Virus record (IMG/VR): IMGVR_UViG_3300028920_000022
Coordinates: 124,001 to 188,000 of that record
Direction: 5' to 3' (one strand)
Length of the DNA: 64,000 nucleotides
Shown: positions 1 to 64,000 of the stretch, piece by piece
Numbering within the stretch: position 1 is the first letter of the stretch
How the letters are laid out: every line of letters starts with the position of its first letter
Program-made: the position numbers and the translations under genes
Notes under the pieces: generated by a model
Told to the model about the DNA's origin: nothing
Database searches by the model: none
The model's input: the letters and a program-made list of their open reading frames with translations, nothing else

Positions 1-2
1 AC

Positions 3-146
3 AATTATCGTGTCTCGATAGTTGGAGACGCCGCTGCTGAACGGGAATATTTGCAGGTGCTTGGTCAGGGTTGTTGCGGTTTTATTGATGAAGTGGTAAC
101 ATACAAAAACATTCAGTTTAAAGTTGGTTTTAATTATGGGCACTGA
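3..146 (+). CDS. 3' end of a hypothetical phage protein (5'-truncated by window; ...GCCGFIDE...GFNYGH)
   Basis: Open frame 3 from window edge to TGA 144-146, translated by hand. Confidence 0.6.
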   Translation, partial: NYRVSIVGDAAAEREYLQVLGQGCCGFIDEVVTYKNIQFKVGFNYGH

Positions 147-148
147 GA

Positions 149-388
149 ATGGATCGTACTGACAAAATAATGATTTCTTCTATCAGTGTTGTTGTATTAG
201 CTTCAGTTGTTTTTTTGACACGCTCATGCACTAGACATATTAATGCACAGGAAAAATGTAATCGTGACGGTGGGACGCTTTTCTCTAACCTGCAGAATGA
301 TTACATTTGCGTGAAGAATCAAGAAGTGTTATGGAAAGGTGTGGGGTCCGAATATTGGATGCAAGAATATGAATTAGGTGGGAAATAA
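149..388 (+). CDS. small membrane-anchored protein (paralog of 2698-2952)
   Basis: N-terminal hydrophobic helix; KCxxDGG...ICxK.xEVLW shared with 2698-2952. Confidence 0.7.
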   Translation: MDRTDKIMISSISVVVLASVVFLTRSCTRHINAQEKCNRDGGTLFSNLQNDYICVKNQEVLWKGVGSEYWMQEYELGGK

Positions 389-390
389 GA

Positions 391-1032
391 ATGAAATCTC
401 TTTCAACATATACCACTATTTGTGAAGCTACTGATCGGTTTGAAGCAGCGCATGCCATTAGGGCAAAAGAAACAGCCAACGCTGCGTTTGACTATGCCCG
501 TGGTGAGAAACCAAAACATATTATCAAAAACATAAAAAACGCTGACGACATTGCCAGTCAACTAGAAATGTGGAATGAAGACAACGGATCTTGGCGCGAA
601 TGGTTGGCACATCAGGGTTATGGTTTGCCAACAAAAGAGGAATCGGAAAAGAAAACAGATTCAAAAACAGATTCAAAAACAGATTCAAATGTTATGAGTA
701 AACCGTGGGCGTTTACCGACGAAGAATGTGAACGTGATGACTTCGACGATTATGAGGAACTAGCGTGGGCTGCAGTCAAAACGAATGAATTATATTTTGG
801 TTTTGATAATGAATTTGGTTATCCGTGTGTTGTGGTATGTCCAAAAGAATATTGGGATAGAGAACATCATTGGTATGATCAAACCCCATTTATGGAACTG
901 ATAACCGATAAATGGCCAAAATATTTGAGCGAGTCTATGGAGGCGATTTTTGAAATTGAGAGAACAGTTAGCCAAGAACAATGTAAAAAAGATTTGGAAG
1001 ATTTGGGTTTAATATATAATCCAGAGTTATGA
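391..1032 (+). CDS. hypothetical acidic protein
   Basis: 213-aa ORF packed in operon. Confidence 0.7.
   Translation: MKSLSTYTTICEATDRFEAAHAIRAKETANAAFDYARGEKPKHIIKNIKNADDIASQLEMWNEDNGSWREWLAHQGYGLPTKEESEKKTDSKTDSKTDSNVMSKPWAFTDEECERDDFDDYEELAWAAVKTNELYFGFDNEFGYPCVVVCPKEYWDREHHWYDQTPFMELITDKWPKYLSESMEAIFEIERTVSQEQCKKDLEDLGLIYNPEL
652..687 (+). repeat. 12-bp tandem repeat x3 (AAAACAGATTCA) encoding KTDS x3
   Basis: Read directly from sequence. Confidence 0.9.
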
Positions 1033-1496
1033 TATGCGCATATAAAAAACGTAGCGTTCTATTTGAATATATCAGGGCAATCAAACATATTAGCTTTGCC
1101 CCTCATAAAGCGGCTGGAATATTAATTATATGCTCAGAAGACAAATCAATTTATCTTATGAAACGTTCGTCCATTGTTCTTATGTCAGGAACCTGGGCAA
1201 TTCCCGGAGGATCGGTTAAAGAGGGTGAAAAACCATTTATTGGTGCATTAAGAGAATGTTTTGAAGAAATGGGATCAGTTCCTATTCCTGTAGACAAAAT
1301 AGGTGAGGTTTCTCTTTTTTATTATACAACCTATGCTTACGACATAACTTTGAATGCAAAAATATATTGGAGACCAATTATTAATTGTGAACATTCTGAT
1401 GCTAGGTGGTTTTCTCTTGACAATTTGCCAAGAAACCTGCATCCTGGAGTGAAGTACGCCATCAATAAGCTAGATCTAAGGAGGCGCCATGTCTGA
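1029..1496 (+). CDS. Nudix hydrolase
   Basis: Nudix box GGSVKEGEKPFIGALRECFEEMG; EHSDARWF. Confidence 0.9.
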   Translation: MICAYKKRSVLFEYIRAIKHISFAPHKAAGILIICSEDKSIYLMKRSSIVLMSGTWAIPGGSVKEGEKPFIGALRECFEEMGSVPIPVDKIGEVSLFYYTTYAYDITLNAKIYWRPIINCEHSDARWFSLDNLPRNLHPGVKYAINKLDLRRRHV

Positions 1497-2094
1497 GTCA
1501 AAAGTTCGTTTGGAAGCAAAGAAACTGTCCTCCAAATTGGCTGGGCGTCCAGATTTGATCGAAGAATTCAAGGCTGGCTTTACCGAAGGAATGGAAGAGG
1601 GAATCAACAAACAAATCGATTCTCTTGTGGCTCAACAGGCGCAACTTACTAAATTCATGGATAGTGTTAAGGGGCTGTCCGATTCTAAAAAAGAAAAGCG
1701 CAAGGAAGCCGCCCGCAAAGCTGCTGCTACCCGCAAAGCCAACAAAAATAAAGCCGACACAAAATCAGAAAAGACTATCAAACGACATCCTGCCAGTGAG
1801 CAGGCGGTAAAGTTGCGGTCTATATTAAAGGAACCAGATACTTTGGTAAAGGTCGTGAAGCGGATTTATGGTGTTGCGCCATCAGAAAAAGAAGCCTCAG
1901 AGAGTATGTGGTTCAAAACTACTGATTTAGTAGTCAAGGTTTGGTCGGAATGTTTTGATTCTAAACTCAGTTCTAAAACTACTGCTCAAAATATTGTTCG
2001 TTTCATAATTCCTACATTGTCCAAGATGGAGAGTGAAGGAAAGGCAAAGAGGAGAGGTTTTGCCAAACATACCCGCTGGTTGTTGATTAAATGA
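1489..2094 (+). CDS. putative DNA-binding protein (coiled coil, basic linker, winged-helix-like C-terminus)
   Basis: Lys/Ala-rich linker; C-terminal TLSKMESEGKAKRRG...RW resembles a wHTH wing. Confidence 0.5.
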   Translation: MSESKVRLEAKKLSSKLAGRPDLIEEFKAGFTEGMEEGINKQIDSLVAQQAQLTKFMDSVKGLSDSKKEKRKEAARKAAATRKANKNKADTKSEKTIKRHPASEQAVKLRSILKEPDTLVKVVKRIYGVAPSEKEASESMWFKTTDLVVKVWSECFDSKLSSKTTAQNIVRFIIPTLSKMESEGKAKRRGFAKHTRWLLIK

Positions 2095-2735
2095 GTTTTA
2101 AAGTATATAACGCATATCACTTAAAAGATCCTAATAGTCTTTGGGTAGTATTGCGAAAAATCAACAAGCAGGCACAGGAAAACGTTCGCCAAAAACTAAA
2201 AGATTTTTGGCGAACGTTAATGGTTAATCTTCAGGAAGATTCGGATAAATTCAAACAAGAGCTTAGTAAAAACGATAATAATTACGCACTTACTCGTCTT
2301 TTTATAGTAGACGATCTTATGCGGCAAGAAGTTGTGAAGCAAGCTACCTCAATGCAAAGAAATCATTTCGATGTATCTGTAAGCGTATCTTTATTTGAAT
2401 TGAATGGGCAATATTATTTGCGCGGGTTTTGTGATCGCGGAAGCTGTTTGGGCGGCTCTCTTGATTTCCTCAATGACATGTCCGAGCTTGAAGATTATTA
2501 TTATCAAAACAGCACCGACAAACCTGAAGAAATATCAGACGAGGAATGGAAAAAGCGTGTAGAAATATGGGATTCCATTTATAGCGATCATGGGTTTACA
2601 ACTTGCCAACTGCACATGGACATTTGTGATTGGGAAATATATGCTCTAAAGTTTAGTCCATTTCTAGATTTTTACAAAGAGATATTGGAAAAGAAAGATG
2701 GAGAACAATTATCCAAAGCGCCCACTGTTTCGTGA
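2091..2735 (+). CDS. hypothetical phage protein
   Basis: 214-aa ORF, ATGA overlap; YYYQNSTDKPEEISDEEW motif. Confidence 0.7.
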   Translation: MSFKVYNAYHLKDPNSLWVVLRKINKQAQENVRQKLKDFWRTLMVNLQEDSDKFKQELSKNDNNYALTRLFIVDDLMRQEVVKQATSMQRNHFDVSVSVSLFELNGQYYLRGFCDRGSCLGGSLDFLNDMSELEDYYYQNSTDKPEEISDEEWKKRVEIWDSIYSDHGFTTCQLHMDICDWEIYALKFSPFLDFYKEILEKKDGEQLSKAPTVS

Positions 2736-2952
2736 TCCTGGATATCCAATATGGATTTGGGCACCTATGGTTTTCGTGGTGTTAGTTTTCTTTGGTTCCT
2801 GCGGTTGGCAAATGCACATTTCCAATAAAATAGAAAACAAATGTCACAAAGATGGCGGGTCTGTTGGAGAACATAACAATTCCTTTATTTGTATTAAAAG
2901 AGACGAAGTGTTGTGGCATGCGACCGGATATGAAGATTGGCTGGATAAGTAA
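2698..2952 (+). CDS. small membrane-anchored protein (paralog of 149-388)
   Basis: TM helix then KCHKDGG...ICIKRDEVLW. Confidence 0.7.
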   Translation: MENNYPKRPLFRDPGYPIWIWAPMVFVVLVFFGSCGWQMHISNKIENKCHKDGGSVGEHNNSFICIKRDEVLWHATGYEDWLDK

Positions 2953-2975
2953 GGTTTCCCACATTTCTAAAGGAT

Positions 2976-3004
2976 TTCACGCATTTACACCATGGTGCTA
3001 TAGT
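2976..3004 (+). promoter_or_regulatory. sigma70-like promoter
   Basis: TTCACG-17-TATAGT with extended -10 TG, intergenic. Confidence 0.5.
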
Positions 3005-3017
3005 AAGGTCATAAGTT

Positions 3018-3800
3018 ATGGACATTTCAGAGATCAGAAACACAATAGTTTTTAACGCTGGTCGTATAAAGAAACTCGGTAATTGGCCAGAATTTGTTGA
3101 TGAGGATTCTATCCTGCAACGAATACCCAACGGTAATGATGCGCCAGGTTTTGATGCCGGAGTTGCCTGTGCTTTGGATCTTATTCCACGAGATAGACAA
3201 CGTTTATCTGCGTCTTTGCATGGTGCCTATACTACCAAATTAATCAAGCAAATCAAGAAAGAAATCAAGAAACTTGAGAAGGTGTCAGAATTTGCAGAGA
3301 AACGTTCGTGGGACTTGGAGGTCAGCCCTGCTTGGGATGAGGCTGTTAACACAGAAACCTGCTGGTGGCTGGCTGCATCATCTATTTGTGAAGAAGACGA
3401 TGGCGATGAGGCGAGGTTGATGTGTCAAATTGAAGAATTTAAACGCATGATTGATAATGATTATCACCGTTATATGTCTTCTATGAAATTAGTAGATGAG
3501 TTAAGAAATAGTTATAACATTGTTGATAATGTGGCTGTGGCTACCAAAAACGGTGGAATGCAGGCAGCTTATATTGATGGACACGATATTGCAATTATGT
3601 CTGCTTATGGCATTTGGTTTGTTGGAACACACAAAGAGTCTCTTGGTATACCGAACACGTTTAAGTGGTCCTCTAAAAAAGATAAAAAAGGTCGGGCTAT
3701 GAGTGGACCTGCTGCAAACAGCAAACAGTTCGTTAAGTGTGCTGATTTTGCCGAATTAGCTCAGGTTCTCAAGCTTGCTAAGTCACACCTTGGTGTGTGA
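3018..3800 (+). CDS. hypothetical protein
   Basis: 260-aa ORF after promoter. Confidence 0.7.
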   Translation: MDISEIRNTIVFNAGRIKKLGNWPEFVDEDSILQRIPNGNDAPGFDAGVACALDLIPRDRQRLSASLHGAYTTKLIKQIKKEIKKLEKVSEFAEKRSWDLEVSPAWDEAVNTETCWWLAASSICEEDDGDEARLMCQIEEFKRMIDNDYHRYMSSMKLVDELRNSYNIVDNVAVATKNGGMQAAYIDGHDIAIMSAYGIWFVGTHKESLGIPNTFKWSSKKDKKGRAMSGPAANSKQFVKCADFAELAQVLKLAKSHLGV

Positions 3801-4234
3801 TGCAATACATTACGCGCCCGATGCGCATGTTTTCCGAAAGAAAACTGCGCGATGATTTTAGTAAATTAACCGTCAATAGCACCACATCCTTGATGAAACA
3901 CAGGATTCATGTGGCTATTAGATGTAAAACTACTTCACGTGCACACACAGACGTGTGTATAGTTGCTAAAAATAAATTTGGCAAATATATCGGATGGGCA
4001 TGCCTGTGGTTTTATAAACGAAAACCACGTATAATGGTGTTTGTTTCTTCCCCGTACCGAAAAAAAGGCATTGGTTCTAAACTGTTGTCGAGAGCTGTAA
4101 ACTATTTTCACCGCAGAGGTTATAGAAACATATATGCCGAACCATGGAGCGATCAGGCTGAAAAGTTCTTTTGCTCCAGAGGTTTTATTGAAGATCCTAA
4201 ATCAGATTTCTTCAATATTAAGCTGAAGTTATAA
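3797..4234 (+). CDS. GNAT family acetyltransferase
   Basis: Acetyl-CoA motif A FVSSPYRKKGIGSKLL; AEKFFCSRGF. Confidence 0.85.
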   Translation: MMQYITRPMRMFSERKLRDDFSKLTVNSTTSLMKHRIHVAIRCKTTSRAHTDVCIVAKNKFGKYIGWACLWFYKRKPRIMVFVSSPYRKKGIGSKLLSRAVNYFHRRGYRNIYAEPWSDQAEKFFCSRGFIEDPKSDFFNIKLKL

Positions 4235-5010
4235 TGTATCTTTTAGAAAAACAACAACATTATGAAGATATTTTCGATTACGAAATAACTTCTGGGCTGC
4301 CAATTATTGTTAAATTAAACGGTAGACACTTCTCTAAAATAACTAGAAACATAGTTAAACCTTATTCCCCGGAACTTGGAAACATTCTTCATAATACTAT
4401 GTTCCATTCCATTGTGGAGATAGAGGGGGCAGTTTTTGGGTACCAATTTAATGATGAGGTATTATTTTTATTGAGGAGCGAAGATGCTTACAATAATAGG
4501 ATTCAAAAATTAAACTCTGTGGCATCAGGTTTAACAGCATTGAATTTTATTAAAAACCTATTTGCAGCTGATGATCCTCCAGATTTAATTGGTGAAGCGC
4601 TGTTTGAATGCTTGGTTTTTCCAGTACCATCAGTAGATGAAGCGATAACTTATTTTGAAACAAAACAAAATATCTGTTGGCATATTGCTGTCAACAATGC
4701 AGCCGAAGCTGAATTAACAAAAATACACGGTAAAAAACAGGCAGAAGGTATCCTGTATCGCAAAAATACTTCAGAAAAACTGGAGATACTAAAAGAATGT
4801 GGAATAAGTTTAGATATTTATCCCAAAGAATTTTATGCCGGTGTCTGCGCTTACAAGGTTCCACGCCTAGTTAAAACCAAAACTGGAGATATTAATAGAA
4901 AAAATTGGATACTTGACCTTGATTTTACAGCTGAGAGGACATTTCTTTCTAATATATTTCAGTCAGGATGCGATATTTTTAGGGCAAAACGCGACCTAAT
5001 TGTGCAGTAA
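4234..5010 (+). CDS. Thg1-like tRNA(His) guanylyltransferase / 3'-5' polymerase (divergent)
   Basis: PIIVKLNGRHFSK, KPY, FGYQFNDEV, RIQKLNSVASG, YF..KQ match Thg1/TLP layout. Confidence 0.8.
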   Translation: MYLLEKQQHYEDIFDYEITSGLPIIVKLNGRHFSKITRNIVKPYSPELGNILHNTMFHSIVEIEGAVFGYQFNDEVLFLLRSEDAYNNRIQKLNSVASGLTALNFIKNLFAADDPPDLIGEALFECLVFPVPSVDEAITYFETKQNICWHIAVNNAAEAELTKIHGKKQAEGILYRKNTSEKLEILKECGISLDIYPKEFYAGVCAYKVPRLVKTKTGDINRKNWILDLDFTAERTFLSNIFQSGCDIFRAKRDLIVQ

Positions 5011-5050
5011 TAATTACGCAATATATTGAATATTGAAAAGGAGATCTAAA

Positions 5051-5194
5051 ATGCCAGGAAGAGATGGAACAGGACCACGTGGAAAAGGACCTAAAACAGG
5101 TAGGGGCAGAGGTACTTGTCCGCCCAGACAAAACCCCAACAAGGGACAAGGTAGAGGGCGCGGAAAAGGTAGAGGACGCGGAAAAGGAAGATAA
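5051..5194 (+). CDS. DUF5320-like Gly/Arg-rich small protein (47 aa, not in ORF track)
   Basis: MPGRDGTGPRGKGPKTGRGRGTC...GRGRGKGRGRGKGR; strong SD AAGGAG upstream. Confidence 0.75.
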   Translation: MPGRDGTGPRGKGPKTGRGRGTCPPRQNPNKGQGRGRGKGRGRGKGR

Positions 5195-5199
5195 TTAAG

Positions 5200-5213
5200 T
5201 AATATTTTTCCAT
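5200..5213 (+). promoter_or_regulatory. candidate phage-specific promoter TAAT-N7-CAT
   Basis: TAAT-atttttc-CAT, 6 nt before ATG; motif recurs at several loci. Confidence 0.55.
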
Positions 5214-5219
5214 TGAATT

Positions 5220-5576
5220 ATGAATTCAATGGAAAAAATACTGAAGCTGGCAGAATCTTTTGAGGCTGAGTTAACCAAAACCGCAAAAGGTAAAAAAGAA
5301 AAGAAAGATAAAGACCCCAAAGCAAAGACTAGAAATCGTGGAGACTGTGTATTTCCTGCAGGATCGTCCAAGGTAAAAGATGACAAAGATCATTTTCCTA
5401 TCAATAGCGAAGCTCAGGCACGCAATGCACTAGCTCGTGCCAATCAGTATAGTGCTTCGCCGCCTTGGTATTCTGGATCATTGCAGAGTCTTGTTAGTGC
5501 CGTTTCGCGCGCTGTCCACAAAAAGTACAAGGGCATTGAAGTCAGCAAGAAATCCAAGAAGCCCGGCAAAGGCTAA
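5220..5576 (+). CDS. basic hypothetical protein with KLA..F..KxA leader
   Basis: ILKLAESFEAELTKTA leader; HFPINSEAQARNALARA. Confidence 0.7.
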   Translation: MNSMEKILKLAESFEAELTKTAKGKKEKKDKDPKAKTRNRGDCVFPAGSSKVKDDKDHFPINSEAQARNALARANQYSASPPWYSGSLQSLVSAVSRAVHKKYKGIEVSKKSKKPGKG

Positions 5577-5587
5577 AATAAAAACTG

Positions 5588-5616
5588 TTGACACCCGAAG
5601 GCTTCCATGGTAGCGT
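5588..5616 (+). promoter_or_regulatory. sigma70-like promoter
   Basis: TTGACA-17-TAGCGT, TG extension. Confidence 0.6.
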
Positions 5617-5619
5617 GCG

Positions 5620-5916
5620 GTGGTGTGCTGTCCACTCTGCAAAAGAAAAGATTGCAATTTTAGCGATCATCATCTAGTTCCTCGCTCACGTGGAGGAACA
5701 CGCCAGGACACCGTTCCTATTTGTTTAGATTGCCACAACGGTGTACATGCGTTCTTTACCAACAAAGAATTAGAAAACGAATTCAACTCTGTCGAGGCGT
5801 TACTGGCTGACGAACGTTTTGCCAAACATCTAAGATGGCTGGCAAAACAAAACCCAACAAGACGTCATCGCTCCAAAAGAGTTCGAGACAAAAAGAAAAG
5901 AAACAGAAGTGGGTGA
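5620..5916 (+). CDS. HNH endonuclease-like protein
   Basis: CPLC...HHLVPRSRGG...CLDCHNGVH. Confidence 0.85.
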   Translation: MVCCPLCKRKDCNFSDHHLVPRSRGGTRQDTVPICLDCHNGVHAFFTNKELENEFNSVEALLADERFAKHLRWLAKQNPTRRHRSKRVRDKKKRNRSG

Positions 5917-6215
5917 GCTTTATTGGCGAAGAATTAGAAGAATATTATAATTCCCAGTACGATAAGTATTACAATTTTGACTACGACTTTAACTACGACT
6001 TATATAAAATAAATTTTGCACACAGCTGGCAACTATGTGAAAAAGAATCTAGAGAATCTTATGACCCGGTATTTGTTTGTAAGGTTTGCGGAATTTACGC
6101 TATTGGTAAACCTACAGATCGTTATTCTCCACATGTTTACGCTTATTATACGACGAATTACGACGAGTCGACAATGTCTTGTGCTGAGATTTGTGTAAAG
6201 GATATAATCGAATGA
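5913..6215 (+). CDS. zinc-finger microprotein with C-terminal IKDIIE-type tag
   Basis: HSW..CKVCG..MSCAEICVKDIIE; GTG start inferred from GTGA overlap. Confidence 0.7.
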   Translation: MSFIGEELEEYYNSQYDKYYNFDYDFNYDLYKINFAHSWQLCEKESRESYDPVFVCKVCGIYAIGKPTDRYSPHVYAYYTTNYDESTMSCAEICVKDIIE

Positions 6216-6424
6216 ACGTTTTATACGGTAGTCCACAAAATATGTCACGCATTACTTTAGACGAAATTCCTACAGATCCAATTATCGAACGAATCAAACG
6301 ACTTGCTTTATTGCGCCGAGAAGAACTACAAACTATATTACAATGTGCACCTGACCCTGAAAAATATAATCAAGAGCTATCTGTAATTAATAATATTCTT
6401 TCTGGTATAGAAGGGCTAGATTAG
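6212..6424 (+). CDS. hypothetical protein
   Basis: ATGA-coupled to previous gene. Confidence 0.6.
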   Translation: MNVLYGSPQNMSRITLDEIPTDPIIERIKRLALLRREELQTILQCAPDPEKYNQELSVINNILSGIEGLD

Positions 6425-6443
6425 CTCAGAAAACTCTTGCAAC

Positions 6444-6683
6444 GTGTCACGAAATGATGTAGAAGAGTTGCCGGAAGGTGTTCTTCCCCACGAATTTCCT
6501 AATGAGAATATAATTTCATACGATAATGTCTGTATCTGGTGTGGCGTTTCGAGCGCAACCATGGTGGACAAATTAAATAGAATTCCAGAGTTGCACGGTT
6601 TAACTAGACGCAGACGTGATATTGACATATACTACCCTTGTCTAAACGAAATTGAGAGAACCATCCACGAAATAATCAAGTAG
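6444..6683 (+). CDS. zinc-finger microprotein with C-terminal tag
   Basis: HEF..CIWCG..PCLNEIERTIHEIIK. Confidence 0.65.
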   Translation: MSRNDVEELPEGVLPHEFPNENIISYDNVCIWCGVSSATMVDKLNRIPELHGLTRRRRDIDIYYPCLNEIERTIHEIIK

Positions 6684-6695
6684 AGGAAAAACAAT

Positions 6696-8036
6696 ATGCT
6701 CACAGATGTTCCCGTTATCGATCAGAAATCTCTTGGACGTATCTTTCGCGTAGGTATTCGTGAAGGTAAAAATATTATGATTTTGGGTCCGTCTGGTGGC
6801 GGCAAAACATTTATTGCTGTGGATATCGCTCATTCAGAAGGATGTCGCCTAGTTTATATTAACTTGGCGGTATTGGAACGTACCGATTTCCAGGGGTTTC
6901 CTGTTATCTCTCAGGATAAAACACTGGTATCATACGCTACTCCTGACTTTTTGCCATTCGCCGACACCAACGAACGTGACGAAAAGAACGCTTTGGAAAA
7001 CCTCTCTACCATTCTCAATGACGCAAAAGATAAAAACATCATGGGAGAGATTGATAAGCGCTTGAATGCCGTGGAATATCGTCGTCAGGCTCGTATTATT
7101 GCGAATGCCATGCCGTACCTTTCGGAAGGCTCCCAAAAATCGCTGAAACCATACCTTAATAAGGTTCTAGCAAACCTCCCAGAAGGAAAACCAATTGTAT
7201 TCCTTTTCGATGAGGTCGATAAAGCCGCTAGCGAAACAATGCAAACTCTTCTGGAGTTCCTGCAGTTCAGAAGTATTAACGGACGCAAACTGGATATTAA
7301 GGCTTGTTTGCTGACTGGTAACTTGCCTGATGAACATGCTGCTTCTCAGCAGATTTCGCACGCCATTACGAAACGATGTAAGTCTTACAAGCTACAGTTG
7401 GACTTCAATCAGTGGCGTGAATGGGCTTATGGTCATGCCGTGCATGATTTGGTTGTTGGTTTCTTAACCGCTAACCCGGACTTTTTGCACAAGACCCCTC
7501 CAGACGGTGATCCTACTGCTTATGCTCTGCCGTCTCCTCGAACCTGGACTGACGTTAGTGATTCGTTGTGGGCTTTGGAAAAAGATAATCAATTCCAAAA
7601 GCTGAATGGCGAGGAGTTGGCTGGGTTGCAAAAACTTCTAATTGCTGGAAGCGTAGGAGACACTGCGGCAATTAAATTCGTTAACTGGTTCAAATACTAT
7701 CGTAAGATGGACCCGGTTGTGGAAGCTCTTTTGGAAAAGGGAAAGATGCCTGACCAAAAGAAACTGGACGCCCAGGAACTGTTTATCTGTGCTCTGTCGG
7801 CATGTTCCCGTGTATATAGAGAACTGAAGCCAAAGAACGAAGACAAAATTAAAAAGTATGCCAAGAATGTTTACAAGTGGATTGGTTCCCTTTCTGTAGA
7901 TATTCAAATGGGAGCTTCTCGTATGGCGTTCGGCGGAGACTTCGATAACATCCAAAAGTACCGTCTGTCGGAAATTGACGAGTTTTCCAACGTCTTCAAG
8001 CACATCAAGAAGACGATGCAAACTAATGATATCTGA
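6696..8036 (+). CDS. MoxR-like AAA+ ATPase
   Basis: Walker A GPSGGGKT, Walker B FLFDEVDKA, TGN sensor, PSPRTW. Confidence 0.9.
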   Translation: MLTDVPVIDQKSLGRIFRVGIREGKNIMILGPSGGGKTFIAVDIAHSEGCRLVYINLAVLERTDFQGFPVISQDKTLVSYATPDFLPFADTNERDEKNALENLSTILNDAKDKNIMGEIDKRLNAVEYRRQARIIANAMPYLSEGSQKSLKPYLNKVLANLPEGKPIVFLFDEVDKAASETMQTLLEFLQFRSINGRKLDIKACLLTGNLPDEHAASQQISHAITKRCKSYKLQLDFNQWREWAYGHAVHDLVVGFLTANPDFLHKTPPDGDPTAYALPSPRTWTDVSDSLWALEKDNQFQKLNGEELAGLQKLLIAGSVGDTAAIKFVNWFKYYRKMDPVVEALLEKGKMPDQKKLDAQELFICALSACSRVYRELKPKNEDKIKKYAKNVYKWIGSLSVDIQMGASRMAFGGDFDNIQKYRLSEIDEFSNVFKHIKKTMQTNDI

Positions 8037-8041
8037 GTGCC

Positions 8042-9547
8042 ATGGAAGTAATTAATAAAACAATCCTTGACCCAAAACAGTTGGGTGGGGATAAGTTCAA
8101 CGAATATAATCAAAAAATCTCGGTATCCAAAGTAGCTCTTGCAAAGAGCCCAGAAAAGGGAGGGATGCCGTTTATATTCGCCTTCACTAGCGTGAAAAAC
8201 CACACGTTAGATGAAGTGAAAATGCCGTACCTAAACAAAGACGGAGACGTAGAGTTCTCTTGTACGGCAGCAACTGATGGCAAAGAATATAAATGGAGCC
8301 CTCAGATTCTGGATATCCTGGGACCACGTGAGGTTGCAATCATCACAGCTCACGAAACCTATCATATTGTGTTACAACATTGTAATGCGCACCGTGCGTT
8401 TGGTAAACACAAAATGGCATGGGCGTTGGCGATTGACTATGTTGTCAATGGTATGATTGAACACGATTTGATTCAAAGTAATCAAATCTCTCAGTACGAT
8501 TGCGATAAAGCCAGAACAAACGGGAACCATCCTATTTGGAAGAATGGGATCGGTGGAACTAAAGGTCCGGTTTATTTCGATGAATTAATGAAGGATATCG
8601 AAAAAACCCTCAAACAACTAGCTGAAGATAAGAAAAAAGGTAAGAAATCTGTCGTTCCTACTGGAAATATTGCCGAAAAACAACCCAAACCGCAGGTTAT
8701 TCGTCCATATGCTGATTATAAGTTGTATGGTCGGTCGGCTGAGGATATTTATGATGAAATTATGAAAAAGATGGAGGAGGAAGCTAAGAAAAATGGTATG
8801 AAGCTTTCTGACCTTCTTAGTCCTGGGGATTTTCACCTGCCTGGTGGTTACGTAATTGGTGGCGGATCCATGATGGACGAACATAAAGAAAACGACATCA
8901 GCCGAACCAAACTTTTGGAAGAGGTTATGGATGCCGTTTCTGCTGCTCGTGCACTGTCTGCTGGTAATATGCCATCAGCTATTGAAGATCAGTTAAAAGC
9001 ATTACAAGAGCCAAAACTTAAGTGGCAGGATATCGTTCGCCATGCTCTGCAAACCACCCGCCAGGAAAAAGGTACGCTTAATGATTGGACGCGCATGCGG
9101 CGTCGGTTGGTTTCTTATGAAATCTTTGTGCCCAAAAAGAAGGATCAACGAGTTCGTTGGCTTTGTATGTTGGACACTTCTGGTTCTATGAGCGATGATG
9201 ATATCGTGTACGGAGTCTCACAGTTAAAAGTTTTGGACGGTAGATCTAAAGGTATTGTGGTTCCCTGTGATGCTCAGTGTTATTGGGACCATGCGGTGGA
9301 AATCCATGGCATGAGTGACCTGCCTAAGGTAAAGCCAGTAGGTAGAGGTGGCACCGTGTTTACTGATTTCTTTGAGAACTACGAAAAGAAGATCGCGGAA
9401 GAGATCGACCTAATTATTGTGATTACCGATGGATATTTGTACGATTTGGACATGAAAAAACCTGCAGTGGATTGTGTGTGGGTTATTACCAACGATAATG
9501 AGTTCAAAGCTCCGTTTGGTAGAACTGCACCCTTGCGTTCATATTGA
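8042..9547 (+). CDS. metallopeptidase-like/VWA domain protein (DUF2201-type), partner of AAA+
   Basis: TAATDG, HETYH (HExxH), MIDAS DTSGS, GRGGT, ITDG. Confidence 0.9.
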   Translation: MEVINKTILDPKQLGGDKFNEYNQKISVSKVALAKSPEKGGMPFIFAFTSVKNHTLDEVKMPYLNKDGDVEFSCTAATDGKEYKWSPQILDILGPREVAIITAHETYHIVLQHCNAHRAFGKHKMAWALAIDYVVNGMIEHDLIQSNQISQYDCDKARTNGNHPIWKNGIGGTKGPVYFDELMKDIEKTLKQLAEDKKKGKKSVVPTGNIAEKQPKPQVIRPYADYKLYGRSAEDIYDEIMKKMEEEAKKNGMKLSDLLSPGDFHLPGGYVIGGGSMMDEHKENDISRTKLLEEVMDAVSAARALSAGNMPSAIEDQLKALQEPKLKWQDIVRHALQTTRQEKGTLNDWTRMRRRLVSYEIFVPKKKDQRVRWLCMLDTSGSMSDDDIVYGVSQLKVLDGRSKGIVVPCDAQCYWDHAVEIHGMSDLPKVKPVGRGGTVFTDFFENYEKKIAEEIDLIIVITDGYLYDLDMKKPAVDCVWVITNDNEFKAPFGRTAPLRSY

Positions 9548-9750
9548 ACAAAAAACAACACGAAGTCCTAATAGGGGGACTTTTAGGAGACGCTTCCCTG
9601 GAATTGTCAGGGAAAATGCGTAATCCTCGTGTTCGTATTGAACGTTCTTACAAAGATATCAAATATTTACAGTGGCAGTATAATGTATTTAAAAGCATGT
9701 GCGGATCCGATGTACATGTTTACTGTAGGGCGCTGTCATGCTGTGTGTAA
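9544..9750 (+). pseudogene. truncated LAGLIDADG homing endonuclease remnant
   Basis: LIGGLLGDASL...YLQWQYNVFK, only 68 aa, 3' end overlapped by next gene. Confidence 0.65.
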
Positions 9751-9886
9751 AACGTGTGGTATACACGTTATTCAATTTCAAGAAGGTTGGCGAATATCAG
9801 CCTATAATAACTCACATAAAAGCTTGGTATTTAAGTGTCCTGATACTATATCTTGCAACGACTTTATTATCCGACAAATAATATGA
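9710..9886 (+). CDS. zinc-finger microprotein with C-terminal tag
   Basis: CKTCG..PDTISCNDFIIRQII. Confidence 0.65.
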   Translation: MYMFTVGRCHAVCKTCGIHVIQFQEGWRISAYNNSHKSLVFKCPDTISCNDFIIRQII

Positions 9887-10104
9887 AAACAAATAATATG
9901 AAAATAGGAACGCACGAGTTCACGCTTACTGGTTCTAACTATACCAAATGTAATTTATGTGGTATGGTGATTTTAGGTTTAAGTCATGGTTGGGTAATCT
10001 CATGCAGAAATAAGATCAGGGGTGATAGAAAATCTAAACCTATAAGCGGCTTCAAACCAGACTACATCTCCTGTAACGATTTTATAATCAAACAAATAAT
10101 CTAA
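9883..10104 (+). CDS. zinc-finger microprotein with C-terminal tag
   Basis: IGTHEF..CNLCG..PDYISCNDFIIKQII; paralog of previous gene. Confidence 0.7.
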   Translation: MKTNNMKIGTHEFTLTGSNYTKCNLCGMVILGLSHGWVISCRNKIRGDRKSKPISGFKPDYISCNDFIIKQII

Positions 10105-10105
10105 C

Positions 10106-10567
10106 ATGGAAATCGAACGCAAATTTCGTCTTACAAAACTTCCAGATATAAATCTAGGTGAGGGTGTATATATTTGTCAAGGCTATGTTTTTAATAATAA
10201 TGGCGAAATGAGAATTAGAAAATCGAACGACGTTTGTTCTCTATGTGTCAAAAACGATGGTGATCTTTGTAGAAATGAATGGGAAACCAGTATTCCGTTG
10301 TGGGTTTACGGACTAATTAGTAAACATATATCCAATTATTTAATTCAGAAAACGAGATATATTGTAGATGTTGGCGGAACAAAATTAGAAATTGATCAAT
10401 ACCATTCTCTTCTTAGTGGTCTTATTATATTAGAATGCGAATTTTCTTCTATGGAAGAAGCAGAACAGTTTGAACTTCCACATTGGGCGGAAGACGCAAT
10501 AGAAGTTACTACGAATAGCAGTTTTAAAAACAAAAACCTTTCTAAAATTGAAGTAATTCCTATCTGA
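10106..10567 (+). CDS. CYTH-domain (triphosphate tunnel) protein
   Basis: EIERKF, QGY, RIR, KTRY, EIDQY, ECEF, EVT..FKN. Confidence 0.9.
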   Translation: MEIERKFRLTKLPDINLGEGVYICQGYVFNNNGEMRIRKSNDVCSLCVKNDGDLCRNEWETSIPLWVYGLISKHISNYLIQKTRYIVDVGGTKLEIDQYHSLLSGLIILECEFSSMEEAEQFELPHWAEDAIEVTTNSSFKNKNLSKIEVIPI

Positions 10568-10623
10568 TATGTCGATGCACATCTAAAACGTGTTCTTTTT
10601 TGGATAGAACACGGGTGATAATT

Positions 10624-10851
10624 ATGATGGCATTGACCATATTTTTCAAAAATGGAAAGCAAATGAACGGTCTTCTTTGGTCATGGCGTCCAAAAGAGGG
10701 CTGGTTTCAAGCACTAAATGAAAAAACTGGAAACGTCAAGCGCTACCAGTTAAAAGATATCAAAGGCGGTCAACTTTGGCAAACCAGAGACCGTCGAGAT
10801 AATTATGAATCTTTGGTGGATAAGGCTATGGCAGAGGGCTGGGAACCGTAA
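10624..10851 (+). CDS. hypothetical protein
   Basis: ORF; start approximate. Confidence 0.55.
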   Translation: MMALTIFFKNGKQMNGLLWSWRPKEGWFQALNEKTGNVKRYQLKDIKGGQLWQTRDRRDNYESLVDKAMAEGWEP

Positions 10852-10852
10852 T

Positions 10853-11257
10853 TCACCAGTTTGATTTCTGCATTTGGGCTTCATCCCACTGAGTCAATTC
10901 ATTTTTCTCAGTCAAAATCCAATGTAATTCAGGGCGAATTGGTGCAGGTAATGGTTTACCATTTCGTTCGCTAATAATTATTCCTTCTACATTTCCATCG
11001 GTACGAATCTTAACCCTGTCACCGATACAATATTTTTCTTTTGGTTTAAAATCTTTTGCCAAAATGGAACCAGCAACTGCCGCTACTACCGCAGCCTCTT
11101 TGCTAATTTCAAATTTCATTAGTTTTTCCGCAATAGTTTCTACGTTATCACCCTGGATATATAAAACAGATGCTTCACGGATAGCACGCATTGCGTCCAT
11201 GTGATTTTTGATTGGTCCGCTATTAAGTGGACCATTTTTTATTTGTACGGTACCCAT
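10853..11257 (-). CDS. hypothetical protein (SH3/KOW-like C-terminus)
   Basis: 134-aa minus-strand ORF filling gap; YCIGDRVKI motif; AGGA SD. Confidence 0.6.
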   Translation of the reverse strand: MGTVQIKNGPLNSGPIKNHMDAMRAIREASVLYIQGDNVETIAEKLMKFEISKEAAVVAAVAGSILAKDFKPKEKYCIGDRVKIRTDGNVEGIIISERNGKPLPAPIRPELHWILTEKNELTQWDEAQMQKSNW

Positions 11258-11332
11258 TGGAAATCCTGTTATGTTTGATTCCAGCTTATACCACGAAACG
11301 GTTTCTTAACAAAATGATATATTATTAAGAGA

Positions 11333-11623
11333 ATGCGAAACAAAAAACCGGAAACCTGGAAAGATATTGTCAAAAAATTGCACACCAATGCGCCTGTTGC
11401 AAAAGGACACAACTGGACTATAACTGGTGGCGGGGGAGGATCGGAAGCTCGCTCATGGAGCCCGTTGTTTGACAAGGAAGCCACGCCAAAACATATTAAA
11501 TACAAATGTTTAAAGTGTGGAGCGACTGCAACCAAAGAGGTGGGCGGAGAGTTTCTGCTGGACAAGCCCGAATATCAAGATTTGACTTGCACTGAGGTTG
11601 CTATACATGATATCATCACCTGA
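11333..11623 (+). CDS. zinc-finger microprotein with C-terminal tag
   Basis: HNW..CLKCG..LTCTEVAIHDIIT. Confidence 0.75.
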   Translation: MRNKKPETWKDIVKKLHTNAPVAKGHNWTITGGGGGSEARSWSPLFDKEATPKHIKYKCLKCGATATKEVGGEFLLDKPEYQDLTCTEVAIHDIIT

Positions 11624-11923
11624 ATGAGTAAGAATATACGTTTTATTGTTGAGGATGTTGGACCAGCTCCAAAAGAAAAAGTATACGTAACCTTTACACG
11701 ATCCAAAAATGGCAGTAGAATAGTTACGGTTAATTGTCCGGCAGATGGAATACAACTTTCTGAAGCAAGAAAAATTGCAGAAGTTTCCGCAGAAAAATTA
11801 GCAAGAACACTTTGTTCTAGTTTGTGGTGGCGAGTTGATACCTTAGATCATGGAAAACGTCTAGCCGCCGCTCTAGAACACGTCATCAAACAGTTGAGAA
11901 ACTATAATGATCGTTCCTCCTGA
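11624..11923 (+). CDS. hypothetical protein
   Basis: Abuts previous stop. Confidence 0.6.
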   Translation: MSKNIRFIVEDVGPAPKEKVYVTFTRSKNGSRIVTVNCPADGIQLSEARKIAEVSAEKLARTLCSSLWWRVDTLDHGKRLAAALEHVIKQLRNYNDRSS

Positions 11924-12230
11924 TGAAGTAATTCTAATGCATCGACAGCTAATGGAATTGCAAGATCAAATCTTTAAGCTTAAATCGGAAATGCAAAACA
12001 AATGCGATCATGATCTTGTGAGTGAATGTAAAGATAACCCTATAATACAGCGTATTTGTGAAATATGTGGATTGTACGAGTGGCAGCATAACCAAGCACA
12101 TTTCAAAAAATTAACCAGCAGTAGGGTTAAATTAGTTTCAGACAGCGCAATGGTACAGCTTCGAATCACACTTCCTCACCACAAATTTTTAACTTCAAAC
12201 GAGCTGCCAGTAAAAGAAATAATTGAGTAA
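11907..12230 (+). CDS. coiled-coil/zinc-finger protein with C-terminal tag
   Basis: CDH..CEICG..LTSNELPVKEIIE. Confidence 0.7.
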   Translation: MIVPPDEVILMHRQLMELQDQIFKLKSEMQNKCDHDLVSECKDNPIIQRICEICGLYEWQHNQAHFKKLTSSRVKLVSDSAMVQLRITLPHHKFLTSNELPVKEIIE

Positions 12231-12234
12231 CCTA

Positions 12235-12263
12235 TTGCGTTTAGCCTACAGGTTTGATAGACT
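12235..12263 (+). promoter_or_regulatory. sigma70-like promoter
   Basis: TTGCGT-17-TAGACT with TG extension. Confidence 0.5.
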
Positions 12264-12293
12264 GGGTTCAATCATTTGATTGCGAGGAAGAAT

Positions 12294-12719
12294 ATGGCAA
12301 ACAACGTTCGATTCGGATATTTTGAAGTGCAAACCAATCAAGGCAAGGGTTACATTTGTGTGGCGATGAGTCGTCCACAAAAAGGAAATGTAATTCACGA
12401 GGCGGCGTTTGCTTTTTGTTCACCAAGAGAAAAGCTATTTTCTAAGCCTTTGGCTAGAAAGATTGCTGAGTCCCGTCTGCGAAAGGGTAAGGGGATTGTG
12501 TTTGACCACTCCGGTGGTATCAAGGCAGCTTTTGTGAAGGCGCTAGGTAAGGCGTATCCGCTTCCTGGGTGGGTCAGAAAGAATCTGTCTAACTGGCATA
12601 TTCGTTTCGGTTTGCGGGGTGGGGACGAACGTCCTGAAATTGTTTGGAAGAATAATGAGGTTCTTTTAAGAACTGAGGGTTTGTTGGTAAGAGAATCACT
12701 GTCAACTACTTCCTCTTAA
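12294..12719 (+). CDS. hypothetical phage protein
   Basis: AFAFCSPREKLFSKPLARKIAESRL; SD GAGG upstream. Confidence 0.7.
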   Translation: MANNVRFGYFEVQTNQGKGYICVAMSRPQKGNVIHEAAFAFCSPREKLFSKPLARKIAESRLRKGKGIVFDHSGGIKAAFVKALGKAYPLPGWVRKNLSNWHIRFGLRGGDERPEIVWKNNEVLLRTEGLLVRESLSTTSS

Positions 12720-12750
12720 AAGCGGGAGCCTCAGAGGTCAGGGTAAAATA

Positions 12751-13110
12751 ATGGAAAATGAATCTGTTAACAAAGCTTTGGATGTCGCCAGCAATAGTGT
12801 GCAAGATCTTACTTCGGCTATTAAACAAATTGCACCTGATGCGTGGAATATTGCCGTGCAACAACAGATAAACGAATCTATTATTCAAACAGTAATTGGT
12901 GCTACAATTATATTGTTATCTATCATTGGTGGTAAATATTTCCGCAACTTACTAAAGAAAAATGATGCTAGATCTGATGATATTATAGGCGTCACAGCTT
13001 GCGTTTGTGTGGTGGCTGTTGTAGGTATTGTTATTATGGTTTTTGGCATTCTTGGTTTATTGAACCCAGAATACTATGCAATGCGAGATTTTATCAAAGT
13101 AATAAATTAA
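12751..13110 (+). CDS. membrane protein (2 TM)
   Basis: Two hydrophobic helices, NPEYYA. Confidence 0.75.
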   Translation: MENESVNKALDVASNSVQDLTSAIKQIAPDAWNIAVQQQINESIIQTVIGATIILLSIIGGKYFRNLLKKNDARSDDIIGVTACVCVVAVVGIVIMVFGILGLLNPEYYAMRDFIKVIN

Positions 13111-13116
13111 TGCCAA

Positions 13117-13422
13117 ATGCAACATACAGGCTTTAAAATACAGTCTAAAATTAAATATATGCAGATAGAAGATTTTGTGGAAAACCTTTTATCTGGTGAC
13201 TTGTTAGCAAAGTATAAATCTCATAATTGGAAAAAGAGGGGACGAAATCACGTTATGTGTAAGAGGTGTGGTAGCTATTTTCATTTTTATGATCCACACA
13301 ACAAAAAACAGGACATTACGTATCATTGTCGGTTCTACACATTTGTGGGCAACTGGCGCGAGTGTGGGTTTGATACCATCTTATCTTGTGTAGACATGCA
13401 AATAAAAGATATAATCGAATGA
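13117..13422 (+). CDS. zinc-finger microprotein with C-terminal tag
   Basis: HNW..CKRCG..LSCVDMQIKDIIE. Confidence 0.75.
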   Translation: MQHTGFKIQSKIKYMQIEDFVENLLSGDLLAKYKSHNWKKRGRNHVMCKRCGSYFHFYDPHNKKQDITYHCRFYTFVGNWRECGFDTILSCVDMQIKDIIE

Positions 13423-13853
13423 ATAGTTACAGATATTTTATTATTCACGATACGTGGGGAGATCTTCTTTTTCTGAAGACCCCAAAGCGCTTAGATAAAA
13501 CTATAGTAAAAAAACTGTTATTGGCTGATTACGATACGGTTTTGTTCGCAATTTCTAACAATACAGAAATTAATGTTGAGGCAACTAAAATTAAGGTTAC
13601 AATCCAAGACTATATTACACCAAGTTTCTTTTTAAATTGTAACAAAGAAGATTGGGAAGAAGACGATAATAAGTTTAATTTGTTGGATTCGAATAAGGTT
13701 TTATTATGTTCAGAAAAGTTTATGCGTCAAATGTTTTATTTGTGGAAACAAAGCGCAAACCCTTCAAGTATAGATAACAAAATTCTAAAATGGCTACGTC
13801 GCAACTACAAAGAAGCCATTAAGCTGGCGTGCATCAAGGACGTGGTAACTTGA
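13419..13853 (+). CDS. hypothetical protein with C-terminal tag
   Basis: Ends KLACIKDVVT; ATGA-coupled. Confidence 0.7.
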   Translation: MNSYRYFIIHDTWGDLLFLKTPKRLDKTIVKKLLLADYDTVLFAISNNTEINVEATKIKVTIQDYITPSFFLNCNKEDWEEDDNKFNLLDSNKVLLCSEKFMRQMFYLWKQSANPSSIDNKILKWLRRNYKEAIKLACIKDVVT

Positions 13854-13863
13854 GAAAAAGTTG

Positions 13864-13891
13864 TTGACATATCTCAGCCTCATGTTATACT
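13864..13891 (+). promoter_or_regulatory. sigma70-like promoter, probably leaderless
   Basis: TTGACA-16-TATACT with TG; ATG 7 nt after -10. Confidence 0.7.
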
Positions 13892-13898
13892 CTCATCT

Positions 13899-14210
13899 AT
13901 GTGGACACAAACCGTATCTTTGATTGACCTTCCAGAAGTTGCAGAACTTGTGGAAAGATATGGTGTTTTCGATGGTCCCATGCCCCGCTTTGTACTGGTT
14001 GGCACTCTGGAATTAAAACCCGGTAAACACCTCACAGGTGTTCTGTGCTTTGTGGATAACGAGTTCCATGCCCACCTCTTGGCAAAGAAAATGGCTAAAC
14101 ATGGCTCAGTACAGATTGAACATACCGAAGCTCACCCTGATGGAGTTACATATTCCGTTGGTGCTGTAGAAAGTTTTGATAGAATGTTTGGACGCATTCT
14201 TCAAAAATAG
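13899..14210 (+). CDS. hypothetical protein
   Basis: 103-aa ORF directly after promoter. Confidence 0.7.
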   Translation: MWTQTVSLIDLPEVAELVERYGVFDGPMPRFVLVGTLELKPGKHLTGVLCFVDNEFHAHLLAKKMAKHGSVQIEHTEAHPDGVTYSVGAVESFDRMFGRILQK

Positions 14211-14222
14211 GAGAAAGAAAAC

Positions 14223-14633
14223 ATGAGCAATAAGCTGAACGATAAACAAATAGCTGTCATTCGTGATTTGTACGAAAACAGTGAGGAGTTTCGTAATGTT
14301 GTGGCGCAACATGTCAACCGGCGCGTAGAAGAGGCACAGAAGCTGTCCAAGCTTTTTGGAGACGCTCCGGAGCCCATCAAGCAGCGTAAACCTCGCGGGA
14401 AAAATAAGAAGGGTCAATCTAATCATCCTTCCGCCATTCTGGAGGCTCTCGGTAGCAAGAGCATGACCCGTAAGGAAATTGCCACAGCTCTCGATAAGAA
14501 TGGGCATTCCATCGATGAGAAGACGCTCAACACCACCTTGTACAACATGAAGAAAAGTTTTGCACAGGGTAAGACCGGCTTGAAAGCCGAGGGTGAACGT
14601 GGTAGTATGAAGTATACTGCCTTCAAGAGCTAG
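14223..14633 (+). CDS. putative nucleoid-associated protein (basic linker + winged helix)
   Basis: AILEALGSKSMTRKEIATAL...TLYNM wHTH-like; strong SD AGGAG; GC3-rich codons. Confidence 0.6.
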   Translation: MSNKLNDKQIAVIRDLYENSEEFRNVVAQHVNRRVEEAQKLSKLFGDAPEPIKQRKPRGKNKKGQSNHPSAILEALGSKSMTRKEIATALDKNGHSIDEKTLNTTLYNMKKSFAQGKTGLKAEGERGSMKYTAFKS

Positions 14634-14634
14634 A

Positions 14635-14871
14635 ATGCCACGACACTTCGAGAATATATGGGTGGAAGCCGAGAAACTCTCCGACGGGGATCTCGGCGCC
14701 ACCATCTCGAAAATTAAACAAGAGTTAGATAATATAGACAGCCCAGAAGATGCCGAATCTTTTGGGCTTGTCTTGTTTTTGTTGGCTAATATTTCTAGAC
14801 AACTAAATATCAATGTAGCCGCTGCTTTGCAACAAGCTATAAATAATTACAAGGTGGACAATTTAGAATGA
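14635..14871 (+). CDS. MazG-like all-alpha NTP pyrophosphatase (divergent)
   Basis: ESFGLVLFLLANISRQLNINVAAALQQAINNY resembles EELGDvLF..vnlAr.lgiD.e.AL. Confidence 0.55.
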   Translation: MPRHFENIWVEAEKLSDGDLGATISKIKQELDNIDSPEDAESFGLVLFLLANISRQLNINVAAALQQAINNYKVDNLE

Positions 14872-15623
14872 GTTACAAAGAACGTTATCATTATTGCAAA
14901 GAGCACGGTATTTGCCCACAATGTTCTCAGAAACATGATAGTGGTACGGTTTTGTGCCAAAATTGTTATCAAAAACAATACGGATTACACAAAGAACGTT
15001 ATCATAGGAGAGCCGCCGCAGGGTTGTGCGTCGACTGTGGCAAAAAAGCCATTGATGGCACGCGACATTGCCAGGAACATAAAGAAAGAAGTAGCGCACG
15101 AATAAGAAAATATCGCACCCAAAAGAAAGAAAAGGGTATTTGTCAGTCATGTGCTGGTCCTGCTGTGAATGGTGGGATATTTTGCGAAAAACACCGAGTA
15201 AAAAATAATAAATGGCGCACTTCTCGTAATAGAATAAGAAAACAGCAGGGAACTTGCATCTATTGTGGTGGGCAAAACGACACTACTACTCAGGTTTGTA
15301 CCGTTTGTTATTATAAATATAAGACCCTGAAAAAAGAACCAAGAGTCCCAAATCGGTTGGTAAAGTTTTTTGGAACTACACAGTGTTCTATCGCAGAATT
15401 TGAAGAGAAATGTAGTTGGTTACGAAATATTATAAATAAAAGTTGTGTTGCTAATATTTTAGACGAAAGACATAAAGATATATTGCAAGCTAGATTTGTA
15501 GACGAAAAGTTTGCTACACTACAAGAAGTTGCAACCAAACATGGCGTGTCAAGAGAACGAATTCGACAGCAGGAAGAAAAAATAATATTACTACTTCAGA
15601 ATATTATTGACATCCGGAATTAA
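14868..15623 (+). CDS. repeated Cys/His zinc-finger protein fused to sigma70 region-4 HTH
   Basis: Four G.CxxC...CxxC/H repeats; LDERHKDILQARF...TLQEVATKHGVSRERIRQQEEK. Confidence 0.8.
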   Translation: MSYKERYHYCKEHGICPQCSQKHDSGTVLCQNCYQKQYGLHKERYHRRAAAGLCVDCGKKAIDGTRHCQEHKERSSARIRKYRTQKKEKGICQSCAGPAVNGGIFCEKHRVKNNKWRTSRNRIRKQQGTCIYCGGQNDTTTQVCTVCYYKYKTLKKEPRVPNRLVKFFGTTQCSIAEFEEKCSWLRNIINKSCVANILDERHKDILQARFVDEKFATLQEVATKHGVSRERIRQQEEKIILLLQNIIDIRN

Positions 15624-15643
15624 TCTGTGTTACATTATTCAAC

Positions 15644-16402
15644 ATGAAAATACTACATATCTTTGCTGGTCTTATTGGTTTACTGGCTGTCCCGACGGTG
15701 GCTGCCGTACTGAAACCTTTTGTCCCAACCAATGAGGAGTTAGGGGACAAGCTTTCAGATAAGGTGGTGGAAGTTGTTCGTTCGGACACTGCTAGAACAG
15801 CTAAAGTGAAGGGGCACATGTTTCCCTTTACTTCAGAACTGTTGAAAAACCCTATTGTTCTTAAAGATAATTGTAGCAATATCACTATCAAAGAGTGGTG
15901 GGGCACTGAAATTACACCACAGTCTGTAAATATTATTAACCAAACGTGCAATAAAGCTTATAGACACTTCTTTCCTTTTGTAAGAATGCGTGGTTATAAA
16001 CCAGATCCAAACGTTAAATTCGAAATAAACGTCTCAATGTTGCCATGGTCTCCGCTTACTAATGGTAGAGATTATCGTGCGCTTAATGATATGACTTGGA
16101 GATTTGAAGATCGTACCCGTTTTTGCGATGAGGATGGACGCATCTGTGAAGCTTGGGAAACACCGTTTCCATTGCTGGGATGTGCTTCTAGAATCGAAAA
16201 GTGGATTTTCATTATGAATGATGTTACTTTGAATGATCCGGAAATCCCGCCGTTTGCTAGTGTGTTTTCACATGAACTGTTTCATATGTACTCATTTTAC
16301 TATGAGGTGTTTGACCAGTATCCAGGTAATGAAAACCAAAAAATTGCCATGGATGAAAAAATGGCACGCCAATTTACCGCTAGTTTAGGTTATACTCGCT
16401 AA
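15644..16402 (+). CDS. secreted/membrane-anchored zincin-like protein
   Basis: Signal-peptide-like N-terminus; HELFH (HExxH) and downstream E. Confidence 0.6.
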   Translation: MKILHIFAGLIGLLAVPTVAAVLKPFVPTNEELGDKLSDKVVEVVRSDTARTAKVKGHMFPFTSELLKNPIVLKDNCSNITIKEWWGTEITPQSVNIINQTCNKAYRHFFPFVRMRGYKPDPNVKFEINVSMLPWSPLTNGRDYRALNDMTWRFEDRTRFCDEDGRICEAWETPFPLLGCASRIEKWIFIMNDVTLNDPEIPPFASVFSHELFHMYSFYYEVFDQYPGNENQKIAMDEKMARQFTASLGYTR

Positions 16403-16424
16403 TGGCATAATTAGCCATCCAAGT

Positions 16425-16814
16425 ATGGATTATGCTAAAATAGAATTATTAGCTAAGAAATACGCTAAACTAGCGTTGGGTGTAGAAGAACCGACAGCAG
16501 TAGAGCTTCCACATAGGCAGCACCCCCTAGAACGCCCCCCAGAACGTACTATGCTATCCGTTACCCCAGAAGACTCTCAGCGTATACGAGAACAGGAAAT
16601 GCCAGACTTCGAATATATTCCTGGCTATGATAATTTTTCAGACGCAATAGATCACTTAAGAACAGCTACCGGCTACATCGAAGCTATTAAACCAAGTTCT
16701 TATGTAACATATTCGGCACGAGCGCTTATCTCTGATGCCGCACTTCGTATATTAAATGGCATGAAAGAAGTATATAAAGCTACACCTTCAGATAGATTGA
16801 AGGCTAGCCCATAG
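16425..16814 (+). CDS. hypothetical protein with KLA/KxA leader
   Basis: IELLAKKYAKLA leader; GCAT-N7-CAT-N6-ATG upstream. Confidence 0.65.
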   Translation: MDYAKIELLAKKYAKLALGVEEPTAVELPHRQHPLERPPERTMLSVTPEDSQRIREQEMPDFEYIPGYDNFSDAIDHLRTATGYIEAIKPSSYVTYSARALISDAALRILNGMKEVYKATPSDRLKASP

Positions 16815-17283
16815 CTTGTTTCAATAAATAAACGGACGTTTCAGCTTCATTACATTGAGCCATGATTAAATCGTCCAACCCTAAAGTTATATCGTTGCTT
16901 TCTTTCAAAGCCTCGTAAGTTTCTTTCGCAACCGATAAAAAAGCTTCTTCGATTGCTAGAGAGTTGGTTAAATGATCTTCCGAAGAATATTTGCCCACTA
17001 ACTTCTTTAATGTAGCCATCTGGTCGTTTGGATTAATGGCATCGTTTCCAAAGACTCCAATGGTTTTTTCTACGGCGGCATCTAGTCTGTCCCCAGCAGC
17101 CTCATAAATTCTTTGAAACAAAAGGTGATTCCCATAAAATTGCGGAGATTTACACAACCAGTGGCTAAACTGATGAATCGCATACACAGCTTGAATATAA
17201 GCAATATAATTATTCATTAATTTGCCAGCGCTTTTTCTGCTAGCTTCTTTTTTGATTTCTGAATACTGGTCTAATGTCGTCAT
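16804..17283 (-). CDS. Dps/ferritin-like protein
   Basis: HQFSHWLCKSPQFYGNHLLFQRIYE...LDAAVEK matches Dps ferroxidase signature. Confidence 0.8.
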   Translation of the reverse strand: MTTLDQYSEIKKEASRKSAGKLMNNYIAYIQAVYAIHQFSHWLCKSPQFYGNHLLFQRIYEAAGDRLDAAVEKTIGVFGNDAINPNDQMATLKKLVGKYSSEDHLTNSLAIEEAFLSVAKETYEALKESNDITLGLDDLIMAQCNEAETSVYLLKQAMG

Positions 17284-17315
17284 GGAGTAATCCTCTACTC
17301 CATGCGAAATAATTA
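17281..17315 (-). promoter_or_regulatory. TAAT-N7-CAT motif plus perfect 9-bp hairpin covering SD/start of Dps-like gene
   Basis: Minus strand TAAT-tatttcg-CATGGAGTA-gaggat-TACTCCATG. Confidence 0.6.
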
Positions 17316-17319
17316 CTAC

Positions 17320-17493
17320 CTATCGATAGCCAAGATTCGTAGTATTTTGGTTGTTTGGTTGCTCAATTTGAAACTTTGAATTGGGAGATATTAAAATTGT
17401 TGGAGAGACATATTCTTCATCCAAATCGCTAAGCGGTATTAGAACACGGTCATCTTGCTTTTTGATATCCAATTTTTTCATACCTACCTCCAT
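17320..17493 (-). CDS. small hypothetical protein
   Basis: MEVGMKKLDIKK...; GGAGG SD before second Met. Confidence 0.5.
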   Translation of the reverse strand: MEVGMKKLDIKKQDDRVLIPLSDLDEEYVSPTILISPNSKFQIEQPNNQNTTNLGYR

Positions 17494-17565
17494 AACATTT
17501 ATGCCGCAAATTACCATCGCAGACGTGACTTTATTCCTGTAGCAACTGCTACTACACGACATTAC

Positions 17566-17594
17566 TTGACACTAGCCACCGGATCCTGTATACA
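17566..17594 (+). promoter_or_regulatory. sigma70-like promoter
   Basis: TTGACA-17-TATACA. Confidence 0.55.
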
Positions 17595-17605
17595 GGAAAA
17601 CAAAA

Positions 17606-18388
17606 ATGAGACCTAAACAAAAAGATCAAAGAAGAAAAACCTCAAGACAGTTTGTTAATGTGCCGGAGGGGGTTTCCATTGTTGTTATGGGAGACGTCCA
17701 CGAACATGAGGAACAGTTCTACGCCACTCTGAAAGAGGTTCGTCCTCGTGAAGATATGTGGCTTGTATCATTGGGAGATATTTACGATAAGGGTTTTGGA
17801 ATTAAATCCGCTGAACGTATTACTGATGAGTTAATTAAACTCCAAAATAAAAACGTTTGTTATGCGGTTCGTGGTAATCATGAACTTAAACTCATTCGTA
17901 AAGCAAGAAAAACCCCCAAACTTACTCCTCAATTAAAATGGTGGTCAAACCAACCACTTGTACTTACATTTAATTTCAAAACCAGAAATACGATAACCGT
18001 ATTACACGCGGGTGTAACTCCCAACATGACCGAAGGAGATTTGGGGCATGGTGTAGAAGTTGTTTATGTTCGAGATGTGGACGAAGATGGACAAATGATT
18101 CCTTTGGTGTGGAAAGATATTAATGGAGTTCAAACTCTAGTTAAATCTAAAGAGGGTGGAAACAATTGGCATGATGTTTACGATGGAAGGTTCGGTTATA
18201 TTGTGGCTGGACATGCTGCCCAACGAGATGGAGAAGCTAAATTCTTTAATTATTCATGTAATATTGATTCTGATATTTATCAAAGCGGTAAATTAACTTC
18301 CGTTGTTTTCAATGACGAGGGTAAGTTGGTTAAAAAAATTATTATGGAGGGGATTGCGCGCAAACCCGAATTAAATATTGCTTATTGA
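17606..18388 (+). CDS. calcineurin-like metallophosphoesterase
   Basis: GDVHEH, GDIYDKG, RGNHE, HAG, GH. Confidence 0.9.
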   Translation: MRPKQKDQRRKTSRQFVNVPEGVSIVVMGDVHEHEEQFYATLKEVRPREDMWLVSLGDIYDKGFGIKSAERITDELIKLQNKNVCYAVRGNHELKLIRKARKTPKLTPQLKWWSNQPLVLTFNFKTRNTITVLHAGVTPNMTEGDLGHGVEVVYVRDVDEDGQMIPLVWKDINGVQTLVKSKEGGNNWHDVYDGRFGYIVAGHAAQRDGEAKFFNYSCNIDSDIYQSGKLTSVVFNDEGKLVKKIIMEGIARKPELNIAY

Positions 18389-18711
18389 TGCTTTTTGTTA
18401 TTGAATATTCAGCGAAGAAACCGTATTTCTTTTTCAAACAGGTAACTAACCTACAAAAAACTGTAGGAAGAGCTGCATTAATTGCAAAAGATCCTACAGA
18501 CTGCGAAGCTCGAATTGTAAAATTATTGCAACAAGAAGACGAATCTTTTATTCAAAATACCGGGTTACAGATTGTACATGTGTCCAGCGGAAAAGAATAT
18601 GCTGCAGGTTTTGAACACTTTATGCTGAGTTTCTTATCTTCTTTTGATGAAATTATTAAAAAAATGCGAAAAACTTACAACGAAGAAGTAATCAAAGATA
18701 TAATTACCTGA
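18385..18711 (+). CDS. hypothetical protein with C-terminal tag
   Basis: Ends YNEEVIKDIIT. Confidence 0.7.
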   Translation: MMLFVIEYSAKKPYFFFKQVTNLQKTVGRAALIAKDPTDCEARIVKLLQQEDESFIQNTGLQIVHVSSGKEYAAGFEHFMLSFLSSFDEIIKKMRKTYNEEVIKDIIT

Positions 18712-18717
18712 GGAAAT

Positions 18718-19134
18718 ATGCTTTTAAACCAAGCACAATATAAAGAACATGTTAAAATTTTAAATAAAATTGCTGAAGAAATAACAGATTTAATTACTAA
18801 AACTAAAAAAGAATGGGACTCAAAAGATTCCGAGGAGAAGGATAGTCTCCAGCGCGGGATTCATATGGGAAAATTGGGAGCACTGAACACCTGTTTACAG
18901 CTCTTTAGGAATAAGGCTGACGGGGCTTATAAAATTGAGATGGACGCAGCCGACCTCCAGGTCCTAAATCAAATTAAACAAATAGAGAACCAGTGTCTCG
19001 TTTTGTCAGACATCGCTCAGAAAACCACCGACACCTCTGCCCAAAACCTTATTTTAGATCAGGTTTCTTTATTCGAAGCCGTGATAAAGGAATTGAAATT
19101 AATTCTTCGACAAGTTGGTACAAAGAATGCTTAA
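18718..19134 (+). CDS. helical hypothetical protein
   Basis: 138-aa ORF, SD GAGG. Confidence 0.7.
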   Translation: MLLNQAQYKEHVKILNKIAEEITDLITKTKKEWDSKDSEEKDSLQRGIHMGKLGALNTCLQLFRNKADGAYKIEMDAADLQVLNQIKQIENQCLVLSDIAQKTTDTSAQNLILDQVSLFEAVIKELKLILRQVGTKNA

Positions 19135-19169
19135 CGTTTTCGTCGAGTTTCGGTTATGAAATTAATAAT

Positions 19170-19294
19170 CGCGCGGGCGCGCGGAAATACTTACGGAAGG
19201 ACTTCCGCGGAAGACAATACGTACTTACGTAATATAGATCTTATACTTAAGTATATTAAGTAGTATACGTATAGACACAACAGTTTACTGTTGT
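19170..19294. other. palindrome-dense intergenic element (candidate origin / protein-binding array)
   Basis: CGCGCG-GG-CGCGCG, CTTCCGCGGAAG, TACGTA-CT-TACGTA, AGATCT, TATACTTAAGTATA, TATACGTATA, ACAACAGT-TT-ACTGTTGT within 125 bp. Confidence 0.6.
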
Positions 19295-19327
19295 TAGCAG
19301 TTTTTGGATACAGCAAATTTGTTCAGT

Positions 19328-19642
19328 ATGTCCGACCCAGAATTGCTCCCAGATATTGACGAATACCTCGAAAGTATTCACGAAAATGCCCCAGTCGATG
19401 CTACAGGATTAACCGAATTAATATATAAAGTTCGTGCTTCTACTGGTTTAAGTAAAGATATTTGTACCATTTTGATTTCTTTATTCTTTCAAGAGATTCG
19501 AAATCAGTTATTAAGAGGTAATAGCGTTTATTTGAAAAGGTTCGGAAAGTTCCAGATGAATAAAGATCCTACAAAAGTTTTCCCAAAATTCAAAACTTCA
19601 AAATGGTTGAGGCATAAATTAAATGGTAGAGATCCAGGATAA
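19328..19642 (+). CDS. HU/IHF-like DNA-binding protein
   Basis: ELIYKVRASTGLSKD...FFQEIRNQLLRGNSVYLKRFGKF...PKFKTSKWLR. Confidence 0.75.
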   Translation: MSDPELLPDIDEYLESIHENAPVDATGLTELIYKVRASTGLSKDICTILISLFFQEIRNQLLRGNSVYLKRFGKFQMNKDPTKVFPKFKTSKWLRHKLNGRDPG

Positions 19643-19892
19643 GGATATTACTAACGCAACTTCTGCTGTTTTAATTAATTGCGTGGTAACGTTTAAAATG
19701 CTGAAGATCAACAAACCTTTAGCAATTAAATGTATGCAAGAGTTGGTAAAACGTAGAGAAGCTGGAGAAGAATTAGATTATGAGAACATAATCGATCAGA
19801 AATTAAAAGAATGGCAGGCAAAGGTTGTTAAACCAAGATCCTTGAAAACCCCTCAAGATTTTGCTAAGTTGTTCGCAAAAGACAATGACTGA
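19623..19892 (+). CDS. hypothetical protein
   Basis: 89-aa ORF in operon. Confidence 0.6.
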   Translation: MVEIQDKDITNATSAVLINCVVTFKMLKINKPLAIKCMQELVKRREAGEELDYENIIDQKLKEWQAKVVKPRSLKTPQDFAKLFAKDND

Positions 19893-21093
19893 ATTATTAG
19901 TACAAAAATATCTGCGATCTGGTAAAACCCTTGATGATCTTTTTCAAGAGCATGGGGTGAAGTCTTATATTTCGAATGGGAAAATAGGATTAAATTATAG
20001 TCAGCTGGAAGCTAAAGGATCTGATCCGTTGGCATGCGAATGTCGCGGATTGATCCTGGAAGAGGGAAGCTTTAATATAATTGCTTGCCCTATGTTCCGA
20101 TTTTTTAATATGGAACAGAAAGAAGTGGCTGCAAAGATCGACTGGAACACTGCCGGCTATTACGAAAAATTGGACGGAAGTTGTGTAAACGTTTATAATT
20201 ACAAAGGAAAATGGCAATGTGCTACTCGGGGGCGTCCAGAAGCTGACGGAAATATTGATGGAGGAGAGTTAAAGTTCTCTGATTTGGTGGATGCCACGAT
20301 CCGATTTATGAGGTTAGGTAAGAATCTCCATGAAGCAATGGAACGGCTGACGTCTTCAAATAGTATCGTAGGACTTTCTGAGAGAACGCTCAGCTTCGAG
20401 TTGACCTCTCCAGTGAACCGTATAGTCTGTAGGTACGAAACTTATTATATGACGCTCCTAGCAATTAAAAATAACAAGACCCTAAAAGAAGAGTCCCCAG
20501 AGCTGTGGGCTGAACGCCTTGGTGGGGCTTTTAAAACTCCGAAAAAATATTCTTTTAATAATATAAATCATTTGATTCAGGTAATAAAAGAATGGAGTCC
20601 TGAAGAACATGAAGGAATTGTTGTAAAAGACGCTAATTATAACCGAATAAAAGTAAAAAGCCCTCAATATTTAGCTTACAATCATTTGAGAGATTCGTTA
20701 TCTACGTCTTTGCGGGGATGTGTTGAGGTTCTTTTGTTGGGTAAGGATGACGATGTGATCCCAATGATGCCTGAGATCATTGCTAGGAGAATAACTTTAT
20801 TAAAACCGTTGGTAGCGGAAGTTTTCAGGCGTACTGAAAAAGATTATGCAGAATTGAAGGGAATAAATGATATGAAGACATATGCTTTGGCGGTCAAAGA
20901 TCGGCTTTGGCCGGCGGCCTTATTTGCATTAAAGCGAAACAAAACCCCAGATTTAAGAACGTTTTCTTTAGGGAGGATGGTTGGTTCAAAAATTCCTTCC
21001 AATGCGACTGCAAACATGTTAGAGTTGTGCCGCCAGGTGGATCCTGCTACCGTTGATGGTTTGAAATCTTTGGTGATAGAGCCTGAAGAATGA
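19885..21093 (+). CDS. T4 Rnl1-like RNA ligase
   Basis: ECRGLIL, FRFFN, motif I EKLDGS, FEL, EGIVV, KVKS..Y. Confidence 0.9.
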   Translation: MTELLVQKYLRSGKTLDDLFQEHGVKSYISNGKIGLNYSQLEAKGSDPLACECRGLILEEGSFNIIACPMFRFFNMEQKEVAAKIDWNTAGYYEKLDGSCVNVYNYKGKWQCATRGRPEADGNIDGGELKFSDLVDATIRFMRLGKNLHEAMERLTSSNSIVGLSERTLSFELTSPVNRIVCRYETYYMTLLAIKNNKTLKEESPELWAERLGGAFKTPKKYSFNNINHLIQVIKEWSPEEHEGIVVKDANYNRIKVKSPQYLAYNHLRDSLSTSLRGCVEVLLLGKDDDVIPMMPEIIARRITLLKPLVAEVFRRTEKDYAELKGINDMKTYALAVKDRLWPAALFALKRNKTPDLRTFSLGRMVGSKIPSNATANMLELCRQVDPATVDGLKSLVIEPEE

Positions 21094-21509
21094 CAGTACA
21101 AATTTCTCCTAGATTTCTTGAAGAGAACAATTATAAAATAAAAATACGAACACATATTATTGATAATTTCAAAAAAGATGGGGTATTTCATAATAATTTT
21201 GGGGTTAAAAAGAAGGCTGATCCACACTGGGTACACATTCCTCCATTTCAAATTGATCGTGCGGGAAATGCTTTACCTTACGGAAAAACAGGTGATCATT
21301 CCATCCTAGTTTCCGAGGTTTTTGATATTGTTGAGCTAGATTTAAGATCAGTGGCTGAGTCGTCGTACAATCTAAATAATAGAAACGAAGTTACGGTTAA
21401 TTTAGTAATAGAAAGTCCGGACGGAATTCATGTCACACAGGTGGGGATGGCATCTCCGGCAGATGATACGCCATTATTCAACAATTCTAACACATTTTTC
21501 CGCACCTAA
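21090..21509 (+). CDS. hypothetical protein
   Basis: ATGA-coupled ORF. Confidence 0.65.
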   Translation: MTVQISPRFLEENNYKIKIRTHIIDNFKKDGVFHNNFGVKKKADPHWVHIPPFQIDRAGNALPYGKTGDHSILVSEVFDIVELDLRSVAESSYNLNNRNEVTVNLVIESPDGIHVTQVGMASPADDTPLFNNSNTFFRT

Positions 21510-21515
21510 AAACAC

Positions 21516-21800
21516 ATGTGTGATTCAGATCACATCATTTTCACAGACTTTTTAAACCAATTGGGACCCTGCAACGTACTTGCTGTACGGTCCCACCAAT
21601 GGTTTTTTAAGCACCATAGTTACAACTGGGTTAAAGACACTCAGTTGTATTCGTTTGAATGTATAGAATGTGACGCTAAAATAACATTAAATAGTTTGTC
21701 GGATATTGAGTACACGAACATTCAGCGCTTTACTGACAACGGATCTCAGTTTTTGGGATGTAAAGAGTTTCCTGTAGCGGATATTATATTAAATGACTGA
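21516..21800 (+). CDS. zinc-finger microprotein with degenerate C-terminal tag
   Basis: HHSYNW..CIECD..LGCKEFPVADIILND. Confidence 0.6.
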   Translation: MCDSDHIIFTDFLNQLGPCNVLAVRSHQWFFKHHSYNWVKDTQLYSFECIECDAKITLNSLSDIEYTNIQRFTDNGSQFLGCKEFPVADIILND

Positions 21801-22203
21801 AGAAGATCTTAAATGTGACTGTAAAACAGAGATTGAATTAACTCTGCATATAGATGAGGACGACGATATTTTTGTAGAATATTGGGATCCAGATTATTTG
21901 GCTAATCTGTTTCCAAAAACTTTAAAGAAATTGCGAGATGATTTTGGGGAAAGTAGTATTTCTGCTACAAAAATAATAGAAAGTGACAGCACAAAACTTC
22001 GCTTATTCTTTAAAAAAGGAGTTCATTTAGTTTTAGAACTTTATCCACATTGGATATCGGTACAAGTAGAGCATGGTAAAACTAAAATACCTTATAATTA
22101 TTTGAGAACTTTTGAGGTAGATGATTTTATTTGTAATTATATTAGCAAATGTGATGAGTATTTGACGCCGGAAGAAATTGCGATAAGGGATGTGATTGTG
22201 TGA
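21793..22203 (+). CDS. hypothetical protein with C-terminal tag
   Basis: Ends LTPEEIAIRDVIV. Confidence 0.7.
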   Translation: MTEEDLKCDCKTEIELTLHIDEDDDIFVEYWDPDYLANLFPKTLKKLRDDFGESSISATKIIESDSTKLRLFFKKGVHLVLELYPHWISVQVEHGKTKIPYNYLRTFEVDDFICNYISKCDEYLTPEEIAIRDVIV

Positions 22204-22481
22204 GAAAGATCGTCATAAATTCTGTTCAGGAAATGGACGAATGGCTTTCTAATCATCCTGACGCAAAGATGGTTAAAAGAACTGTTAATGATGGAAGTCC
22301 TTACGCTCATGTTCGTTTTATTTCTAAAACAGAAGATGTGAGTTGCCAACTTGGTATGGTGTTATGTACACAAAGTTATTATGCTAGAAAATTAACACAA
22401 GCTTTAGAAGAAGCATCGGAACATGGGGTAGATATTAATAAAATATTGAACGAGTTTTGTATAAAGGACATAATAGAATGA
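22200..22481 (+). CDS. hypothetical protein with C-terminal tag
   Basis: QEMDEWLSNHPDA; ends NEFCIKDIIE. Confidence 0.7.
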   Translation: MRKIVINSVQEMDEWLSNHPDAKMVKRTVNDGSPYAHVRFISKTEDVSCQLGMVLCTQSYYARKLTQALEEASEHGVDINKILNEFCIKDIIE

Positions 22482-22783
22482 TGAAAACAAGAAAAGTAAC
22501 TGCTCAAGAGTTAGATGAGTGGTTGCAAAATCATCCAGACGCCTATGTGTCAGATAGCGGGGATTTTGGTTTTTATTCTGATTGGGCGAATGAGTTGGTT
22601 TTGTGCGAGATTAACGAATTTTGTAAATCAAGTTTGGCTTCTAAAATTAGAGAAAAGTTCAAAGAAATAGCAGAAACTCAAGCATGTTAAGAATTACAAA
22701 ACGCGCTTAAAAGAGCAATGAAACTAAACTTAGATGTTTTTAAGATTGTAGATGAAGTAACGATAGAGGAAGTTATTAAATGA
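22478..22783 (+). pseudogene. paralog of 22200-22481 interrupted by in-frame TAA at 22688-22690
   Basis: QELDEWLQNHPDA; frame continues ELQNALKRAMKLNLDVFKIVDEVTIEEVIK to TGA overlapping the AAA+ start. Confidence 0.7.
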
Positions 22784-24084
22784 CCACAATTGCACAAGCA
22801 AAAGAACGTATCTTAACCAAATTGGATTGGGATAATACAGACCTAAGTTATCCGGTTATTTTGTGGGGTCCGCCGGGATTGGGGAAAAGTTTTTTGGTAG
22901 TTTCTCTTGTGTGCGAACGCATGATCGAAGATCTTAAAAAAGAATACTACGAAAAGGCTAAAGACATTACCGACAAAGAAGGCGAAGAATATCAAAAATT
23001 AACAGCAGAATTAGAAAGAAAACTCAAACTGCTTAATTTTGATGATATTACACACGAATTATTGGAGTTTATTGCGCCTCATTGTTTGGTTCTACGGTTA
23101 GCAGAACGTCCCATCGAACAGCTACAGGGTGTAGTTGTGCCATCAATGTCCGACAAGGATAATTTTGCCAGGTTTGTTATGCCAGAAAACCTAGTAAAAC
23201 TTAAGGAAAGCAAATGGGGAATAGTGTTTTTAGATGAGCTAGATAAGGCTAGCGATTCTAAATTCGGTGCAGCTACCCACATTCTAGAGAATAAAGTGGT
23301 TGGAGATCTTCAGCTTGGCAAAGGCTGGTATGTAATAGCAGCAGCAAACCGGGAAGAGGATTCTCATTTATCCAACCCAATTCCTCCGGAGCTTCGCAAC
23401 CGTTGCGCCAATATTGAAGTCGAAGGAGATTTGAATACTTGGATTAAATGGGCAGTTAAACATAATGTTCGCAAGGATATTATTCTATTTCATAAATTTA
23501 AGAATGGAGAATGGTTATGTAACTATGATCTTGAACAAACATATGCATTTCCTACCCCGAGATCTTGGGTGATGGCGAGCAGAACCATAGATCGGTTGCA
23601 GAAAAAACTTAATCCAAAACCTGACGACATTAAAGCCATGGAGAATTTCGATAATTTGGTTAGATATGAACTGATGGATTTCGTTGGCAAACAAGCTCAG
23701 GCTGAATTCTTCCAATACCGAGAAGCATATTTGAAATTTAATGTACAAGAGATTTTGGATGGAAGAAAAAGGATTGCTACCAAGGATAATTGCCCAAACG
23801 AAACCGTTCTAATAAGCGATCAATGTATTGCCGCATTTGCTATGGCAGATCAGGTCACTCCAGATATGTTGGGTAAAAAGGGAGACGAATCTCAAGCGTT
23901 TAAATTTCAAGCAGATTCGTTACGGATGAGGAATTTAACTCAGTTTATTGGTGATTTGTTACCAGAAATTCGTACCATATATCTACAACAGATTCATACT
24001 ACTAGGATAATGAATATTATAGCAGATTCTGGTTTGGCGGATGATATCATGGAAGATATAATCGAATACATAGCGGCGGCATGA
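22780..24084 (+). CDS. MoxR-like AAA+ ATPase (second copy)
   Basis: GPPGLGKS, VFLDELDKA, AAAN, LRNR, FPTPRSW. Confidence 0.9.
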   Translation: MTTIAQAKERILTKLDWDNTDLSYPVILWGPPGLGKSFLVVSLVCERMIEDLKKEYYEKAKDITDKEGEEYQKLTAELERKLKLLNFDDITHELLEFIAPHCLVLRLAERPIEQLQGVVVPSMSDKDNFARFVMPENLVKLKESKWGIVFLDELDKASDSKFGAATHILENKVVGDLQLGKGWYVIAAANREEDSHLSNPIPPELRNRCANIEVEGDLNTWIKWAVKHNVRKDIILFHKFKNGEWLCNYDLEQTYAFPTPRSWVMASRTIDRLQKKLNPKPDDIKAMENFDNLVRYELMDFVGKQAQAEFFQYREAYLKFNVQEILDGRKRIATKDNCPNETVLISDQCIAAFAMADQVTPDMLGKKGDESQAFKFQADSLRMRNLTQFIGDLLPEIRTIYLQQIHTTRIMNIIADSGLADDIMEDIIEYIAAA

Positions 24085-24527
24085 TGGCTCAAATATTAAT
24101 CCCTTGCAAAGAATGCGACGGTACAGGTTTAGGGATTTATCCTAACGAATGTACTAATTGTAACGGTACAGGAGTAGCTCAACAAGTTTATGACACAACC
24201 ATAAAAGAATGGTTTGATGCATTCAAAAAAGAAGTGGATGATGTTAGATTTGAAATTAAGGAACTAAAAAAGGAAAACAAACAATTAAATGAGTTGATAT
24301 TATGCCTTTTGTTAAAGGATATGGATGAGGATTCGGTTTTTAAGATAAAAAGAAGGATAGACCAAAGTTTAGATTATGAAAGTCGATACAGACCCTACCC
24401 TTCCGATCATGATCCTGGATTGTTGTTGGGGTATAAATTAGAAATAAGCAATGGCAAAATATTAATTCGTTTTGTTGATAGTAATTTAACACTTGAAGAA
24501 GAGATTGCTAAGGAAATAATAGAATGA
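24081..24527 (+). CDS. DnaJ-type zinc finger + coiled coil with C-terminal tag
   Basis: CKECDGTG..CTNCNGTG; ends LTLEEEIAKEIIE. Confidence 0.75.
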   Translation: MMAQILIPCKECDGTGLGIYPNECTNCNGTGVAQQVYDTTIKEWFDAFKKEVDDVRFEIKELKKENKQLNELILCLLLKDMDEDSVFKIKRRIDQSLDYESRYRPYPSDHDPGLLLGYKLEISNGKILIRFVDSNLTLEEEIAKEIIE

Positions 24528-24823
24528 CAACATTACTTCCGGACGGTTCTGCTTTTTGTTGTGGTAGTTTTCCGCTTCCGAAAGGACATTGGTTGTATAA
24601 AAAAGGACATAACAAACCACCTATGCGGTTTCGTTTGGGAACGGATCATCCTGAACATAAAGCATGGGAACAGTCGGTAAAAGAAGCTGCTAGATTTACA
24701 ATTAGAGCGGCTACAATGAACGGAACGGACAACGATTTTGATCCGGATGCCATGGTTCAGATGTTTATTATAGGAATGATTGGGTATTATACTCCGGACG
24801 GGAGAAGCTCAGAGGATATATGA
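24524..24823 (+). CDS. hypothetical phage protein
   Basis: LPDGSAF..SFPLPKGHWLY..ATMNG..DFDPDAMVQ. Confidence 0.7.
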   Translation: MTTLLPDGSAFCCGSFPLPKGHWLYKKGHNKPPMRFRLGTDHPEHKAWEQSVKEAARFTIRAATMNGTDNDFDPDAMVQMFIIGMIGYYTPDGRSSEDI

Positions 24824-25002
24824 CAAAGGTAGAATCAGAAGAAATGGTTGCCAAAGCTTTAATGACCGAGGAAGGCAAACAAGCTTTACGACCAATTATC
24901 GAAGAAGCTGGAGCAATTTTTGCCGATATGTATCCTGAAGGTTCTTTTGGATACCATTTAGGACGAGCTGTGGCGGGGTTGCCGCCTAAGGGTTTAAAAT
25001 GA
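24820..25002 (+). CDS. small hypothetical protein
   Basis: ATGA overlaps at both ends; SD GAGG. Confidence 0.55.
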   Translation: MTKVESEEMVAKALMTEEGKQALRPIIEEAGAIFADMYPEGSFGYHLGRAVAGLPPKGLK

Positions 25003-25346
25003 AAAATAAAAGCGGTGCAGAATTAATTGCAGACGAAAGAAAACGACAGGTTGAGACAGAAGGTTGGACAGCTGAACACGACGATAATCATTCTTATGGA
25101 GAATTAGCTATTGCGGCGGTTTGTTATACAGCTGCAGGCGCGGGTATTGAAGTTTTTCAACATTGTGAGACACACAAACCGCAACATACGTTTATTGACC
25201 CTTGGCCATGGGAAAAAGAGTGGGATAAACGTTTGGAATATGGTAGGTTGCCATCTTCTACTGACGAAAAACGTGATTTGTTGATCAAAGCTGGGGCATT
25301 AATTGCTGCTGAAATTGATAGACTGAATAGGATTCAAAATGTATAG
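24999..25346 (+). CDS. conserved phage protein (ERxRQ..EGWT.EHDD family)
   Basis: IADERKRQVETEGWTAEHDD..GELA..WPW..LIKAGALIAAEIDRL. Confidence 0.75.
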   Translation: MKNKSGAELIADERKRQVETEGWTAEHDDNHSYGELAIAAVCYTAAGAGIEVFQHCETHKPQHTFIDPWPWEKEWDKRLEYGRLPSSTDEKRDLLIKAGALIAAEIDRLNRIQNV

Positions 25347-25581
25347 ACACTATCGATACACTACATCATATCCTTTAGGAACAGATCGTGGCAGGGCGCC
25401 CACGTTAGCTCGGTTTGAGCGAGATACTTCCGAATTATCTGACGATTATACTTTTGATTGGCAACGCCCTAAACGTTTTGGTAATGGTTGGTGGCTAGCA
25501 GTAAACAATTCTACCGCAGAGGAAGATTATTATTTTGATTTTGAAGCTGATTGTTGGCTGCCTACTAAGGATGATCGATGA
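25339..25581 (+). CDS. hypothetical protein
   Basis: Overlapping operon ORF. Confidence 0.55.
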   Translation: MYRHYRYTTSYPLGTDRGRAPTLARFERDTSELSDDYTFDWQRPKRFGNGWWLAVNNSTAEEDYYFDFEADCWLPTKDDR

Positions 25582-25922
25582 AAAAGCGTTTGCGAAAAAA
25601 GAAGAGAGTAGGAGAGTTTCGCGAGGATGGTTTTCGTATTCTGGCGGAAGTAAATGTTACAAATAATTCTCCAGAGAACCTACAATTCGTGGATGATTTT
25701 ATTGAATTTATGGTGAACAGAAACCTTGGTATTGGCGGAGGTATTGGTGACAAAGTGGATGTTTTCTGTGCATATTTAGGGCGCGGAACATGTACCGAAG
25801 AAGATCGTCAAACTGTTATTGAGTGGCTTAAAAACCAACCTTTAGTATCGCGATTTAAGATTGGACCTCTTATAGATGGTTGGTACTTTACAGATGAAGA
25901 ATATGAATTGGTATTAGATTAA
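25578..25922 (+). CDS. yggL: YggL (DUF469) family 50S ribosome-binding protein
   Basis: KRLRKKKRVGEFREDGF..FVDDFI..GGG..GTCTEEDRQTVIEWL..GPLIDGW. Confidence 0.85.
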   Translation: MKKRLRKKKRVGEFREDGFRILAEVNVTNNSPENLQFVDDFIEFMVNRNLGIGGGIGDKVDVFCAYLGRGTCTEEDRQTVIEWLKNQPLVSRFKIGPLIDGWYFTDEEYELVLD

Positions 25923-25948
25923 CATGGTGAAATTATTGCATATATTGT

Positions 25949-26110
25949 ATGAGCGAATGGGAAGTAACTCGTCATTATATTTCCGATGTTATGTTACCAA
26001 TGCCGAAGGTGGTAATGTGGACACGAAATATTAATTTTATGATAAGCTGGTTAGAATCGTATGTCGAGGCAGTAGATTTAGGTGTAGTTAATCCAGACTT
26101 TAGACCATAA
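25949..26110 (+). CDS. small hypothetical protein (53 aa, not in ORF track)
   Basis: Hand-translated MSEWEVTRHY...NPDFRP fills gap. Confidence 0.4.
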   Translation: MSEWEVTRHYISDVMLPMPKVVMWTRNINFMISWLESYVEAVDLGVVNPDFRP

Positions 26111-26121
26111 AGGAAATACAA

Positions 26122-26838
26122 ATGGGTTATATTGAGAATCCTAAAACTGTTGGTAGTGGAATTTTGTGTGCAATCCCGCAAACTGGTGTTTGTCCCGTGG
26201 GTTGTCCCGATTGTTTCTTCCAATCGGGAAGATCATATCTCGAACCGTTGGATGAAAACTTACCCAACCTTCCTCCATTAAACAGAACCGCTGGGAAAAT
26301 TGTTAGATTGAACGATGGTAATGATTCTAATATACAAAGGGAGGAAGTGGAAAGGGTTGCCGAGCTGTACGGGGCAGCGTTTTTTAATACCTCCATACCA
26401 AAACGGTTAGCAGAGTTTAAAAAACCCGTAGTTCTTACAGTTAATCCTGGTAATATGACTGATGTTCGGGCACATTTAGTTGATCCTTGTCCCCAAAACC
26501 TAATGTTTGTTCGTGTAAGAGTAAATACTTGGAATTTAAGTTTGGTAGATAAAGTTGTGGCACATTATTCGGAGAGAAAGGTGCCAACGGTTTTGACGTT
26601 TATGGCTCATTACGAAGGATTTATCCCAGCAGATCATAGGGATAATTATTCTTTTAGGAAGCGTACTTTAAATTCTTATTGGGTAATAACTCCTGAAGCT
26701 TGGGATAATATTGTTGCACGTTACAAGGACAATTCGTTGGTTTATACTTGTGGTAAAGACTCAAACACCCATGCTTGTAAGCACTGTGGCAATTGTTTGA
26801 GAGAATATTTTTCTACAATTTCTCGTTGTGACTCATAG
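26122..26838 (+). CDS. radical-SAM-like Fe-S protein (short)
   Basis: CPVGCPDC (CxxxCxxC); C-terminal CKHCGNC. Confidence 0.65.
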   Translation: MGYIENPKTVGSGILCAIPQTGVCPVGCPDCFFQSGRSYLEPLDENLPNLPPLNRTAGKIVRLNDGNDSNIQREEVERVAELYGAAFFNTSIPKRLAEFKKPVVLTVNPGNMTDVRAHLVDPCPQNLMFVRVRVNTWNLSLVDKVVAHYSERKVPTVLTFMAHYEGFIPADHRDNYSFRKRTLNSYWVITPEAWDNIVARYKDNSLVYTCGKDSNTHACKHCGNCLREYFSTISRCDS

Positions 26839-27031
26839 AACACCAAATTTCAAACTAGACGGGTTGGGAGAACATATTTTTGCGTCAGATGGCGAAATTG
26901 TTTTTCGTTTGCGCTGCATTAAATGTGGAAAAATAGTCTACAAAGTGCGCAACAGCGAAGGCAAGATTGAATTATGGAGCTATGATTCGCTAACTTGTGT
27001 GGAAGGTCAGATAAAGGATATAATAGAATGA
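26828..27031 (+). CDS. zinc-finger microprotein with C-terminal tag
   Basis: GEHIF..CIKCG..LTCVEGQIKDIIE. Confidence 0.75.
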   Translation: MTHRTPNFKLDGLGEHIFASDGEIVFRLRCIKCGKIVYKVRNSEGKIELWSYDSLTCVEGQIKDIIE

Positions 27032-27570
27032 CTTGCATTGTTGGTTTGGTTCATGGAAGTAGGGTCTATATTGGAGGAGACAGTTGTGGGGCGGCAGTGG
27101 AAAGGTATGATGTGGTTAGTAGAAAAGATCCAAAAGTATTCAAAGTAGGAAAGTTTTTATTTGGGTACACCTCTTCGTTTAGGATGGGGCAATTAATTCG
27201 TTTTTCGTTTAAACCGCCTAAGAACGATTGCAAAAATGATTATGAGTATTTGTGTACTAAATTCGTGGACGAGATAAGATCGGTTTATAAAAACGGAGGA
27301 TATCTAACCGTAGATAATTCTGTTGAAACTGGCGGAATATTTTTGTTAGGATATAACGGACAACTATATACGGTAGAGGATGATTTTGATGTAGGAATGG
27401 CTAATTTGGAGTATTATTCTATAGGCGCCGGAGCCAATTATGCTTTAGGGGCAATGTATCAGTCTGGATTAACTAAAAAGAGACCACAAGAAAGAATTAA
27501 AAACGCATTAGATGCTGCAGCTACGTTTAATGGTGCCGTTATGCCGCCATACAAGATACTTTGGGTCTGA
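27028..27570 (+). CDS. Ntn-hydrolase, HslV/proteasome beta-subunit-like peptidase
   Basis: N-terminal Met-Thr (MTCIVG), GGDS, KVF, SIGAG..YALGA. Confidence 0.8.
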   Translation: MTCIVGLVHGSRVYIGGDSCGAAVERYDVVSRKDPKVFKVGKFLFGYTSSFRMGQLIRFSFKPPKNDCKNDYEYLCTKFVDEIRSVYKNGGYLTVDNSVETGGIFLLGYNGQLYTVEDDFDVGMANLEYYSIGAGANYALGAMYQSGLTKKRPQERIKNALDAAATFNGAVMPPYKILWV

Positions 27571-27571
27571 C

Positions 27572-27931
27572 ATGGCTAAAAAAGGTGGAACAATTGATAC
27601 AAGGTGGGGACATCTTAGTGGTGGTAAGTTGTGGAAAGGACCTGACGAAGGACAAATATTCGGAATAGATGCAGAATTAGGTTTCAACTCCTACTATATG
27701 GGACCAACTTGGCGAGTAACCCGCTTTCCGTTTTTTGCCGGCATAACTGAACGATGTAGTGATTTTCTTTGGGAGTTATCTTTTGAATACAACAGAAAAA
27801 CACCCATAGACAAAGGATGTTGTTCTGAATGGAAAGACTGTAATACAGAATTAATACGTTCTGCTGGCAAGTTGCTCATAAATTTGGAATGGTTTTTGAC
27901 ACAATACAAAATATTGGACGTAATAGAATGA
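27572..27931 (+). CDS. hypothetical protein with C-terminal tag
   Basis: Ends LTQYKILDVIE. Confidence 0.65.
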   Translation: MAKKGGTIDTRWGHLSGGKLWKGPDEGQIFGIDAELGFNSYYMGPTWRVTRFPFFAGITERCSDFLWELSFEYNRKTPIDKGCCSEWKDCNTELIRSAGKLLINLEWFLTQYKILDVIE

Positions 27932-28284
27932 GAAAACTCAAGCTCATAATGAGTGATACTAACTTCACTAACGCCGTGGTCCATGATGAAAACGGTGAGG
28001 AGATTGGTTATATATCAGAAATAGCTATACGCCCCAAAAGAAGCATGATGTTTATTCGGGTAGAAGATAATATTTCCAGCACAGATATGGCTACTTTAAG
28101 AGACGTGATAAAGGAATCCTTACACGATGGCTCACCAGATCCTTTTGTTATTTGTACCAACCATTTGAATGTTGGGAAGATAACTTTAGACGATTATCAA
28201 GTGGATAATGCTAAGATTATAGCAAAACATGATGGGGAATGGCTAAGCGAAGAAGATGTAACCATCAAAGATATAATCGAATAG
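27928..28284 (+). CDS. hypothetical protein with C-terminal tag
   Basis: Ends WLSEEDVTIKDIIE. Confidence 0.7.
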   Translation: MRKLKLIMSDTNFTNAVVHDENGEEIGYISEIAIRPKRSMMFIRVEDNISSTDMATLRDVIKESLHDGSPDPFVICTNHLNVGKITLDDYQVDNAKIIAKHDGEWLSEEDVTIKDIIE

Positions 28285-29622
28285 ATGGATACCAAAGAAG
28301 AACAAAAGATTATCGAGGAAACACGTAGGGTTTTTGCGTCGCTGGCTCTTATTGCACCATTTGCTTATCCAATGTTGGCTATGCCAATAAGATTGGACCC
28401 ACGATTACCAGCGCCTGCGGCAACCAATGGTGTAACTGTTATTATTAACCCTAAAGAATGGGAGAAGAAAACATTCAAGCAAAAAATGTTTATTGCGATC
28501 CATGAATGGATGCATATTGCTTTGCTTCATTGTAAAAAGTTGGGTAAAAAAAGAAGGGTGATGCACAATTATTGCTGTGATTTTAACATTAATTCTATGA
28601 TTCGGATTGACATGAAAGATCAATTCGAGATGCCATGTTGTCTTTTCGATCCAACATACCACAACAAATCTTCCGAAGAAATATACAAGGATTTAAATAA
28701 CGAAGTAAAGCGACGTCAAGAAGAAGGAATGACGCCATTTTGTCATTGTTGTAACAGAGAGTTTGTTAAGGGTGATTATGCGGATGGGCGCTGGAAAGAT
28801 CCTGATGTGGTTAAATGTCCTGTGTGCAAACGTCCTACGGCTGATGGAAAAGAAATACCGGAACCTGAATATGTAGACAGAGAGAACGCAATTAACCAAT
28901 TAATGGTAGAAGAGTTTGGGGCGCCTTGGGGAAACGATTTGCAGGATCTTCCAGTAGATGCGGATGAACAAAAAATAATTGATCAGGTTATGAAAGCTGC
29001 GGCAAGATGTCGTTCGCAAGGTAAAATGCCAGGCTCAATGCCGTCTTTTTATGAAGAGTATATAGAAACAATTAAAAAATCTAATGTTCCATGGTATCGT
29101 ATTTTATATAGGTACGCTAAAGAGTCGTTAAAAGGAAATACAGATCGAAATCCATTTAAACCGGACCCTAAGTATTTACCATTTGATATATTTATTCCTA
29201 CAGAAAGAGGAAGAAGAGTTAGCAAATTAGTATTAATTGTTGACACTTCTGGTTCGATGGAGACAGAAGAATTTAAATATGCAGCCGGACATATAGAAAA
29301 GTTCTGCACATTAGTAGATAATTTAACTGTCATAACTGCTGATACTATTGTACAGGAGGTGCTTCGGGTGCGGAACGTGAGGCGAGAATTAAAGAAACAT
29401 GCCTTGAAGTTTAAGGGCAGAGGTGGTACAAGGATGGATGAAGCATTTGAAGCAGCCAACAAACTGCGTCCGAGTCTGATTATTCTTTATTCTGATATGT
29501 ACATTGGTGATTTTCCCCCAAAACCGCGTGCTCCTGTTATATTTTTAGCTACCAAGGATGCAAATATTACAAAGGTACCATATGGAATTCTTCTTAACAT
29601 GGAATCGCAAGGACAATATTAA
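28285..29622 (+). CDS. metallopeptidase-like/VWA protein (DUF2201-type, second copy) with zinc-ribbon insert
   Basis: AATNG, HEWMH, CHCC..CPVC insert, VDTSGSM, GRGGT, YSDM. Confidence 0.9.
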   Translation: MDTKEEQKIIEETRRVFASLALIAPFAYPMLAMPIRLDPRLPAPAATNGVTVIINPKEWEKKTFKQKMFIAIHEWMHIALLHCKKLGKKRRVMHNYCCDFNINSMIRIDMKDQFEMPCCLFDPTYHNKSSEEIYKDLNNEVKRRQEEGMTPFCHCCNREFVKGDYADGRWKDPDVVKCPVCKRPTADGKEIPEPEYVDRENAINQLMVEEFGAPWGNDLQDLPVDADEQKIIDQVMKAAARCRSQGKMPGSMPSFYEEYIETIKKSNVPWYRILYRYAKESLKGNTDRNPFKPDPKYLPFDIFIPTERGRRVSKLVLIVDTSGSMETEEFKYAAGHIEKFCTLVDNLTVITADTIVQEVLRVRNVRRELKKHALKFKGRGGTRMDEAFEAANKLRPSLIILYSDMYIGDFPPKPRAPVIFLATKDANITKVPYGILLNMESQGQY

Positions 29623-30125
29623 TGGCAGATGACATACTTACGCGAGAATTAGTTAGAAATACTTTGGGAAAAATGGGGTTAGTTCCTCCTCCTAATTTGG
29701 GGAAGCTTGGAATTACCACCAAGGAGTTCTTATTAAAGGATTCTCTAAAGATAGAGTATTTAAATGACACTAATGAGCAACAGACTTCAAGTTTTCCGCT
29801 TTGGTGTGGCGAAATCTACATGGGAACTTCGCGCATGGTGGCGCTAGCTACGGATTTGTTTACCAGAGACGACGAATACCACGAATTTTGTGCTACATTT
29901 TGTGTGGACAAACTAGCCATTCATGGTGTAAAACACATATTTGCAGATCAAGAGGATGCCTATTTCCTTAAAGCGAATGAAAATGAATGGACACAGATGA
30001 GCTTATACAATAAGCTATTGATTACGGCTGGTATGGAAAGGCTTGCTGACTATGGGGTTTCTTGGCGTCCGTGCAAAGACTACGATCAATTGTACCCAAA
30101 ACTTGTAGAGTTGGTTGAAATGTAA
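29622..30125 (+). CDS. hypothetical protein
   Basis: 167-aa ORF. Confidence 0.7.
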   Translation: MADDILTRELVRNTLGKMGLVPPPNLGKLGITTKEFLLKDSLKIEYLNDTNEQQTSSFPLWCGEIYMGTSRMVALATDLFTRDDEYHEFCATFCVDKLAIHGVKHIFADQEDAYFLKANENEWTQMSLYNKLLITAGMERLADYGVSWRPCKDYDQLYPKLVELVEM

Positions 30126-30134
30126 GGCAAAAAA

Positions 30135-30335
30135 ATGAAGATCTACATTGTTTCTAAGTATCCCATCCCCGAACTAGAAAACCAGGATGCAGATCTTTTA
30201 GTGGATGACATAATTGATCTGTTTCAAGATCACAACACATGTGCTGTAAATGATAGCACAATAGCCTTAAATAAGGTTCGGGATGGTGAGGTTAAATATA
30301 CTTACTGTCTGAGTATTGAAAGGATATTTGGGTGA
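30135..30335 (+). CDS. hypothetical protein
   Basis: Operon-packed ORF. Confidence 0.55.
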   Translation: MKIYIVSKYPIPELENQDADLLVDDIIDLFQDHNTCAVNDSTIALNKVRDGEVKYTYCLSIERIFG

Positions 30336-30631
30336 TGGTTCACTTTCTTGTTATAAATTATTTTTATGACACCAGCGATGATGAATATTGTTTGTGTAAT
30401 TCAAAGGAACAAGCAATTAGGGTGGCATCAAATATAGTTTTAAACACTATGATGGATGGAGCCGGAATTACTAAAAAAGAATTGTTGAAAATTAAGAAGC
30501 CTGAGGCTAGATTAGAGGCTTGGGCAGATTATAGTAATTGTTATAGTATGGAATGGTCTTTTGGTAGCATTGGTGGCATCAAAATTGTAAAAATCAAAAC
30601 ACCCACTAAACAACAACTTGTGGAGAAATAA
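30332..30631 (+). CDS. hypothetical protein
   Basis: GTGA overlap. Confidence 0.6.
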   Translation: MMVHFLVINYFYDTSDDEYCLCNSKEQAIRVASNIVLNTMMDGAGITKKELLKIKKPEARLEAWADYSNCYSMEWSFGSIGGIKIVKIKTPTKQQLVEK

Positions 30632-30632
30632 C

Positions 30633-30974
30633 ATGGGAATGAATGCGGTTGCATATTTGTGGTATGGTGTTATTGATAAAAGATCTCGGCTTTTGAAGCT
30701 TGCAGATGATACGTTTGGTGAAGAGATTTATTCAAAATTAGAAACATTAGCTGAGAGATTTGGTTTTGATGAGATTTGTCTCCAGCGCGAAGGATATGAT
30801 CCTACTGAAGATCATGGAGTAGCGGCGTGGAGTTTTCATTGTTTTGATTGGGAAGATACCAAACCTTTCAAGATGCCACCACAAGCTACTTTGGATAGAC
30901 AATGGCGAAAGATTGCCCAAAAACTGGGTATCAAAAAGAAGCCTCAATGGTATTTGTGGACAGAATATTCCTAA
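30633..30974 (+). CDS. hypothetical protein
   Basis: MGMNAVAYLWYG; SD GGAG. Confidence 0.65.
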   Translation: MGMNAVAYLWYGVIDKRSRLLKLADDTFGEEIYSKLETLAERFGFDEICLQREGYDPTEDHGVAAWSFHCFDWEDTKPFKMPPQATLDRQWRKIAQKLGIKKKPQWYLWTEYS

Positions 30975-30987
30975 GTGGAGAACAACA

Positions 30988-31488
30988 ATGACCGATAATT
31001 TTGTTGAAGAATATATGTCTGAATGTATTGATCGGGGTATTTGTACCCCTAAGGATATTTGCAATCGTGCAATGCAAAGAATTGATGACATTGATGAGGA
31101 GTTGTTGCGGCATCAGGCGTTGAGGAAAGAAAAATCTAATTTAGAGATGGTATTGCGCACATTTAATCATGAGGCGTTTAAGAAGCCTCGCAAGAGCAAA
31201 GAGCCCATGATTAATTCTGAGGTTGCAGAAGCCGATTTGGACCCATCCTATATTAATCTTTTGTCTAGTATTTGCGGTTTTATTGATCAATCGGAACATT
31301 CTGTAATGCCCCGGGAAATTATAGATAGAATGTTGAAAAATAATGCAATAGAACATGGTACTGTTGACGATAAACAACGTTGTATCTACATGTCTATCAA
31401 ATGGTTGTTGGATCGTGGCATCATAAGGCGTGATGATGCTAACAGATCTCTTTCTCAAGGAAAGAATTGGAGAGATAGACCGCAATAA
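30988..31488 (+). CDS. coiled-coil + winged-helix putative DNA-binding protein
   Basis: Coiled coil, basic linker, VMPREIIDRM...IYMSIKWLLDRGIIRR; SD GGAG. Confidence 0.6.
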   Translation: MTDNFVEEYMSECIDRGICTPKDICNRAMQRIDDIDEELLRHQALRKEKSNLEMVLRTFNHEAFKKPRKSKEPMINSEVAEADLDPSYINLLSSICGFIDQSEHSVMPREIIDRMLKNNAIEHGTVDDKQRCIYMSIKWLLDRGIIRRDDANRSLSQGKNWRDRPQ

Positions 31489-31502
31489 AATAATATAACT
31501 AT

Positions 31503-31817
31503 GTGAGCGAGTTATATTTATTATTCATACCACCGATTCTTTTAATTGTGTTATCGATAATTGTGTATTTTTTTACCAAACCCACACAATTGCAGATAAA
31601 ACACAATCTTATTGGAACATACGGGGAGGTAATTTATCCTGTTGACAGGCGGGACGGAGCCATTGTAGTATGGGAAGGCGATGAGGAAGTAATTATATTT
31701 TGTAGATCTTATGGATCAAAAATAGCGGAAGGTGCCACAGTCATTATTACTGAGTATGATTTTAGAGAAAGAACTTTTCGTATTGAACCAAGTCCCAGGA
31801 AAATATATAGACACTGA
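31503..31817 (+). CDS. NfeD-like membrane protein (TM + OB fold)
   Basis: TM helix then LIGTYGEVIYPV..G.IVV..IAEGATVII. Confidence 0.7.
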   Translation: MSELYLLFIPPILLIVLSIIVYFFTKPTQLQIKHNLIGTYGEVIYPVDRRDGAIVVWEGDEEVIIFCRSYGSKIAEGATVIITEYDFRERTFRIEPSPRKIYRH

Positions 31818-32146
31818 TGTTTTTAGGCATGGAAGCAGAACCAAAAGAAGAAAAAACAGCTTGGTTGTTAACTTTTCTTTCTTGGGTTGTTTATATTTTT
31901 ATTGGTGTGGTGTCGTCCTATTATAGGTGGGTGATTTTGTTTATTCCTATTATTATGTTGTTAAGTTTTATAGTAGCGGTAGTTGCTGACAAAATGTATG
32001 GTGGTTTTAATCCAAGTTATACGTTGTGGAGCAAAATTAAAACAATTTTTCTCATAAGTCTTTTAGTGCCACTATCTATACCGTGGATTATTAAGTGTTT
32101 GAGAAGAGATTATTTGGAAGAAATAATTCAAGATATAATTGAATGA
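31817..32146 (+). CDS. membrane protein (3 TM) with C-terminal tag
   Basis: Hydrophobic helices; ends YLEEIIQDIIE. Confidence 0.7.
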   Translation: MFLGMEAEPKEEKTAWLLTFLSWVVYIFIGVVSSYYRWVILFIPIIMLLSFIVAVVADKMYGGFNPSYTLWSKIKTIFLISLLVPLSIPWIIKCLRRDYLEEIIQDIIE

Positions 32147-32751
32147 AAACCTATCCCACAATACCGTCAGAGGTCCAGTCTGGATTTCATATAATCGCTT
32201 TCAATAAGCTGGACGGATCTAATATACGTGCAGAATGGTCCAAAAAGAAAGGTTTCTATAAATTCGGAACTAGGAAAAGGCTACTTGGAGAAGACGAGAA
32301 GCCATTGGGCGAAGCAATTAGCCTTGCTAGAAACAAATATGAGAAAGATTTGTCAGATATATTTCGTAAGTTACGATGTCAAAACGCTATTTGCTTTCTA
32401 GAGTTTTGGGGAAAGCGTTCAGCTTTCGGTAGACATGTGGTCGAGCCGCATGATATTACTTTATTTGATGTGTGCTTATATAAACAGGGAATAATGTTTC
32501 CTAAAGAGTATTTGAAGAACTTTGGACATTTAGATATTGCTCAGGTTTTATATCAGGGACCGTGCAATTCTGAGTTCGTTAATAGTGTACGTGAGGGTAC
32601 ATTAGAAAACATGGGACCTGAAGGCGTGGTCTGCAAAGCGCCGGGCACACATAAAAAACCATTGATGTTTAAAATCAAAAGAAACACTTGGTATGAACGA
32701 CTGCGTGAGTATTGCCAAGGTGATGAAAAACTTTTTAATGAATTGGTTTAA
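32143..32751 (+). CDS. ATP-dependent RNA ligase-like nucleotidyltransferase (minimal)
   Basis: KLDGSNIR, EFWG, LFDV, EGVVCK, FKIK. Confidence 0.8.
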   Translation: MKTYPTIPSEVQSGFHIIAFNKLDGSNIRAEWSKKKGFYKFGTRKRLLGEDEKPLGEAISLARNKYEKDLSDIFRKLRCQNAICFLEFWGKRSAFGRHVVEPHDITLFDVCLYKQGIMFPKEYLKNFGHLDIAQVLYQGPCNSEFVNSVREGTLENMGPEGVVCKAPGTHKKPLMFKIKRNTWYERLREYCQGDEKLFNELV

Positions 32752-32755
32752 TGGA

Positions 32756-33820
32756 ATGGATTGGCGAGAAAATAAAAGAAAATCTATTCTTCCACACTTT
32801 AAAGGCGAAGGAAAGTTTCTAAAATCTGTTCAAGAAGGCAGATACAAATTAGATATTTATCGCTACGGAACTAAACAAGGATGTTGGGAATATACTCAGG
32901 GTAGAGTATATAGAGATGGTAATTTTGTTACAAATGTTAATCGCAACTATAGTAGTTTTCCATTTTCTTGGATTGTTGGACACGCTAACGGTCATGATTA
33001 TTTAGTTGCCGGAGAGGACTATCAGGGACAAACTATAATCGAATTAGATACAGGAAAGCGATCCGACACTTTACCAGAAGATGCCGAAAAAGGTTGGGGG
33101 TTTTGCTGGGCAATACACAAATACTTCCCTAAACAACAAATTCTAGTAGTTGATGGATGCCTTTGGGCTTGCCCATATGAGTTTAGATTCTACGATTTTT
33201 CTGATCCGTTGAATTTTAAAGAAATTAAATATGAGGATGATTGTATATTGTCGGATGGTAAATTTCCAACGTTTGAATCCGATGGGATAATTCGTTGTTA
33301 TCAATTAGACATACAGCTGAATGATGGTGAGGATTGCGAAGACGACGAAGAGATTGAAAAAGCCATTGTTGCTCACAAAGATTTCAAACGTATTGGAAAC
33401 AAATTAGAATTTCAGAATGAATGGGTTTCTGAGGAAGAACAGGTTAGGCGCAAAAGAAGCCAAGAAGCCTGGGATCGTCGCGAGAGGGAAATAAAAGAAT
33501 TTAAGGAAAAAGATTCTCTTTATTTGTCTTACTTGGAGAATCTAAAAGATGGTACTCTAAGCCCCGAAAATTCAGAAGGTTGTGGAGTAACTTATAATGG
33601 TTGGTGTCCTAATTTCGACGTTGAAGAACGTCGGTGGTGTCGTCGAATAATTAAAAATACAAAAGGATATACTGTTGATTTAGATTGGGGAATTAAAACT
33701 GGACCAGTTAAATTAACTATATTCAAAAACGGGAACCATTTAGAAGATAAGTTTTGGATGGAACATTCTGTACAAAGTATAAACGATGCGTTTGAATATG
33801 CCAAGGAACTAATCAAATGA
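32756..33820 (+). CDS. hypothetical phage protein
   Basis: ~354-aa ORF; GFCW, VDGCLWACPYE. Confidence 0.75.
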   Translation: MDWRENKRKSILPHFKGEGKFLKSVQEGRYKLDIYRYGTKQGCWEYTQGRVYRDGNFVTNVNRNYSSFPFSWIVGHANGHDYLVAGEDYQGQTIIELDTGKRSDTLPEDAEKGWGFCWAIHKYFPKQQILVVDGCLWACPYEFRFYDFSDPLNFKEIKYEDDCILSDGKFPTFESDGIIRCYQLDIQLNDGEDCEDDEEIEKAIVAHKDFKRIGNKLEFQNEWVSEEEQVRRKRSQEAWDRREREIKEFKEKDSLYLSYLENLKDGTLSPENSEGCGVTYNGWCPNFDVEERRWCRRIIKNTKGYTVDLDWGIKTGPVKLTIFKNGNHLEDKFWMEHSVQSINDAFEYAKELIK

Positions 33821-34458
33821 ATAATCCTTTCGAAAAAGTTATTGATGCTGAAACTGAAGAAACTTTTTCTGATCATTTAGTGATTGATGAGTTTAGAGGG
33901 AAGAATGAATTTCTTTCTAATTTTTTCATGCGTCCATTTCAAACCGATATAGAGTTTATAGATGAAAATGGCGAGCACCAATGGATTACAGAAACATTTC
34001 AATCTGTTGAGCACGCATTTCAAGCGTCAAAAGTATTTGATCGTGATGTTCAAAAGGTAATTCGTGATGCCGCAACGCCCCGAAAGACTAAAAAATTGGG
34101 TAGAAAAGCTAGATTGCGTCCGGATTGGGAAGAAGTTAAAGTTGATATTATGGAGAGAATAGTTTCCGATAAGTTTGCGCAACATAAAGATCTTCAATTG
34201 CGTTTGTTATTTACTGGAAACGCCGAGTTAATTGAAGGAAATACCTGGAATGATGATTTCTGGGGCGTTATTAATGGAAAAGGTGGCAAAAATCATTTGG
34301 GTAAGATTTTAATGCGGGTGCGAGATCTTCTGACCGAATCTTTAGGAGATTTTGAAACTGTTTTCAAAGGGTTTTTAAGCGATAATCATTTGGGTTTTTT
34401 GATTGGACATTTTAACTGGGAACAAAATAATGAGCAAGAAACGTCAAGCGGTTGTTAG
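33817..34458 (+). CDS. NADAR (YbiA-like) family protein
   Basis: FLSNF, SVEHAFQASK, RPDWEEVK..M..KFAQH, LIEGNTWNDDFWG, NHLGKILM. Confidence 0.93.
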   Translation: MNNPFEKVIDAETEETFSDHLVIDEFRGKNEFLSNFFMRPFQTDIEFIDENGEHQWITETFQSVEHAFQASKVFDRDVQKVIRDAATPRKTKKLGRKARLRPDWEEVKVDIMERIVSDKFAQHKDLQLRLLFTGNAELIEGNTWNDDFWGVINGKGGKNHLGKILMRVRDLLTESLGDFETVFKGFLSDNHLGFLIGHFNWEQNNEQETSSGC

Positions 34459-34669
34459 AACGGTTGTGGTAGAAAAGAATCCTAATTCCTACAGCAAAGC
34501 GTTGGAGGAAGTTAAGAAGGTTTCTGGATTCACAGCAGCTCTTCCTTTGAGAGCTGCTTCTGCAGGAGCTGCGGTGGAATACGAGTTTCTGGTTTCTGAC
34601 GAAATGTCTGATTGTGAAACGGAACTCATGACCATGCGTTTGGAAGCGGAAGGTTTTGGGAGGCGTTGA
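34430..34669 (+). CDS. hypothetical protein
   Basis: Operon-packed ORF. Confidence 0.6.
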   Translation: MSKKRQAVVRTVVVEKNPNSYSKALEEVKKVSGFTAALPLRAASAGAAVEYEFLVSDEMSDCETELMTMRLEAEGFGRR

Positions 34670-34875
34670 TGAAAAAGATTGGCAAGATTCTAAACAAATT
34701 GGACAGTAAAAAAGCAAGAATCATTAAAGATAGAATCTCCAAACTTGCTGATAAGTGGGATAAAGAAGCCGATCGTCTTGCTGATGAGGCTGAAATGCCC
34801 TCAGCTGCTACAATAAATAAGTGTGCAGATTGTCTTCGTAGATTTGCCGGAATAGAACCGGATGAGAATAGATAA
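34666..34875 (+). CDS. hypothetical protein
   Basis: SD GGAGG upstream. Confidence 0.6.
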   Translation: MMKKIGKILNKLDSKKARIIKDRISKLADKWDKEADRLADEAEMPSAATINKCADCLRRFAGIEPDENR

Positions 34876-35176
34876 AAAAACCATAGTCGATAATATTTAT
34901 AAACACCTTGGGAAAACTTTATCAAAAAATCAAATCTATGATGTGGTTACAGTAATTTGTGACTATTTGTCAGAAGAATTAATAGAAAACCGTAGCGTTT
35001 CAATAAAAAACTTCGGCACCTTATCTCCCTATATGTTTCATGGGCATGAGGGGATAGATGTGTCGAGTGGAAATATGAGGTACGTGGAGGAGTTTCGGAG
35101 TGTGAAGTTTCGTCCACACCATGTTTTATGGCGCTTGGTGAAGAGGAAGAGGAAAAAGATTCTCAGAAAGCGGTAG
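34862..35176 (+). CDS. HU/IHF-like DNA-binding protein
   Basis: LSKNQIYDVV..LSEELIENRSVSIKNFGTL..VKFRP. Confidence 0.8.
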   Translation: MRIDKKTIVDNIYKHLGKTLSKNQIYDVVTVICDYLSEELIENRSVSIKNFGTLSPYMFHGHEGIDVSSGNMRYVEEFRSVKFRPHHVLWRLVKRKRKKILRKR

Positions 35177-35223
35177 AATTCTGTAGGTTTGCTGGCTGTG
35201 CGAAAGAAAAGTGAACGAAGGCG

Positions 35224-35252
35224 TTGACAAAAGCAAAACGATCGGCTAGATT
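35224..35252 (+). promoter_or_regulatory. sigma70-like promoter
   Basis: TTGACA-17-TAGATT. Confidence 0.7.
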
Positions 35253-35302
35253 CGAGCACGCTAATCGAAAGCACCCCAGAAATTCTAACAGGAGAAACAA
35301 AT

Positions 35303-35803
35303 ATGGCGAAACAAGAAACTCAGAAGAAGAAGCCAGGTCGTAAGCCTGGAACGAAGTCACCTCGCAATATCTATTGCCTGTGTGTTGGCGTGGTTGAGGC
35401 GGAGCTGCAGGTCGAGGAGATTCAGGTCGAGGGAGATAAGAACTCCACCGATAAGGATCTGTTGGCACAGGCTTCCGATAAGTTCGAGGCACTTCATGGC
35501 GAGGCACCAGAGGAAATGAAGGGTCCGTATTTCCAGCGCAAGGGTCAGCAGACCTATCAGCGCAAGCGTGATTCGATCAAGATTGATACGGACGACCTCG
35601 TTTTCAAGCCCGACAAGGCTGTTGCTGAGTACAATGGCTGGGAGGTTGCGGTTCGGTATATCGAGAACTTCGATAGCGCAGCCTACATTATCTTCAAGCG
35701 TCAGCTGGATGATAGTGACAAGAAGCGTGCCAAGCCCGTGCCGAAGACGGTGCCCCTTGATGCGCTGCAGAATGTGCGACCGCAGGAAAGCGCTAGCGCA
35801 TAA
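35303..35803 (+). CDS. hypothetical, probably highly expressed protein (basic N-terminus)
   Basis: Own promoter, SD AGGAG, terminator; markedly GC3-rich codons. Confidence 0.75.
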   Translation: MAKQETQKKKPGRKPGTKSPRNIYCLCVGVVEAELQVEEIQVEGDKNSTDKDLLAQASDKFEALHGEAPEEMKGPYFQRKGQQTYQRKRDSIKIDTDDLVFKPDKAVAEYNGWEVAVRYIENFDSAAYIIFKRQLDDSDKKRAKPVPKTVPLDALQNVRPQESASA

Positions 35804-35821
35804 GAAAAACAAACCGAAACC

Positions 35822-35865
35822 CATGAAAGCCTGGCTTCTAAAAGAAGCTGGGCTTTCGTGTTTTT
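35822..35865 (+). terminator. Rho-independent terminator
   Basis: CATGAAAGCCTGGCTTCT-aaa-AGAAGCTGGGCTTTCGTG followed by TTTTT. Confidence 0.85.
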
Positions 35866-35928
35866 GTGGGATAATTTTGAAATCGAGCCGGCTGAGAAAA
35901 ACAACTATCAATATTTTCACAGCATGGC

Positions 35929-36282
35929 ATGATTATGCGAAAAAAGTTGAACGAATTCAAAAAAATATTCCTTGCTAGGCGTGCTCAATTATTGGAACAA
36001 CTGAATAGAGATACTTTCTTGGACACCGAAGGTGATGATGTTGATTTAATCCAAGGAAAGATATTACATTCAGTAACGGAGAAGCTTTCAGCCAGAGAAC
36101 TTGCGGCTCTTCGTAGAATAGATTTGGCTCTGGAAAAAATCGAGTCAGGGGAATTCGGAACTTGTGAAGAATGTGGTGAGGAAATCCCAGAGAAACGTTT
36201 GATGGCTCATCCGGAAGCTAGCACCTGTATTTCTTGTGCTGAACATCTGGAAAAAATTGAAAAGCAATATGCAAGTGGTTGA
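35929..36282 (+). CDS. DksA/TraR family C4 zinc-finger protein
   Basis: Coiled coil with GDDVD tip; IDLALEKIESGEFGTCEECGEEIPEKRL..PEASTCISC. Confidence 0.9.
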   Translation: MIMRKKLNEFKKIFLARRAQLLEQLNRDTFLDTEGDDVDLIQGKILHSVTEKLSARELAALRRIDLALEKIESGEFGTCEECGEEIPEKRLMAHPEASTCISCAEHLEKIEKQYASG

Positions 36283-36352
36283 TATTACAAAAGAAAATCA
36301 CATTCTTTTAAGTCAAACACAGCATAAATAACCATAGAACAGCAAGGTAACT

Positions 36353-37009
36353 ATGAAAAAAATGAGCTTTGTCCATCCCATGATTTATGAAAAGACACGG
36401 GATGGGGAAATGTTATATGATGTTTATTCGCGCCTAATAAAGGAACGCATAGTTTTTCTAGCAGATGAGGTGGATGTGGAGGTAGCAACAACGGTAGCTG
36501 CTACCTTTTTGTTTCTGGACAGCCAGAGCAAAACGAAACCAATCTCCCTGTATATTAATTCCCCTGGCGGTTCTGTACATGATGGGCTGTTTACCATTTA
36601 CGATGCCATAAATTATATAGAGTGTCCTGTTAAAACTGTGTGCTTAGGTGAGGCTGCTTCCGCGGCTGCAACAATATTGGCTGCCGGTTCACCCGGAATG
36701 AGGTTTGCTACTCCTAATAGTTTAATCATGATTCACCAGTTGCAGATTTCAGATTTGTCTGGTAAAGGAACAGATGTAGCAAAGGAAGCAGAACGGATTA
36801 AAGAATGGAACGAGAGATTGTTTCAAACATTAGCCCGCCATACTGGGCATACTACTGAGGAAATTGCTCAAGTATGTAGAGATGATACGTATTTTAACGC
36901 AAAACAAGCTAAGGAATTCGGTTTGATTGATGAAATTGTTGAACCGAAGAAAAAGATTCCCGATTTAATTACCCAAACCCCAAAAGCAAGACGGAAAAAG
37001 GGTTCGTGA
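36353..37009 (+). CDS. clpP: ATP-dependent Clp protease proteolytic subunit
   Basis: YDVYSRLIKERIVFL, YINSPGGSV, AASAA (catalytic Ser), IMIHQ, RDDTYF..EFGLIDEI. Confidence 0.95.
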   Translation: MKKMSFVHPMIYEKTRDGEMLYDVYSRLIKERIVFLADEVDVEVATTVAATFLFLDSQSKTKPISLYINSPGGSVHDGLFTIYDAINYIECPVKTVCLGEAASAAATILAAGSPGMRFATPNSLIMIHQLQISDLSGKGTDVAKEAERIKEWNERLFQTLARHTGHTTEEIAQVCRDDTYFNAKQAKEFGLIDEIVEPKKKIPDLITQTPKARRKKGS

Positions 37010-37018
37010 TGAGCCTGA

Positions 37019-37459
37019 ATGTATGACGTATTAGTTAGTTTACGATCCAGATTAAAGTTTTATATATCTAGACTTAGATGTGATGCTTGTTATGCACCAT
37101 ATTCTAAACATTGCTCAATATATTTGTGCGAGTCAGGCTCCACATTTGAACAAAATAAGAGCAAATTTTCCATTGATTCTAAACCATCTGGTCAACCAAT
37201 TTCTTTTGGAGCCAGGTTCCCCATTACCTGGAACTCAGCAACAAGTCGACACTTATATACTAACGCTTTGCAAGCAGCCCGGTTAGTTGCAAACCCAGAG
37301 AAGGAAAGAGTAACTAGAAACGTTTTGTCCTTGGAGGTTTGTTGTAGTAGGTGTAATAATTTTAAAGAATTGGAAATAGATTTAGATGATTTTTTGCCAA
37401 AACAATATGGGAAAGCGTCTGTTACTCGGGATTTGAGTTATCCTGATGAAGAAGAATAG
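37019..37459 (+). CDS. Cys-rich hypothetical protein
   Basis: CDAC...CSRC. Confidence 0.6.
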   Translation: MYDVLVSLRSRLKFYISRLRCDACYAPYSKHCSIYLCESGSTFEQNKSKFSIDSKPSGQPISFGARFPITWNSATSRHLYTNALQAARLVANPEKERVTRNVLSLEVCCSRCNNFKELEIDLDDFLPKQYGKASVTRDLSYPDEEE

Positions 37460-37835
37460 GCTACTTCGAGATTTGGATATTCCTAAGAATCGTGTGCGTT
37501 GCGATTTGTGTGGAAAAGAATACTCTAAAGAGATTATTTGTGGGTATTCTATGGGTAACGTTAGGGATTATAGGTTTCGTTATAGCTTCGATTCTACGCA
37601 CCTGCCGTTAATTTACACATGGACCAGCAGACATTGGCTGGTTCGTGATCCCAAATCAGTTAAACATATTTTTAGAAGACGCCGAATGTGTACAGATCTT
37701 ACAACCGTTGATGGGTTCTATCCATACCACAAAATAGCTGTAGAATTAAAGTGTGAGTGTGGTGGTTATAGGACGTATTTTATCAAATTAAAGCACATTT
37801 CTTCATCAACAATACGACGCAGAAGGGCACTCTAA
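37446..37835 (+). CDS. Cys-rich hypothetical protein
   Basis: CDLC...CECG; similar layout to previous gene. Confidence 0.6.
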   Translation: MKKNRLLRDLDIPKNRVRCDLCGKEYSKEIICGYSMGNVRDYRFRYSFDSTHLPLIYTWTSRHWLVRDPKSVKHIFRRRRMCTDLTTVDGFYPYHKIAVELKCECGGYRTYFIKLKHISSSTIRRRRAL

Positions 37836-37846
37836 TATTCTTGCAT
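37833..37846 (+). promoter_or_regulatory. candidate phage-specific promoter TAAT-N7-CAT
   Basis: TAAT-attcttg-CAT, 7 nt before ATG. Confidence 0.55.
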
Positions 37847-37853
37847 ACCAATT

Positions 37854-39341
37854 ATGGAAATTATTGCAAGGAAACGTTCCGAGGATCCAGCCCAGGAAAA
37901 GCTAAGGGAGCGCAAATCCCAATGGAACGCAGAGGTTAAAACCTTAATTGCACAACTTATTGCTTTTAAACGTGGATTAAATGGCAGAGGGGATCCTAGG
38001 GCAGGATTACCCCCGAGTAATATTAAAAACCCCTTTCCTAGTGAAATAGGTCAATACCTGGAAGAGATGGCAACGCGATATCAGAAAGTAATTACTGAAG
38101 CTAAACAAATTATATCTGAACAGTCTGATTATAGTCAAAAACGTCGCAAAGGAAAGAAAGAGATGCCTTTTCCGGTTGCGGCAAGCGTTGAGAATGAAAT
38201 AGAAAAACAGGCGTCTTGGTGGGGAAGTAGAGCCTGGACATGGTTCACTCAGTATCCTATACTGGGTGGAAAAGATGCAGACAGGGATCGGATAGCCTTG
38301 TTACATACTGCTACGGCTTTGATTGATTATATTGATGAAACCGAGGAAGATTTATCTAAAGGCGGTGATGACGCAATACCTTCTGCTGTATATAAATTAT
38401 TAGCAATGCATCGTGTATTTGATATGCGGTTTATTAAGATATTTAACCGCATGATGGTTCGTCATACTCAGGTAGCTGAAGAAAAAGCCCCTACTGAAGC
38501 ACCAGTTTCGCCTGAAGCAGAACCGGAAAGCTATTTTTCTCCACCAGTACCGGATGAACCTAAGGAAGCACTGAGGATATTGGAAGATTTGTTGCTGATT
38601 GATATACATCACGTTAAGAAACTGTTAGATATTGTGAAGCAGTTGAAAAAAGTGTCGCCGGAAGAATACAAGGGTTTGTATCGAGACTATGAATTGATCG
38701 TGAAACTAGGAGGAGAAACTAGAGCACGATTGCGAGTAGCTCAAAGAAGCCCGGATGATACAGAAGAGCTGGCTTCGGCAATGTCTCTTTATAAAGATGT
38801 ATTAATTCGGTACAATAAAGTGTTAAATATATTTAAACGGGCATTGGGAGTTAATGGAAATAGATTCAGAACTTTGTTGGAGCAAGCAGAAGAAACTTAT
38901 AAGAGGGAAATTTCTGCTATGTACGGTCCTGAAATAGAAAAATTAGCCCAGAAATCTCTTAAACGGTGGTGGCGCAGAACTCGGTTGGGTCTTTTCCCGC
39001 GCGAAGAAGACAGAATGAAACGAGATGTTTTGTTGAAGACCCAGGAATTAACTCGTTTATTGAATCATATGCAGGATTTGTTAGAAGAAAAGTATACAAC
39101 AGCTGCCCAAGTGTGGCAACATGTTGCTGATTCGTCCGAATTATTAGCTGAAGTATTTGGGATGATATTAAATCTTTCTGAATACCATAATGCAATGGAA
39201 GCTGATAAGAAATTAAAGAAGACCAAACAACCATCCACAAAAATTGATCGAGATAACCGCATTAAATTAACAAAGTGCCAGAAATATTATAAAGATTTGA
39301 GTAATTTCTTGCAACGAACCATGGGTTCCGCTGAGCAATAA
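37854..39341 (+). CDS. large helical hypothetical protein (candidate virion protein)
   Basis: Repeated EIEKQA / EIEKLA sites; motif upstream. Confidence 0.7.
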   Translation: MEIIARKRSEDPAQEKLRERKSQWNAEVKTLIAQLIAFKRGLNGRGDPRAGLPPSNIKNPFPSEIGQYLEEMATRYQKVITEAKQIISEQSDYSQKRRKGKKEMPFPVAASVENEIEKQASWWGSRAWTWFTQYPILGGKDADRDRIALLHTATALIDYIDETEEDLSKGGDDAIPSAVYKLLAMHRVFDMRFIKIFNRMMVRHTQVAEEKAPTEAPVSPEAEPESYFSPPVPDEPKEALRILEDLLLIDIHHVKKLLDIVKQLKKVSPEEYKGLYRDYELIVKLGGETRARLRVAQRSPDDTEELASAMSLYKDVLIRYNKVLNIFKRALGVNGNRFRTLLEQAEETYKREISAMYGPEIEKLAQKSLKRWWRRTRLGLFPREEDRMKRDVLLKTQELTRLLNHMQDLLEEKYTTAAQVWQHVADSSELLAEVFGMILNLSEYHNAMEADKKLKKTKQPSTKIDRDNRIKLTKCQKYYKDLSNFLQRTMGSAEQ

Positions 39342-39733
39342 TGGACAAAGTAGTTTTTGGAAAACATGAATTACCTACTTTAGTAGCCATTACTGAAGAC
39401 GAACAAGTACAAGGATTAATGTATAAGAGTTGGCCGCCACCCATAATGAGTTTTCCCTTTAAACAATCTAAAGTTCGTAAGTTCTGGATGAGAAACACTA
39501 TTTCTCCGTTAGATATTATATTTTGCCGCGGCAACAAAGTTATTTCTATAATATCTGGAGAACCGTTATCATTAAAACAGGTAGGTCCAGATGAACCCTG
39601 CGATTTAGTTGTTGAATTACCAAAGGGTACAGCTGAGAATATAGGTATTACTGCAGGTAGCATTGTTAAATTGCAGCTATCAACAAACACATTAGCTAAG
39701 AAATATGCAAGTTTTTTGAGCCAAATGAAATAA
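39341..39733 (+). CDS. DUF192 family protein
   Basis: QGLMY, FWMRNTISPLDIIF, VVELPKG..GI..G. Confidence 0.9.
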   Translation: MDKVVFGKHELPTLVAITEDEQVQGLMYKSWPPPIMSFPFKQSKVRKFWMRNTISPLDIIFCRGNKVISIISGEPLSLKQVGPDEPCDLVVELPKGTAENIGITAGSIVKLQLSTNTLAKKYASFLSQMK

Positions 39734-39742
39734 TTATCTTGC

Positions 39743-39771
39743 TTGACAAGTGCCCGAACTTACGATAGATT
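39743..39771 (+). promoter_or_regulatory. sigma70-like promoter, probably leaderless
   Basis: TTGACA-17-TAGATT; ATG 7 nt downstream. Confidence 0.7.
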
Positions 39772-39778
39772 GCTGTAC

Positions 39779-40156
39779 ATGACTACTCTAGCGAAGTGTT
39801 TTGGTGCGCTTGTTGCATCAGGCAACGGGTTTCAGTGCGACAATTTGCGGGTTCTACTCAGACAGAATCTGTTACTTACTGACAGGTTTACTGGGCAATC
39901 TCGTGTATGGTTACATAAGTTTGGTAGGAAACAATTTCCTAATTCACATAGACTTCTTCGTACAGAAATTGCAGAAGAAATAGATATTTTATACGAAGAT
40001 GTACCTACAGTTTTATTACAAAAGCGTATGGATCATGGGGCGGTTTTTACTCACGATCCAGTTTGGCAAAAAGAAATTGAATCTTGGCATTTCTCAGATA
40101 TTTTAGAAGATGCGATGAGAAAAGGAAAATGGAACGGAACAGTTGGATCTTCTTGA
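39779..40156 (+). CDS. hypothetical protein
   Basis: Start reassigned to ATG after promoter. Confidence 0.65.
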   Translation: MTTLAKCFGALVASGNGFQCDNLRVLLRQNLLLTDRFTGQSRVWLHKFGRKQFPNSHRLLRTEIAEEIDILYEDVPTVLLQKRMDHGAVFTHDPVWQKEIESWHFSDILEDAMRKGKWNGTVGSS

Positions 40157-40181
40157 CAAAAAGCTATCGTTCGGTTATTGT
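40153..40181 (+). promoter_or_regulatory. sigma70-like promoter, probably leaderless
   Basis: TTGACA-17-TATTGT; ATG 6 nt downstream. Confidence 0.65.
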
Positions 40182-40187
40182 TGCAGC

Positions 40188-41207
40188 ATGAATGAAGATA
40201 TCAACAAACTGAACGAAGTTCTGGTGGGTTATAAGATCAACGCTAGTTGTGTTGCCGTTAATCGGCACCGCAATTTAGCCATGTATGATATTAAACTTAA
40301 TCCGGGATGTAGGATTCGTAAGCTTGAGCTGTATGCTCGTGAGATTGCGCTGGCACTGAAAAGTAAAAACCCTACTGTAAGGGAAGTTCCTACGGAAGGA
40401 ATTGTTAGATTTACGGTTGCCGAACGTGACCCAGAGGTGTTACCATTTGAATCGCTGGCTGAAGGACCTCGACCTGCTGGTGTTTTGCCTTTGCTTCTAG
40501 GGGAGACCGAAACAGGCGAGAAGCTGTGGATTAAAATGGAAAAAAATCCACATCTACTTGTGGCAGGTGAAACCGGTTCGGGTAAAACTACCGTACTTCA
40601 CACGATTATTGCAAACGTTATTGGTCGTGAGGATGTGTGGCTCTATTTAATTGATCCGAAGAATGGGTTGGAGTTTGGAATCTACGAAAACAAAGCCTAC
40701 AAAATTGCATACGATTACGATGCGGCTTTGGATATGTTGGACGATATTCGTTTTAACATGGATATGCGTGGTAAATTCCTAAATGAAATTGGTAAGCGGA
40801 GTATTGAAGACGATCCTTCGATACTTCCTCCGGTTCTTGTAGTGATTGACGAGATTGCTGCTTTGATGTTGTGGGATTCTGATAAAAAGAACCCACAAAA
40901 AGGAAGTTTTGAAAGAAAACTGGTAGATATTGCCCAGCGATCCCGTTCGTCTGGCATTTACATTGTTTTGGCGACGCAGCGCCCATCTACGGACGTGGTA
41001 ACTGGGCTAATAAAAGCTAATTTTCCTGCTCGGATTGCATGCAGAGTCAGTTCTTCTGTGGATTCTAAGGTCATTTTGGATCAGACTGGAGCCGAAAACC
41101 TTACACCCAGAAGCCATGCTATAATTAGCAGTCCTGAATTATTTGCAACATTTAAAGTTGCTTATACTACAGCAGAAGACAACGTCAAGAGAACTCTATC
41201 TGTATAA
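40188..41207 (+). CDS. FtsK/SpoIIIE-like ATPase (alpha/beta motor only)
   Basis: PHLLVAGETGSGKT, LIDPK, VIDE, LATQRPS, IKANFPARI, DSKVILDQTGAE. Confidence 0.92.
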   Translation: MNEDINKLNEVLVGYKINASCVAVNRHRNLAMYDIKLNPGCRIRKLELYAREIALALKSKNPTVREVPTEGIVRFTVAERDPEVLPFESLAEGPRPAGVLPLLLGETETGEKLWIKMEKNPHLLVAGETGSGKTTVLHTIIANVIGREDVWLYLIDPKNGLEFGIYENKAYKIAYDYDAALDMLDDIRFNMDMRGKFLNEIGKRSIEDDPSILPPVLVVIDEIAALMLWDSDKKNPQKGSFERKLVDIAQRSRSSGIYIVLATQRPSTDVVTGLIKANFPARIACRVSSSVDSKVILDQTGAENLTPRSHAIISSPELFATFKVAYTTAEDNVKRTLSV

Positions 41208-41293
41208 TTAGCAGTTTCGTTGTCGAGAGGGTCACGGTTTTCTAACCCAAGCTTAGGCGAAAATACATTTGAACCTAAGCTCAGGGAGCTTGA

Positions 41294-42811
41294 ATGCAAG
41301 AAACGTCCACGATAGTTGAACAAATAAATGAAATTGCGCAAATTTTACAAGAGGAAGATTTAGATGAGTGGGTAGTACCACAACTGTTAGAGTTTTATTC
41401 TAGTAGAATAAACAGCTTAGCAATAAAAGCCTACGGACCTTCTGCTATTAATAGTGAAGGTCCCTCTCTTGCTCAGCTAGCCTTTAAAGAGCGTGCAAAA
41501 TCTGAGTTGCGTTCTGCTGTTTATACTTTTATTTTCAAATCTGAGCATTGGCGCAATGGTAGAGATATTAATACATATCTTTTAACTTGTTTAAATCGTT
41601 TGGCTGATAGAATTCGGTGGGATACTGATAGTATTAGAAAAACAAACACTCCCGTATGTCCAGCCGCCAAATATCTTCAAAGAAAAGAATTTTTAGTTCA
41701 AGAAGGAAGGTTGTTGCGGTCACAATTTTGTGTGGAAGAGTTGGAAAGAGCTACAGATGAAATAAAAAATCTGCGTAACAAAGAGGAGAAGACAGAACTA
41801 GATCATCAAATGTTATTAAAACTTGAGCTGCGTTCGCGTTTGTTTCGGGCATTTTCTTTACATTCTCGCAAAGGATATCGTTGTCCTGATTGTTTTAGAT
41901 TTATTCCTGAATCATGGAATGGTCCTAATGGTATTTCTTGTCCGTATGATGATTGTATGTTTGGTGGTGACATAAACAGCCTTGAGAGAATGGCACACCC
42001 CGTTGGGCTTACTCAGAGAACTGATCTTAGCCTGCAAACACCAATGTCCGATTCAGAAAGAGACAGCAAACAGATACAGGATACGTTTGTGGCAGAAGTA
42101 ATCGATGCGGATACGCGAATGGAAGTAAATGAAAACTTCAATGAAGAGTTTCGAGTATTAACTGACGTTATTGATGAGCAGGTAAATTCTATTAAACGAA
42201 CAAACTCTGCCGGAACATTGGTACAGAAGCTTCGTATGTACGAAGCATACAAAAATATGTTAAATAAATATCCAGAAGATATGGTGTCGTATTTGGTGCA
42301 CCGCAAGCAGAGTGCAGATTTTCCTATACAGTCTAGGATTTTTCAGGAATATGTTGGTTTAATGCAGGATACGTTGCCTTTTGAAATAAAGCGCGGGGAA
42401 GATACCTATGACGTATTATCTCTAACGGATCCTAATATTTCTTTATTCTTGGGCGTTTCTGAGTTTAATGCTACTGTTCGAAGCGATTTGACTATACCTA
42501 ACTGTACCACAGAAAGCTACATTGGAGGAAGAAAATTTAAAGATTATGGACCATGTTTTATTGGGATGATTATTGATGTTATTGATCGTAATGCTGGAGA
42601 ATCAATCAAGGACAAGATTAAAGAATATAGTTTTGTGCAGATCAAAATGCATGAAACTGTTGTGCCTGGAACACCAGTAAAAGTTACACATTATCGTATC
42701 CCGTCTCATTATGAGATGGGGAATCTCGTGTATCTTCAACGTGTGAGAAAAAAGATAGTAGACAAGGTTTACTATTTGATGCATGGCGAAAAGCGCGTGC
42801 CGGGAAATTAA
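41294..42811 (+). CDS. putative divergent RNA polymerase sigma-like protein with zinc-finger insert
   Basis: AVYTF..WRNGRDINTYLLTCLNRLA resembles sigma regions 2.3-2.4; LSLQTPMSDSERDSKQIQDTF resembles region 3.2; CPDC..CPYDDC. Confidence 0.45.
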   Translation: MQETSTIVEQINEIAQILQEEDLDEWVVPQLLEFYSSRINSLAIKAYGPSAINSEGPSLAQLAFKERAKSELRSAVYTFIFKSEHWRNGRDINTYLLTCLNRLADRIRWDTDSIRKTNTPVCPAAKYLQRKEFLVQEGRLLRSQFCVEELERATDEIKNLRNKEEKTELDHQMLLKLELRSRLFRAFSLHSRKGYRCPDCFRFIPESWNGPNGISCPYDDCMFGGDINSLERMAHPVGLTQRTDLSLQTPMSDSERDSKQIQDTFVAEVIDADTRMEVNENFNEEFRVLTDVIDEQVNSIKRTNSAGTLVQKLRMYEAYKNMLNKYPEDMVSYLVHRKQSADFPIQSRIFQEYVGLMQDTLPFEIKRGEDTYDVLSLTDPNISLFLGVSEFNATVRSDLTIPNCTTESYIGGRKFKDYGPCFIGMIIDVIDRNAGESIKDKIKEYSFVQIKMHETVVPGTPVKVTHYRIPSHYEMGNLVYLQRVRKKIVDKVYYLMHGEKRVPGN

Positions 42812-42885
42812 TGTATATTCAACCAATGTCCCTACCAAATGGGTTAATATTTTCTCTTAATTTTCCGTATGCGCCACGAAGAGTC

Positions 42886-42915
42886 TTGATTTGCGCATAG
42901 CTTTTGTGGTATGAT
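42886..42915 (+). promoter_or_regulatory. sigma70-like promoter, probably leaderless
   Basis: TTGATT-18-TATGAT with TG; ATG 6 nt downstream. Confidence 0.6.
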
Positions 42916-42921
42916 TGCGTC

Positions 42922-44391
42922 ATGAAAATTAGAAACATACGTTTAGGTTTTGCTACCAACAGTTCTAGTAGCCATAGCATTGTTGTAATTAATGGTGGGG
43001 TTAGCACTTCTAATAGCAATGAACAAGATTTTGGTTGGGATAATTTTACTCTCGGCTCGTATAAATCAAAACTAGAATATCTAGGGCAAATATTAAAAGA
43101 ATCATTTTGTCGTTGGAATTCTTTAGGAAGTAAAGAAGCGGCGCTTCTAGCTAGTAGCTGGTTAGGTATTGATGTAGATCCGAATGGATATATTGATCAT
43201 CAAAGTATGTGGGTGATACCACGTGATTATAAAATTGACTCTTATTGGGGCGCGGGACATATGCCAAGCCGTGAGTTGGTTGAGGCGATGAAATGTGAAT
43301 TACACCGAAAAGATATAGTTATTTTAGGTGGTAATGATAATAGCGACGGACACCCGTTAGCGGATAACGATCTTGCTCCTGCTTTTGCAGGGTTTGATAG
43401 AGATTATTATCGTGGAGAGTGTATAGTAAGGCATGATGAAACGTATGATTATTGGACCATGTTTGATCACACTTCAGGAAATAAAGTAAGATTCAACTTT
43501 ACTGAGAATAGTATTACCAGAGCTGAAGCTCCTGAATTAGTGGATATAAAAATTACTGATAAATGTACCAGGAATTGTAAGTTTTGTTATCAGGATTCTA
43601 AAGTGGATGGTAAACATGCGGACATGTCAGTTATTAGAGAAATTATTAAAACCCTGCATGAAGTGAAGGTATTTGAAGTGGCTCTTGGTGGTGGAGAACC
43701 CACAGAACACCCAGAGTTTATAGCTATATTAAAGAGTTTTAATTCGGTGGGAATTGTTCCTAATTTTTCTACGCGCAATGTAAAATGGGTAAAAGACAAC
43801 ATAGAGGAATTACGTGATGCTGGTGTAGGCGGAATAGGTATTAGTGTTGATAATGTTGAAGATGTAAAACGTGTTCTTTTCCACCTACAGGATGTGAATA
43901 AATTAAATTCACAAGGAGAACATAAACCTTCTATTGTGTTGCATCACGTAGTAGGGGTTGCTCCTGAAAAAGAGTTTGTAGAAATATTAGAATTGGCTCA
44001 AAAGGTTGGATATAGACCATGGGGAGCTAGCGGATGGGCAAATAATCCCTTGCTCCTTTTGGGTTATAAAACTACCGGACGAGGTGGGCAATTTGTTCCG
44101 CATCAGTTTGATGTAATAAAGTTGCTCAAAAATCTTAAGAAAGAACAAGGGTACAACATTGGTGTAGATACGGCGTTTATTGATCAACATAAAGATGAAT
44201 TGTCTAAGCTTACCGATCCGATTTATTGGACAGCAGGCGAAGGTAACTTTTCATTTTATATGGACGCTGTGAACCATAAAATGGGCAACTCTTCATACGA
44301 TCCCTGCCTAATTTCTCTTGCTTTGGGAGATGAATTTAAGGAAATCTATGCGCTAACTCCTGAAGAGAGAATCATTAAAGAGATTGTATGA
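42922..44391 (+). CDS. radical SAM protein with N-terminal TNSSS domain and C-terminal tag
   Basis: IRLGFATNSSSSHS; CTRNCKFCY; ALGGGEP; ends LTPEERIIKEIV. Confidence 0.9.
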   Translation: MKIRNIRLGFATNSSSSHSIVVINGGVSTSNSNEQDFGWDNFTLGSYKSKLEYLGQILKESFCRWNSLGSKEAALLASSWLGIDVDPNGYIDHQSMWVIPRDYKIDSYWGAGHMPSRELVEAMKCELHRKDIVILGGNDNSDGHPLADNDLAPAFAGFDRDYYRGECIVRHDETYDYWTMFDHTSGNKVRFNFTENSITRAEAPELVDIKITDKCTRNCKFCYQDSKVDGKHADMSVIREIIKTLHEVKVFEVALGGGEPTEHPEFIAILKSFNSVGIVPNFSTRNVKWVKDNIEELRDAGVGGIGISVDNVEDVKRVLFHLQDVNKLNSQGEHKPSIVLHHVVGVAPEKEFVEILELAQKVGYRPWGASGWANNPLLLLGYKTTGRGGQFVPHQFDVIKLLKNLKKEQGYNIGVDTAFIDQHKDELSKLTDPIYWTAGEGNFSFYMDAVNHKMGNSSYDPCLISLALGDEFKEIYALTPEERIIKEIV

Positions 44392-45011
44392 TTGGGGACA
44401 TAGATAAACAATATTGGGCTAAAGGCAAATCTGTTGTTGGTTTCGATGAAGCCGGCAGGGGACCAATAGCAGGAGATATGTTTCTATCTTTGGTGGAATT
44501 ATATCCTTTAGAAGAGTTTCCGTTTGAATTAAAAGATTCGAAAGGATATAAAGATAATAAAAGATTAGAAATAGAACAGAAAATTATAGAAGCAAACGTA
44601 GTAAAAAATTATACTCTTTCTTCTGTAACTGTGGAAGAAATAAATACCGGGATGAATTTGAATCGTTTATTGCACCATGCTGTTTGTAATAAAATTATGC
44701 AGTTGATTGCCGGTGGACTTCAGATGCAGAACATGATATTGTTAGTGGACGGAAATCAACCCATTAAAGGATTACAAGATTCTCTGCAACATGTTCAACC
44801 AAAGCTAGATACATTGAGTTGGTCATGTGCTGTTGCTTCAATATTTGCGAAGAATGCTCAGGTGCGATCGATGCATGAATTGGACAAGAAGTATCCGGAA
44901 TATGGGTTTACATCTCACAAGGGATATGCTAAAGAGAAGCACTACGAAGCTATAAAAACATATGGGACATGCGAAGCTCATAGGGTAGGGTGGATTCATG
45001 CGAAGACTTGA
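44388..45011 (+). CDS. rnhB: ribonuclease HII
   Basis: GFDEAGRGPIAG, DSK, VDGN, ASIFAK, YPEYGF..HKGY, HR. Confidence 0.92.
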   Translation: MIGDIDKQYWAKGKSVVGFDEAGRGPIAGDMFLSLVELYPLEEFPFELKDSKGYKDNKRLEIEQKIIEANVVKNYTLSSVTVEEINTGMNLNRLLHHAVCNKIMQLIAGGLQMQNMILLVDGNQPIKGLQDSLQHVQPKLDTLSWSCAVASIFAKNAQVRSMHELDKKYPEYGFTSHKGYAKEKHYEAIKTYGTCEAHRVGWIHAKT

Positions 45012-45864
45012 TAAACTTGAGCAGGAACTGGATGATGCCATTGAGTCCAGGGAAATATTGTATGAACAGTTAGTTGAAGCCAGGCTTAAGCTACATTGTC
45101 TACAGAAACAGGCGAAGCTATGTGTTATATCGTGTGATGGCACGTCAGACGATGATAATGAGCCGGCTACGCTTGTCGCGCGTACCGTTGACCGCTTGAC
45201 TGCTGAGGTAGAGCGGATGCGTCCGGTGGTCGAAATAGTAGGACAAATGGTCGATCATCCGGAGCCCGATGAATGGGTAGCTCCACACCGTGGTCTTGCC
45301 ACCGCGTATGCGGCTTTCCGCGCCGCTGCCCCGAAGACCAAGCAACCGGAGCCGTGCGTGGACGACGATCAGCGCTGGTCTTTCGTTGTCGAATGCACGG
45401 GCGAGGACGGCGGGCAACTTGTGTCCAGCACATGCACCGGCAAGGTTCCCGAATCGTTTCTGGCACTGCGCGAGGTGGCACTATCGCTCGGCGAGGCGGA
45501 GTATTGTCCGTGTACAAAGCACGTGGACGCGGACACCGGCAAGCGCACCACGGACGATCCGAAGCAACCGGAGGCGGACGGGGAGGAGAAGTGCCCCACG
45601 GGGACTGCAGAACTTTCTTGGGTATGCATTCCTGGCACGGACGATTGGTTTTGTATTTTGGGAGACAAAGTTATAGCACAAGCAAGCCCTCCGCATGTAC
45701 AGACCTGTGGAGCCTGTGGACATAAACCCAAGAGCGAATGGGTATTAGTTTTGTACGAACAAGATGGGACTGTTGCGGAAAGCATGAAAGAAACTCCAGA
45801 TTTAGAATATGTGAAATATGCGGTTGGATTGTTTGCCGAAGAGGAATATGGAATCAGAAATTGA
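44998..45864 (+). CDS. mosaic hypothetical protein containing a GC-rich segment
   Basis: 288-aa ORF; ~45140-45610 visibly GC-rich. Confidence 0.65.
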   Translation: MRRLDKLEQELDDAIESREILYEQLVEARLKLHCLQKQAKLCVISCDGTSDDDNEPATLVARTVDRLTAEVERMRPVVEIVGQMVDHPEPDEWVAPHRGLATAYAAFRAAAPKTKQPEPCVDDDQRWSFVVECTGEDGGQLVSSTCTGKVPESFLALREVALSLGEAEYCPCTKHVDADTGKRTTDDPKQPEADGEEKCPTGTAELSWVCIPGTDDWFCILGDKVIAQASPPHVQTCGACGHKPKSEWVLVLYEQDGTVAESMKETPDLEYVKYAVGLFAEEEYGIRN

Positions 45865-46156
45865 AGTCTATTCGCTCGTCATGGAGGATCTTCATCCCCA
45901 CCCTATTCATGGTGGAGGATCATATTGTAGATTGTTCAGTACAAAAGAGAAAGCCATTAAGTGTGCGTGCGAATGGATTAAAGAATATATCGAAAACATG
46001 GACGAAGACATGATCGAGGTGTATTACGAATCAGGCGATTTGGATGAAGTGTTGGCACTTATTGCAAAAGAGAATTATACGTTAGCATACGATAAATATT
46101 CTGGATTTGCTGATTACGATGCTTGTCCTCAAGTACATAAAGAGCGAGTGATTTAA
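45848..46156 (+). CDS. acidic hypothetical protein
   Basis: SD GAGG; operon-packed. Confidence 0.65.
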   Translation: MESEIEVYSLVMEDLHPHPIHGGGSYCRLFSTKEKAIKCACEWIKEYIENMDEDMIEVYYESGDLDEVLALIAKENYTLAYDKYSGFADYDACPQVHKERVI

Positions 46157-46170
46157 CTAGGAGAATAAAA

Positions 46171-46461
46171 ATGAAAACAGGTTGTTATATTTTATATGTT
46201 CCAGCAATGATTCTTTCAACTCTATTGTATGCTTATGTGTTTAGTAGTTTGTGGGGGTGGTATATGGTGGGATTTTGTGATCTTCAGCCGATGAGCATTA
46301 AAGTAGCAGTCGGTATATCTATTTTAGTTGATATACTTATTACTAGTCATGTTGCTTATGTAACTATGTTCGCGGAAAAAAAGCTAGACTTTAGCTATCA
46401 AGTAAGACACGCTGTTTCCAGAATGTTTGCAATTCCGTTAATATTTTTGTTTGTCGGATGA
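46171..46461 (+). CDS. membrane protein
   Basis: Hydrophobic helices, SLWGWY. Confidence 0.7.
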   Translation: MKTGCYILYVPAMILSTLLYAYVFSSLWGWYMVGFCDLQPMSIKVAVGISILVDILITSHVAYVTMFAEKKLDFSYQVRHAVSRMFAIPLIFLFVG

Positions 46462-46492
46462 TTGATGTTATTTTTCGTATAAGGAAAAACCA

Positions 46493-46645
46493 ATGATCGA
46501 TACACTAATAATTGTAAGTACGTCGGTTGTATTGAGCCTATTTTTACTTTGGTTTGGTAAAGTGACTGGCTTTGACGGATGGATGCGACGTATAATTAGG
46601 CGGGCAGCTACGGACGCCTATCTAGGAAAAAAAGATGGAAAATAA
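46493..46645 (+). CDS. small membrane protein (50 aa, not in ORF track)
   Basis: MIDTLIIVSTSVVLSLFLLWFG...; SD AAGGA. Confidence 0.55.
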   Translation: MIDTLIIVSTSVVLSLFLLWFGKVTGFDGWMRRIIRRAATDAYLGKKDGK

Positions 46646-46823
46646 GAAACCTATTCGTGCAGCTCCGTGCCCGAAGTGCCGTAGTACCAACCTCGGATAT
46701 TGTTTCTGTTTCGGTTGGTTTAGTGTTATCTGCAACGCATGCGGATACAAAGGTCCGGAAACGCAGAACGATGTAACATACATTCAGGCGTGGAACGAGG
46801 TTCCTTATGAAGACACCGCGTGA
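46635..46823 (+). CDS. Lar-like (restriction alleviation) zinc-ribbon protein
   Basis: PCPKC...VICNACG..GP..AWN. Confidence 0.6.
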   Translation: MENKKPIRAAPCPKCRSTNLGYCFCFGWFSVICNACGYKGPETQNDVTYIQAWNEVPYEDTA

Positions 46824-47196
46824 CATTCCTGTTTTAGAAAGAGAATTGCTAAACGAAGTATATGTGGACGTAGATCATCACATTGATGCTGGTGCTTATA
46901 TTTATTTTGGTTTTACCGCAGCCGCAGATTCCTGTTTGGAGAATTGGAAAAAAGAAATTATTGAATACGAAAATGGATGGAATTTTGTTCCCGGAGACGT
47001 GATGCCTTCGGAAAATGATATTGTTATAATTGCTTATTGTTGTACAGGTGGTAGCAAAGATTGTCATGTGGCTTTTGGGTATTTTGATTACGATCAAAAG
47101 AAATGGCGTTTAGAATGTGGTGCGGATCTCGAAGCGTCAGGTCGTGTCGTTTATGCTTGGCGTCATAAAATGCAGCCACCGGAGATGTTGAAATGA
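46807..47196 (+). CDS. DUF551-like phage protein
   Basis: WNFV..MP..VII....W....V.AW..K..PP. Confidence 0.55.
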   Translation: MKTPRDIPVLERELLNEVYVDVDHHIDAGAYIYFGFTAAADSCLENWKKEIIEYENGWNFVPGDVMPSENDIVIIAYCCTGGSKDCHVAFGYFDYDQKKWRLECGADLEASGRVVYAWRHKMQPPEMLK

Positions 47197-47996
47197 GAAT
47201 CTTTTTAGTTCGGCACGGAGAATCCCAAGCAAATGTAGATAAATCTTTGCATAAGATTATTCCAGATCACGAAATTGCTCTAACCACAGAAGGAATGGAA
47301 CAGGCTCAGATTGCTGGACAAAAATTAAAAGAATACCTTAAAGATAATCCTACAGCAAGTATGGATCTGGGTTCATCCTTACTAGACAGCATTATTAATA
47401 TAGCGGCTAAACAAAAAGGTATTGGAGAAAAACAAGTAGCTAACGTCAAAGACTTGATAAGCAAACAAATATCTTCCGGCAAGAAAACTAAAGCCCGGTT
47501 ATGGCATTCGCCATATCGTAGAACCAGGGAAACGGCACGTATAATTTCTGGCGTGGCTCAGGAATATATTCTAGATGTTCGGGAACATATTTTACTTTGT
47601 GAACAACAGTTTGGTTTGTTTGATGGGCTAACAAAAGAAGAATCCAACGAAAAGTTTCCAGATGAATTTCAAACTTTCCAGCATGCTAAGAAATATAATG
47701 GAAAGTTTTGGGCTAGGTTTCCTATGGGAGAGTCTCCGTTTGATGCTGCGTGCAGAATTCACCAGGCATTTGGTACTTTTAAACGTGATGAGGAAAATAA
47801 GAACATCAATGATATAATTGTGGTTTGCCATGGGGCGGTATCCAAACTTTTTACAATGATGTGGCTTCATAAGGAACCGGAATGGTTTCAAAAGGAGCCT
47901 ACGTGTGGTAATTGTGGTATTCGTTTAATAGAAAACCACGAAGATAAAGGTTACATTTTTGGCGGGTGGTTAAATGGCAAAGAGTGGCACTCATAG
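47193..47996 (+). CDS. histidine phosphatase (phosphoglycerate mutase-like)
   Basis: LVRHGES, SPYRRTRET, EQQFG, GES, VCHG. Confidence 0.93.
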   Translation: MRIFLVRHGESQANVDKSLHKIIPDHEIALTTEGMEQAQIAGQKLKEYLKDNPTASMDLGSSLLDSIINIAAKQKGIGEKQVANVKDLISKQISSGKKTKARLWHSPYRRTRETARIISGVAQEYILDVREHILLCEQQFGLFDGLTKEESNEKFPDEFQTFQHAKKYNGKFWARFPMGESPFDAACRIHQAFGTFKRDEENKNINDIIVVCHGAVSKLFTMMWLHKEPEWFQKEPTCGNCGIRLIENHEDKGYIFGGWLNGKEWHS

Positions 47997-48171
47997 CTTT
48001 GTTCCGACTGTTGGCGAAGAAAAATGTTTAAGTTATTTTCGTTGTGTTAACTGTGGGATGTTGGCATTTTTAGCGTATCCCAATTATTATATTATAGCCG
48101 AGCTGTATAATTGGGAAAGTTGTAAAGATTTTTCCTGTAATGAGTGGATTATTCGCGAAATAGTAAAATGA
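47974..48171 (+). CDS. zinc-finger microprotein with C-terminal tag
   Basis: GTHSF..CVNCG..FSCNEWIIREIVK. Confidence 0.75.
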   Translation: MAKSGTHSFVPTVGEEKCLSYFRCVNCGMLAFLAYPNYYIIAELYNWESCKDFSCNEWIIREIVK

Positions 48172-48389
48172 TTAAGATAGGAACTCATATTTTTGTTAGA
48201 TCAGAAACTCCGTCCGGCGGATGTAAACCATTCATTTATTTTAAGTGTAATAAATGCGGAATGTTTGTATTCGATTTTGTATTCGATTCTGCACTTGAAT
48301 CACGGTATATTATTTCTGGAGCATGTAGTGAAAAGATGCCTGAAAAATTCACATGTGATGAATGGATTGTTCGTTCTATAATTAAATGA
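48168..48389 (+). CDS. zinc-finger microprotein with C-terminal tag
   Basis: IGTHIF..CNKCG..FTCDEWIVRSIIK. Confidence 0.75.
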   Translation: MIKIGTHIFVRSETPSGGCKPFIYFKCNKCGMFVFDFVFDSALESRYIISGACSEKMPEKFTCDEWIVRSIIK

Positions 48390-48604
48390 GCCATAAATTT
48401 AGTTATAATTTGAAAAAAGAAATGCGTATTTCTGTAGGCACACATAAATTACGATGGTGTTTGCATGACGATTTAGATTATTTTGTTTGTGAGAAATGTG
48501 GAATTTTAACTTTTAAATCGCGTAGAAAATGGATAACTTACGATTGGCTACCAATAACAACATTTACTTGCGACGAGTGGATAATCAAATCGGTGATAGA
48601 GTGA
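48386..48604 (+). CDS. zinc-finger microprotein with C-terminal tag
   Basis: VGTHKL..CEKCG..FTCDEWIIKSVIE. Confidence 0.75.
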   Translation: MSHKFSYNLKKEMRISVGTHKLRWCLHDDLDYFVCEKCGILTFKSRRKWITYDWLPITTFTCDEWIIKSVIE

Positions 48605-48608
48605 TATT

Positions 48609-48914
48609 ATGTCTATAATATACAAACCAGGAAACGTATCACCAGATCGATATGCATATTTGGTTGGCTGTATAGAAACTAACTCTCCATATCGCATGAT
48701 TAGAGTAGATATCTATGGGTCTAATGCTTTGAATTCGACCCACATGAGTTCTGAATGTTATGTGGATATTTTACAAGCCACTGGCAAAACTTACGAAGAA
48801 GCTTGCAATAATTTAATTTCTATTATAACCGCCACCCCAATGTTTCGTTGGATAGTGGATTTGTTACCAGAACGTCTTCAACGCGAAATAACTATTAAGG
48901 ATATAATAACCTAG
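48609..48914 (+). CDS. hypothetical protein with C-terminal tag
   Basis: Ends LQREITIKDIIT. Confidence 0.7.
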   Translation: MSIIYKPGNVSPDRYAYLVGCIETNSPYRMIRVDIYGSNALNSTHMSSECYVDILQATGKTYEEACNNLISIITATPMFRWIVDLLPERLQREITIKDIIT

Positions 48915-49342
48915 TACCCAGATCCTGGTGGCGTCCAGTAGGGGTTTCTAATTTTCTTGGGCTTGGCAGGTCCAGGCTTTTTGTTTTTCCCGCTGCCCCC
49001 ACAGAGCTGGCATATTTTATTTGTATCTTTCCAACCAAGGAATCTGCCCGTTCCTTTACAGGCAAGGCATAATCCTTTTTCTTCCAATTCTTCCTGTAGT
49101 TTTTTAGCTTTAATTCCCCGCTCTTTCATTTCTGCTTTTTCTTCAGGGGTCCATTCAATATCCTCTTCTTCACCAATCGTCCCCTCTCCTTCACAGGTGG
49201 GGCAGACGGTTTCTACAGTGTAGTGTCCCCTGGCATCAGAATATTTGTCCTCAGATTCATAACCTAAACCGCCACAATCTGGACAATCTTCAATTGCAGC
49301 GAGTTTTCGGGCGAAGTATTTTGCAAGCTTGGTTATATGCAT
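48911..49342 (-). CDS. DnaJ-type zinc-finger protein with KLA/KxA leader
   Basis: MHITKLAKYFARKLA; four CxxCxGxG repeats; start reassigned by CAAT-N7-CAT-N6-ATG motif. Confidence 0.75.
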   Translation of the reverse strand: MHITKLAKYFARKLAAIEDCPDCGGLGYESEDKYSDARGHYTVETVCPTCEGEGTIGEEEDIEWTPEEKAEMKERGIKAKKLQEELEEKGLCLACKGTGRFLGWKDTNKICQLCGGSGKNKKPGPAKPKKIRNPYWTPPGSGY

Positions 49343-49348
49343 ACTTGA

Positions 49349-49362
49349 ATGTTGATTTATTG
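49349..49362 (-). promoter_or_regulatory. candidate phage-specific promoter CAAT-N7-CAT
   Basis: Minus strand CAAT-aaatcaa-CAT-tcaagt-ATG; overlaps a divergent TTGACA at 49360. Confidence 0.5.
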
Positions 49363-49397
49363 ACATGGTACGGTTTCTCTGTTAAAAATGAGCCATC

Positions 49398-50576
49398 ATG
49401 AACTTCGATTTGAAAAAACATACGATATTTTTGACACTAGCAGGTTCTAGGGCTTACGGTTTTGCCTCTCCAGATAGTGATTGGGATTATCGTGGGGTAG
49501 CCATTCCTCCACTGGATACCTATATTGGGATCAAAGACCGGTTTGAACAATCTACCGATCAGAAAACTAGACATTTGTGGAAGAATTATCCGGGTGTTGT
49601 TGAGCCAGAAGCAGATATGCAGGTATATGAATTAACTAAATTCGTGCGTTTAGCTACTCAATGCAATCCTTCTATTATTGAAATATTGTTTACCGACCCC
49701 TCTACTCATTTAATTAAGCATCCGGTGATGGATCGATTGCTGGATAATAACAGAATGTTTCTCTCAAAGCAAGCCAAAGATCGGTTCTGTGGGTATGCGT
49801 TTTCCCAACTAAAAAGAATTCAACGTCATAAAAAATGGCTAGACAATCCTCCCACCAAGTGCCCGGAAAGAAAAGATTTCGGTTTGCCAGAGAAGAAAAT
49901 TATTCCTTTAGATCAAATTGGTGCAGCTGACGCTTTAATTCAAAGAGATTTGGATACCTTTATGGTGGAACAAACCGATCTACCTGAGCATACTAAAATA
50001 GCATTCAAGAACGAATTGCACAAGATTCTGAGAGCTACTTGGTTGGCTATCAACGGTTCTGTACCTTACCCTGTAGATGAATTTGATGACGATGCTCAGT
50101 GGAATAGTACGGAGGAAGCTTTACGGGACATGGTTTCTCGGTACGAGGGTTTCAGCGAAAACTTTTTAGAAATTCTTGGAAAAGAAAAGAAATATCGCAG
50201 AGCTAAACAAGAATGGGATCAATATCAACATTGGGTAAAGAATCGCAATCCCGACCGTGCTAAATTGGAAAGAAAATTCCAGTATGATTGTAAACACGCC
50301 ACACATTTATACAGGCTCATAAAGATGGCGAGAGAAATATTAGAAACCGGCGAAGTGAAGGTATTACGCCCTGATGCCGAAGAATTAAAAGCAATTCGCA
50401 ATGGTGCTTTAACTTATGAACAGGTAGTAGAATTTGCAGAAAAAGAGGACGCTGCTCTTGTCGAGGTTGCCAGGAAATCCAACTTACCTAAACACCCCGA
50501 TGTAAATAAAATACATCAAATCACTTACGAAATGATTTTGGAATTTAATGGGTACTTCGAAAAACACACAATCTAA
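49398..50576 (+). CDS. Pol-beta superfamily nucleotidyltransferase (YcgL/RlaP-like)
   Basis: GSRAYGFASPDSDWDYRGV, CNPSIIEIL, YDCKHATHLYRL. Confidence 0.9.
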   Translation: MNFDLKKHTIFLTLAGSRAYGFASPDSDWDYRGVAIPPLDTYIGIKDRFEQSTDQKTRHLWKNYPGVVEPEADMQVYELTKFVRLATQCNPSIIEILFTDPSTHLIKHPVMDRLLDNNRMFLSKQAKDRFCGYAFSQLKRIQRHKKWLDNPPTKCPERKDFGLPEKKIIPLDQIGAADALIQRDLDTFMVEQTDLPEHTKIAFKNELHKILRATWLAINGSVPYPVDEFDDDAQWNSTEEALRDMVSRYEGFSENFLEILGKEKKYRRAKQEWDQYQHWVKNRNPDRAKLERKFQYDCKHATHLYRLIKMAREILETGEVKVLRPDAEELKAIRNGALTYEQVVEFAEKEDAALVEVARKSNLPKHPDVNKIHQITYEMILEFNGYFEKHTI

Positions 50577-51903
50577 TGCTCAGTCAGCAATACAACAATT
50601 AACTAAACAGCTACAAACAGCAACTGACCGAGCGCAAATTACCACAATTAAACAAGCTCTACAAGTATTATCTAAATACGCCGGTCCTCCGCAACCGTCT
50701 CCACCACAACAGCCAATTAATACTGCCGCTTTACAAAAGGCTGTAAACGGAAAGGCGAACAATCTTCCTGCTCCGCCTAAGCCGTTTCACACACCTCCCG
50801 GTAAGACTCGCAAACTTGGGCAAATAAAACAAGCCCAAAGTGCCGGCACAAGTTATAAAGATTTTTTAAAGCGAGCATTATCTGGGGTTTCCCAAGATGA
50901 GGTTGTGGATACTAAGATTTTGAGGGAACAGCTGGGGCTTCCTCAAGAAGAACCGGAGCAAACAAAAAATCTATATTTAATGGAAGATTTAACCGAGGCA
51001 GAAAAGTTTACTTTATTTCGTGGTATAAATGAAAGACTCGGTGTTTATTTTGATAGTTTTAAACCAGCAGTACGTGCGCAAGACCATACAAAATACAACT
51101 CTGTTTGTTACCATACTACAACCGCTTATTCTTATAAACCAGAACTTAATTTTGAAATAAAACCAGAAAATGTTACAGAAGAAAAAGTTATTAAAGCTTG
51201 TTTATTAATTGCAGAAAAAGAACGATTATTTAATACTGATAATAAAGAAACCGCTACAGATCTTATGGGCAAAGAAGATCAGAACAGCGAAGACGATGTT
51301 GGATTAATTAAAAAGGTTGGTTCCAAAGTACTTAAGGAATTGTATCATAATTCCGGAGACATAGATAAGGTAGAAATCATGGAAGCTCTTGATCATTATA
51401 AAGAACAGGGAAAAGTTGTATCCGTATTAGAGGATTCGCAAAAAGCATACGCAGATATACATACACTTACAGACAAGTACTCTATCAGAATTGGAGACGG
51501 AGAACGGTTTGTAGCATCCGACAAGGTAAAAATAACCTTTAGAGATCCTTCCGACAACCCCTCTTGGGCTATGTGGTTCTTAGATGCCGTACCATTATCT
51601 AAGGTGCCCGACAGAAGTGCCATGTTTTTCTTACCTAAAGATCAATGGGACAAGTATTATCCAGAACCGTTGGAGAGTTTTCCTATCATTTGTCACGCCT
51701 CTTTATGGCAGTTACCTGATAACCAGACCGGAGTGTTATTGCACACAGCCTGGCATAATTTAGCAGTAGCTTATAGGTGGCAAATAGATAAACCGTTGGA
51801 TGTGGCAAGAATAATGTTCAAGGCAGTATCCCATCCAGCACATATTGCCCGCAATTTTGGATTTGCCCCGCAAATTCGGGAACCCGGAGAGGCTTGGTTT
51901 TGA
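50548..51903 (+). CDS. hypothetical protein (Pro/Gln-rich N-terminus)
   Basis: 451-aa ORF. Confidence 0.75.
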   Translation: MGTSKNTQSNAQSAIQQLTKQLQTATDRAQITTIKQALQVLSKYAGPPQPSPPQQPINTAALQKAVNGKANNLPAPPKPFHTPPGKTRKLGQIKQAQSAGTSYKDFLKRALSGVSQDEVVDTKILREQLGLPQEEPEQTKNLYLMEDLTEAEKFTLFRGINERLGVYFDSFKPAVRAQDHTKYNSVCYHTTTAYSYKPELNFEIKPENVTEEKVIKACLLIAEKERLFNTDNKETATDLMGKEDQNSEDDVGLIKKVGSKVLKELYHNSGDIDKVEIMEALDHYKEQGKVVSVLEDSQKAYADIHTLTDKYSIRIGDGERFVASDKVKITFRDPSDNPSWAMWFLDAVPLSKVPDRSAMFFLPKDQWDKYYPEPLESFPIICHASLWQLPDNQTGVLLHTAWHNLAVAYRWQIDKPLDVARIMFKAVSHPAHIARNFGFAPQIREPGEAWF

Positions 51904-52094
51904 TGTCTGAAAAAATATCAAAATGTCCAAATTGTAATTCTATTTCTGTTTCTACATTAATTGTTTATAACCCAGACACACTAAACATGAATTGCGATTG
52001 TCTTTTTAAATGTAATGATTGTAAAAATGAGTGGAATGGGCAAAGAACATCTGAAGCATATAGAATTAAGCGGGATAGGGGTGAGATTATTTAA
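51903..52094 (+). CDS. zinc-ribbon protein
   Basis: CPNC...FKCNDCKNEW. Confidence 0.65.
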   Translation: MSEKISKCPNCNSISVSTLIVYNPDTLNMNCDCLFKCNDCKNEWNGQRTSEAYRIKRDRGEII

Positions 52095-52927
52095 TGTCCA
52101 AGTGGAGACCTGCACGTGCATGTACATACGTAATTCCAGATATTCATGGACATTATGATTGTTTAAAGTCTATTTGTAAACGCATTTTACCATTGCGTGA
52201 TCAAGATAAAATTATCTTTTTAGGGGACTATATTGATCGTGGTCCGGACTCGGCTAAAGTTTTGGATTATATTATTTCTTTACATGATAAATATGAAGAA
52301 AGAATTATTCCTTTAATTGGAAACCATGAATGGTTATTATTAGCAGGTTTAGGTTTGGTTTCACATAATTGGGAAAAACATTTAGACTCTCCCTTTTCTA
52401 TTTGGATGAGAGAAGGTGGAGTAAAAACTATAGAATCCTATGCTAAAGATACCAGTTTGGATTTAACTGATATAATTACATTAAAACCAGACCGAATTAA
52501 AGATATAATTACAGAATCTCATATCGAGTTTATGCTTAATAATTTATATTTGTTTTACGAAGACAGTAAGTATATTTTTGTTCACGGAGGGTGTGATCCT
52601 ACGCAGACATTAGATTCATCATGGATGGAAACGTTTATTTGGGATCGTTCGTTATACCAATTGGCTAAAAACTTTGCAGCATCTGGTCGAGAGCTACCAT
52701 GGGACAAAACAGTTGTTTGTGGACATTCTGCAAATGGTCCCTGGATTAATGAAAAACTTATGATGTTAGATTGTTCCAATTCGAAAAAGCTATTGGTGGT
52801 AGAATTAAATTCTATGGAAGCTTTTGCTGCTGGTAGGGGTAATGTTCGTTTGGAACGAATAAAATTGGTTAATGGCGACAACAAGATTAAAAACAAGGTT
52901 AAACCTATGTTTAGGCGGGTAAAATAA
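52094..52927 (+). CDS. Ser/Thr protein phosphatase (PPP/NinI-like metallophosphoesterase)
   Basis: PDIHG, GDYIDRGPDS, GNHE, FVHGG, CGH. Confidence 0.93.
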   Translation: MSKWRPARACTYVIPDIHGHYDCLKSICKRILPLRDQDKIIFLGDYIDRGPDSAKVLDYIISLHDKYEERIIPLIGNHEWLLLAGLGLVSHNWEKHLDSPFSIWMREGGVKTIESYAKDTSLDLTDIITLKPDRIKDIITESHIEFMLNNLYLFYEDSKYIFVHGGCDPTQTLDSSWMETFIWDRSLYQLAKNFAASGRELPWDKTVVCGHSANGPWINEKLMMLDCSNSKKLLVVELNSMEAFAAGRGNVRLERIKLVNGDNKIKNKVKPMFRRVK

Positions 52928-52929
52928 TT

Positions 52930-55116
52930 ATGGCAAAAGATACACTTGTTATTGTTGAATCCCCTAACAAAATAAAAAAGATTTCCAGTTATCTAGGTAA
53001 GGGCTTTATTGTTCGTGCCAGTGTTGGACATATTATAGATTTAGCTATAGGAAATAAACAATTTCCTTTAGGGGTTGATTTAGAAAATGATTATAAACCC
53101 AAGTATCGTATTTTAGCAGATAAAAAAGATGTAGTTAAATCTTTAATTGATGCCGCAACTGGTGCTGACAAAATCTATCTAGCTACCGACCCTGATCGTG
53201 AAGGCGAAGCTATTGCTTGGCACTTAAAAGATTGTTTGGAATCTACCGGCAAACCGATCAAACGTGTTACTTTTAATGCCGTTACCAAATCCGCCGTTAA
53301 TACAGCAATTAAAAACCCAGGGGATTTGAACGAAGATTTGTTTGATGCCCAGCAGGCACGAAGAGTTTTAGATAGAATTGTTGGATTCATGGCGAGCGAA
53401 CAGCTTCGTCATTTTTTTGGACCCCACCTTTCCGCAGGTAGAGTTCAGTCCGTTGCTGTCCGTTTAATTGTGGATCGTGAGCGTGAAATAGAAAATTTTG
53501 TCCCAGAAGAGTATTGGAATATTGCCGCCAACCTAGCTAAACCCGCGAATTTACAGGAGAAATTCGTAGCCAAATATACTAAAAAGGTTACGGACGAAAA
53601 AACAGCAAAAAAGATTAAAACAGATCTTGACAAAGACAATTATGTGATTAAGGACGTGATTTCCAAAGAGAAGAGTAGAAACCCACTTCCGCCATTAACC
53701 ACACCAAGTCTACAGAAGGCGGTAGGAAACAGGTATGGTTTTTCGGTTTCTAAAACAATGCGAGCCGCCCAGTCACTGTATGAATCAGGATTTGTAACGT
53801 ATATTCGCACAGATTCTCAACGAATTGAACCGGAAGCAATTAAGTCTGTAAGAGATTATTTAACAAAAAATAATTACAAAGTTCCTACTAAACCTAATAT
53901 TTATGGTAGCAAAGGGTCAGCACAAGATGCTCATGAATGTATTAGACCTACCGATATATTACAGGAACCACATAAAGTATTTTTAAGCGATGATCATCAG
54001 AAGGTATATAGGGTTATTTGGGAACGATTTGTAGCTTCTCAAATGGAGCCCGCGGTTTATGATACAGTTAGTGTTACCGTGGAATCTTCTAGCGGGCATT
54101 TGTTAAAAGCTAATGGTAGAACCTTAAAATACGAAGGCTGGCTAGCAATTGCTACAGATCACAAGAAACAGGGCAAAGATGATATTCAATTACCAGTCCT
54201 GGCACAAAAAGACAAGGTTGTTCTTGTACCACCGAAGGTGAAAGCAGAGCAGAAGTTTACCCAGCCACCCCCACGGTTTACTGAGGTTGGTTTGGTAGAT
54301 GAATTGGAAAAGAAAGGCATTGGTAGACCTTCTACTTATGCTGCAATTATTGAAAAGATTCGTGGTAGAAACTATGTTGAGGTTTTAAAAAAGTCTTATC
54401 ATGCCACAGATTTAGGCAAGAAGGTGGTGGATTCTTTAGCGAAACATTTCCAATTTATGGATTATCAGTATACAGCTCACATGGAAACCAGACTGGATAA
54501 GGTAGCCGATGGTGAGCTGGGCTATGTGGAAATGTTGGACGAATTTTTTATACCATTCCAGAAAGAATGTCACAAAGCCGAGCTACAGGAATCTCCAGAT
54601 TACGGAATTCCATGCCCAGAATGTAGCGAGAGAACTATTTTAAGGCATGGAAGGTTTGGTTTTTATTTAGCTTGTATTAATCGTCCTGATTGTAAAGGGA
54701 CTATTAGTGTTAATATTGAAGACGGAAAACCTGTAATTAAAGAGTTTTATGAAAAGAAAGTAGTGCCGGGAGTAAAGTGTCCCAATTGTAATGCAGGGAT
54801 GTGCCGTCGAGATGGGAAGTTTGGACCATTCTATTCTTGTGAAAAGTATCCAAAGTGCAAAGGATCTGCAAAAATACCTTTCGGTAAGAAATGTTCCGAC
54901 TGTGGTGAGGAATTATTTTTAACTGTTTTTTATCGCAATGGAACGGGGCAGAAAAAACTCGCTTGCATGGGTTATCCAAATTGTAAACACATAGAAGATG
55001 TTCCCGAAGATGCTGCCAATGATTGGATAGATCCGGTTAAGATTCAGCCGCCCAAACGCAAAAGAACAGCTAAAAAAGTATTAAGTGCTTCTAGAAAGAA
55101 GAAAAAATCAAAATGA
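52930..55116 (+). CDS. topA: DNA topoisomerase I (type IA) with C-terminal zinc ribbons
   Basis: IVESPNK, ATDPDREGEAI, SAGRVQS, TYIRTDS, AQDAHECIRPT, GIGRPSTYA. Confidence 0.97.
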   Translation: MAKDTLVIVESPNKIKKISSYLGKGFIVRASVGHIIDLAIGNKQFPLGVDLENDYKPKYRILADKKDVVKSLIDAATGADKIYLATDPDREGEAIAWHLKDCLESTGKPIKRVTFNAVTKSAVNTAIKNPGDLNEDLFDAQQARRVLDRIVGFMASEQLRHFFGPHLSAGRVQSVAVRLIVDREREIENFVPEEYWNIAANLAKPANLQEKFVAKYTKKVTDEKTAKKIKTDLDKDNYVIKDVISKEKSRNPLPPLTTPSLQKAVGNRYGFSVSKTMRAAQSLYESGFVTYIRTDSQRIEPEAIKSVRDYLTKNNYKVPTKPNIYGSKGSAQDAHECIRPTDILQEPHKVFLSDDHQKVYRVIWERFVASQMEPAVYDTVSVTVESSSGHLLKANGRTLKYEGWLAIATDHKKQGKDDIQLPVLAQKDKVVLVPPKVKAEQKFTQPPPRFTEVGLVDELEKKGIGRPSTYAAIIEKIRGRNYVEVLKKSYHATDLGKKVVDSLAKHFQFMDYQYTAHMETRLDKVADGELGYVEMLDEFFIPFQKECHKAELQESPDYGIPCPECSERTILRHGRFGFYLACINRPDCKGTISVNIEDGKPVIKEFYEKKVVPGVKCPNCNAGMCRRDGKFGPFYSCEKYPKCKGSAKIPFGKKCSDCGEELFLTVFYRNGTGQKKLACMGYPNCKHIEDVPEDAANDWIDPVKIQPPKRKRTAKKVLSASRKKKKSK

Positions 55117-56474
55117 CTACTTTAAAATCAGATTTTTATACTGATCTAACCGAAGAACAAGTAGAAGAGCAGGAACATCTTAACGGGGATAGACTTAAGA
55201 TATTTCAACCAAAATATCCCTGGACACGTACAGCCAAAACTAAAGACGGCGATTTAGATCGTCCCCGCGAGGATCTAATCGATTTAATGCACTGGGTTAA
55301 AAATGTATTTGCGAAGGATTTGAGGGTTAAAGATTCGGAACAATTAGGTTGCTATATACATAATAAGATTGTTATAGATGGCAGTTTTATTGAGTTTTGC
55401 GAGCAGCACAACGTACACATAAGCTGTTTATATAGAGATTCTGTGGCGTCTTGGAAATCTGACCATAATTTTGAACATTTTATGGCACAGGGTGTTTTTA
55501 AGATTAAGCATGGTCCTCTTACCTTTTTACATGCCGCTTTGTTCCACAAGGGCAACCAAAATGAGGACGAGGTATCATTTTTTGTGGTGGTACATCAAAG
55601 GCATTTTCAGCGATATTTAGAATTTAGAAACAAGTTTGACAAGTGGTTGGTAGAGCGAGACCGGGACCATCTGGAAATACATGTAATTGGTGGGGACGGA
55701 TATCCTTATTCTCGTGATATGCGGTGGGAAGATTTGTTTTTACCCGAAGCTTTAAAGAAAGACATTCGTGGTTCTGTAGAAGGCTTTCTTTCTGCTAAAA
55801 AGTTTTATGAGGAGGCTAAGGTTCCGTGGAAACGTGGAATGTTACTGTACGGCGAAGCGGGCTGTGGAAAAACTACCAGCATTCGTACCATCATTTCTAA
55901 TTACGATTTCAAGCCAGTAACTGTTCATACTTCTACTCAAACTACTGATGACACTATTACCGAAGCATTTGAGTACGCTCAGGAACAAGAGCCGGGTCTG
56001 TTATATATTGAAGATTTGGATACGTTGTTGGGCACGAGCGTAAGCCTGTCTCATTTTTTGAATTTGATGGATGGAGTCCAAACCAATAATGGCATTTTGG
56101 TAATTGCAACCGCAAACGATTTAAGCAAACTGAAAGAGTCTATTACAGATCGTCCATCTAGGTTTGATAGGAAATGGGAAATACCATTGCCGGACGAAAC
56201 TATGTCCGCCAAGTATTTAAAGCGCTGGTTTGGTAGTAGCATTCGCCGCAAAGAATATGCTGAAATCGCTCAAGATAGTGTTAAAAACAATTTTTCTTAT
56301 GCTTATTTAAAGGAATTGTATTTAACTGCGGTTTTTAATGCCCTACATTCTAATCGATCTAAACCCACATTAAATGATATAAAGAAAGCCAAGGAGCAAC
56401 TTCTAGCAGATAAACAAAGGGCAAAAGAAGGTTTTACTCCCGCTCATTACGATCATATTGGAATTGGAGAATAA
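55113..56474 (+). CDS. AAA+ ATPase (classical AAA clade)
   Basis: KRGMLLYGEAGCGKT, YIEDLD, LNLMDG, ATAN, RPSRFDR. Confidence 0.92.
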   Translation: MTTLKSDFYTDLTEEQVEEQEHLNGDRLKIFQPKYPWTRTAKTKDGDLDRPREDLIDLMHWVKNVFAKDLRVKDSEQLGCYIHNKIVIDGSFIEFCEQHNVHISCLYRDSVASWKSDHNFEHFMAQGVFKIKHGPLTFLHAALFHKGNQNEDEVSFFVVVHQRHFQRYLEFRNKFDKWLVERDRDHLEIHVIGGDGYPYSRDMRWEDLFLPEALKKDIRGSVEGFLSAKKFYEEAKVPWKRGMLLYGEAGCGKTTSIRTIISNYDFKPVTVHTSTQTTDDTITEAFEYAQEQEPGLLYIEDLDTLLGTSVSLSHFLNLMDGVQTNNGILVIATANDLSKLKESITDRPSRFDRKWEIPLPDETMSAKYLKRWFGSSIRRKEYAEIAQDSVKNNFSYAYLKELYLTAVFNALHSNRSKPTLNDIKKAKEQLLADKQRAKEGFTPAHYDHIGIGE

Positions 56475-56827
56475 TGTATAAAAGAAATAAAAAATATAAT
56501 ACATTGGGTAATCAGGCGCAACTTTCTCCGCTGCAGGTGGTAGTTCGTGGAAATACCAAGGAGGATTTTGAGCTTGCTTTTCGCGTATTTAAAAAGACGG
56601 TTCAAAGCGAAAAGATTATATCGTTATATAAAGAAAAGCGAGCGTATGAAAAACCATCAGACAAGAAACGCAGGAAACGTAAGGAAGCCCGCGAACGCAG
56701 GTTGGCATTAGCTGCGAAGCAGCGTTTGATAGCTTCTGGCGAGTGGGAAAAGCGCATGCGTAAGAAGCAAGAAAAGAGACAGCAGAGACAGCAGATGCGT
56801 CAGAAGAGCAAAGAGGAAAACTTATGA
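56474..56827 (+). CDS. rpsU: ribosomal protein bS21 homolog
   Basis: VVVRG..FELAFRVFKKTVQSEKIISLYKEKRAYEKPSDKKRRKRKEARER. Confidence 0.88.
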   Translation: MYKRNKKYNTLGNQAQLSPLQVVVRGNTKEDFELAFRVFKKTVQSEKIISLYKEKRAYEKPSDKKRRKRKEARERRLALAAKQRLIASGEWEKRMRKKQEKRQQRQQMRQKSKEENL

Positions 56828-57402
56828 ACAATGATACTCCTGTTTTTAGAAACCCTTATCGCGGTAGGAAGGTTGCCAAAACTGAAGCATATCAACCAGA
56901 ATATGATCGTTTAAAAGTAGAGCCTGTTAGATATCCTATTGATCAAACTGAAGCAGCTGCCTTTACTGAGAAGAACCAGGTGGTTCCTAAAAAGATGGTT
57001 CAACAGCGACCACCAACAGTTCCTAAACAAGCAAAAATACACAGTGGGGATAATGAGGACAACCTGTGGACCAAGGCATTAGAAGATCCGCAGCAGAAAA
57101 TAATGGCGGACGAAGTTCCTTTGCCGCCTCCGGTTGTTAAAGAAACGGGTAGAAATGTTGGTCCAGGAGAAGATAATATAGTTGATGACGTAGGGCTGGA
57201 TGATAACTTTGGTCTGGAATCATTAAAGCCTGGCGAATACATATTGTTGTATAATGATAGTGTTATTTGTGTTGGTGCTTTAGATTTCGTTAAAGAAACC
57301 TTAGCCGACATATTAACCGATTCACAAAATGATGTGGACATTGATGATTTTGTTGTTCTTAAAAGATTAAAGGTTAATGTAGGAATTTTTATCGATGAGT
57401 AG
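56824..57402 (+). CDS. hypothetical protein
   Basis: 192-aa ORF, ATGA-coupled. Confidence 0.7.
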   Translation: MNNDTPVFRNPYRGRKVAKTEAYQPEYDRLKVEPVRYPIDQTEAAAFTEKNQVVPKKMVQQRPPTVPKQAKIHSGDNEDNLWTKALEDPQQKIMADEVPLPPPVVKETGRNVGPGEDNIVDDVGLDDNFGLESLKPGEYILLYNDSVICVGALDFVKETLADILTDSQNDVDIDDFVVLKRLKVNVGIFIDE

Positions 57403-58051
57403 AAAAGCATCCGAAGTATTACTTTCTTTAGAGCAAGAAATTAAGAAAACAAATCAATATCTTACAAATATTGATATGCTTTTAAAGAATTTATCTAATC
57501 GTTTGGGGGCGTTGGAGCGAGCTGTGTCTCAGCCCCTTACGGAAGAAGAGCAGCAATATTTTGCTCAGCCACAGAAAGCTCCTCAGAAAGTGCCGCAGAA
57601 GGCACCAATGCCAGGATTAAAGTCTTCTGTGATTAAAGCCACTGATGGAACCCTGGGAAACGTTCAGGAAGAAGAAGAAGTAGATTTTCCGGAGTATAAT
57701 CCGGACGATTTGGAACTGGAGAATAAACCAATAGGACGAAGGCGAGACGCCAGATATCCTTCCGGACCGTCACAGGAGAAGAAGATCCCTGTACAGCAGC
57801 AGGTTCTTTATGAAAATAATAATAAAAATGTATGCCAGGCAAAAGTAGAAGTCTTTAATTCTAATAATGAGTTGGTTGGTGCGTCGAAAACGAATAATTC
57901 TGGCAAATGGACGCAGCAGTTAATTCCTGGACGATATACAATTAGCTTATCTAAAAAGGGAACTCCAGTACATCCGGCAGTAGAATGTTCGTATTCTGTC
58001 GATGTGCTGGCGGGCAAAAAGATTGTACCATTACCCCCTGTAAAGGTGTAA
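57395..58051 (+). CDS. coiled-coil + carboxypeptidase-regulatory/prealbumin-like beta domain protein
   Basis: AKVEVFN..TNNSGKW..LIPGRYTISLSK. Confidence 0.6.
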   Translation: MSRKASEVLLSLEQEIKKTNQYLTNIDMLLKNLSNRLGALERAVSQPLTEEEQQYFAQPQKAPQKVPQKAPMPGLKSSVIKATDGTLGNVQEEEEVDFPEYNPDDLELENKPIGRRRDARYPSGPSQEKKIPVQQQVLYENNNKNVCQAKVEVFNSNNELVGASKTNNSGKWTQQLIPGRYTISLSKKGTPVHPAVECSYSVDVLAGKKIVPLPPVKV

Positions 58052-58054
58052 AAA

Positions 58055-58450
58055 ATGAAGGTATATCTAGCATCGTATTTGCAACCAGAGAACCATGGTC
58101 CCGGTAGAAAAATTGCCATCGCTTCTACGAAACCAGACAATATTGATGTTTCTGGAGCCTGGAGCTTTGCTATTCCTGACGAAGAATTATTGCAAGATTA
58201 TCGCAGAAAACAATTAGATGATCAAACGGCTGCTGCGGCATTGTTTAATGATGGTTATAAACGTCAGTTAGATAATGTTTTTGGTAGCATTAAAATTGAT
58301 GCAGAGAGAGATAGTAAAGAGCCAGTAGAACTTTTGCCTTTTGAGAATGGTGATACGTTGTTGTCGTGGGAACGCGAAGGTTTTACAAATTATAGGGGAA
58401 TTTTAGCCGGCTATTTAAAGAGTATTGGCGTAGATGTAGTACTGCGATGA
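58055..58450 (+). CDS. hypothetical protein (weak DUF488-like resemblance)
   Basis: 131-aa ORF; PDEELL..Y..QL..TLLSWE..R.ILAGYL. Confidence 0.55.
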   Translation: MKVYLASYLQPENHGPGRKIAIASTKPDNIDVSGAWSFAIPDEELLQDYRRKQLDDQTAAAALFNDGYKRQLDNVFGSIKIDAERDSKEPVELLPFENGDTLLSWEREGFTNYRGILAGYLKSIGVDVVLR

Positions 58451-58902
58451 CTGCTGACGAGCCTAAGAAAAAGAAGCGAAAGAATCCTTGGCACAAACGC
58501 CGGGTTAATCAACGATATAACTCTCTGTGTGATAAAATAGAGAACCATCCTTTGTTTCTTGGTAAAGTTAAATCTATGGATGATTTATTAGGAGATTTAA
58601 ACAAAAACACCGATACCATGATACGAATACGCGCTGATTATGAAAAGATTATGACCCGTAAAACCAGGGGAGATTTGATGCAAGACCTTCCTATAGATAA
58701 TTTGGAAGATTTATATCAGATGGAACATGATGGCTATGTAAGCAAGCCACGGTTTAGTGATTTGGTAAAAGCCAACCAGTTGCGAAAACAAGGACAGGAA
58801 ATAGCGGAAAACAAAGAGACGCTTATTACCAACATCAAGGTTGCACAAATAGATTTAATTCTCGCCGAGATTGACATCATTTTAAAAGAGAGCAAAAGTT
58901 AA
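58447..58902 (+). CDS. hypothetical protein
   Basis: ATGA-coupled. Confidence 0.65.
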   Translation: MTADEPKKKKRKNPWHKRRVNQRYNSLCDKIENHPLFLGKVKSMDDLLGDLNKNTDTMIRIRADYEKIMTRKTRGDLMQDLPIDNLEDLYQMEHDGYVSKPRFSDLVKANQLRKQGQEIAENKETLITNIKVAQIDLILAEIDIILKESKS

Positions 58903-59570
58903 TGAAATTTGGGCTTATAGTTTCCGATCCCCCATGGGAAATGCGGGATAAACTCAAGATGAGCAAAGTTAAGCGTGGTGCCGCAGCGCAATATGATGTG
59001 TTAAACCCTAAAGATATAATTAATCTGGATGTAAAATCTATTGCTGAAGATGAAGCAGTTTTAGCATTATGGGTGCCGTCGGCAATGTTAGAGGATGGTT
59101 TGCTGGCAATGAAAAATTGGGGGTTTTCTTATAAACAAACCTGGATTTGGGTTAAAACTAAAATATATCCATTTAGTTCTTTTATTAAAGCAATTAAACA
59201 AGGAATGTCAGTTGATGATTTTAAAGAGGCTATTAAAGGTTTTGATCTTAATAGCATATTAAACTTCAATATGGGAAGTCTTTTTAGACAGACTCACGAG
59301 GTATGTTTGATTGGAGTGAGGGGGAGAGTGGGCAAGTTTAGAAAGAACAAAGCACAACGTTCGGTTTTTATTGGTCCTGCGTTACCAAAACACTCTGAAA
59401 AACCCGAAGAACTGCAGGACCGGTTGGATAAAATGTTCCCGGATATGGGAAATCGTTTGGAGATGTTTGCTCGTCGAGAACGACCTGGGTACGTTTGTGT
59501 TGGGTACGAGTGCCCGTCGACTCCCCAAGAAGATATTAGAGATTCTATTGATAGACTAAAAAATATCTAA
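58902..59570 (+). CDS. MT-A70 family adenine methyltransferase
   Basis: SDPPW, LALWV, WGFSY..W.WVK, E.CLIG.RG, HSEKPE, LEMFAR. Confidence 0.92.
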   Translation: MKFGLIVSDPPWEMRDKLKMSKVKRGAAAQYDVLNPKDIINLDVKSIAEDEAVLALWVPSAMLEDGLLAMKNWGFSYKQTWIWVKTKIYPFSSFIKAIKQGMSVDDFKEAIKGFDLNSILNFNMGSLFRQTHEVCLIGVRGRVGKFRKNKAQRSVFIGPALPKHSEKPEELQDRLDKMFPDMGNRLEMFARRERPGYVCVGYECPSTPQEDIRDSIDRLKNI

Positions 59571-59626
59571 TTGAGTAATTGCGGCTGTCCTCATCCGCCC
59601 AGTATAACTTAACCGGAGTTACTTTT

Positions 59627-60388
59627 ATGAATGGAATGATTATTTTTGACGATAAAGAATTTGTAATTGATGTTAAACAATATGAAAAGCGTGTTTGGGA
59701 TTTTGCTGACCAAATATGTAGTGACGAAAACTACATGAATTATATGCAACACCAACGCAGAGCAGACCGTTGGAAAGTAAAACAAAACATTATTGATAGC
59801 AAATTACCTGAGTGTGCTGTAAACGAATTTTTAATTGACATTGGGGGACCGGACTTACCTGATAATCCTGATTTTAGAGTTTATGATAAGAAAGGAAAGA
59901 GCTGGGCTCCGGACCTTAGATATACTTTTGATGGTCCATGGACTTTAAGCTGTGGGTCGGAAAGTATTGAATTGGACACGAACCAGTTAGATGTGGCGGT
60001 GAAAAGTTGTACCCGAGAAACTGCAAACAAATATGGGGCATCTTTTGTTTTTAATATAGGAACAGATTCTAAACCTAATACTATTGAAAATGCTATTTCT
60101 GGCGCTAAACACGATGGGTGTGATGAATTATTTATTAGCGGAAAAGACCAGGATGTAGTAGCTTTTGTTTTGTTTGATAGGGCTAAAATGGAATGTGAGT
60201 TGCGGGGCTTTGCAAGCTGGACATCATTAAAAAATGATTATAAAAATGCTTTTGGACAGATGAGATTGCCAAAATTCCGTACAATTAAAACCGCAGTTTA
60301 TGATTCTTATTTACAAAGTATGCGTGATAAATCAGAAAAGTATAGCAAACTGAATGTCTTTTTCACTAGTTGTGGAGTTGAACTATGA
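59627..60388 (+). CDS. hypothetical protein (possible PD-(D/E)xK nuclease fold)
   Basis: E....PD....DVAVKS pattern; SD GGAG. Confidence 0.55.
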   Translation: MNGMIIFDDKEFVIDVKQYEKRVWDFADQICSDENYMNYMQHQRRADRWKVKQNIIDSKLPECAVNEFLIDIGGPDLPDNPDFRVYDKKGKSWAPDLRYTFDGPWTLSCGSESIELDTNQLDVAVKSCTRETANKYGASFVFNIGTDSKPNTIENAISGAKHDGCDELFISGKDQDVVAFVLFDRAKMECELRGFASWTSLKNDYKNAFGQMRLPKFRTIKTAVYDSYLQSMRDKSEKYSKLNVFFTSCGVEL

Positions 60389-60786
60389 TGTACATAATCA
60401 ATCTAATCATTGGAGATTGGGCTCACGAAGGGCATGGTAAGTCTTCGATTGTTACTATTCGTAGCACATTGTCTAAGTCTGAAATTGACAACGCTTACCT
60501 AGAAGGATCAAAGAAATTGGGGTTTTCTTTTATAGAAGAGGTGGGAGTAGAGTTTGGTGGTTGTCTTCTTACCCAAGAACGTTTGGATGCTTTAGACGAA
60601 GCAGGCGTGGATACCTCATGTGTAACAAATTATGGAACTGAAGGATATTACATTGACGATGAGGATTCATTCGTCGAACTGTATCTTTCTATCGTTAATT
60701 TGGGTGACGATACTTTCGAGTGGGAACGAGTGGGACATGAGGAAAACCATATTCGTATAGGTGGATATGGGATTTTTGGAGACTGA
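60385..60786 (+). CDS. hypothetical phage protein
   Basis: IGDWAHEGHG..IGGYGIF. Confidence 0.7.
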   Translation: MMYIINLIIGDWAHEGHGKSSIVTIRSTLSKSEIDNAYLEGSKKLGFSFIEEVGVEFGGCLLTQERLDALDEAGVDTSCVTNYGTEGYYIDDEDSFVELYLSIVNLGDDTFEWERVGHEENHIRIGGYGIFGD

Positions 60787-60788
60787 GT

Positions 60789-60884
60789 ATGACTGATAAG
60801 AACGCAAATATCGTTATCCTGTTGGGTATTGGTTTTATAGCCGGGTTTATGGCAAGCGAATTGGTTAATTATTTCCTATATTAA
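60789..60884 (+). CDS. 31-aa single-TM peptide (not in ORF track)
   Basis: MTDKNANIVILLGIGFIAGFMASELVNYFLY; SD GGAG. Confidence 0.45.
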   Translation: MTDKNANIVILLGIGFIAGFMASELVNYFLY

Positions 60885-60895
60885 TTATCCCACAT
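60882..60895 (+). promoter_or_regulatory. candidate phage-specific promoter TAAT-N7-CAT
   Basis: TAAT-tatccca-CAT, 6 nt before ATG. Confidence 0.55.
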
Positions 60896-60901
60896 ACAAA
60901 T

Positions 60902-61864
60902 ATGTGGAAAAATTTGCTCAAAGATGCTGATTTATTTGAGAAATTTGCTAAAGCTCAGCCGATCTACATGTATCACGGAACGGCTGAGGATGTTTTGCCG
61001 AGCATTTTGAGCCAGGGACTGATTACTAATCCTAAACAGAGGGCTTGGGCAGAAGATCCTGATGCAAGTTTTTGGATGCCGTCACGCCAATCTTTACATA
61101 GTATATATTTAACCAGCAATTTATTAACGGCATTAGGTTCTGGAGGTCGCCGCCGGAACGAAAAACTAGCTAGAATTCTTCTTATAGTATCAGTACAGCC
61201 GCAATCGTTGGACGCTGATGAGGATTCGTTTATCGGCTTACGGGCAGCAACTCCGACCCACTGGTCGGAGTTTTTGGTTGCGATGGCGTATATTGAGGAA
61301 ATGTCTGGGAAATCAGACGGTACCGTGAACGACGCTGCCATGAAAAAAGATTACGTTGATACTAATCTTGAACGAATAAAGGACAAACTCAAACAGCCAT
61401 TACATCCCGCATTAGCAACGAGACTCAAGGTTCTTTTGGAAAAGTGTTATCTTCCAGCTTTGGCTCGTAAAGCAGCATATGTAGATGCTGGAAGTTGGGA
61501 ACGTGCACAATATCACTTGGAAGTTCAAAATGTAGAACAGCCCAACAAAAACAAAGCAGAACAAGAATTCAAACGTTGTCAGGACCAAGTCACTAGAACA
61601 TTACATATTTTGGCGCGTCCTGATGAGGTTAATGATTTGTTTGACTTTACTGCCAGATCAAATACACCAATTGGATTTTCTGGATCAAACAAGATCGTTG
61701 CTATCTTCAAAGAAGTTCCTAGACCAGATAGCGATTTTAGAAAATGGCTACAGCTTGTCTACCCCGATTCTGTTGATCAGATTCCAGAGGAAGCTCTCAA
61801 TAAACTTATGCAGGACTGGAATCAAACCGTAGGTCCTGGGTTACAAATATTACCGCGTAATTAA
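60902..61864 (+). CDS. ADP-ribosyltransferase-fold protein with KxA leader
   Basis: LLKDADLFEKFAKA leader; MYHGT..LPSILSQGL, IYLTS, DED. Confidence 0.6.
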   Translation: MWKNLLKDADLFEKFAKAQPIYMYHGTAEDVLPSILSQGLITNPKQRAWAEDPDASFWMPSRQSLHSIYLTSNLLTALGSGGRRRNEKLARILLIVSVQPQSLDADEDSFIGLRAATPTHWSEFLVAMAYIEEMSGKSDGTVNDAAMKKDYVDTNLERIKDKLKQPLHPALATRLKVLLEKCYLPALARKAAYVDAGSWERAQYHLEVQNVEQPNKNKAEQEFKRCQDQVTRTLHILARPDEVNDLFDFTARSNTPIGFSGSNKIVAIFKEVPRPDSDFRKWLQLVYPDSVDQIPEEALNKLMQDWNQTVGPGLQILPRN

Positions 61865-62668
61865 TAATTCTTTTTTATTTCTTACAGTATTAATTGTATA
61901 TTTAAGCTCTATTTCTTTTATTGTTGCCCAGCTATATAATTTTCGTATTTCAGGGCAATCATCATAAGATAAAACCCAAGGATGTTTGGTTTGGCGTAAC
62001 GATTTCGCCAAGCGCTCGTGATCTTGTGTGGTGAACCCATGCTGGTACATTTCATTACCTTTAATAAAATAAGGAGGATCTAAATACATAAAAGCTTGAC
62101 AATCATTATTTTTAATTAGCTCTTCAAAGTCCAAACTCCAACACTTGTACCCACGCACGTGTGTGTTTGATAATAGTGGGTAAATGTTATCTATATTTTT
62201 AAACAGCGTTTTAGGGGACCAGCGACAATCTATTTTGTATTGTGACTTTTGGTTTACACCACCTAAGGGTCCACCAGATTTCGTGCCCAAACCAGAATAA
62301 GATATTTGATGTATGGCGAGTTTTTTGAATCCTACATCGGTAATATCGAAAATATTAGGAATAGACGTTAATTCCTTTTTAAATTCCCAAAAATGAGATG
62401 TGTTGGGAACAAATGAACTGATTTTTTCTTTTAAACCTTCTGAGTCTATTAGGATAGCCGTCCAGAGGGCAGCCATTCCCTTATCGATATCATTTATCCA
62501 CAGTTTTTTGATGTTAATATTTGATAATAGTTTAAAACCAATCGAGCCCCCTCCAAAGAAAGGTTCTCTATATTCTGCGTTGGTATTTTTTTCAAATATA
62601 GAGGTGAGTGCTGCGAGTATTGGTTTACTAATTTTGGCTTTTCCGCCTGGATATCGCAATAACATCAT
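61850..62668 (-). CDS. Dam-like (D12 class) DNA adenine methyltransferase
   Basis: LRYPGGK, EPFFGGGS, INDID, YLDPPY, LSYDD, ELLI. Confidence 0.93.
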   Translation of the reverse strand: MMLLRYPGGKAKISKPILAALTSIFEKNTNAEYREPFFGGGSIGFKLLSNINIKKLWINDIDKGMAALWTAILIDSEGLKEKISSFVPNTSHFWEFKKELTSIPNIFDITDVGFKKLAIHQISYSGLGTKSGGPLGGVNQKSQYKIDCRWSPKTLFKNIDNIYPLLSNTHVRGYKCWSLDFEELIKNNDCQAFMYLDPPYFIKGNEMYQHGFTTQDHERLAKSLRQTKHPWVLSYDDCPEIRKLYSWATIKEIELKYTINTVRNKKELLITR

Positions 62669-62714
62669 CGGGATGTATGGGAAAAACCAGCAGTCTCGAC
62701 GCTATTCAGGCTGG

Positions 62715-62728
62715 TAATAGAGAAACAT
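62715..62728 (+). promoter_or_regulatory. candidate phage-specific promoter TAAT-N7-CAT
   Basis: TAAT-agagaaa-CAT, 6 nt before ATG. Confidence 0.55.
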
Positions 62729-62734
62729 AAGAGT

Positions 62735-63319
62735 ATGGTCAAGTTTAAAGTATCCGAATCGGCAAATTGTCAGGTGTGTAGCGAGGAATTCCATGATTTC
62801 CAGCTAAAAACCACCAAAGTAGGTTCTAAAGTACTGGACATTTGTCCAGGATGTCTTGAATCCTTTTCTAATTATGTAGATGCGGCTAAAATTTTAAACA
62901 AGATTGCTCAACCAGCAGATGTTCAACTGGAGTCTCCTAATGTGGTTGTAGAGCCTATGCAACCGGTCATTCAGCGTGCTACAGAAGTTTTGAAGAGAAT
63001 GGATCCTAATTATTTTATTGGTGTTAGGAAAATCAAGGCGGGCGTTTCTCCTTATTTTGGGCATGTAGAATCTGGTCCAGACAAAGACCCAGCTGTTATT
63101 AATATTAATCTAGGTATGGTTTCCCAGAAGGCACGAGAATATAATGCTAATCCCGTTATAGCTTCTGCTATTGTTATTGCTCACGAAAAGGGACATGTGG
63201 GTAGTTATGAACAGCAACAGGGGTTTGTAGGTGGAGAATCTCCTGCCGAACAAGAAGAGCAAAGAGTGGCTGCTTGGATTGAAAAGAACAAAGATCGTTT
63301 GCAAGATTTGATGCAATAA
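62735..63319 (+). CDS. zinc-ribbon + HExxH zincin-like protein
   Basis: CQVC..CPGC; ILNKIA site; AHEKGH..GGESPAE. Confidence 0.65.
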   Translation: MVKFKVSESANCQVCSEEFHDFQLKTTKVGSKVLDICPGCLESFSNYVDAAKILNKIAQPADVQLESPNVVVEPMQPVIQRATEVLKRMDPNYFIGVRKIKAGVSPYFGHVESGPDKDPAVININLGMVSQKAREYNANPVIASAIVIAHEKGHVGSYEQQQGFVGGESPAEQEEQRVAAWIEKNKDRLQDLMQ

Positions 63320-63333
63320 TCGATAGGTAATTT

Positions 63334-63663
63334 ATGGATATTATAAAACTAGCAAAACATTTTGAAAATAAAATTTCTAAAACATCTGGAGCTTTCGGTT
63401 CCGGAATAGACCGCTCCGATATTGAAAATATTCAAAATTCTCTTAATCAAGCAATAGATTCTATAGACCAAGGCGAGAGAGTTGCTAAACATCTTCAACA
63501 AAACGCAAAAGAGCCTATGAGAAGATTATTATCCAAAATTGAAGCTCGTTTTAGAGCCGCTAAAAAGGATTTATCTGAAAGCCAGTGGAGTACGTATAAT
63601 GAAAGTTATGATTCTGTTGGTGTTATGATAAAACAATTGATGAAGTCTATGGGAAATTGGTAA
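63334..63663 (+). CDS. hypothetical protein with KLA..F..KxS leader
   Basis: MDIIKLAKHFENKISKTS. Confidence 0.65.
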   Translation: MDIIKLAKHFENKISKTSGAFGSGIDRSDIENIQNSLNQAIDSIDQGERVAKHLQQNAKEPMRRLLSKIEARFRAAKKDLSESQWSTYNESYDSVGVMIKQLMKSMGNW

Positions 63664-63672
63664 GTGTGAGTT

Positions 63673-64000
63673 GTGGTCTATGACGATGATGATCGTACCG
63701 ATGATCCAATGTTTAAACGTTGGGCAAAGGCAGTTAAAGTAAGAGACAATTTTACTTGCCAGGTTTGTGGGAAGCGTGGTGTTTATTTGGAAAGTCATCA
63801 TTTGAATGCTTGGCAATCTTTTCCTGACGAAAGGTTTGACCTATCAAACGGTGTGACTTGTTGTGTGTCCTGCCACAAACATTTTCACGAGAGTTTTTCG
63901 TATGGTGATGCTACCAAGTGGCAATTCGAACAATTTAAAAAGATAGCGAATAAATTTCGTTGGATGTTGTCGAGGGAAGAAGGTGTGGACGACAACCATT
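63673..64000 (+). CDS. HNH endonuclease (3'-truncated by window)
   Basis: Hand translation: WAKAVKVRDNFTCQVCG..ESHHL..FDLSNGVTCCVSCHKHFH. Confidence 0.85.
   Translation, partial: MVYDDDDRTDDPMFKRWAKAVKVRDNFTCQVCGKRGVYLESHHLNAWQSFPDERFDLSNGVTCCVSCHKHFHESFSYGDATKWQFEQFKKIANKFRWMLSREEGVDDNH

What the first reader, a model, noticed from the sequence alone, without database searches (positions are those of the whole stretch)
5200..62737. Second promoter class: AAT-N7-CAT-N6/7-ATG upstream of SD-less genes
Seen at fixed spacing before starts lacking an SD: TAAT-atttttc-CAT-6-ATG (5220), TAAT-attcttg-CAT-7-ATG (37854), CAAT-aaatcaa-CAT-6-ATG (49342 minus), TAAT-tatccca-CAT-6-ATG (60902), TAAT-agagaaa-CAT-6-ATG (62735). 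TAAT-tatttcg-CAT also precedes the Dps-like gene (17315 minus). Variants: GCAT-N7-CAT-6-ATG (16425), GCAT-N7-CAT (36322, clpP), TAAT-N6-CAT-7-ATG (17493 minus). None has a TTGACA -35 on the same strand, and the downstream genes are largely those with KxA leaders. Inference: a phage-specific, probably late, promoter producing leaderless mRNAs, read by a phage-encoded sigma.
Basis: partly seen in the sequence, partly recalled or inferred. Interest (0 to 1): 0.8.

Follow-up and report, generated by a model that had tools for sequence, protein, structure and literature searches.

The report
Conserved promoter-like box before start codons
A short AT-rich DNA box without a -35 element sits 6-7 bases before the start codons of several genes of an uncultivated 459-kb sediment phage and is conserved in distant relatives, so it is most likely a second promoter class making mRNAs with little or no leader; start sites and timing remain unmeasured.

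Summary
All named sites exist, and the motif is more than AT-rich chance. Its strongest support is conservation.

- The syntenic relative (35-86% protein identity) keeps the box before 16425, 17283(-), 36353, 37854 and 62735.
- All 30 distinct upstream regions of 37854 homologs (27-100% identity) carry YAT-N6/7-start, and 26 carry AT-N7-YAT.
A second mode has 10-23 nt containing a Shine-Dalgarno sequence.
- No site has a good -35.
- A matrix trained only on other phages recovers 5220, 37854 and 60902. It also finds a new site before an unlisted 53-aa ORF (25949).

The promoter reading is well supported. "Leaderless" is plausible but unproven. In its favour, the spacing equals that of this phage's TTGACA/TAnnnT promoters to ATG, and the base before ATG is a pyrimidine in 23/26 cases. 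The rival is that the hexamer is a -10 element with initiation at YAT.

"Late" has no support. The 37854 product is an all-helical protein, not a capsid protein, and the neighbourhood is nucleic-acid metabolism. ORF 41294 resembles sigma factors only weakly. No RNA data were listed.

The parts
5201..5222 (+). Class-2 box AATATT-tttc-CAT, 6 nt, ATG 5220 (118-aa ORF, no SD). It lies inside a 10-bp inverted repeat, CCATTGAATT-ATG-AATTCAATGG.
   Evidence: Recovered by the external matrix (score 10.4). The relative has no ortholog.
16406..16427 (+). Class-2 box CATAAT-tagc-CAT, 6 nt, ATG 16425 (129 aa).
   Evidence: The relative keeps GGCATAATTgaCCAT with 7 nt to ATG.
17281..17314 (-). Class-2 box AATTAT-ttcg-CAT, then an 18-nt leader with SD GAGGA, ATG 17283 (Dps-like, 159 aa).
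   Evidence: top matrix hit, 14.4. The relative keeps AGTAATTATaTtGCAT with 16 nt to ATG, in a divergent intergenic region.
17491..17516 (-). Weaker variant TAAT-N6-CAT-7-ATG (17493). An alternative start has GGAGG 12 nt further on.
   Evidence: No ortholog in the relative, so it is unverified.
25929..25951 (+). New class-2 site GAAATT-attg-CAT, 7 nt, ATG 25949, opening an unlisted 53-aa ORF (25949-26110).
   Evidence: Found by the matrix trained on other phages. The relative has tggtGAATTTattgCAT-7-ATG before a 50-aa gene.
35910..35931 (+). Variant AATATT-ttca-CAG, 6 nt, ATG 35929 (DksA/TraR-type zinc finger).
   Evidence: The relative has AATATTttcaCAT followed by an SD-like leader. AATATTTTCACA is conserved.
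36323..36355 (+). Class-2 box CATAAA-taac-CAT, then a 17-nt leader with SD AAGG, ATG 36353 (ClpP-like protease).
   Evidence: ACAGCATAAATAAnCAT is kept in three close relatives. L024 has TAATATATTCCCAT followed by a GAGG leader.
37834..37856 (+). Class-2 box AATATT-cttg-CAT, 7 nt, ATG 37854 (495-aa all-helical protein). The TAA of TAAT is the stop codon of the preceding ORF.
   Evidence: The element is kept before homologs down to 27% identity.
49340..49361 (-). Class-2 box AATAAA-tcaa-CAT, 6 nt, ATG 49342 (zinc-finger protein). It lies back to back with the TTGACA promoter at 49360.
   Evidence: No ortholog in the relative. TTAACA lies 18 nt upstream of the hexamer.
60883..60904 (+). Class-2 box AATTAT-ccca-CAT, 6 nt, ATG 60902 (320 aa). 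It lies inside the 7-bp inverted repeat CCACATA-CAAA-TATGTGG.
   Evidence: The relative has TAAT-ct-CATATA-tg-TATATG instead, so the inverted repeat is kept but the spacing is not.
62716..62737 (+). Class-2 box AATAGA-gaaa-CAT, 6 nt, ATG 62735 (194 aa), in a 66-nt divergent intergenic region.
   Evidence: GGCTrGTAATAGAnAAACATA is conserved with the same spacing. No sigma70-type promoter fits the region.
41294..42811 (+).
   Evidence: More than 200 homologs at 45-79% identity. The best structural matches are sigma factors (Z 5.3-7.0). No Pfam hit.
13864..13901 (+). Comparator class-1 promoter TTGACA-16-TATACT, 7 nt, ATG 13899. Others of this kind lie at 15607, 39743 and 40153; 49360 (9 nt to ATG) and 17566 (11 nt) are further from the start.
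   Evidence: The hexamer-to-ATG spacing is 6-7 nt, as for YAT-to-ATG in class 2.

Best explanation
The box is the core of a second promoter class without a -35, used by this clade of huge phages. Its conserved form is nATAWT, 4 nt (often tTnG), then YAT: 13 bp with invariant AT dinucleotides one helical turn apart.

At about half of the sites the ATG follows YAT by 6-7 nt, with no Shine-Dalgarno sequence. Transcription would then begin at the A of the ATG, 7-8 nt past the T of YAT, giving a leaderless mRNA. That is the same geometry as this phage's sigma70-type promoters.

At the other sites a 10-23-nt stretch holding a Shine-Dalgarno sequence lies between the box and the ATG. The first hexamer base is A rather than T, there is no -35, and no A is conserved at -11 of the downstream register. 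For these reasons recognition is probably by a specificity factor other than the host housekeeping sigma, possibly phage-encoded.

Shown: existence, position and conservation of the box, and the lack of a -35. Inferred: promoter function, start site, and the identity of the factor.
For: Conservation between genomes:
- The box is conserved in otherwise diverged intergenic DNA of a syntenic relative at 16425, 17283(-), 36353, 37854, 62735 and 25949.
- Before 37854 homologs from 30 distinct sequences, YAT-N6/7-start occurs in 30/30 and AT-N7-YAT in 26/30. Spacings are N6 16, N7 9, N8 1.

Independent recovery:
- A matrix trained on other phages, combined with the rule ATG at N6/7, gives 4 window hits before ORFs of 50 aa or more. 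First-order Markov simulations of the window give 0.115 (max 2 of 200).

Promoter rather than RNA element:
- 62735 (both genomes) and the relative's Dps-like gene lie in divergent intergenic regions. The box is the only conserved candidate there.

Leaderless geometry:
- Class-1 TAnnnT hexamers lie 6-7 nt from ATG at 13899, 15644, 39779 and 40188, and in the relative at 4815, 30658 and 31067. This equals the YAT-to-ATG spacing.
- The base at -1 is a pyrimidine in 23/26 family members and T at all 7 window short-spacing sites, against 43/140 other genes (Fisher P=4e-8).
- Published jumbo-phage promoters have an AT-rich element, 6 nt, then the start site (AR9 early AAATATATATTAT-6N-G; PMC5312081).

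No -35:
-.
Against: - No transcript data exist: no RNA run was listed.
- The hexamer nATAWT is itself a good -10 (A and T invariant at positions 2-3, T at position 6), with YA 5-6 nt downstream. That would place the start at YAT.
- The register required for a start at ATG (TnGYAT) has no conserved A at -11.
- In L024 a GAGG with ideal SD spacing would lie upstream of a start placed 7-8 nt after CAT.
- The 17283 leader hairpin begins right after CAT.
- The motif carries little information. Many equal-scoring matches lie antisense in coding DNA.
- The 19 kb of flanking genome hold no further site.
- At 60902 the spacing is not conserved.
Confidence: 0.5

Rival explanations
1. Same promoter element, different register. 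nATAWT is a -10 hexamer of a -10-only promoter, read by host holoenzyme or a phage sigma. Transcription starts at the A of YAT or the purine after it. The mRNAs then carry a 6-9-nt SD-less leader, or a 15-25-nt leader with SD, and are not leaderless.
For: - The hexamers are AATATT, AATAAT, CATAAT and TATATT, with A and T invariant at positions 2-3 and T at position 6.
- Y-A lies 5-6 nt downstream, and T followed by A or G at 7-8 nt in 22/28.
- SD-containing variants give ordinary leaders in this register. L024 has CAT-tGAGGtacac-ATG. The relative's clpP has three AGGT repeats.
- The 6-bp stem GGAGTA/TACTCC starts immediately after CAT at 17283.
- 49342(-) has TTAACA 18 nt upstream of the hexamer.
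Against: - It does not explain why YAT-to-ATG is held at 6-7 nt in 30/30 homologs.
- It does not explain why the base before ATG is a pyrimidine as at the class-1 leaderless starts.
- A 6-9-nt leader without SD is a poor translation substrate in well-studied bacteria (general knowledge).
- Three fully conserved bases are unusually strict for an initiator.
Confidence: 0.3
2. The box is not a promoter. It could be an RNA-level translation signal for SD-less genes, such as an A/U-rich ribosome or S1 landing site, perhaps linked to the phage's own S21 and IF3. Or it could be a DNA operator for a regulator that binds two AT half-sites 10 bp apart.
For: - The position relative to the start codon is fixed, and the composition is A/U-rich.
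- The phage encodes an S21 homolog (56474-56827), and IF3 lies just outside the window.
- Inverted repeats span the start codons of 5220 and 60902, and the one at 60902 survives in the relative although the spacing changes.
- The AT dinucleotides are exactly 10 bp apart.
Against: - In the divergent regions (62735; the relative's Dps-like gene) some promoter must lie within 45-180 nt, and the box is the only conserved block resembling one.
- The box is also conserved 10-23 nt from ATG with a normal SD in between, where a ribosome-landing role is unnecessary.
- Extension of the CAT/ATG inverted repeat is no more frequent than chance, by hand inspection of 11 sites.
Confidence: 0.15
3. Chance pattern in AT-rich upstream DNA, picked out after the fact.
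For: - The strict motif is only 5 versus 1.5 on the + strand (P=0.04).
- The core is not enriched, and two of seven strict matches are spurious.
- The flanking 19 kb have no site.
Against: - Conservation at orthologous positions in diverged relatives.
- 30/30 in the 37854 family.
- Recovery by an externally trained matrix.
Confidence: 0.03

Closest known systems
Promoters of leaderless mRNAs (a -10 hexamer TAnnnT ending 6-7 nt before the start codon, as in actinobacteria, Deinococcus and many phages)
   Same: The conserved T of YAT lies 6-7 nt before ATG. There is no SD, the base at -1 is a pyrimidine, and the start is ATG in 29/30. The geometry is the same as this phage's own TTGACA-N17-TAnnnT-N6/7-ATG units.
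   Different: No -35. No conserved A at -11 in that register. An additional conserved AT-rich hexamer lies at about -19 to -14.
T4-type late promoters (TATAAATA at -10, no -35, read by gp55 with gp33 and the clamp; from general knowledge)
   Same: Only one AT-rich region and no -35. The clpP site reads CATAAATA. Use of a phage-specific factor is plausible.
   Different: The consensus is different and longer (nATAWT-N4-YAT). No gp55 or gp33 homolog was identified. The timing is unknown.
Early promoters of phiKZ-like jumbo phages (AR9: AAATATATATTAT-6N-G+1; PMC5312081)
   Same: A 13-nt AT-rich element ending in TAT, then 6 nt, then a purine start site, with no -35.
   Different: Those are read by a virion multisubunit RNA polymerase and give 26-491-nt leaders. 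No such polymerase genes were seen in the window. The middle 4 nt here are not AT-constrained.
-10-only and extended -10 promoters of bacterial sigma70 holoenzyme
   Same: The nATAWT hexamer resembles TATAAT, with Y-R at a suitable distance.
   Different: No TGn motif upstream (only occasional). The first base is A, not T. The YAT is strictly conserved.

Membership tests
Housekeeping sigma70-type promoter | -35 hexamer TTGACA-like, 16-18 bp upstream of the -10 | tested here: not met
   Best matches are 1-4 of 6 for either register, as at random positions. The only exception is 49342(-) with TTAACA. Class-1 sites in the same window do have TTGACA.
Housekeeping sigma70-type promoter | -10 hexamer with T-12, A-11 and T-7 | tested here: inconclusive
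   The upstream hexamer has the A and T but mostly A at the first base. The downstream register TnGYAT has T-12 and T-7 but no A-11.
Leaderless-mRNA promoter | Promoter element ending 6-7 nt before the start codon, no SD | tested here: met
   N6/N7 at 5220, 16425, 25949, 37854, 49342, 60902 and 62735, and in 30/30 homologs of 37854.
Leaderless-mRNA promoter | Primary 5' end at the A of the start codon | not testable with these tools
   No RNA run was listed for this sequence.
T4 gp55-type late promoter | TATAAATA at -10 and late timing | tested here: not met
   Only 36353 (CATAAATA) approaches it. The consensus is nATAWT-N4-YAT. Timing is unknown.
phiKZ/AR9 virion-RNAP early promoter | Long AT-rich consensus, 6 nt, then the start site; phage multisubunit RNAP present | tested here: inconclusive
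   The architecture is similar. No beta/beta'-like ORF is in the window. The rest of the 459-kb genome was not searched.
Sigma70 family (for ORF 41294) | Regions 2 and 4 recognisable by sequence | tested here: not met
   No Pfam hit even at E<=10. The profile against PDB gives only SigW region 2 at E=0.55.
Sigma70 family (for ORF 41294) | Sigma-like fold | tested here: inconclusive
   The top VIA-align matches are sigma chains of RNAP complexes at Z 7.0, 6.7, 6.4 and 5.3. Foldseek probability is 0.1-0.2. Language-model neighbours include Sigma70_r2 clusters at 0.92. All are below the tools' own reliability marks.
HK97-type major capsid protein (for ORF 37854) | HK97 fold | tested here: not met
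   The AF2 model has pLDDT 82.6 and consists of 13 long helices with no strands. No PDB match has E<0.1.

The most novel reading that the evidence does not exclude
A clade-specific expression programme of huge sediment phages. A very divergent zinc-ribbon sigma-like protein (the 41294 family, a core gene with more than 200 homologs) would direct core RNA polymerase to 13-bp promoters without a -35, placed exactly 6-7 nt from ATG. The resulting leaderless mRNAs would be favoured by the phage's own ribosomal protein S21 and IF3.
Probability: 0.2. Interest if true: 0.75.

Novelty: new variant of a known kind. Interest (0 to 1): 0.55.

Why it matters
Nothing is known about how uncultivated huge phages organise transcription. 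A conserved, easily scanned promoter element would allow three things from sequence alone:
- defining their transcription units;
- finding small unannotated genes (one was found here);
- proposing a partner specificity factor.

If the mRNAs are truly leaderless, the element also links to these phages' puzzling translation genes (S21, IF3). If the motif is only a -10-type box read by the host enzyme, it is an ordinary weak-promoter class, useful mainly for annotation.

Tried and rejected
- RNA evidence: none was listed for the region or for one gene.
- The INPHARED phage collection gave no protein or DNA match.
- No tRNA or Rfam family lies in the window.
- I first assumed 37854 was the major capsid protein because it follows a ClpP-like protease. 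The model is all-helical with no fold match, so this was dropped.
- Extending the same genome through ENA returned gene tables but no DNA. IMG/VR gave 19 kb more, with no further site.
- The relative has no ortholog of 5220.
- The position matrix alone is too weak. Most top hits are antisense in coding DNA, so it works only together with the ATG spacing.
- An RNA hairpin or palindrome reading (CAT...ATG) was considered. Extension beyond 3 bp is about as frequent as chance, although 5220 and 60902 have long inverted repeats.
- Bacillus sporulation-sigma -10 boxes (CATA...), ECF -10 (CGT), sigma54 and T7-type promoters were considered from memory and do not fit the spacing to ATG.
- Literature searches found no description of this motif.

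Full report
**Source and context.** The window is positions 124,001-188,000 of IMGVR_UViG_3300028920_000022, a 458,729-bp viral contig from a marine sediment metagenome. It is 39% G+C, and nearly all genes are on the + strand. It has no relative in the INPHARED phage collection and no tRNA or Rfam match.

Recognisable genes are nucleic-acid and protein metabolism:
- MoxR-like AAA and DUF2201/VWA pairs, RNA ligase, radical SAM, topoisomerase;
- RNase HII, methyltransferases, a ClpP-like protease, a DksA/TraR zinc finger, HU, Dps-like;
- a ribosomal protein S21 homolog;
- just outside the window: rIIB, DNA ligase, Thg1, IF3, peptide deformylase and primase.

No virion gene was recognised.

**The observation.**
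- The strict pattern AAT-N7-CAT-N6/7-ATG occurs 5 times on + and 2 times on -. First-order Markov simulations give about 1.5 per strand (P=0.04 on +).
- With TAAT it is 4 against 0.34 (P=0.004).
- Two strict matches are spurious (6507 and 60914-).
- The core alone is not enriched. Its placement is. Relative to 110 called starts, the relaxed 14-mer [TGC][AC]AT-N7-CAT ends 6-7 nt upstream 5 times and 17-21 nt upstream 4 times, and once elsewhere in the 100 nt upstream.
- The longer spacings contain a Shine-Dalgarno sequence (17283: GAGGA; 36353: AAGG).

**Comparative test within a syntenic relative.** I assembled 59 kb of a syntenic relative (ena:ERZ27256847:k141_1874129, positions 70,025-129,146) from overlapping fetches. 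It covers window positions 10.6-63.3 kb, with protein identities of 35-86%.

In intergenic DNA that is otherwise diverged, the box is kept at:
- 62735: GGCTrGTAATAGAnAAACATA, N6 in both genomes;
- 17283(-): AGTAATTATnTnGCAT, 18 versus 16 nt to ATG;
- 16425: GGCATAATTnnCCAT, N6 versus N7;
- 36353: ACAGCATAAATAAnCAT;
- 37854: TAATATTnnnGCATACCA, N7 versus N6.

At 60902 the relative keeps an inverted repeat ending in the ATG but not the TAAT-N7 spacing. 5220 and 49342 have no ortholog.

**Comparative test across a gene family.** Homologs of the 37854 protein (27-100% identity) were fetched from IMG/VR and JGI metagenomes. In 30 distinct upstream sequences:
- YAT lies 6 or 7 nt before the start codon in all 30;
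- AT-N7-YAT is present in 26;
- spacings are N6 16, N7 9, N8 1.

Aligned on YAT, the element is a hexamer nATAWT (AATATT, AATAAT, CATAAT, TATATT, AATATC and similar), then 4 nt (commonly tTnG), then CAT or TAT.

**Independent recovery.** I built a position matrix only from these other phages.
- On its own it is too weak. Many equal scores fall antisense in coding DNA.
- Combined with ATG at N6/7 it returns five window hits. Four precede ORFs of 50 aa or more: 5220, 37854, 60902 and a new one at 25929. Shuffles give 0.115 such hits (max 2 of 200).
- The new site opens an unlisted 53-aa ORF (25949-26110). It has a conserved counterpart in the relative (tggtGAATTTattgCAT-7-ATG before a 50-aa gene).
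- The 19 kb of the same genome flanking the window contain no further site.

**Promoter or something else.**
- 62735 lies in a 66-70-nt divergent intergenic region in both genomes. The relative's Dps-like gene lies in a 178-nt divergent region.
- A promoter must therefore lie in those regions, and the box is the only conserved block that resembles one.
- No site has a credible -35 in either register.
- The same window contains ordinary TTGACA-N16-18-TAnnnT promoters, also conserved in the relative.

I therefore read the box as a distinct promoter class without a -35. This is an inference. No transcript data could be found.

**Where transcription starts.** Two registers fit.

- The class-1 hexamers end 6-7 nt before ATG at 13899, 15644, 39779 and 40188, and at three sites in the relative. 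This phage therefore very probably makes leaderless mRNAs from sigma70-type promoters, and the T of YAT occupies the same position as their last T.
- The base before ATG is a pyrimidine in 23/26 family members and T at all seven short-spacing window sites. In 140 other genes it is a pyrimidine 31% of the time and A 54% (P=4e-8). That is the usual Y(-1)R(+1) start-site signature, and the class-1 leaderless starts share it.
- The layout "13-nt AT-rich element ending in TAT, 6 nt, purine start" is that of AR9 and phiKZ early promoters (PMC5312081).

*(B) Start at YAT.*
- nATAWT is a good -10 hexamer, with invariant A and T at positions 2-3 and T at position 6. Y-A lies 5-6 nt downstream, or T followed by a purine at 7-8 nt.
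- The register needed for (A), TnGYAT, lacks a conserved A at -11.
- SD-containing variants give ordinary leaders only in register (B). An example is L024, CAT-tGAGGtacac-ATG.
- The 17283 leader hairpin starts right after CAT.

Model (A) explains more of the conserved features: the fixed spacing, the -1 pyrimidine and the absence of SD. I put (A) at about 0.5 and (B) at about 0.3. About 0.15 goes to a non-promoter role (translation signal or operator), and about 0.03 to chance.

**"Late" and the specificity factor.** The proposal that these are late or virion genes is unsupported.
- The 37854 product is all-helical (AF2 pLDDT 82.6) and matches no solved fold.
- The other genes are a ClpP-like protease, Dps-like and DksA-like proteins, a zinc-finger protein and unknowns.
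- Four products (5220, 16425, 49342, 60902) share Lys/Ala-rich N-terminal helices. I did not pursue this.

- It has no Pfam match even at E<=10.
- Its AF2 model (pLDDT 84.4) aligns best to group-1 sigma chains in RNAP complexes, at Z 7.0, 6.7, 6.4 and 5.3.
- Foldseek probability is 0.1-0.2. A profile hit to SigW region 2 has E=0.55. Language-model neighbours include viral Sigma70_r2 clusters.

Each of these is below the tools' stated reliability marks. Together they make a consistent lead, not an identification.

**Verdict.** The promoter interpretation is well supported by conservation. Leaderless output and a phage factor are plausible but untested. "Late" is unsupported. This is a new variant of known kinds of phage promoter (no -35, leaderless type) in an unstudied clade of huge phages.

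Noticed in passing
window 13864-13901, 15607-15646, 39743-39781, 40153-40190 (also 49360, 17566, 35224, 5588): Sigma70-type TTGACA-N16-18-TAnnnT promoters. At the first four the hexamer ends 6-7 nt before ATG, implying leaderless mRNAs from ordinary promoters. At 49360 and 17566 the ATG lies 9 and 11 nt away, 35224 has a long SD-containing leader, and 5588 precedes a GTG at 5620. The ORFs listed from TTG 39743 and 40143 really start at ATG 39779 and 40188; those TTG codons are the -35 boxes.
   Followed up: partly
window 25949-26110; 60789-60884; 5051-5194: Three small ORFs missed by length filters. One is 53 aa and sits behind a class-2 box, conserved in the relative. One is a 31-aa hydrophobic peptide whose stop codon is the TAA of the 60902 box. 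One is a 47-aa Arg/Gly-rich protein (MPGRDGTGPRGKGP...).
   Followed up: partly
window 41294-42811: A 505-aa zinc-ribbon protein that is a core gene of the clade (more than 200 homologs at 45-79% identity). Its best structural neighbours are sigma factors at modest Z, and it has no sequence family.
   Followed up: partly
window 37854-39341: A 495-aa all-helical protein family with a highly conserved N-terminus (ARKRSxDPxQE...IAFKRGLNGRG). It always follows a ClpP-like gene, matches no solved fold, and has unknown function.
   Followed up: partly
window 5210-5232; 60889-60906; 17284-17301(-): Inverted repeats around start regions. CCATTGAATT-ATG-AATTCAATGG has 10-bp arms with the ATG of 5220 in the centre. 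CCACATA-CAAA-TATGTGG lies at 60902. GGAGTA-GAGGAT-TACTCC presents the SD of the Dps-like gene in a loop and is not kept in the relative.
   Followed up: partly
window 41208-41293 and 62669-62734: A conserved box (C/T)GTCGAGA(G/C) occurs in two intergenic regions, on opposite strands. Upstream of 41294 there is also a hairpin (GCTTAGG...CCTAAGC) whose structure, but not sequence, is kept in the relative.
   Followed up: no
window 19135-19303: A 169-nt intergenic region packed with overlapping palindromes (CGCGGAAATACTT/AAGGACTTCCGCG, TACGTAATATA/TATATTAAGTA, ACAACAGT/ACTGTTGT). The relative has direct repeats (GTAGTTATACA x2) at the same place. It may be an origin or a regulatory region.
   Followed up: partly
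window 56474-56827 and beyond the 3' end: A ribosomal protein S21 homolog lies in the window. IF3, peptide deformylase and thioredoxin genes lie 5-7 kb past the window end in the same genome, and in the relative.
   Followed up: no
window 6696-9547, 22780-24084 with 28285-29622, 55113-56474: MoxR-like AAA ATPase genes at 6696-8036, 22780-24084 and 55113-56474, and two DUF2201 (metallopeptidase plus VWA) genes at 8042-9547 and 28285-29622. These modules are repeated in one phage region.
   Followed up: no
window 9629-10104 and 47974-48914; many ORF ends: Paralogous small zinc-ribbon ORFs (GTHxF...C-x-KCGM). Many unrelated ORFs share a recurring C-terminal ...(K/Q)DII(E/T)-stop ending (for example before 18718, 28285 and 32143).
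   Followed up: no
relative L003:18669-20948 versus window 49398-50576; L007:8790-10031; L053:9118-9996; L006:21733-22236: The relative's RlaP-like gene carries an insertion of about 355 aa compared with the window. The relative also has HNH and LAGLIDADG endonuclease genes that are absent from the window. These look like mobile insertions that differ between close genomes.
   Followed up: no

What the first reader, a model, noticed from the sequence alone, without database searches (positions are those of the whole stretch)
5220..63663. Shared N-terminal KLA..[FY]..KxA leader: candidate virion-targeting, protease-cleaved propeptide
Seen: EKILKLAESFEAELTKTA (5220), KIELLAKKYAKLA (16425), HITKLAKYFARKLA (49342 minus), NLLKDADLFEKFAKA (60902), DIIKLAKHFENKISKTS (63334). 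Related [IL]xKxA sites: EIKKEA (Dps-like), ILNKIA (62735), EIEKQA/EIEKLA (37854); a C-terminal TLAKKYA occurs in DUF192. The downstream domains are unrelated and the genes share the AAT-N7-CAT motif. Established: T4 internal proteins use a short N-terminal capsid-targeting sequence removed by the prohead protease, and phiKZ head proteins are processed at short motifs. Inference: a second address code loading cargo (ART-fold, Dps-like, zinc-finger, zincin) into the head. It is mutually exclusive with the C-terminal tag in this window.
Basis: partly seen in the sequence, partly recalled or inferred. Interest (0 to 1): 0.75.

Follow-up and report, generated by a model that had tools for sequence, protein, structure and literature searches.

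The report
Shared N-terminal helix tags phage proteins
In an uncultivated 459-kb phage and its relatives, otherwise unrelated proteins begin with the same short helix. In related phages that helix joins the head-scaffold-like protein to one of these proteins, so it is probably a signal for loading cargo into the capsid, though neither loading nor cleavage has been shown.

Summary
The window is bases 124001-188000 of a 458,729-bp virus record.

A consensus h-x-x-L-A-x-x-[FY]-[ED]-K-x-A is real. A profile built only from proteins of other phages ranks w5220, w63334, w60902 and w16425 among the top 7 of 727 ORFs. Across 3,200 unrelated ORFs of related phages, 13 of 20 hits start within 12 residues of the N-terminus (1.1 expected, p 3e-12). 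w49366 is doubtful. The extra [IL]xKxA sites are noise.

The leader is conserved in orthologues of two unrelated families: a DUF6582-like core and a Tpt1/ART-like enzyme.

The main evidence comes from relatives. There the DUF6582 core is the C-terminal end of an acidic scaffold-like protein. That protein is encoded just after a putative head-maturation protease, between portal and capsid genes. The fusion is in frame in some phages and needs a -1 frameshift at canonical slippery heptamers in others. The w5220 leader aligns with the junction helix.

This Gag-Pol-like arrangement favours procapsid targeting (about 0.45). Cleavage at KxA is unsupported, because KxA is part of the helix. No proteomic or binding evidence exists.

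The parts
5220..5576 (+). w5220, 118 aa: N-terminal helix, Lys-rich linker, DUF6582-like core. This is the archetype leader protein.
   Evidence: AF2 model: helix 3-24, low-confidence linker 25-42, compact core 43-113.
5232..5285 (+). Leader helix EKILKLAESFEAELTKTA
   Evidence: rank 1. It aligns to the junction helix of the scaffold-like/core fusion proteins.
5201..5213 (+). Upstream motif AATATTTTTCCAT, 19 nt before the ATG
63334..63663 (+). w63334, 109-aa ORFan with leader
   Evidence: Only a self hit in 5.8e9 proteins.
63337..63387 (+). Leader helix DIIKLAKHFENKISKTS
   Evidence: Rank 3-4 of 727 with the external profiles.
60902..61864 (+). w60902, 320 aa, Tpt1/ART-like (YHGT...QGL) with leader
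   Evidence: There are 15 homologues, most with the same N-terminal helix.
60908..60955 (+). Leader helix KNLLKDADLFEKFAKA, a diverged form of the family's ..LA.LFEK.AKA
   Evidence: rank 5.
60883..60895 (+). Upstream motif AATTATCCCACAT, 19 nt before the ATG
16425..16814 (+). w16425, 129 aa, no detectable relatives; moderate leader match
   Evidence: The same syntenic slot in G003 holds a 117-aa ORF with a strong leader but no other similarity.
16434..16475 (+). Leader-like helix AKIELLAKKYAKLA
   Evidence: 2.7 to 6.8 bits. Rank 7 of 727 with the two-family external profile, but rank 49 in the leave-one-out test.
48911..49366 (-). w49366, 151 aa, DnaJ-type CXXCXGXG zinc finger; doubtful member
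   Evidence: Pfam PF00684 E 2.4e-9. No relatives found.
49298..49342 (-). Leader-like helix MHITKLAKYFARKLA. It resembles w63334 but fails the external profile.
   Evidence: Pair score 35 with w63334. Rank 200 of 727.

Best explanation
The N-terminal helix of about 16-20 residues (h-x-x-L-A-x-x-[FY]-[ED]-K-x-A) is a modular address that brings accessory proteins into the assembling procapsid. It descends from, or mimics, the helix at the C-terminal end of the phage's scaffold-like head protein.

Shown:
- The helix is a conserved, position-restricted N-terminal module on unrelated proteins across this huge-phage lineage.
- In relatives, the w5220-type core is made as a C-terminal extension of the scaffold-like protein, in frame or by a -1 frameshift.
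- The w5220 leader aligns with the junction helix of those fusions.

Inferred:
- After gene fission, the retained helix lets the free protein co-assemble with the scaffold or the capsid interior. Other cargo (Tpt1/ART-like enzymes, small ORFans) uses the same helix.
- Cargo is later ejected with the DNA, as with T4 Alt and the internal proteins.

Removal of the helix by the head protease is possible but has no evidence.
For: 1. Lineage-wide N-terminal restriction on unrelated ORFs. 13 of 20 hits fall in the first 12 residues against 1.1 expected (p 3e-12), and the reversed control is flat.

2. The leader is conserved in orthologues of two unrelated families. About 55 of 150 DUF6582-family representatives start M-x3-4 and then the helix. 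Most of the 15 Tpt1/ART-like homologues do the same.

3. Synonymous codons differ between leaders, so selection acts on the peptide.

4. The head module of this genome, in gene order, is:
- TerL at 229839
- portal at 231672
- a 1135-aa protein with a protease-like N-terminal part (phrog_18299, E 1.6e-12)
- an acidic scaffold-like protein at 243292
- the major capsid protein at 252721 (phrog_2522, E 1e-78)

5. In 12 related loci plus G003, the DUF6582 core is the C-terminal end of the scaffold-like protein. It is in frame in L101, L120/121, L124/165, L140 and L154. It needs a -1 shift at C_CCA_AAA in G003 and at T_TTT_TTA in L125 and L134/135. Those slip sites lie 1-2 codons before the stop, and the core ORF has no start codon of its own.

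6. In all 14 loci where the core stands alone, next to the ATPase/HNH pair as in this window, it carries the leader.

7. BLAST aligns w5220 residues 1-108 to L120 residues 302-404 (E 3e-25). In L125 and L134 the zero-frame scaffold-like product ends with ..SLQKLAEEL.FLA.

8. G000, G001 and G003 each hold exactly one core copy, either fused or free.

9. The cargo types match precedent. T4 packages the ADP-ribosyltransferase Alt and small diverse internal proteins through a conserved N-terminal CTS (PMC3012670, PMC5694885). P1 DarB has an N-terminal 30-residue packaging signal (PMC9024508).

10. Leader genes share an upstream motif with two genes of the structural region: 3 of 7 leader genes against 9 of 727 genes overall.
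Against: - There is no virion proteomics or any expression data.
- The leader genes in the window lie among replication and host-like genes, 40 kb or more from the head module.
- The scaffold-like protein of this genome does not itself end in the helix. The receptor is unknown.
- The identity of the 'scaffold' rests on gene order and composition only. No family hit was found.
- The protease call rests on PHROG hits only. Pfam S77 and S78 gave no hit, and the AF2 model of the domain was unusable at pLDDT 42.
- The helix is also present when the core is fused, so it could be a structural part of the module rather than an address.
- In the ART-like family the helix abuts the catalytic domain.
- The complex prediction (capsid protein, 233-aa neighbour, w63334) gave no answer.
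- Only about 1-9 ORFs per genome carry the helix.
Confidence: 0.45

Rival explanations
1. The helix is an ordinary structural or oligomerisation element, such as a capping helix or coiled-coil. It belongs to the DUF6582 module and to the ART-like fold, and it has no addressing role. Its recurrence reflects common descent of small helical N-domains or convergence.
For: - The helix is kept in the fusion proteins, where no address would be needed.
- Many family members with internal cores still have some amphipathic helix before the Lys-rich linker.
- In the ART-like family the helix lies 3-5 residues from YHGT.
- The AF2 model gives the helix pLDDT of about 80.
Against: - The same specific consensus (LA..[FY][ED]K.A) sits at residue 2-7 of unrelated ORFans.
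- Fold matches of the w5220 model cover only residues 43-117 and never the helix.
- The linker between helix and core is predicted to be disordered.
Confidence: 0.25
2. The helix docks its bearers to some hub other than the capsid. One candidate is an adaptor or unfoldase feeding the phage ClpP (an N-terminal degron for timed turnover). Others are a chaperone or a regulator.
For: - A full-length ClpP (PF00574, 204 bits) is encoded in the window at 36353-37009 and is conserved in G001 and G003.
- AAA+ ATPases are nearby.
- N-terminal ClpX/ClpA recognition signals are known (general knowledge).
Against: - In the fusions the helix is internal, where an N-degron cannot work.
- The linkage to the head-module scaffold-like gene is unexplained by this idea.
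- ClpP sits next to a DksA-like gene in a cellular-type context.
- No ClpX-like partner was identified.
Confidence: 0.1
3. The match is chance: generic amphipathic N-terminal helices picked out by eye.
For: - Pairwise N-terminal scores within G000 are no better than internal controls.
- w49366 fails the external profile.
Against: - External-profile ranks and the lineage-wide positional test, p 1e-8 to 3e-12, with reversed controls.
- The helix is conserved in orthologues.
Confidence: 0.05

Closest known systems
T4 capsid targeting sequence (CTS) of IPI-III and Alt
   Same: A short conserved N-terminal peptide sits on otherwise unrelated, fast-evolving small proteins and on an ADP-ribosyltransferase. 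It targets them to the scaffold core of the prohead (PMC3012670, PMC5694885).
   Different: There is no sequence similarity. No consistent L/I-x-E site follows the helix. No T4 gp21-type protease was detected (control silent). The capsid protein here is a 339-aa HK97-type protein without a propeptide. Packaging and cleavage are untested here.
P1 DarB N-terminal packaging signal
   Same: The N-terminal 30 residues or fewer are sufficient to load a heterologous protein into the head (PMC9024508).
   Different: It is a single protein's signal, not a motif shared by many proteins. No homology.
SPN3US/phiKZ ejection-protein propeptides
   Same: These are giant phages with paralogues sharing identical N-terminal residues, proposed to be CTS-like (PMC5694885).
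   Different: Those propeptides are mostly over 100 residues and are cut at AXE/SXE by a gp21-like protease. No such motif pattern is seen here.
Retroviral/Ty Gag-Pol and totivirus Gag-Pol -1 frameshifting
   Same: An X_XXY_YYZ slip site just before the stop of the assembly protein appends a cargo domain at low stoichiometry, so that it is co-assembled into the capsid (general knowledge; slip sites).
   Different: The setting here is a tailed-phage head module. The cargo is a small basic domain of unknown function. Frameshifting is inferred from sequence only, and it occurs in relatives, not in this genome.
Scaffolding-protein C-terminal coat-binding helix (P22 gp8 type) and encapsulin cargo-loading peptides
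   Same: A short terminal helix or peptide binds the inside of an HK97-fold shell (general knowledge).
   Different: Those signals are C-terminal and have different sequences. Binding of this helix to the capsid protein is not shown (one search gave no answer).

Membership tests
T4-type capsid targeting sequence | Conserved N-terminal peptide of 10-20 aa on otherwise unrelated proteins | tested here: met
T4-type capsid targeting sequence | Ends in a prohead-protease site (L/I-x-E) at a consistent position | tested here: not met
   Leaders read. Acidic residues are scattered and no common P3-P1 pattern exists. The KxA triplet is part of the helix consensus.
T4-type capsid targeting sequence | gp21-type (Peptidase_S77) prohead protease in the genome | tested here: inconclusive
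   No PF03420 hit, but the control genomes did not ring either. A different protease-like domain was found by PHROG.
T4-type capsid targeting sequence | Bearers are present in proheads or virions and are ejected | not testable with these tools
   Uncultivated phage; no proteome available.
Gag-Pol-like frameshift fusion of cargo to an assembly protein (in relatives) | Canonical X_XXY_YYZ heptamer just upstream of the zero-frame stop. The -1 ORF has no start codon and is homologous to in-frame fusions elsewhere. | tested here: met
   G003 has C_CCA_AAA. L125 and L134/135 have T_TTT_TTA. In-frame fusions occur in L101, L120, L124, L140 and L154. Frameshifting itself has not been measured.
Pfam DUF6582 (PF20223), for w5220 | Score above the curated cut-off of 27.3 bits | tested here: not met
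   15.7 bits, E 0.02. The family is therefore called DUF6582-like. Its own family is large, with 499 representatives.
HK97-type head module (portal, protease, scaffold, capsid protein) | HK97-fold capsid protein; a protease gene followed by a scaffold gene upstream of it | tested here: inconclusive
   The capsid protein is firm (phrog_2522, E 1e-78; atlas Phage_capsid_4). The protease has PHROG hits only, Pfam S78 is negative and the model is unusable. The scaffold is inferred from position and composition.
Tpt1/KptA-ART superfamily, for w60902 | Significant match to the catalytic domain | tested here: inconclusive
   PARP E 0.017. Tpt1 chains in the PDB give E 0.6-0.8 over the YHGT region.
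Encapsulin cargo-loading peptide | Terminal peptide with the G-S-L-type consensus, and cargo genes next to the shell gene | tested here: not met
   The motif differs, and the leader genes are dispersed.

The most novel reading that the evidence does not exclude
A lineage of uncultivated 200-470-kb phages loads a changeable set of enzymes and small proteins into the capsid by giving them a copy of the scaffold protein's terminal helix. The same cargo can be attached in three ways: in-frame fusion to the scaffold, a programmed -1 frameshift as in Gag-Pol, or the free helix tag. This would be a portable, sequence-defined capsid address for huge phages.
Probability: 0.35. Interest if true: 0.8.

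Novelty: new variant of a known kind. Interest (0 to 1): 0.65.

Why it matters
If the helix is a capsid address, it gives a sequence rule for predicting which proteins of uncultivated huge phages are injected into the host. These include ADP-ribosyltransferase-like enzymes and other likely host-takeover or anti-defence proteins. It would also supply a short tag for loading foreign proteins into large capsids. The three alternative attachments of the same cargo (fusion, frameshift, free tag) would show how internal-protein systems like T4's can arise from scaffold genes.

Tried and rejected
- DNA-level explanation (shared 5' nucleotide cassette): rejected, because synonymous codons differ between leaders.
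- The '[IL]xKxA' sites as related sites: rejected as noise.
- A C-terminal LLxKYA-type tag in this genome: no enrichment, 5 found against 4.9 expected.
- Megablast of the window against GenBank phages: no match.
- Homologue searches for w63334 and g269825 found only themselves. Searches for w49366 and w16425 in IMG/VR found nothing.
- PHROG and Pfam scans of ten leader-bearing ORFs from other phages were uninformative.
- Fold search of the w5220 model against PDB and AFDB found only uncharacterised small proteins, matching the core alone.
- The profile against PDB sequences found nothing.
- Complex prediction of capsid protein, 233-aa neighbour and w63334: no answer, so it is not evidence either way.
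- The AF2 model of the protease-like domain had pLDDT 42 and was not used.
- Pfam on that domain found nothing.
- Literature string searches for leader peptides and for DUF6582 returned nothing relevant.
- ClpP as the head protease: judged unlikely from its cellular-type score and its DksA-like neighbour, but not excluded.


Full report
WHAT THE WINDOW IS. The window is bases 124001-188000 of a single 458,729-bp virus record rated complete. It has no near relative among GenBank phages. I called 727 ORFs by a crude longest-ORF rule.

The window itself is not a structural region. It encodes:
- an FtsK-like ATPase, a radical-SAM enzyme, a nucleotidyltransferase and a phosphatase
- a type IA topoisomerase, an AAA ATPase, a DksA-like zinc finger and a full-length ClpP
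- a Thg1-like enzyme and a Dam methylase

The head module lies downstream in the genome:
- large terminase at 229839
- portal at 231672
- a 1135-aa protein at 239873 whose N-terminal part matches PHROG 'head maturation protease' (E 1.6e-12)
- an acidic low-complexity protein at 243292
- the 339-aa HK97-type major capsid protein at 252721 (phrog_2522, E 1e-78)

THE OBSERVATION. All five peptides are present at the N-termini of ATG-started ORFs at the coordinates given. Two more of the same kind lie outside the window, at genome 268971 and 269825. They form an insertion between genes that are adjacent in two related genomes.

Within this genome alone the case is only moderate:
- The regex K[LI]A..[FY] is about three-fold enriched in the first 30 residues.
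- A leave-one-out profile recovers four or five members but not w16425 or w60902.
- In an unbiased all-against-all comparison of N-termini, the leader pairs score no better than pairs of internal segments.

NON-CIRCULAR TESTS. A phmmer search of w5220 against 1.84 billion representatives found 499 relatives. About 55 of the best 150 begin, at residue 5 or so, with the same helix. It is followed by a Lys-rich linker, a nearly invariant LDPKAKVRNRG stretch and the DHFPIN...ARNALAR core.

The 15 relatives of w60902, a Tpt1/ART-like protein, mostly begin with ..LA.LFEK.AKA directly before the YHGT motif. w60902 therefore carries a diverged copy of a conserved leader.

A profile built only from these foreign sequences ranks the G000 ORFs as follows, out of 727:
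- w5220 #1, w63334 #3, g269825 #4, w60902 #5, w16425 #7
- Most of the remaining top nine are also N-terminal, some after correcting an over-extended start.
- w49366 ranks #200 and g268971 #68. w49366 is doubtful, although it resembles w63334.

I then scanned about 3,200 dereplicated ORFs from two related genomes that I pieced together from fetched stretches (G001, 434,688 bp; G003, 321,461 bp), this genome, and 79 loci of other huge phages. Both source families were excluded. Of 20 hits at 5 bits or more, 13 start within the first 12 residues, against 1.1 expected (p 3e-12). Reversed sequences give 7 hits, one of them N-terminal.

The consensus is h-x-x-L-A-x-x-[FY]-[ED]-K-x-A. Synonymous codons differ freely between leaders, so the constraint is on the peptide and not the DNA.

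The bearers are mostly ORFans. w63334 and g269825 have no relative among 5.8 billion clusters. Ten bearers from other phages have no family. The slot of w16425 holds, in G003, a different small protein with a strong leader.

WHERE THE HELIX COMES FROM. In 78 related loci the DUF6582-like core occurs in two recurrent settings.

In 14 loci it stands alone beside homologues of the ATPase (w6696) and HNH-like (w8042) genes, as in this window. In every one of these it has the leader.

In 12 loci and in G003 it lies in the head module, directly after the protease-like gene. There it forms the C-terminal end of a 244-443-aa protein with these features:
- a conserved N-terminus (..DIA..MN.I....Y..IF)
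- a conserved ..ISE.LD.AGL.. helix
- long poly-Lys/Glu and poly-acidic tracts

This composition and position are those expected of a scaffolding protein. I call it scaffold-like. No family model names it.

The fusion is in frame in L101, L120/121, L124/165, L140 and L154. In the other cases the core ORF has no start codon and lies in the -1 frame:
- In G003 the frames overlap at C_CCA_AAA, one codon before the stop.
- In L125 and L134/135 the heptamer is T_TTT_TTA, two codons before the stop.
- The shifted reading continues exactly into the linker and core.

In L125 and L134 the unshifted product ends with ..SLQKLAEEL.FLA, which is the leader-type helix. BLAST aligns w5220 residues 1-108, leader included, to residues 302-404 of the L120 fusion (51% identity, E 3e-25).

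The scaffold-like protein of this genome (243292-244263) is the top hit of both N-terminal profiles (E 0.003 and 0.03) and lacks the core. G000, G001 and G003 each contain exactly one core copy, free or attached.

w5220 is therefore best read as the product of a gene fission that kept the junction helix.

HOW IT MOST LIKELY WORKS. Attaching a minor protein to the assembly protein, particularly by a low-efficiency -1 frameshift just before its stop, is the Gag-Pol way of putting cargo inside a capsid. By that logic the DUF6582-like core is procapsid cargo in the relatives. That step is an inference from architecture.

Where the core is free, the only thing it retains from the scaffold-like protein is the helix. 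The same helix heads unrelated accessory proteins. The best reading is that the helix is sufficient for co-assembly with the scaffold or the capsid interior. That is also an inference.

The kinds of bearer fit the T4 precedent, in which only the CTS is conserved among diverse packaged proteins, including the ADP-ribosyltransferase Alt (PMC3012670, PMC5694885). The bearers here are:
- a small, very basic protein
- two Tpt1/ART-like enzymes, plus one in L102
- rapidly changing ORFans

P1 DarB shows that an N-terminal signal of 30 residues or fewer can be enough (PMC9024508).

The AF2 model of w5220 shows a helix at 3-24, a low-confidence but highly conserved linker at 25-42 and a compact core at 43-113. 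Fold matches cover the core only. A conserved disordered linker is a candidate processing or binding site. I have no evidence for which.

WHAT IS NOT SUPPORTED.
- Cleavage after KxA. KxA is the end of the helix consensus, no common protease motif follows, and in the ART-like family the helix abuts the catalytic domain.
- Late expression is unknown.
- The protease assignment rests on PHROG matches alone. Pfam S77 and S78 were negative, Pfam on the domain found nothing, and the structural model was unusable.
- The complex prediction gave no answer and counts neither way.
- The Dps-like protein (weak ferritin match), the HExxH protein w62735 and w37854 do not carry the leader. They share only the upstream DNA motif.

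RIVALS.
- Structural or oligomerisation helix with no address function (0.25). The helix persists in the fusions and lies close to the ART domain.
- Docking to another hub, such as a ClpP-linked adaptor (0.10). A conserved phage ClpP is in the window, but an N-degron cannot explain the internal position in fusions or the link to the head module.
- Chance (0.05). This remains realistic only for w49366.

COMPARISON AND NOVELTY. Functionally this resembles the T4 CTS and the P1 DarB signal. It is not a member of the T4 system by sequence, protease type or cleavage motif. I did not find a scaffold-to-cargo frameshift described in a limited literature search. I class the finding as a new variant of a known kind. 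Everything concerning packaging remains to be tested experimentally.

Noticed in passing
G003 (L083) about 3144-3165, which is G003:203144-203165; L125 about 9975-9992; L134 about 9972-9989: Apparent programmed -1 frameshift sites (C_CCA_AAA in G003, T_TTT_TTA in L125 and L134). They lie 1-2 codons before the stop of the scaffold-like head gene and would append the DUF6582-like core. Other relatives have the same two parts fused in frame.
   Followed up: partly
window 5201-5213, 37834-37846, 60883-60895, 62716-62728; genome 246298, 268624, 269825, 443540, 449396: The motif AATA-N5-GCAT ends about 7 nt before the ATG of nine genes, against roughly 3 expected. Most of these genes lack a Shine-Dalgarno sequence. 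Similar TTATTGGCATA and TTATTAGTATA boxes lie upstream of leader-type DUF6582 genes in other phages. This could be a promoter with a very short leader, or a translational operator.
   Followed up: partly
window 42922-44391 (+); genome 102407, 425150, 425658, 426023, 426544: A much stronger shared N-terminus, MKIR.GF.(S/T)NSSSS.., heads five small paralogues and the radical-SAM protein of the window. The window ORF's true start is probably the ATG at 42922. This is by far the top cluster in the unbiased comparison of N-termini. Its function is unknown.
   Followed up: no
L002 1983-3920 and 5278-7511, 11902: A 34-kb contig of a more distant phage carries two other N-terminal leader families on runs of adjacent, dissimilar genes: MKKLLTEWRKFLKE (5 genes) and MKI[ST]KS.L...IKEEL (6 genes). 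The second set includes its DUF6582-like homologue. Both leaders contain [LI]-K-E, which resembles the T4 protease site. Lineage-specific leaders may be common.
   Followed up: no
window 35929-42811: A block conserved in G001 and G003: DksA-like zinc finger, full-length ClpP (204 bits), two small ORFs, a 495-aa helical protein, DUF192, an FtsK-like ATPase and a 505-aa protein.
   Followed up: partly
genome 268971-270820 (outside the window): Two leader-bearing genes on opposite strands, an ART-like paralogue of w60902 and a 331-aa ORFan. They form an insertion between structural-region genes that are adjacent in G001 and G003.
   Followed up: partly
DUF6582-family relatives (P0009, P0010, P0018, P0098 and others): Many long relatives add C-terminal peptidoglycan-binding-like repeats (DG.LGP.T). 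They also carry a recurrent [LI][LI].K[YF][AGS]Q motif after KKKSS linkers and at their extreme C-termini. It is not enriched at C-termini in this genome.
   Followed up: partly
genome 252721-253740 and G001/G003 orthologues: The N-terminal arm of the capsid protein has a conserved helix, ..D A . . . . . K [FY] A . . . E E. This is a possible partner surface for scaffold-type helices. It was not tested.
   Followed up: no

What the first reader, a model, noticed from the sequence alone, without database searches (positions are those of the whole stretch)
5913..48914. Shared C-terminal 'IKDIIE' peptide on 23 diverse phage proteins: candidate undescribed addressing/docking system
Seen in sequence: 22 ORFs end in the same ~13-aa motif directly before the stop, consensus [LF][ST][CP]xExx[IV][KR][DE][IV][IV][ETK]*. 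By stop coordinate: 6215 SCAEICVKDIIE; 6683 EIERTIHEIIK; 9886 SCNDFIIRQII; 10104 SCNDFIIKQII; 11623 TCTEVAIHDIIT; 12230 TSNELPVKEIIE; 13422 SCVDMQIKDIIE; 13853 LACIKDVVT; 18711 NEEVIKDIIT; 21800 GCKEFPVADIILND; 22203 TPEEIAIRDVIV; 22481 NEFCIKDIIE; 24527 TLEEEIAKEIIE; 27031 TCVEGQIKDIIE; 27931 TQYKILDVIE; 28284 SEEDVTIKDIIE; 32146 LEEIIQDIIE; 44391 TPEERIIKEIV; 48171 SCNEWIIREIVK; 48389 TCDEWIVRSIIK; 48604 TCDEWIIKSVIE; 48914 QREITIKDIIT. A 23rd copy (DEVTIEEVIK, 22783) lies behind a premature stop. The carrier bodies differ: zinc-finger microproteins, a DnaJ-type finger, a 3-TM membrane protein, a ~490-aa radical SAM enzyme and unrelated hypotheticals. Substitutions are conservative (I/V, K/R/H, D/E). 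The tag persists at operon ends (12230, 13853, 48914), where no translational coupling is needed, which points to selection on the peptide. All carriers are + strand, and none has the KxA leader. Inference: a portable amphipathic C-terminal helix read by one hub. Candidate roles are a degron or substrate tag for the co-encoded ClpP, Thr-protease or AAA+/VWA machines; a cargo/import signal for a phage compartment; or a ligand for one host protein, analogous to EEVD-TPR or PDZ C-terminal recognition. I know of no described system with this motif.
Basis: partly seen in the sequence, partly recalled or inferred. Interest (0 to 1): 0.95.

Follow-up and report, generated by a model that had tools for sequence, protein, structure and literature searches.

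The report
Shared C-terminal tag in huge phages
About a fifth of the genes in this stretch of a 459-kb uncultured phage end in the same 13-residue helix (consensus L-T-x-D-E-x-I-I-K-D-I-I-E-stop); selection acts on the peptide, which sits on many unrelated proteins across a clade of huge phages and matches no described family, so it looks like a new shared docking or addressing tag whose reader is unknown.

Summary
All 23 listed stops carry the peptide. A matrix trained only on relatives puts its 15 best hits, out of 19,703 window positions, within one residue of a C-terminus. The window is part of IMG/VR contig 3300028920_000022 (458,729 bp).

Selection acts on the peptide, not the DNA. Relatives with 19-49% GC keep the residues with different codons. 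Orthologue tails show 14 synonymous and 6 conservative changes. Ribosome-binding-site and promoter explanations fail, although codon bias (AAG, ATA) is superimposed.

The carriers are less diverse than claimed. Twelve of 22 belong to one undescribed family of 60-140-aa His-Cys3 zinc-finger microproteins (409 clusters, tandem arrays of up to 14-17 genes). In this family the tag is the only helix and holds the fourth zinc ligand.

The tag is nevertheless portable. In a radical SAM family it is an 11-12-residue extension found only in this clade. It also ends membrane proteins, DUF4116 repeat proteins and many small unknowns. In sampled loci of a 435-kb relative, 84 of 337 proteins carry it.

There is no match in Pfam, PHROGs, PDB, GenBank phages, GTDB genomes or the literature.

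Best reading: a self-contained capped helix used as a common docking tag.

The parts
5835..6215 (+). Zinc-finger microprotein (126 aa) ending MSCAEICVKDIIE*. The next gene's ATG at 6212 overlaps the stop (ATGA).
6444..6683 (+). Zinc-finger microprotein (79 aa) ending CLNEIERTIHEIIK*, directly upstream of AAA+ 6696. Its orthologue in L004 ends CLNTIERTIHEIIT*.
9629..9886 (+). Zinc-finger microprotein ending ISCNDFIIRQII*. Start codon uncertain.
9853..10104 (+). Zinc-finger microprotein ending ISCNDFIIKQII*, a paralogue of 9629. Likely start is ATG 9883.
11333..11623 (+). Zinc-finger microprotein (96 aa) ending LTCTEVAIHDIIT*. Orthologues P0004 and P0005 are on other contigs.
11907..12230 (+). 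Finger-family member (CxxCG, 107 aa) ending LTSNELPVKEIIE*, with no Cys in the tail. No start codon in the next 46 nt.
13117..13422 (+). Zinc-finger microprotein (101 aa) ending LSCVDMQIKDIIE*.
13419..13853 (+). Non-finger protein (about 144 aa) ending ACIKDVVT*, followed by a promoter-like site. The L004 orthologue is 30% identical in the body but has the same IKDVV with 3 synonymous changes.
18385..18711 (+). Non-finger protein (108 aa) ending EEVIKDIIT*. The downstream gene has its own GGA-rich ribosome-binding site.
21516..21800 (+). Finger-family member ending LGCKEFPVADIILND*, a shifted and looser copy.
21793..22203 (+). Non-finger protein (136 aa) ending LTPEEIAIRDVIV*.
22200..22481 (+). 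Non-finger protein (93 aa) ending NEFCIKDIIE*.
22478..22783 (+). Tandem paralogue of 22200, broken by an in-frame TAA at 22688-22690. The same frame continues to VDEVTIEEVIK*, overlapping the ATG of AAA+ 22780.
24081..24527 (+). Protein with a DnaJ-type CxxCxGxG finger (148 aa) ending LTLEEEIAKEIIE*.
26828..27031 (+). Zinc-finger microprotein (67 aa) ending LTCVEGQIKDIIE*.
27512..27931 (+). Non-finger protein (139 aa) ending LTQYKILDVIE*, a looser copy.
27928..28284 (+). Non-finger protein ending LSEEDVTIKDIIE*, directly upstream of the DUF2201 gene at 28285.
31817..32146 (+). Membrane protein with three predicted transmembrane segments (109 aa) ending RRDYLEEIIQDIIE*. The basic residues after the last segment put the tail in the cytoplasm (inference from the positive-inside rule).
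42904..44391 (+). Radical SAM enzyme (PF04055, 495 aa) ending ALTPEERIIKEIV*. The tail is an 11-12-residue extension beyond the family's native C-terminus.
47974..48171 (+). Zinc-finger microprotein (65 aa) ending FSCNEWIIREIVK*.
48168..48389 (+). Zinc-finger microprotein ending FTCDEWIVRSIIK*.
48386..48604 (+). Zinc-finger microprotein (72 aa) ending FTCDEWIIKSVIE*. This is the protein modelled: five strands plus helix 62-71.
48609..48914 (+). Non-finger protein (101 aa) ending REITIKDIIT*, last gene before a convergent ORF.
32693..33820 (+). Possible extra carrier (375 aa) ending FEYAKELIK* (10.3 bits).
6696..9547 (+). Context: MoxR-like AAA+ (6696..8036) plus a DUF2201_N metallopeptidase-like / DUF2201 VWA protein (8042..9547). 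Candidate reader only.
22780..24084 (+). Context: second MoxR-like AAA+, inside a tag-rich cluster. Its partner DUF2201 gene is at 28285..29622.
36353..37009 (+). Context: ClpP (PF00574, E 2.5e-60), untagged.

Best explanation
The tail is a short, self-contained C-terminal alpha-helix that is kept by selection on the peptide. It serves as a common, portable docking tag on the accessory proteins of a clade of uncultured huge phages.

Anatomy (consensus from 145 family representatives):
- L(-13) and T/S(-12), then x, D/N, E(-9) and a hydrophobic residue at -8. This is the textbook 'hydrophobic staple plus capping box' that starts a helix.
- E(-9), K(-5) and E(-1) are spaced i, i+4, i+8, as in a salt-bridge ladder.
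- The Ile pairs at -7/-6 and -3/-2 fall on one face.

Carriers:
- In the main carrier, a very large family of 60-140-aa His-Cys3 zinc-finger microproteins, position -11 is the fourth zinc ligand and the tail is the only helix.
- On other proteins the same 11-13 residues, without the Cys, are simply appended. These include a radical SAM enzyme, membrane proteins, DUF4116 repeat proteins and many small unknowns.

Inferred mechanism: the exposed Ile face binds one conserved partner. That would bring a large, fast-evolving set of accessory proteins to one place or one machine. Carriers could be variable binding modules that recruit a common effector (adaptor reading), or clients sorted, loaded or removed together (cargo reading).

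My first candidates are the phage's own MoxR-like AAA+ with its VWA-metallopeptidase partner, then ClpP with the AAA protein at 55113, then a virion or compartment scaffold.

In most genes the codons of the tail also contain the ribosome-binding region and the overlapping ATG of the next gene. This double use probably helped the tail spread as a ready-made gene end.

Shown: the motif, its C-terminal anchoring, selection on the peptide, its helical state, its portability and its clade-wide scale. Inferred: that it is read in trans, and by what.
For: 1. C-terminal anchoring and enrichment.

2. Selection on the peptide:
- Relatives at 48-84% AAA+ identity and 28-49% GC keep the residues with other codons.
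- Orthologue pairs show, in the core (-6..-2), 20 identical codons, 14 synonymous changes and 6 conservative replacements, while the bodies are 30-52% identical.
- Ile is kept rather than other residues with AT-rich codons.

3. Not a coupling artefact:
- At least 11 ATGA-overlap junctions in the window lack the motif.
- 21 of 137 tagged genes have no downstream start within 25 nt yet keep perfect tails.
- The conserved stretch extends 39 nt, well beyond any ribosome-binding site.

4. Constant tail on variable bodies: body against tail identity is 0.20 against 0.57 for 145 representatives, and 0.25-0.42 against 0.73-0.77 within tandem arrays.

5. Helix: the AlphaFold2 model built with 145 sequences has pLDDT 84.5 and pTM 0.69, with residues 62-71 helical. 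Mean pLDDT is 91 for residues 61-70 and 81 for 71-72. H20, C35 and C38 are invariant and C62 nearly so.

6. Portability: of the 120 best radical SAM homologues, only the 4 closest (42% identity or more) carry the tail. The alignment shows it as an extension beyond the native ..YF[SA]T[LF] end.

7. Scale:
- The pattern IKDIIE+TGA gives 80 matches in 2.9 million viral contigs. 41 are in one 435-kb contig and 12 in the window's contig.
- 84 of 337 proteins in sampled loci of the 435-kb contig are tagged, 70 of them not fingers. The large ones are DUF4116 repeat proteins and a DUF4419 protein.

8. Neighbourhood: in the window and in the L004, L015 and L024 relatives a tagged gene sits directly upstream of the MoxR-like AAA+. 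In L053 and L054 tagged genes lie next to the orthologues of AAA+ 22780 and DUF2201 28285.
Against: - No partner was found and no binding was tested.
- In the finger family the helix may simply pack on its own sheet. A high pLDDT fits that, and I could not inspect the coordinates. Part of the conservation could therefore be structural.
- The hydrophobic moment of the consensus is unremarkable: 0.33, reached by 37% of shuffles.
- Codon bias in the tails shows a nucleotide-level process that I cannot fully explain. Lys is AAG in 58% of tails against 10% in gene bodies in the 435-kb phage, and Ile at -3 is ATA in 15 of 16 window tails against 28% in internal Ile-Ile pairs.
- Neighbourhood with the AAA+/DUF2201 genes comes from related, syntenic phages, most of them found through that AAA+, so it is not independent evidence.
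- The tagged fractions come from loci chosen because they contain a tag, so they overstate genome-wide frequency.
- My gene calls are crude (longest ORFs).
Confidence: 0.55

Rival explanations
1. Family feature plus 3'-end capture, with no common reader. The motif is just the conserved core helix and zinc ligand of one hugely expanded finger family. Because finger genes lie next to everything, deletions or recombination now and then fuse the last 11-13 codons onto neighbouring genes. There they are kept because a stable, soluble capped helix with a built-in ribosome-binding site and overlapping start is harmless or mildly useful.
For: - 12 of 22 window carriers are fingers.
- The tail holds the fourth ligand and is confidently modelled inside the fold.
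- Fingers occur in arrays of up to 14-17 copies next to varied genes.
- Genome-specific codon preferences in the tails suggest shared descent or gene conversion.
- 78 of 137 tails supply the next gene's ATG.
Against: - Tails on non-finger proteins are under purifying selection. IKDVV is unchanged, with 3 synonymous differences, on a body only 30% identical. Four radical SAM orthologues at 42-51% identity keep the tail.
- In the 435-kb phage non-finger carriers outnumber fingers 70 to 14 and keep the full 13-residue pattern without the Cys.
- The tail is far more constant than the sheet it would pack on.
Confidence: 0.2
2. Tail-to-tail association. The Ile-rich helices bind each other as a short Ile zipper, so tagged proteins co-assemble into mixed oligomers or a condensate without a separate receptor.
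For: - There is a strict preference for Ile over Leu or Val at four positions. Ile at core positions is known to set the oligomer state of coiled coils (established knowledge of GCN4 variants).
- One family member carries two tails in tandem (P0028).
- No receptor-type domain (TPR, PDZ) was seen among the window proteins scanned.
Against: - Eleven residues is very short for a stable coiled coil.
- Nothing was tested.
- The monomer model is confident without a partner.
Confidence: 0.12
3. By-product of gene-junction signals. The peptide is only the translation of a Shine-Dalgarno sequence (AAGGA), an AT-rich spacer and an overlapping start (GAATGA) read in the upstream frame.
For: - K-D is often AAG-GAT, and E-stop is GAATGA with the next ATG in 78 of 137 cases.
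- AAG is enriched 58% against 10%.
Against: - At least 11 ATGA junctions in the window have other peptides.
- The motif is kept with AAA, CGN or CAA at the Lys position, and in 21 genes with no nearby downstream start. AAG is no more frequent in coupled than in uncoupled tails.
- Conservation runs 39 nt upstream.
- Residues are invariant where codons vary.
- The same residues are kept from 19 to 49% GC.
Confidence: 0.05
4. Embedded sigma-70-type promoters. TTG from the [ST]-Cys codons would be a -35 box, and GAT-ATA-AT a TATAAT -10 box 18 nt later.
For: - ATA at the first Ile of the final pair occurs in 15 of 16 window tails against 28% of internal Ile-Ile pairs (Fisher p = 7e-7), which creates GATATAAT.
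Against: - The bias is not kept in relatives (ATT 13, ATA 7).
- Ile-to-Val tails destroy the -10 box.
- The hexamer ends 3 nt before the next ATG, so a transcript would start inside the downstream gene.
- Promoter-like sites are not significantly enriched (68 against 54.2, sd 7.8) and few coincide with tails.
- A clear intergenic TTGACA-16-TATACT promoter-like site stands apart at 13864-13891.
Confidence: 0.02

Closest known systems
Encapsulation peptides of bacterial microcompartments (e.g. the N-termini of PduP and PduD, the C-terminus of CcmN) and cargo-loading peptides of encapsulins
   Same: A short terminal helix with paired hydrophobic residues separated by polar ones. It is appended to unrelated proteins and is enough to address them to one protein scaffold. 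This is my knowledge of those systems; the resemblance is a lead only.
   Different: No shell or encapsulin gene was seen among the window proteins scanned. The sequence consensus is different. The number of carriers per genome is far larger. Here the tail is also an integral zinc-binding helix of one family.
Capsid-targeting sequence of the T4 internal proteins (IPI-III, Alt)
   Same: A constant short terminal peptide on hypervariable, fast-evolving phage accessory proteins, with a Glu-containing motif nearby. This is my knowledge of T4 biology.
   Different: The T4 signal is N-terminal, sits on a handful of proteins, and is removed by the prohead protease after L/I-x-E. Here the signal is C-terminal, the residue three before the conserved Glu is Cys, Pro or a charged residue rather than Leu or Ile, and no cleavage is shown.
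Poxvirus ankyrin-repeat proteins with a C-terminal PRANC/F-box-like motif; Legionella Dot/Icm effectors with C-terminal signals
   Same: Large, expanded families of variable binding modules (repeats, small domains) that share a constant element at the extreme C-terminus, read by one machine. Here the carriers are DUF4116 repeat proteins, another repeat family in L002, and zinc fingers.
   Different: There is no sequence or fold relation. These are eukaryotic-host or secretion-system contexts, and no reader is known here.
Lineage-specific zinc-ribbon expansion of Bacillus phage G (about 35 copies; Iyer et al. 2021, PMC7824862)
   Same: A large expansion of small zinc-binding proteins in a giant phage.
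   Different: tblastn of one family member (P0087) found nothing in 50,697 GenBank phage records at E up to 1. No shared C-terminal tag on other proteins is reported there.
C-terminal degrons and docking tails (ssrA LAA for ClpX/ClpA; EEVD for TPR co-chaperones; SSB DDDIPF)
   Same: Recognition of the last few residues of many different proteins by one hub.
   Different: The tail ends in Ile-Ile-Glu (or Lys, Thr, or nothing), not Leu-Ala-Ala. The last residue is poorly conserved between orthologues (1 of 5 pairs identical). The conserved unit is a 13-residue helix, not a 3-6-residue extended peptide. No TPR was found in the window.

Membership tests
Gene-junction artefact (Shine-Dalgarno sequence plus ATGA overlap) | The motif appears wherever genes overlap by ATGA and only there | tested here: not met
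   At least 11 ATGA junctions in the window lack it. 21 of 137 tagged genes have no start within 25 nt.
Gene-junction artefact (Shine-Dalgarno sequence plus ATGA overlap) | Conservation lies in the nucleotides and not in the residues | tested here: not met
   Residues are kept with varied codons across 19-49% GC. Orthologue cores show 14 synonymous against 6 conservative changes. A secondary codon bias does exist.
Sigma-70 promoter embedded in coding sequence | -35 and -10 hexamers at 16-18 nt, kept in relatives, with a start site upstream of the next gene | tested here: not met
   The hexamer ends 3 nt before the next ATG.
One paralogous protein family (shared descent of whole proteins) | All carriers align over their bodies | tested here: not met
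   12 of 22 do (His ... CxxC ... Cys). The others show no body similarity and include PF04055, a DnaJ-type finger and a membrane protein.
Known zinc-finger or zinc-ribbon families (Pfam, PDB) | A significant profile or fold match | tested here: not met
   Pfam and PHROGs give nothing above threshold. The best Foldseek E-value is 3.6 against PDB and 0.97 against BFVD. The best PDB sequence E-value is 0.019, to generic fingers.
Microcompartment encapsulation peptide / encapsulin cargo peptide | A terminal amphipathic helix appended to cargo | tested here: inconclusive
   A helix is predicted and it is appended on the radical SAM enzyme. The hydrophobic moment is unremarkable.
Microcompartment encapsulation peptide / encapsulin cargo peptide | A co-encoded shell protein (BMC domain or encapsulin) | tested here: not met
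   None among about 105 window proteins scanned with Pfam. The rest of the 459-kb genome was not scanned.
T4-type capsid-targeting sequence | N-terminal position and an L/I-x-E cleavage site | tested here: not met
   The motif is C-terminal. The residue three before the conserved Glu is Cys in 137 of 145 fingers and Pro, Glu, Lys or Asp elsewhere. Cleavage cannot be tested here.
ClpXP/ClpAP ssrA-like degron | A non-polar C-terminal tripeptide (LAA-like) | tested here: not met
   Glu is last in 117 of 145. Whether the phage ClpP (36353) or the AAA protein at 55113 acts on the tail cannot be tested with these tools.
Client or adaptor of a MoxR AAA+ / VWA system | Physical or genetic dependence on the AAA+/VWA pair | not testable with these tools
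   Only conserved adjacency in related phages. The published proposal for this pair in jumbo phages is a role in virion assembly and processing (PMC7824862).

The most novel reading that the evidence does not exclude
A proteome-scale addressing code in huge phages. One 13-residue C-terminal helix marks dozens to about a hundred fast-evolving accessory proteins per genome for a single phage-encoded reader (an AAA+ machine, a protease, or a virion or compartment scaffold). The phage could then load, position or destroy its whole host-takeover arsenal as one set. The zinc-finger and repeat families would be interchangeable target-binding modules built on that common handle.
Probability: 0.4. Interest if true: 0.9.

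Novelty: new variant of a known kind. Interest (0 to 1): 0.8.

Why it matters
Huge phages carry hundreds of genes with no known function. Here a simple, searchable mark groups a large share of them into one functional set, and it defines a new zinc-finger microprotein family (409 clusters at 50% identity) that is absent from Pfam, PHROGs and cultured phages.

If the tail is read by one partner, finding that partner would assign a common fate to all carriers at once. It would give the first case in phages of a shared C-terminal addressing signal used at the scale of a proteome.

An 11-13-residue self-folding tag with a dedicated reader would also be a useful tool.

Even if there is no reader, the case shows how one short coding segment can serve at once as a helix, a zinc ligand, a ribosome-binding site and a start-codon donor, and spread across a genome.

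Tried and rejected
1. Ribosome-binding-site / ATGA-overlap artefact: rejected as the main cause, kept as a secondary layer.
2. Embedded promoters: rejected.
3. 'All carriers are paralogues': only 12 of 22.
4. Pfam, PHROGs, PDB sequence search, and Foldseek against PDB and BFVD: nothing significant.
5. The first AlphaFold run with 26 sequences was too poor to use (pLDDT 56.8).
6. Megablast of 24 kb and tblastn of one finger against GenBank phages: no match. The AAA+ is at most about 24% identical to Salicola phage SCTP-2 and Sinorhizobium phage Phosso.
7. The degenerate DNA pattern for the finger tail in 185,579 GTDB genomes: no match.
8. Literature search for the peptide strings found only chance hits, and a keyword search was uninformative.
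10. False positives set aside:
- The ClpP of L002 ends GIIDDIIE*, but this looks like the usual ClpP C-terminal helix (my knowledge).
- The Thg1-like proteins end ..RDLIVQ*, a family feature that is internal in some relatives.
11. A strong amphipathic moment was expected but not found.
12. The 'KxA leader' remark and a whole-genome census were not done, because only parts of the 459-kb contig could be fetched.

Full report
**1. The observation**

Every one of the 23 stop coordinates carries the quoted peptide. The window has 39% GC and is almost entirely + strand. It is part of a 458,729-bp viral contig, IMGVR_UViG_3300028920_000022 = Ga0272441_10000008, at about positions 114,001-178,000.

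- A loose regex for the core, [KRHQ][DEQS][IV][IVL] ending 0-2 residues before the stop, hits 19 of 103 + strand genes. Its internal frequency predicts 0.58.
- A matrix trained only on 28 tails from other contigs ranks 15 window sites highest out of 19,703 positions. All 15 lie 0-1 residue from a C-terminus.
- The '23rd copy' is an ORF with an in-frame TAA at 22688-22690 that continues to ..VDEVTIEEVIK-TGA.

**2. Peptide or DNA?**

The tail often reads AAG GAT ATA ATC GAA TGA. That contains AAGGA, TATAAT and an ATG overlapping the stop, so I tested three nucleotide-level explanations.

(a) Coupling.
- At least 11 ATGA-overlap junctions in the window have unrelated peptides.
- Of 137 tagged genes in this and a related genome, 78 overlap the next ATG as ATGA and 14 as TAATG or TGATG. 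But 21 have no start within 25 nt and keep perfect tails.

(b) Promoter.
- The ATA bias that creates TATAAT (15 of 16 against 28% of internal Ile-Ile pairs, p = 7e-7) is not kept in relatives.
- Val variants destroy the box, and the hexamer ends 3 nt before the next ATG.
- Promoter-like sites are not enriched.

(c) Comparative test.
- I found relatives through the neighbouring AAA+ (17 metagenome loci at 48-100% identity, GC 28-49%).
- I found others through a carrier protein (L004, a syntenic 163-kb contig).
- All end genes with the same residues (LLTCDEVIIKDVIE, GLTCNEVIIRQIIE, TISADEWIIKQIIE, ILTLNEYIIKSIIE and so on) but with different codons.
- In eight orthologue comparisons the core positions show 20 identical codons, 14 synonymous changes and 6 conservative replacements. 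The bodies are 30-52% identical in four of the five window-L004 pairs and 82% in the fifth. The last residue is the least conserved.

So selection acts on the peptide.

A nucleotide layer remains. In the 435-kb relative, Lys is AAG in 58% of tails against 10% in gene bodies, and ATA is enriched. This holds equally in coupled and uncoupled tails. It may reflect tuning of the ribosome-binding site, or shared descent and gene conversion of the tails. I leave it unexplained.

**3. What the carriers are**

Twelve of the 22 window carriers align as one family: His-x-[FW] ... CxxC[GK] ... L-[ST]-C-x-[ED]-x-x-I-[KR]-x-I-I-x-stop.

- A profile search of 1.84 billion representative proteins finds 409 clusters at E up to 0.001. 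Nearly all are 59-137 aa, with the profile ending at the last residue.
- In 145 of them His20, Cys35 and Cys38 are invariant and Cys62 nearly so.
- The last 13 residues read L-T-C-[DNE]-E-[VIFMWY]-I-I-K-[DNESQ]-I-I-E. Counts out of 145: Cys 137, Glu(-9) 131, Ile(-3) 136, Glu(-1) 117.
- With this alignment AlphaFold2 gives a confident model (pLDDT 84.5, pTM 0.69): five strands followed by one helix, residues 62-71, which is the tag.
- Nothing similar is found in PDB or BFVD by fold, in PDB by sequence, or in Pfam or PHROGs.

The family forms tandem arrays: 14 consecutive genes in L030 and about 17 in L034. Bodies are hypervariable and tails constant: identity 0.25-0.42 against 0.73-0.77 within arrays, and 0.20 against 0.57 across the family.

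For the fingers, the first half of the motif is a zinc ligand and the tail is part of the domain.

**4. The tail is nevertheless portable**

- The radical SAM enzyme (PF04055) has 1,670 homologues. Among the best 120, only the four closest (42% identity or more) end in L-[ST]-P-E-[ED]-R-[IV]-[IV]-[KR]-[ED]-I-[IV]-x. All the others end differently, many with ..YF[SA]T[LF].
- The alignment shows the tail as an 11-12-residue extension starting exactly after the native last Leu.
- Other non-finger carriers in the window: a membrane protein with three predicted transmembrane segments, whose tail should be cytoplasmic by the positive-inside rule; a protein with a DnaJ-type finger; and several small unknowns.
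- Searching IMG/VR for IKDIIE+TGA in any codons gives 80 matches. 41 are in one 435-kb contig (3300027740_000003), 12 in the window's contig and 27 scattered.
- In the fetched loci of the 435-kb contig 84 of 337 distinct proteins end in the tag, 70 of them not fingers (41-439 aa). In loci of the window's contig the figure is 48 of 177. These loci were chosen because they contain a tag, so the fractions are upper estimates. In the unbiased window it is 22 of 103.
- The larger carriers are DUF4116 repeat proteins and a DUF4419 protein. In L002 another helical-repeat family carries a variant..KIKKEIxxLKEII-stop.
- Enzymes of known function in the window are mostly untagged: AAA+, VWA, RNA ligase, FtsK, topoisomerase, ClpP, Thg1, Dam, RNase HII and others.

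**5. Reading the motif** (inference from established helix rules)

- L(-13), [ST](-12), E(-9) and the hydrophobic residue at -8 form a hydrophobic staple plus capping box.
- E(-9), K(-5) and E(-1) are spaced i, i+4, i+8.
- The four Ile fall within an arc of about 140 degrees.

The tail thus looks like a minimal helix that folds by itself and offers an Ile face. The global hydrophobic moment is not exceptional, because the staple residue lies on the other side.

**6. Mechanism**

What is shown is a constant, portable C-terminal helix under purifying selection on a large and otherwise fast-evolving set of accessory proteins. I infer that it is a docking element read by one conserved partner, or by itself.

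Two versions fit the carriers:
- Adaptor: variable fingers or repeats bind targets, and the tail recruits a machine.
- Cargo: tagged proteins are gathered, loaded or removed together.

Candidate readers:
- The two MoxR-like AAA+ / DUF2201 (metallopeptidase-like plus VWA) pairs. They sit inside tag-rich clusters here and in the 435-kb relative, usually with a tagged gene directly upstream. Iyer et al. proposed a virion-assembly and processing role for this pair in jumbo phages (PMC7824862).
- ClpP 36353 with the AAA protein at 55113.
- A DnaJ homologue that flanks the array in L034.

None of this is a test, because the synteny comes from related genomes.

The main rival is that the tail is simply the finger family's core helix, copied onto neighbours as a convenient gene end. 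Selection on the tails of non-finger proteins argues against it, but it is not excluded.

**7. Comparison with known systems, and novelty**

The closest analogies are functional only: microcompartment encapsulation peptides and encapsulin cargo peptides, the N-terminal capsid-targeting sequence of T4 internal proteins, poxvirus ankyrin/PRANC proteins and Dot/Icm effectors, and C-terminal degrons or EEVD-type tails. For each, at least one defining feature is not met here (see the membership table).

The finger-plus-tail was not found:
- in 50,697 GenBank phage records (one member searched);
- in 185,579 GTDB genomes;
- in the searchable literature.

I rate it a new variant of a known kind, namely terminal addressing or docking peptides, carried mainly by a new protein family.

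Noticed in passing
window 22478-22783: An in-frame TAA at 22688-22690 splits a tagged paralogue of 22200..22481. The frame stays open to the tail, which overlaps the ATG of AAA+ 22780. It could be a nonsense mutation, an assembly error or readthrough; undecided.
   Followed up: partly
window tails; L035-L077: Synonymous codon bias inside the tails that differs between genomes. In the window, Ile(-3) is ATA in 15 of 16. In the 435-kb phage, Lys is AAG in 58% against 10% in bodies. The bias is the same with or without a downstream start, which suggests gene conversion or shared descent of tails, or an RNA-level signal.
   Followed up: partly
window 56474-56827: Phage-encoded ribosomal protein S21 (PF01165, E 2.3e-14). 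A YggL 50S-binding protein family hit also occurs elsewhere in the window.
   Followed up: no
window 4234-5010, 17606-18388, 19861-21093, 49398-50576: An RNA-repair-like gene set: a Thg1-like protein, a metallophosphoesterase, a T4-type RNA ligase and an RlaP nucleotidyltransferase.
   Followed up: no
L004 7960-8838 (also L005-L008): A LAGLIDADG homing endonuclease gene sits just after the DUF2201 gene in the 163-kb relative and is absent at the same place in the window.
   Followed up: no
L030 8236-9849: The ribonucleotide reductase large subunit of a tag-using phage carries an intein splicing domain. A sigma factor and a DnaB helicase lie next to the 14-gene finger array.
   Followed up: no
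P0028 (109 aa): A family member with two tails in tandem (..LSCDEIIIKNIIHYTCNEYIIKNIIE). It is the only case seen where a tail is not terminal.
   Followed up: no
L002 8341-9794, 13310-14360, 17352-17942: An expanded family of proteins built from repeats of about 23 residues (W..IS..Q.LSE.FIEKH.DKI.W), each ending ..KIKKEIxxLKEII-stop. It is a second variable scaffold carrying a variant of the tag.
   Followed up: partly
It lies between tagged genes.
   Followed up: partly
window 52094-52927: This metallophosphoesterase holds two internal tail-like stretches (LDLTDIIT and RIKDIIT; 12.5 bits), the best internal match in the window.
   Followed up: no
window 13864-13891 and 5576-5600: Promoter-like sites of sigma-70 type in intergenic gaps: TTGACA-16-TATACT with a TG extension at 13864-13891, and a bare TTGACA hexamer just after 5576 that the scan did not flag. 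They hint at a host with standard sigma-70 recognition.
   Followed up: no
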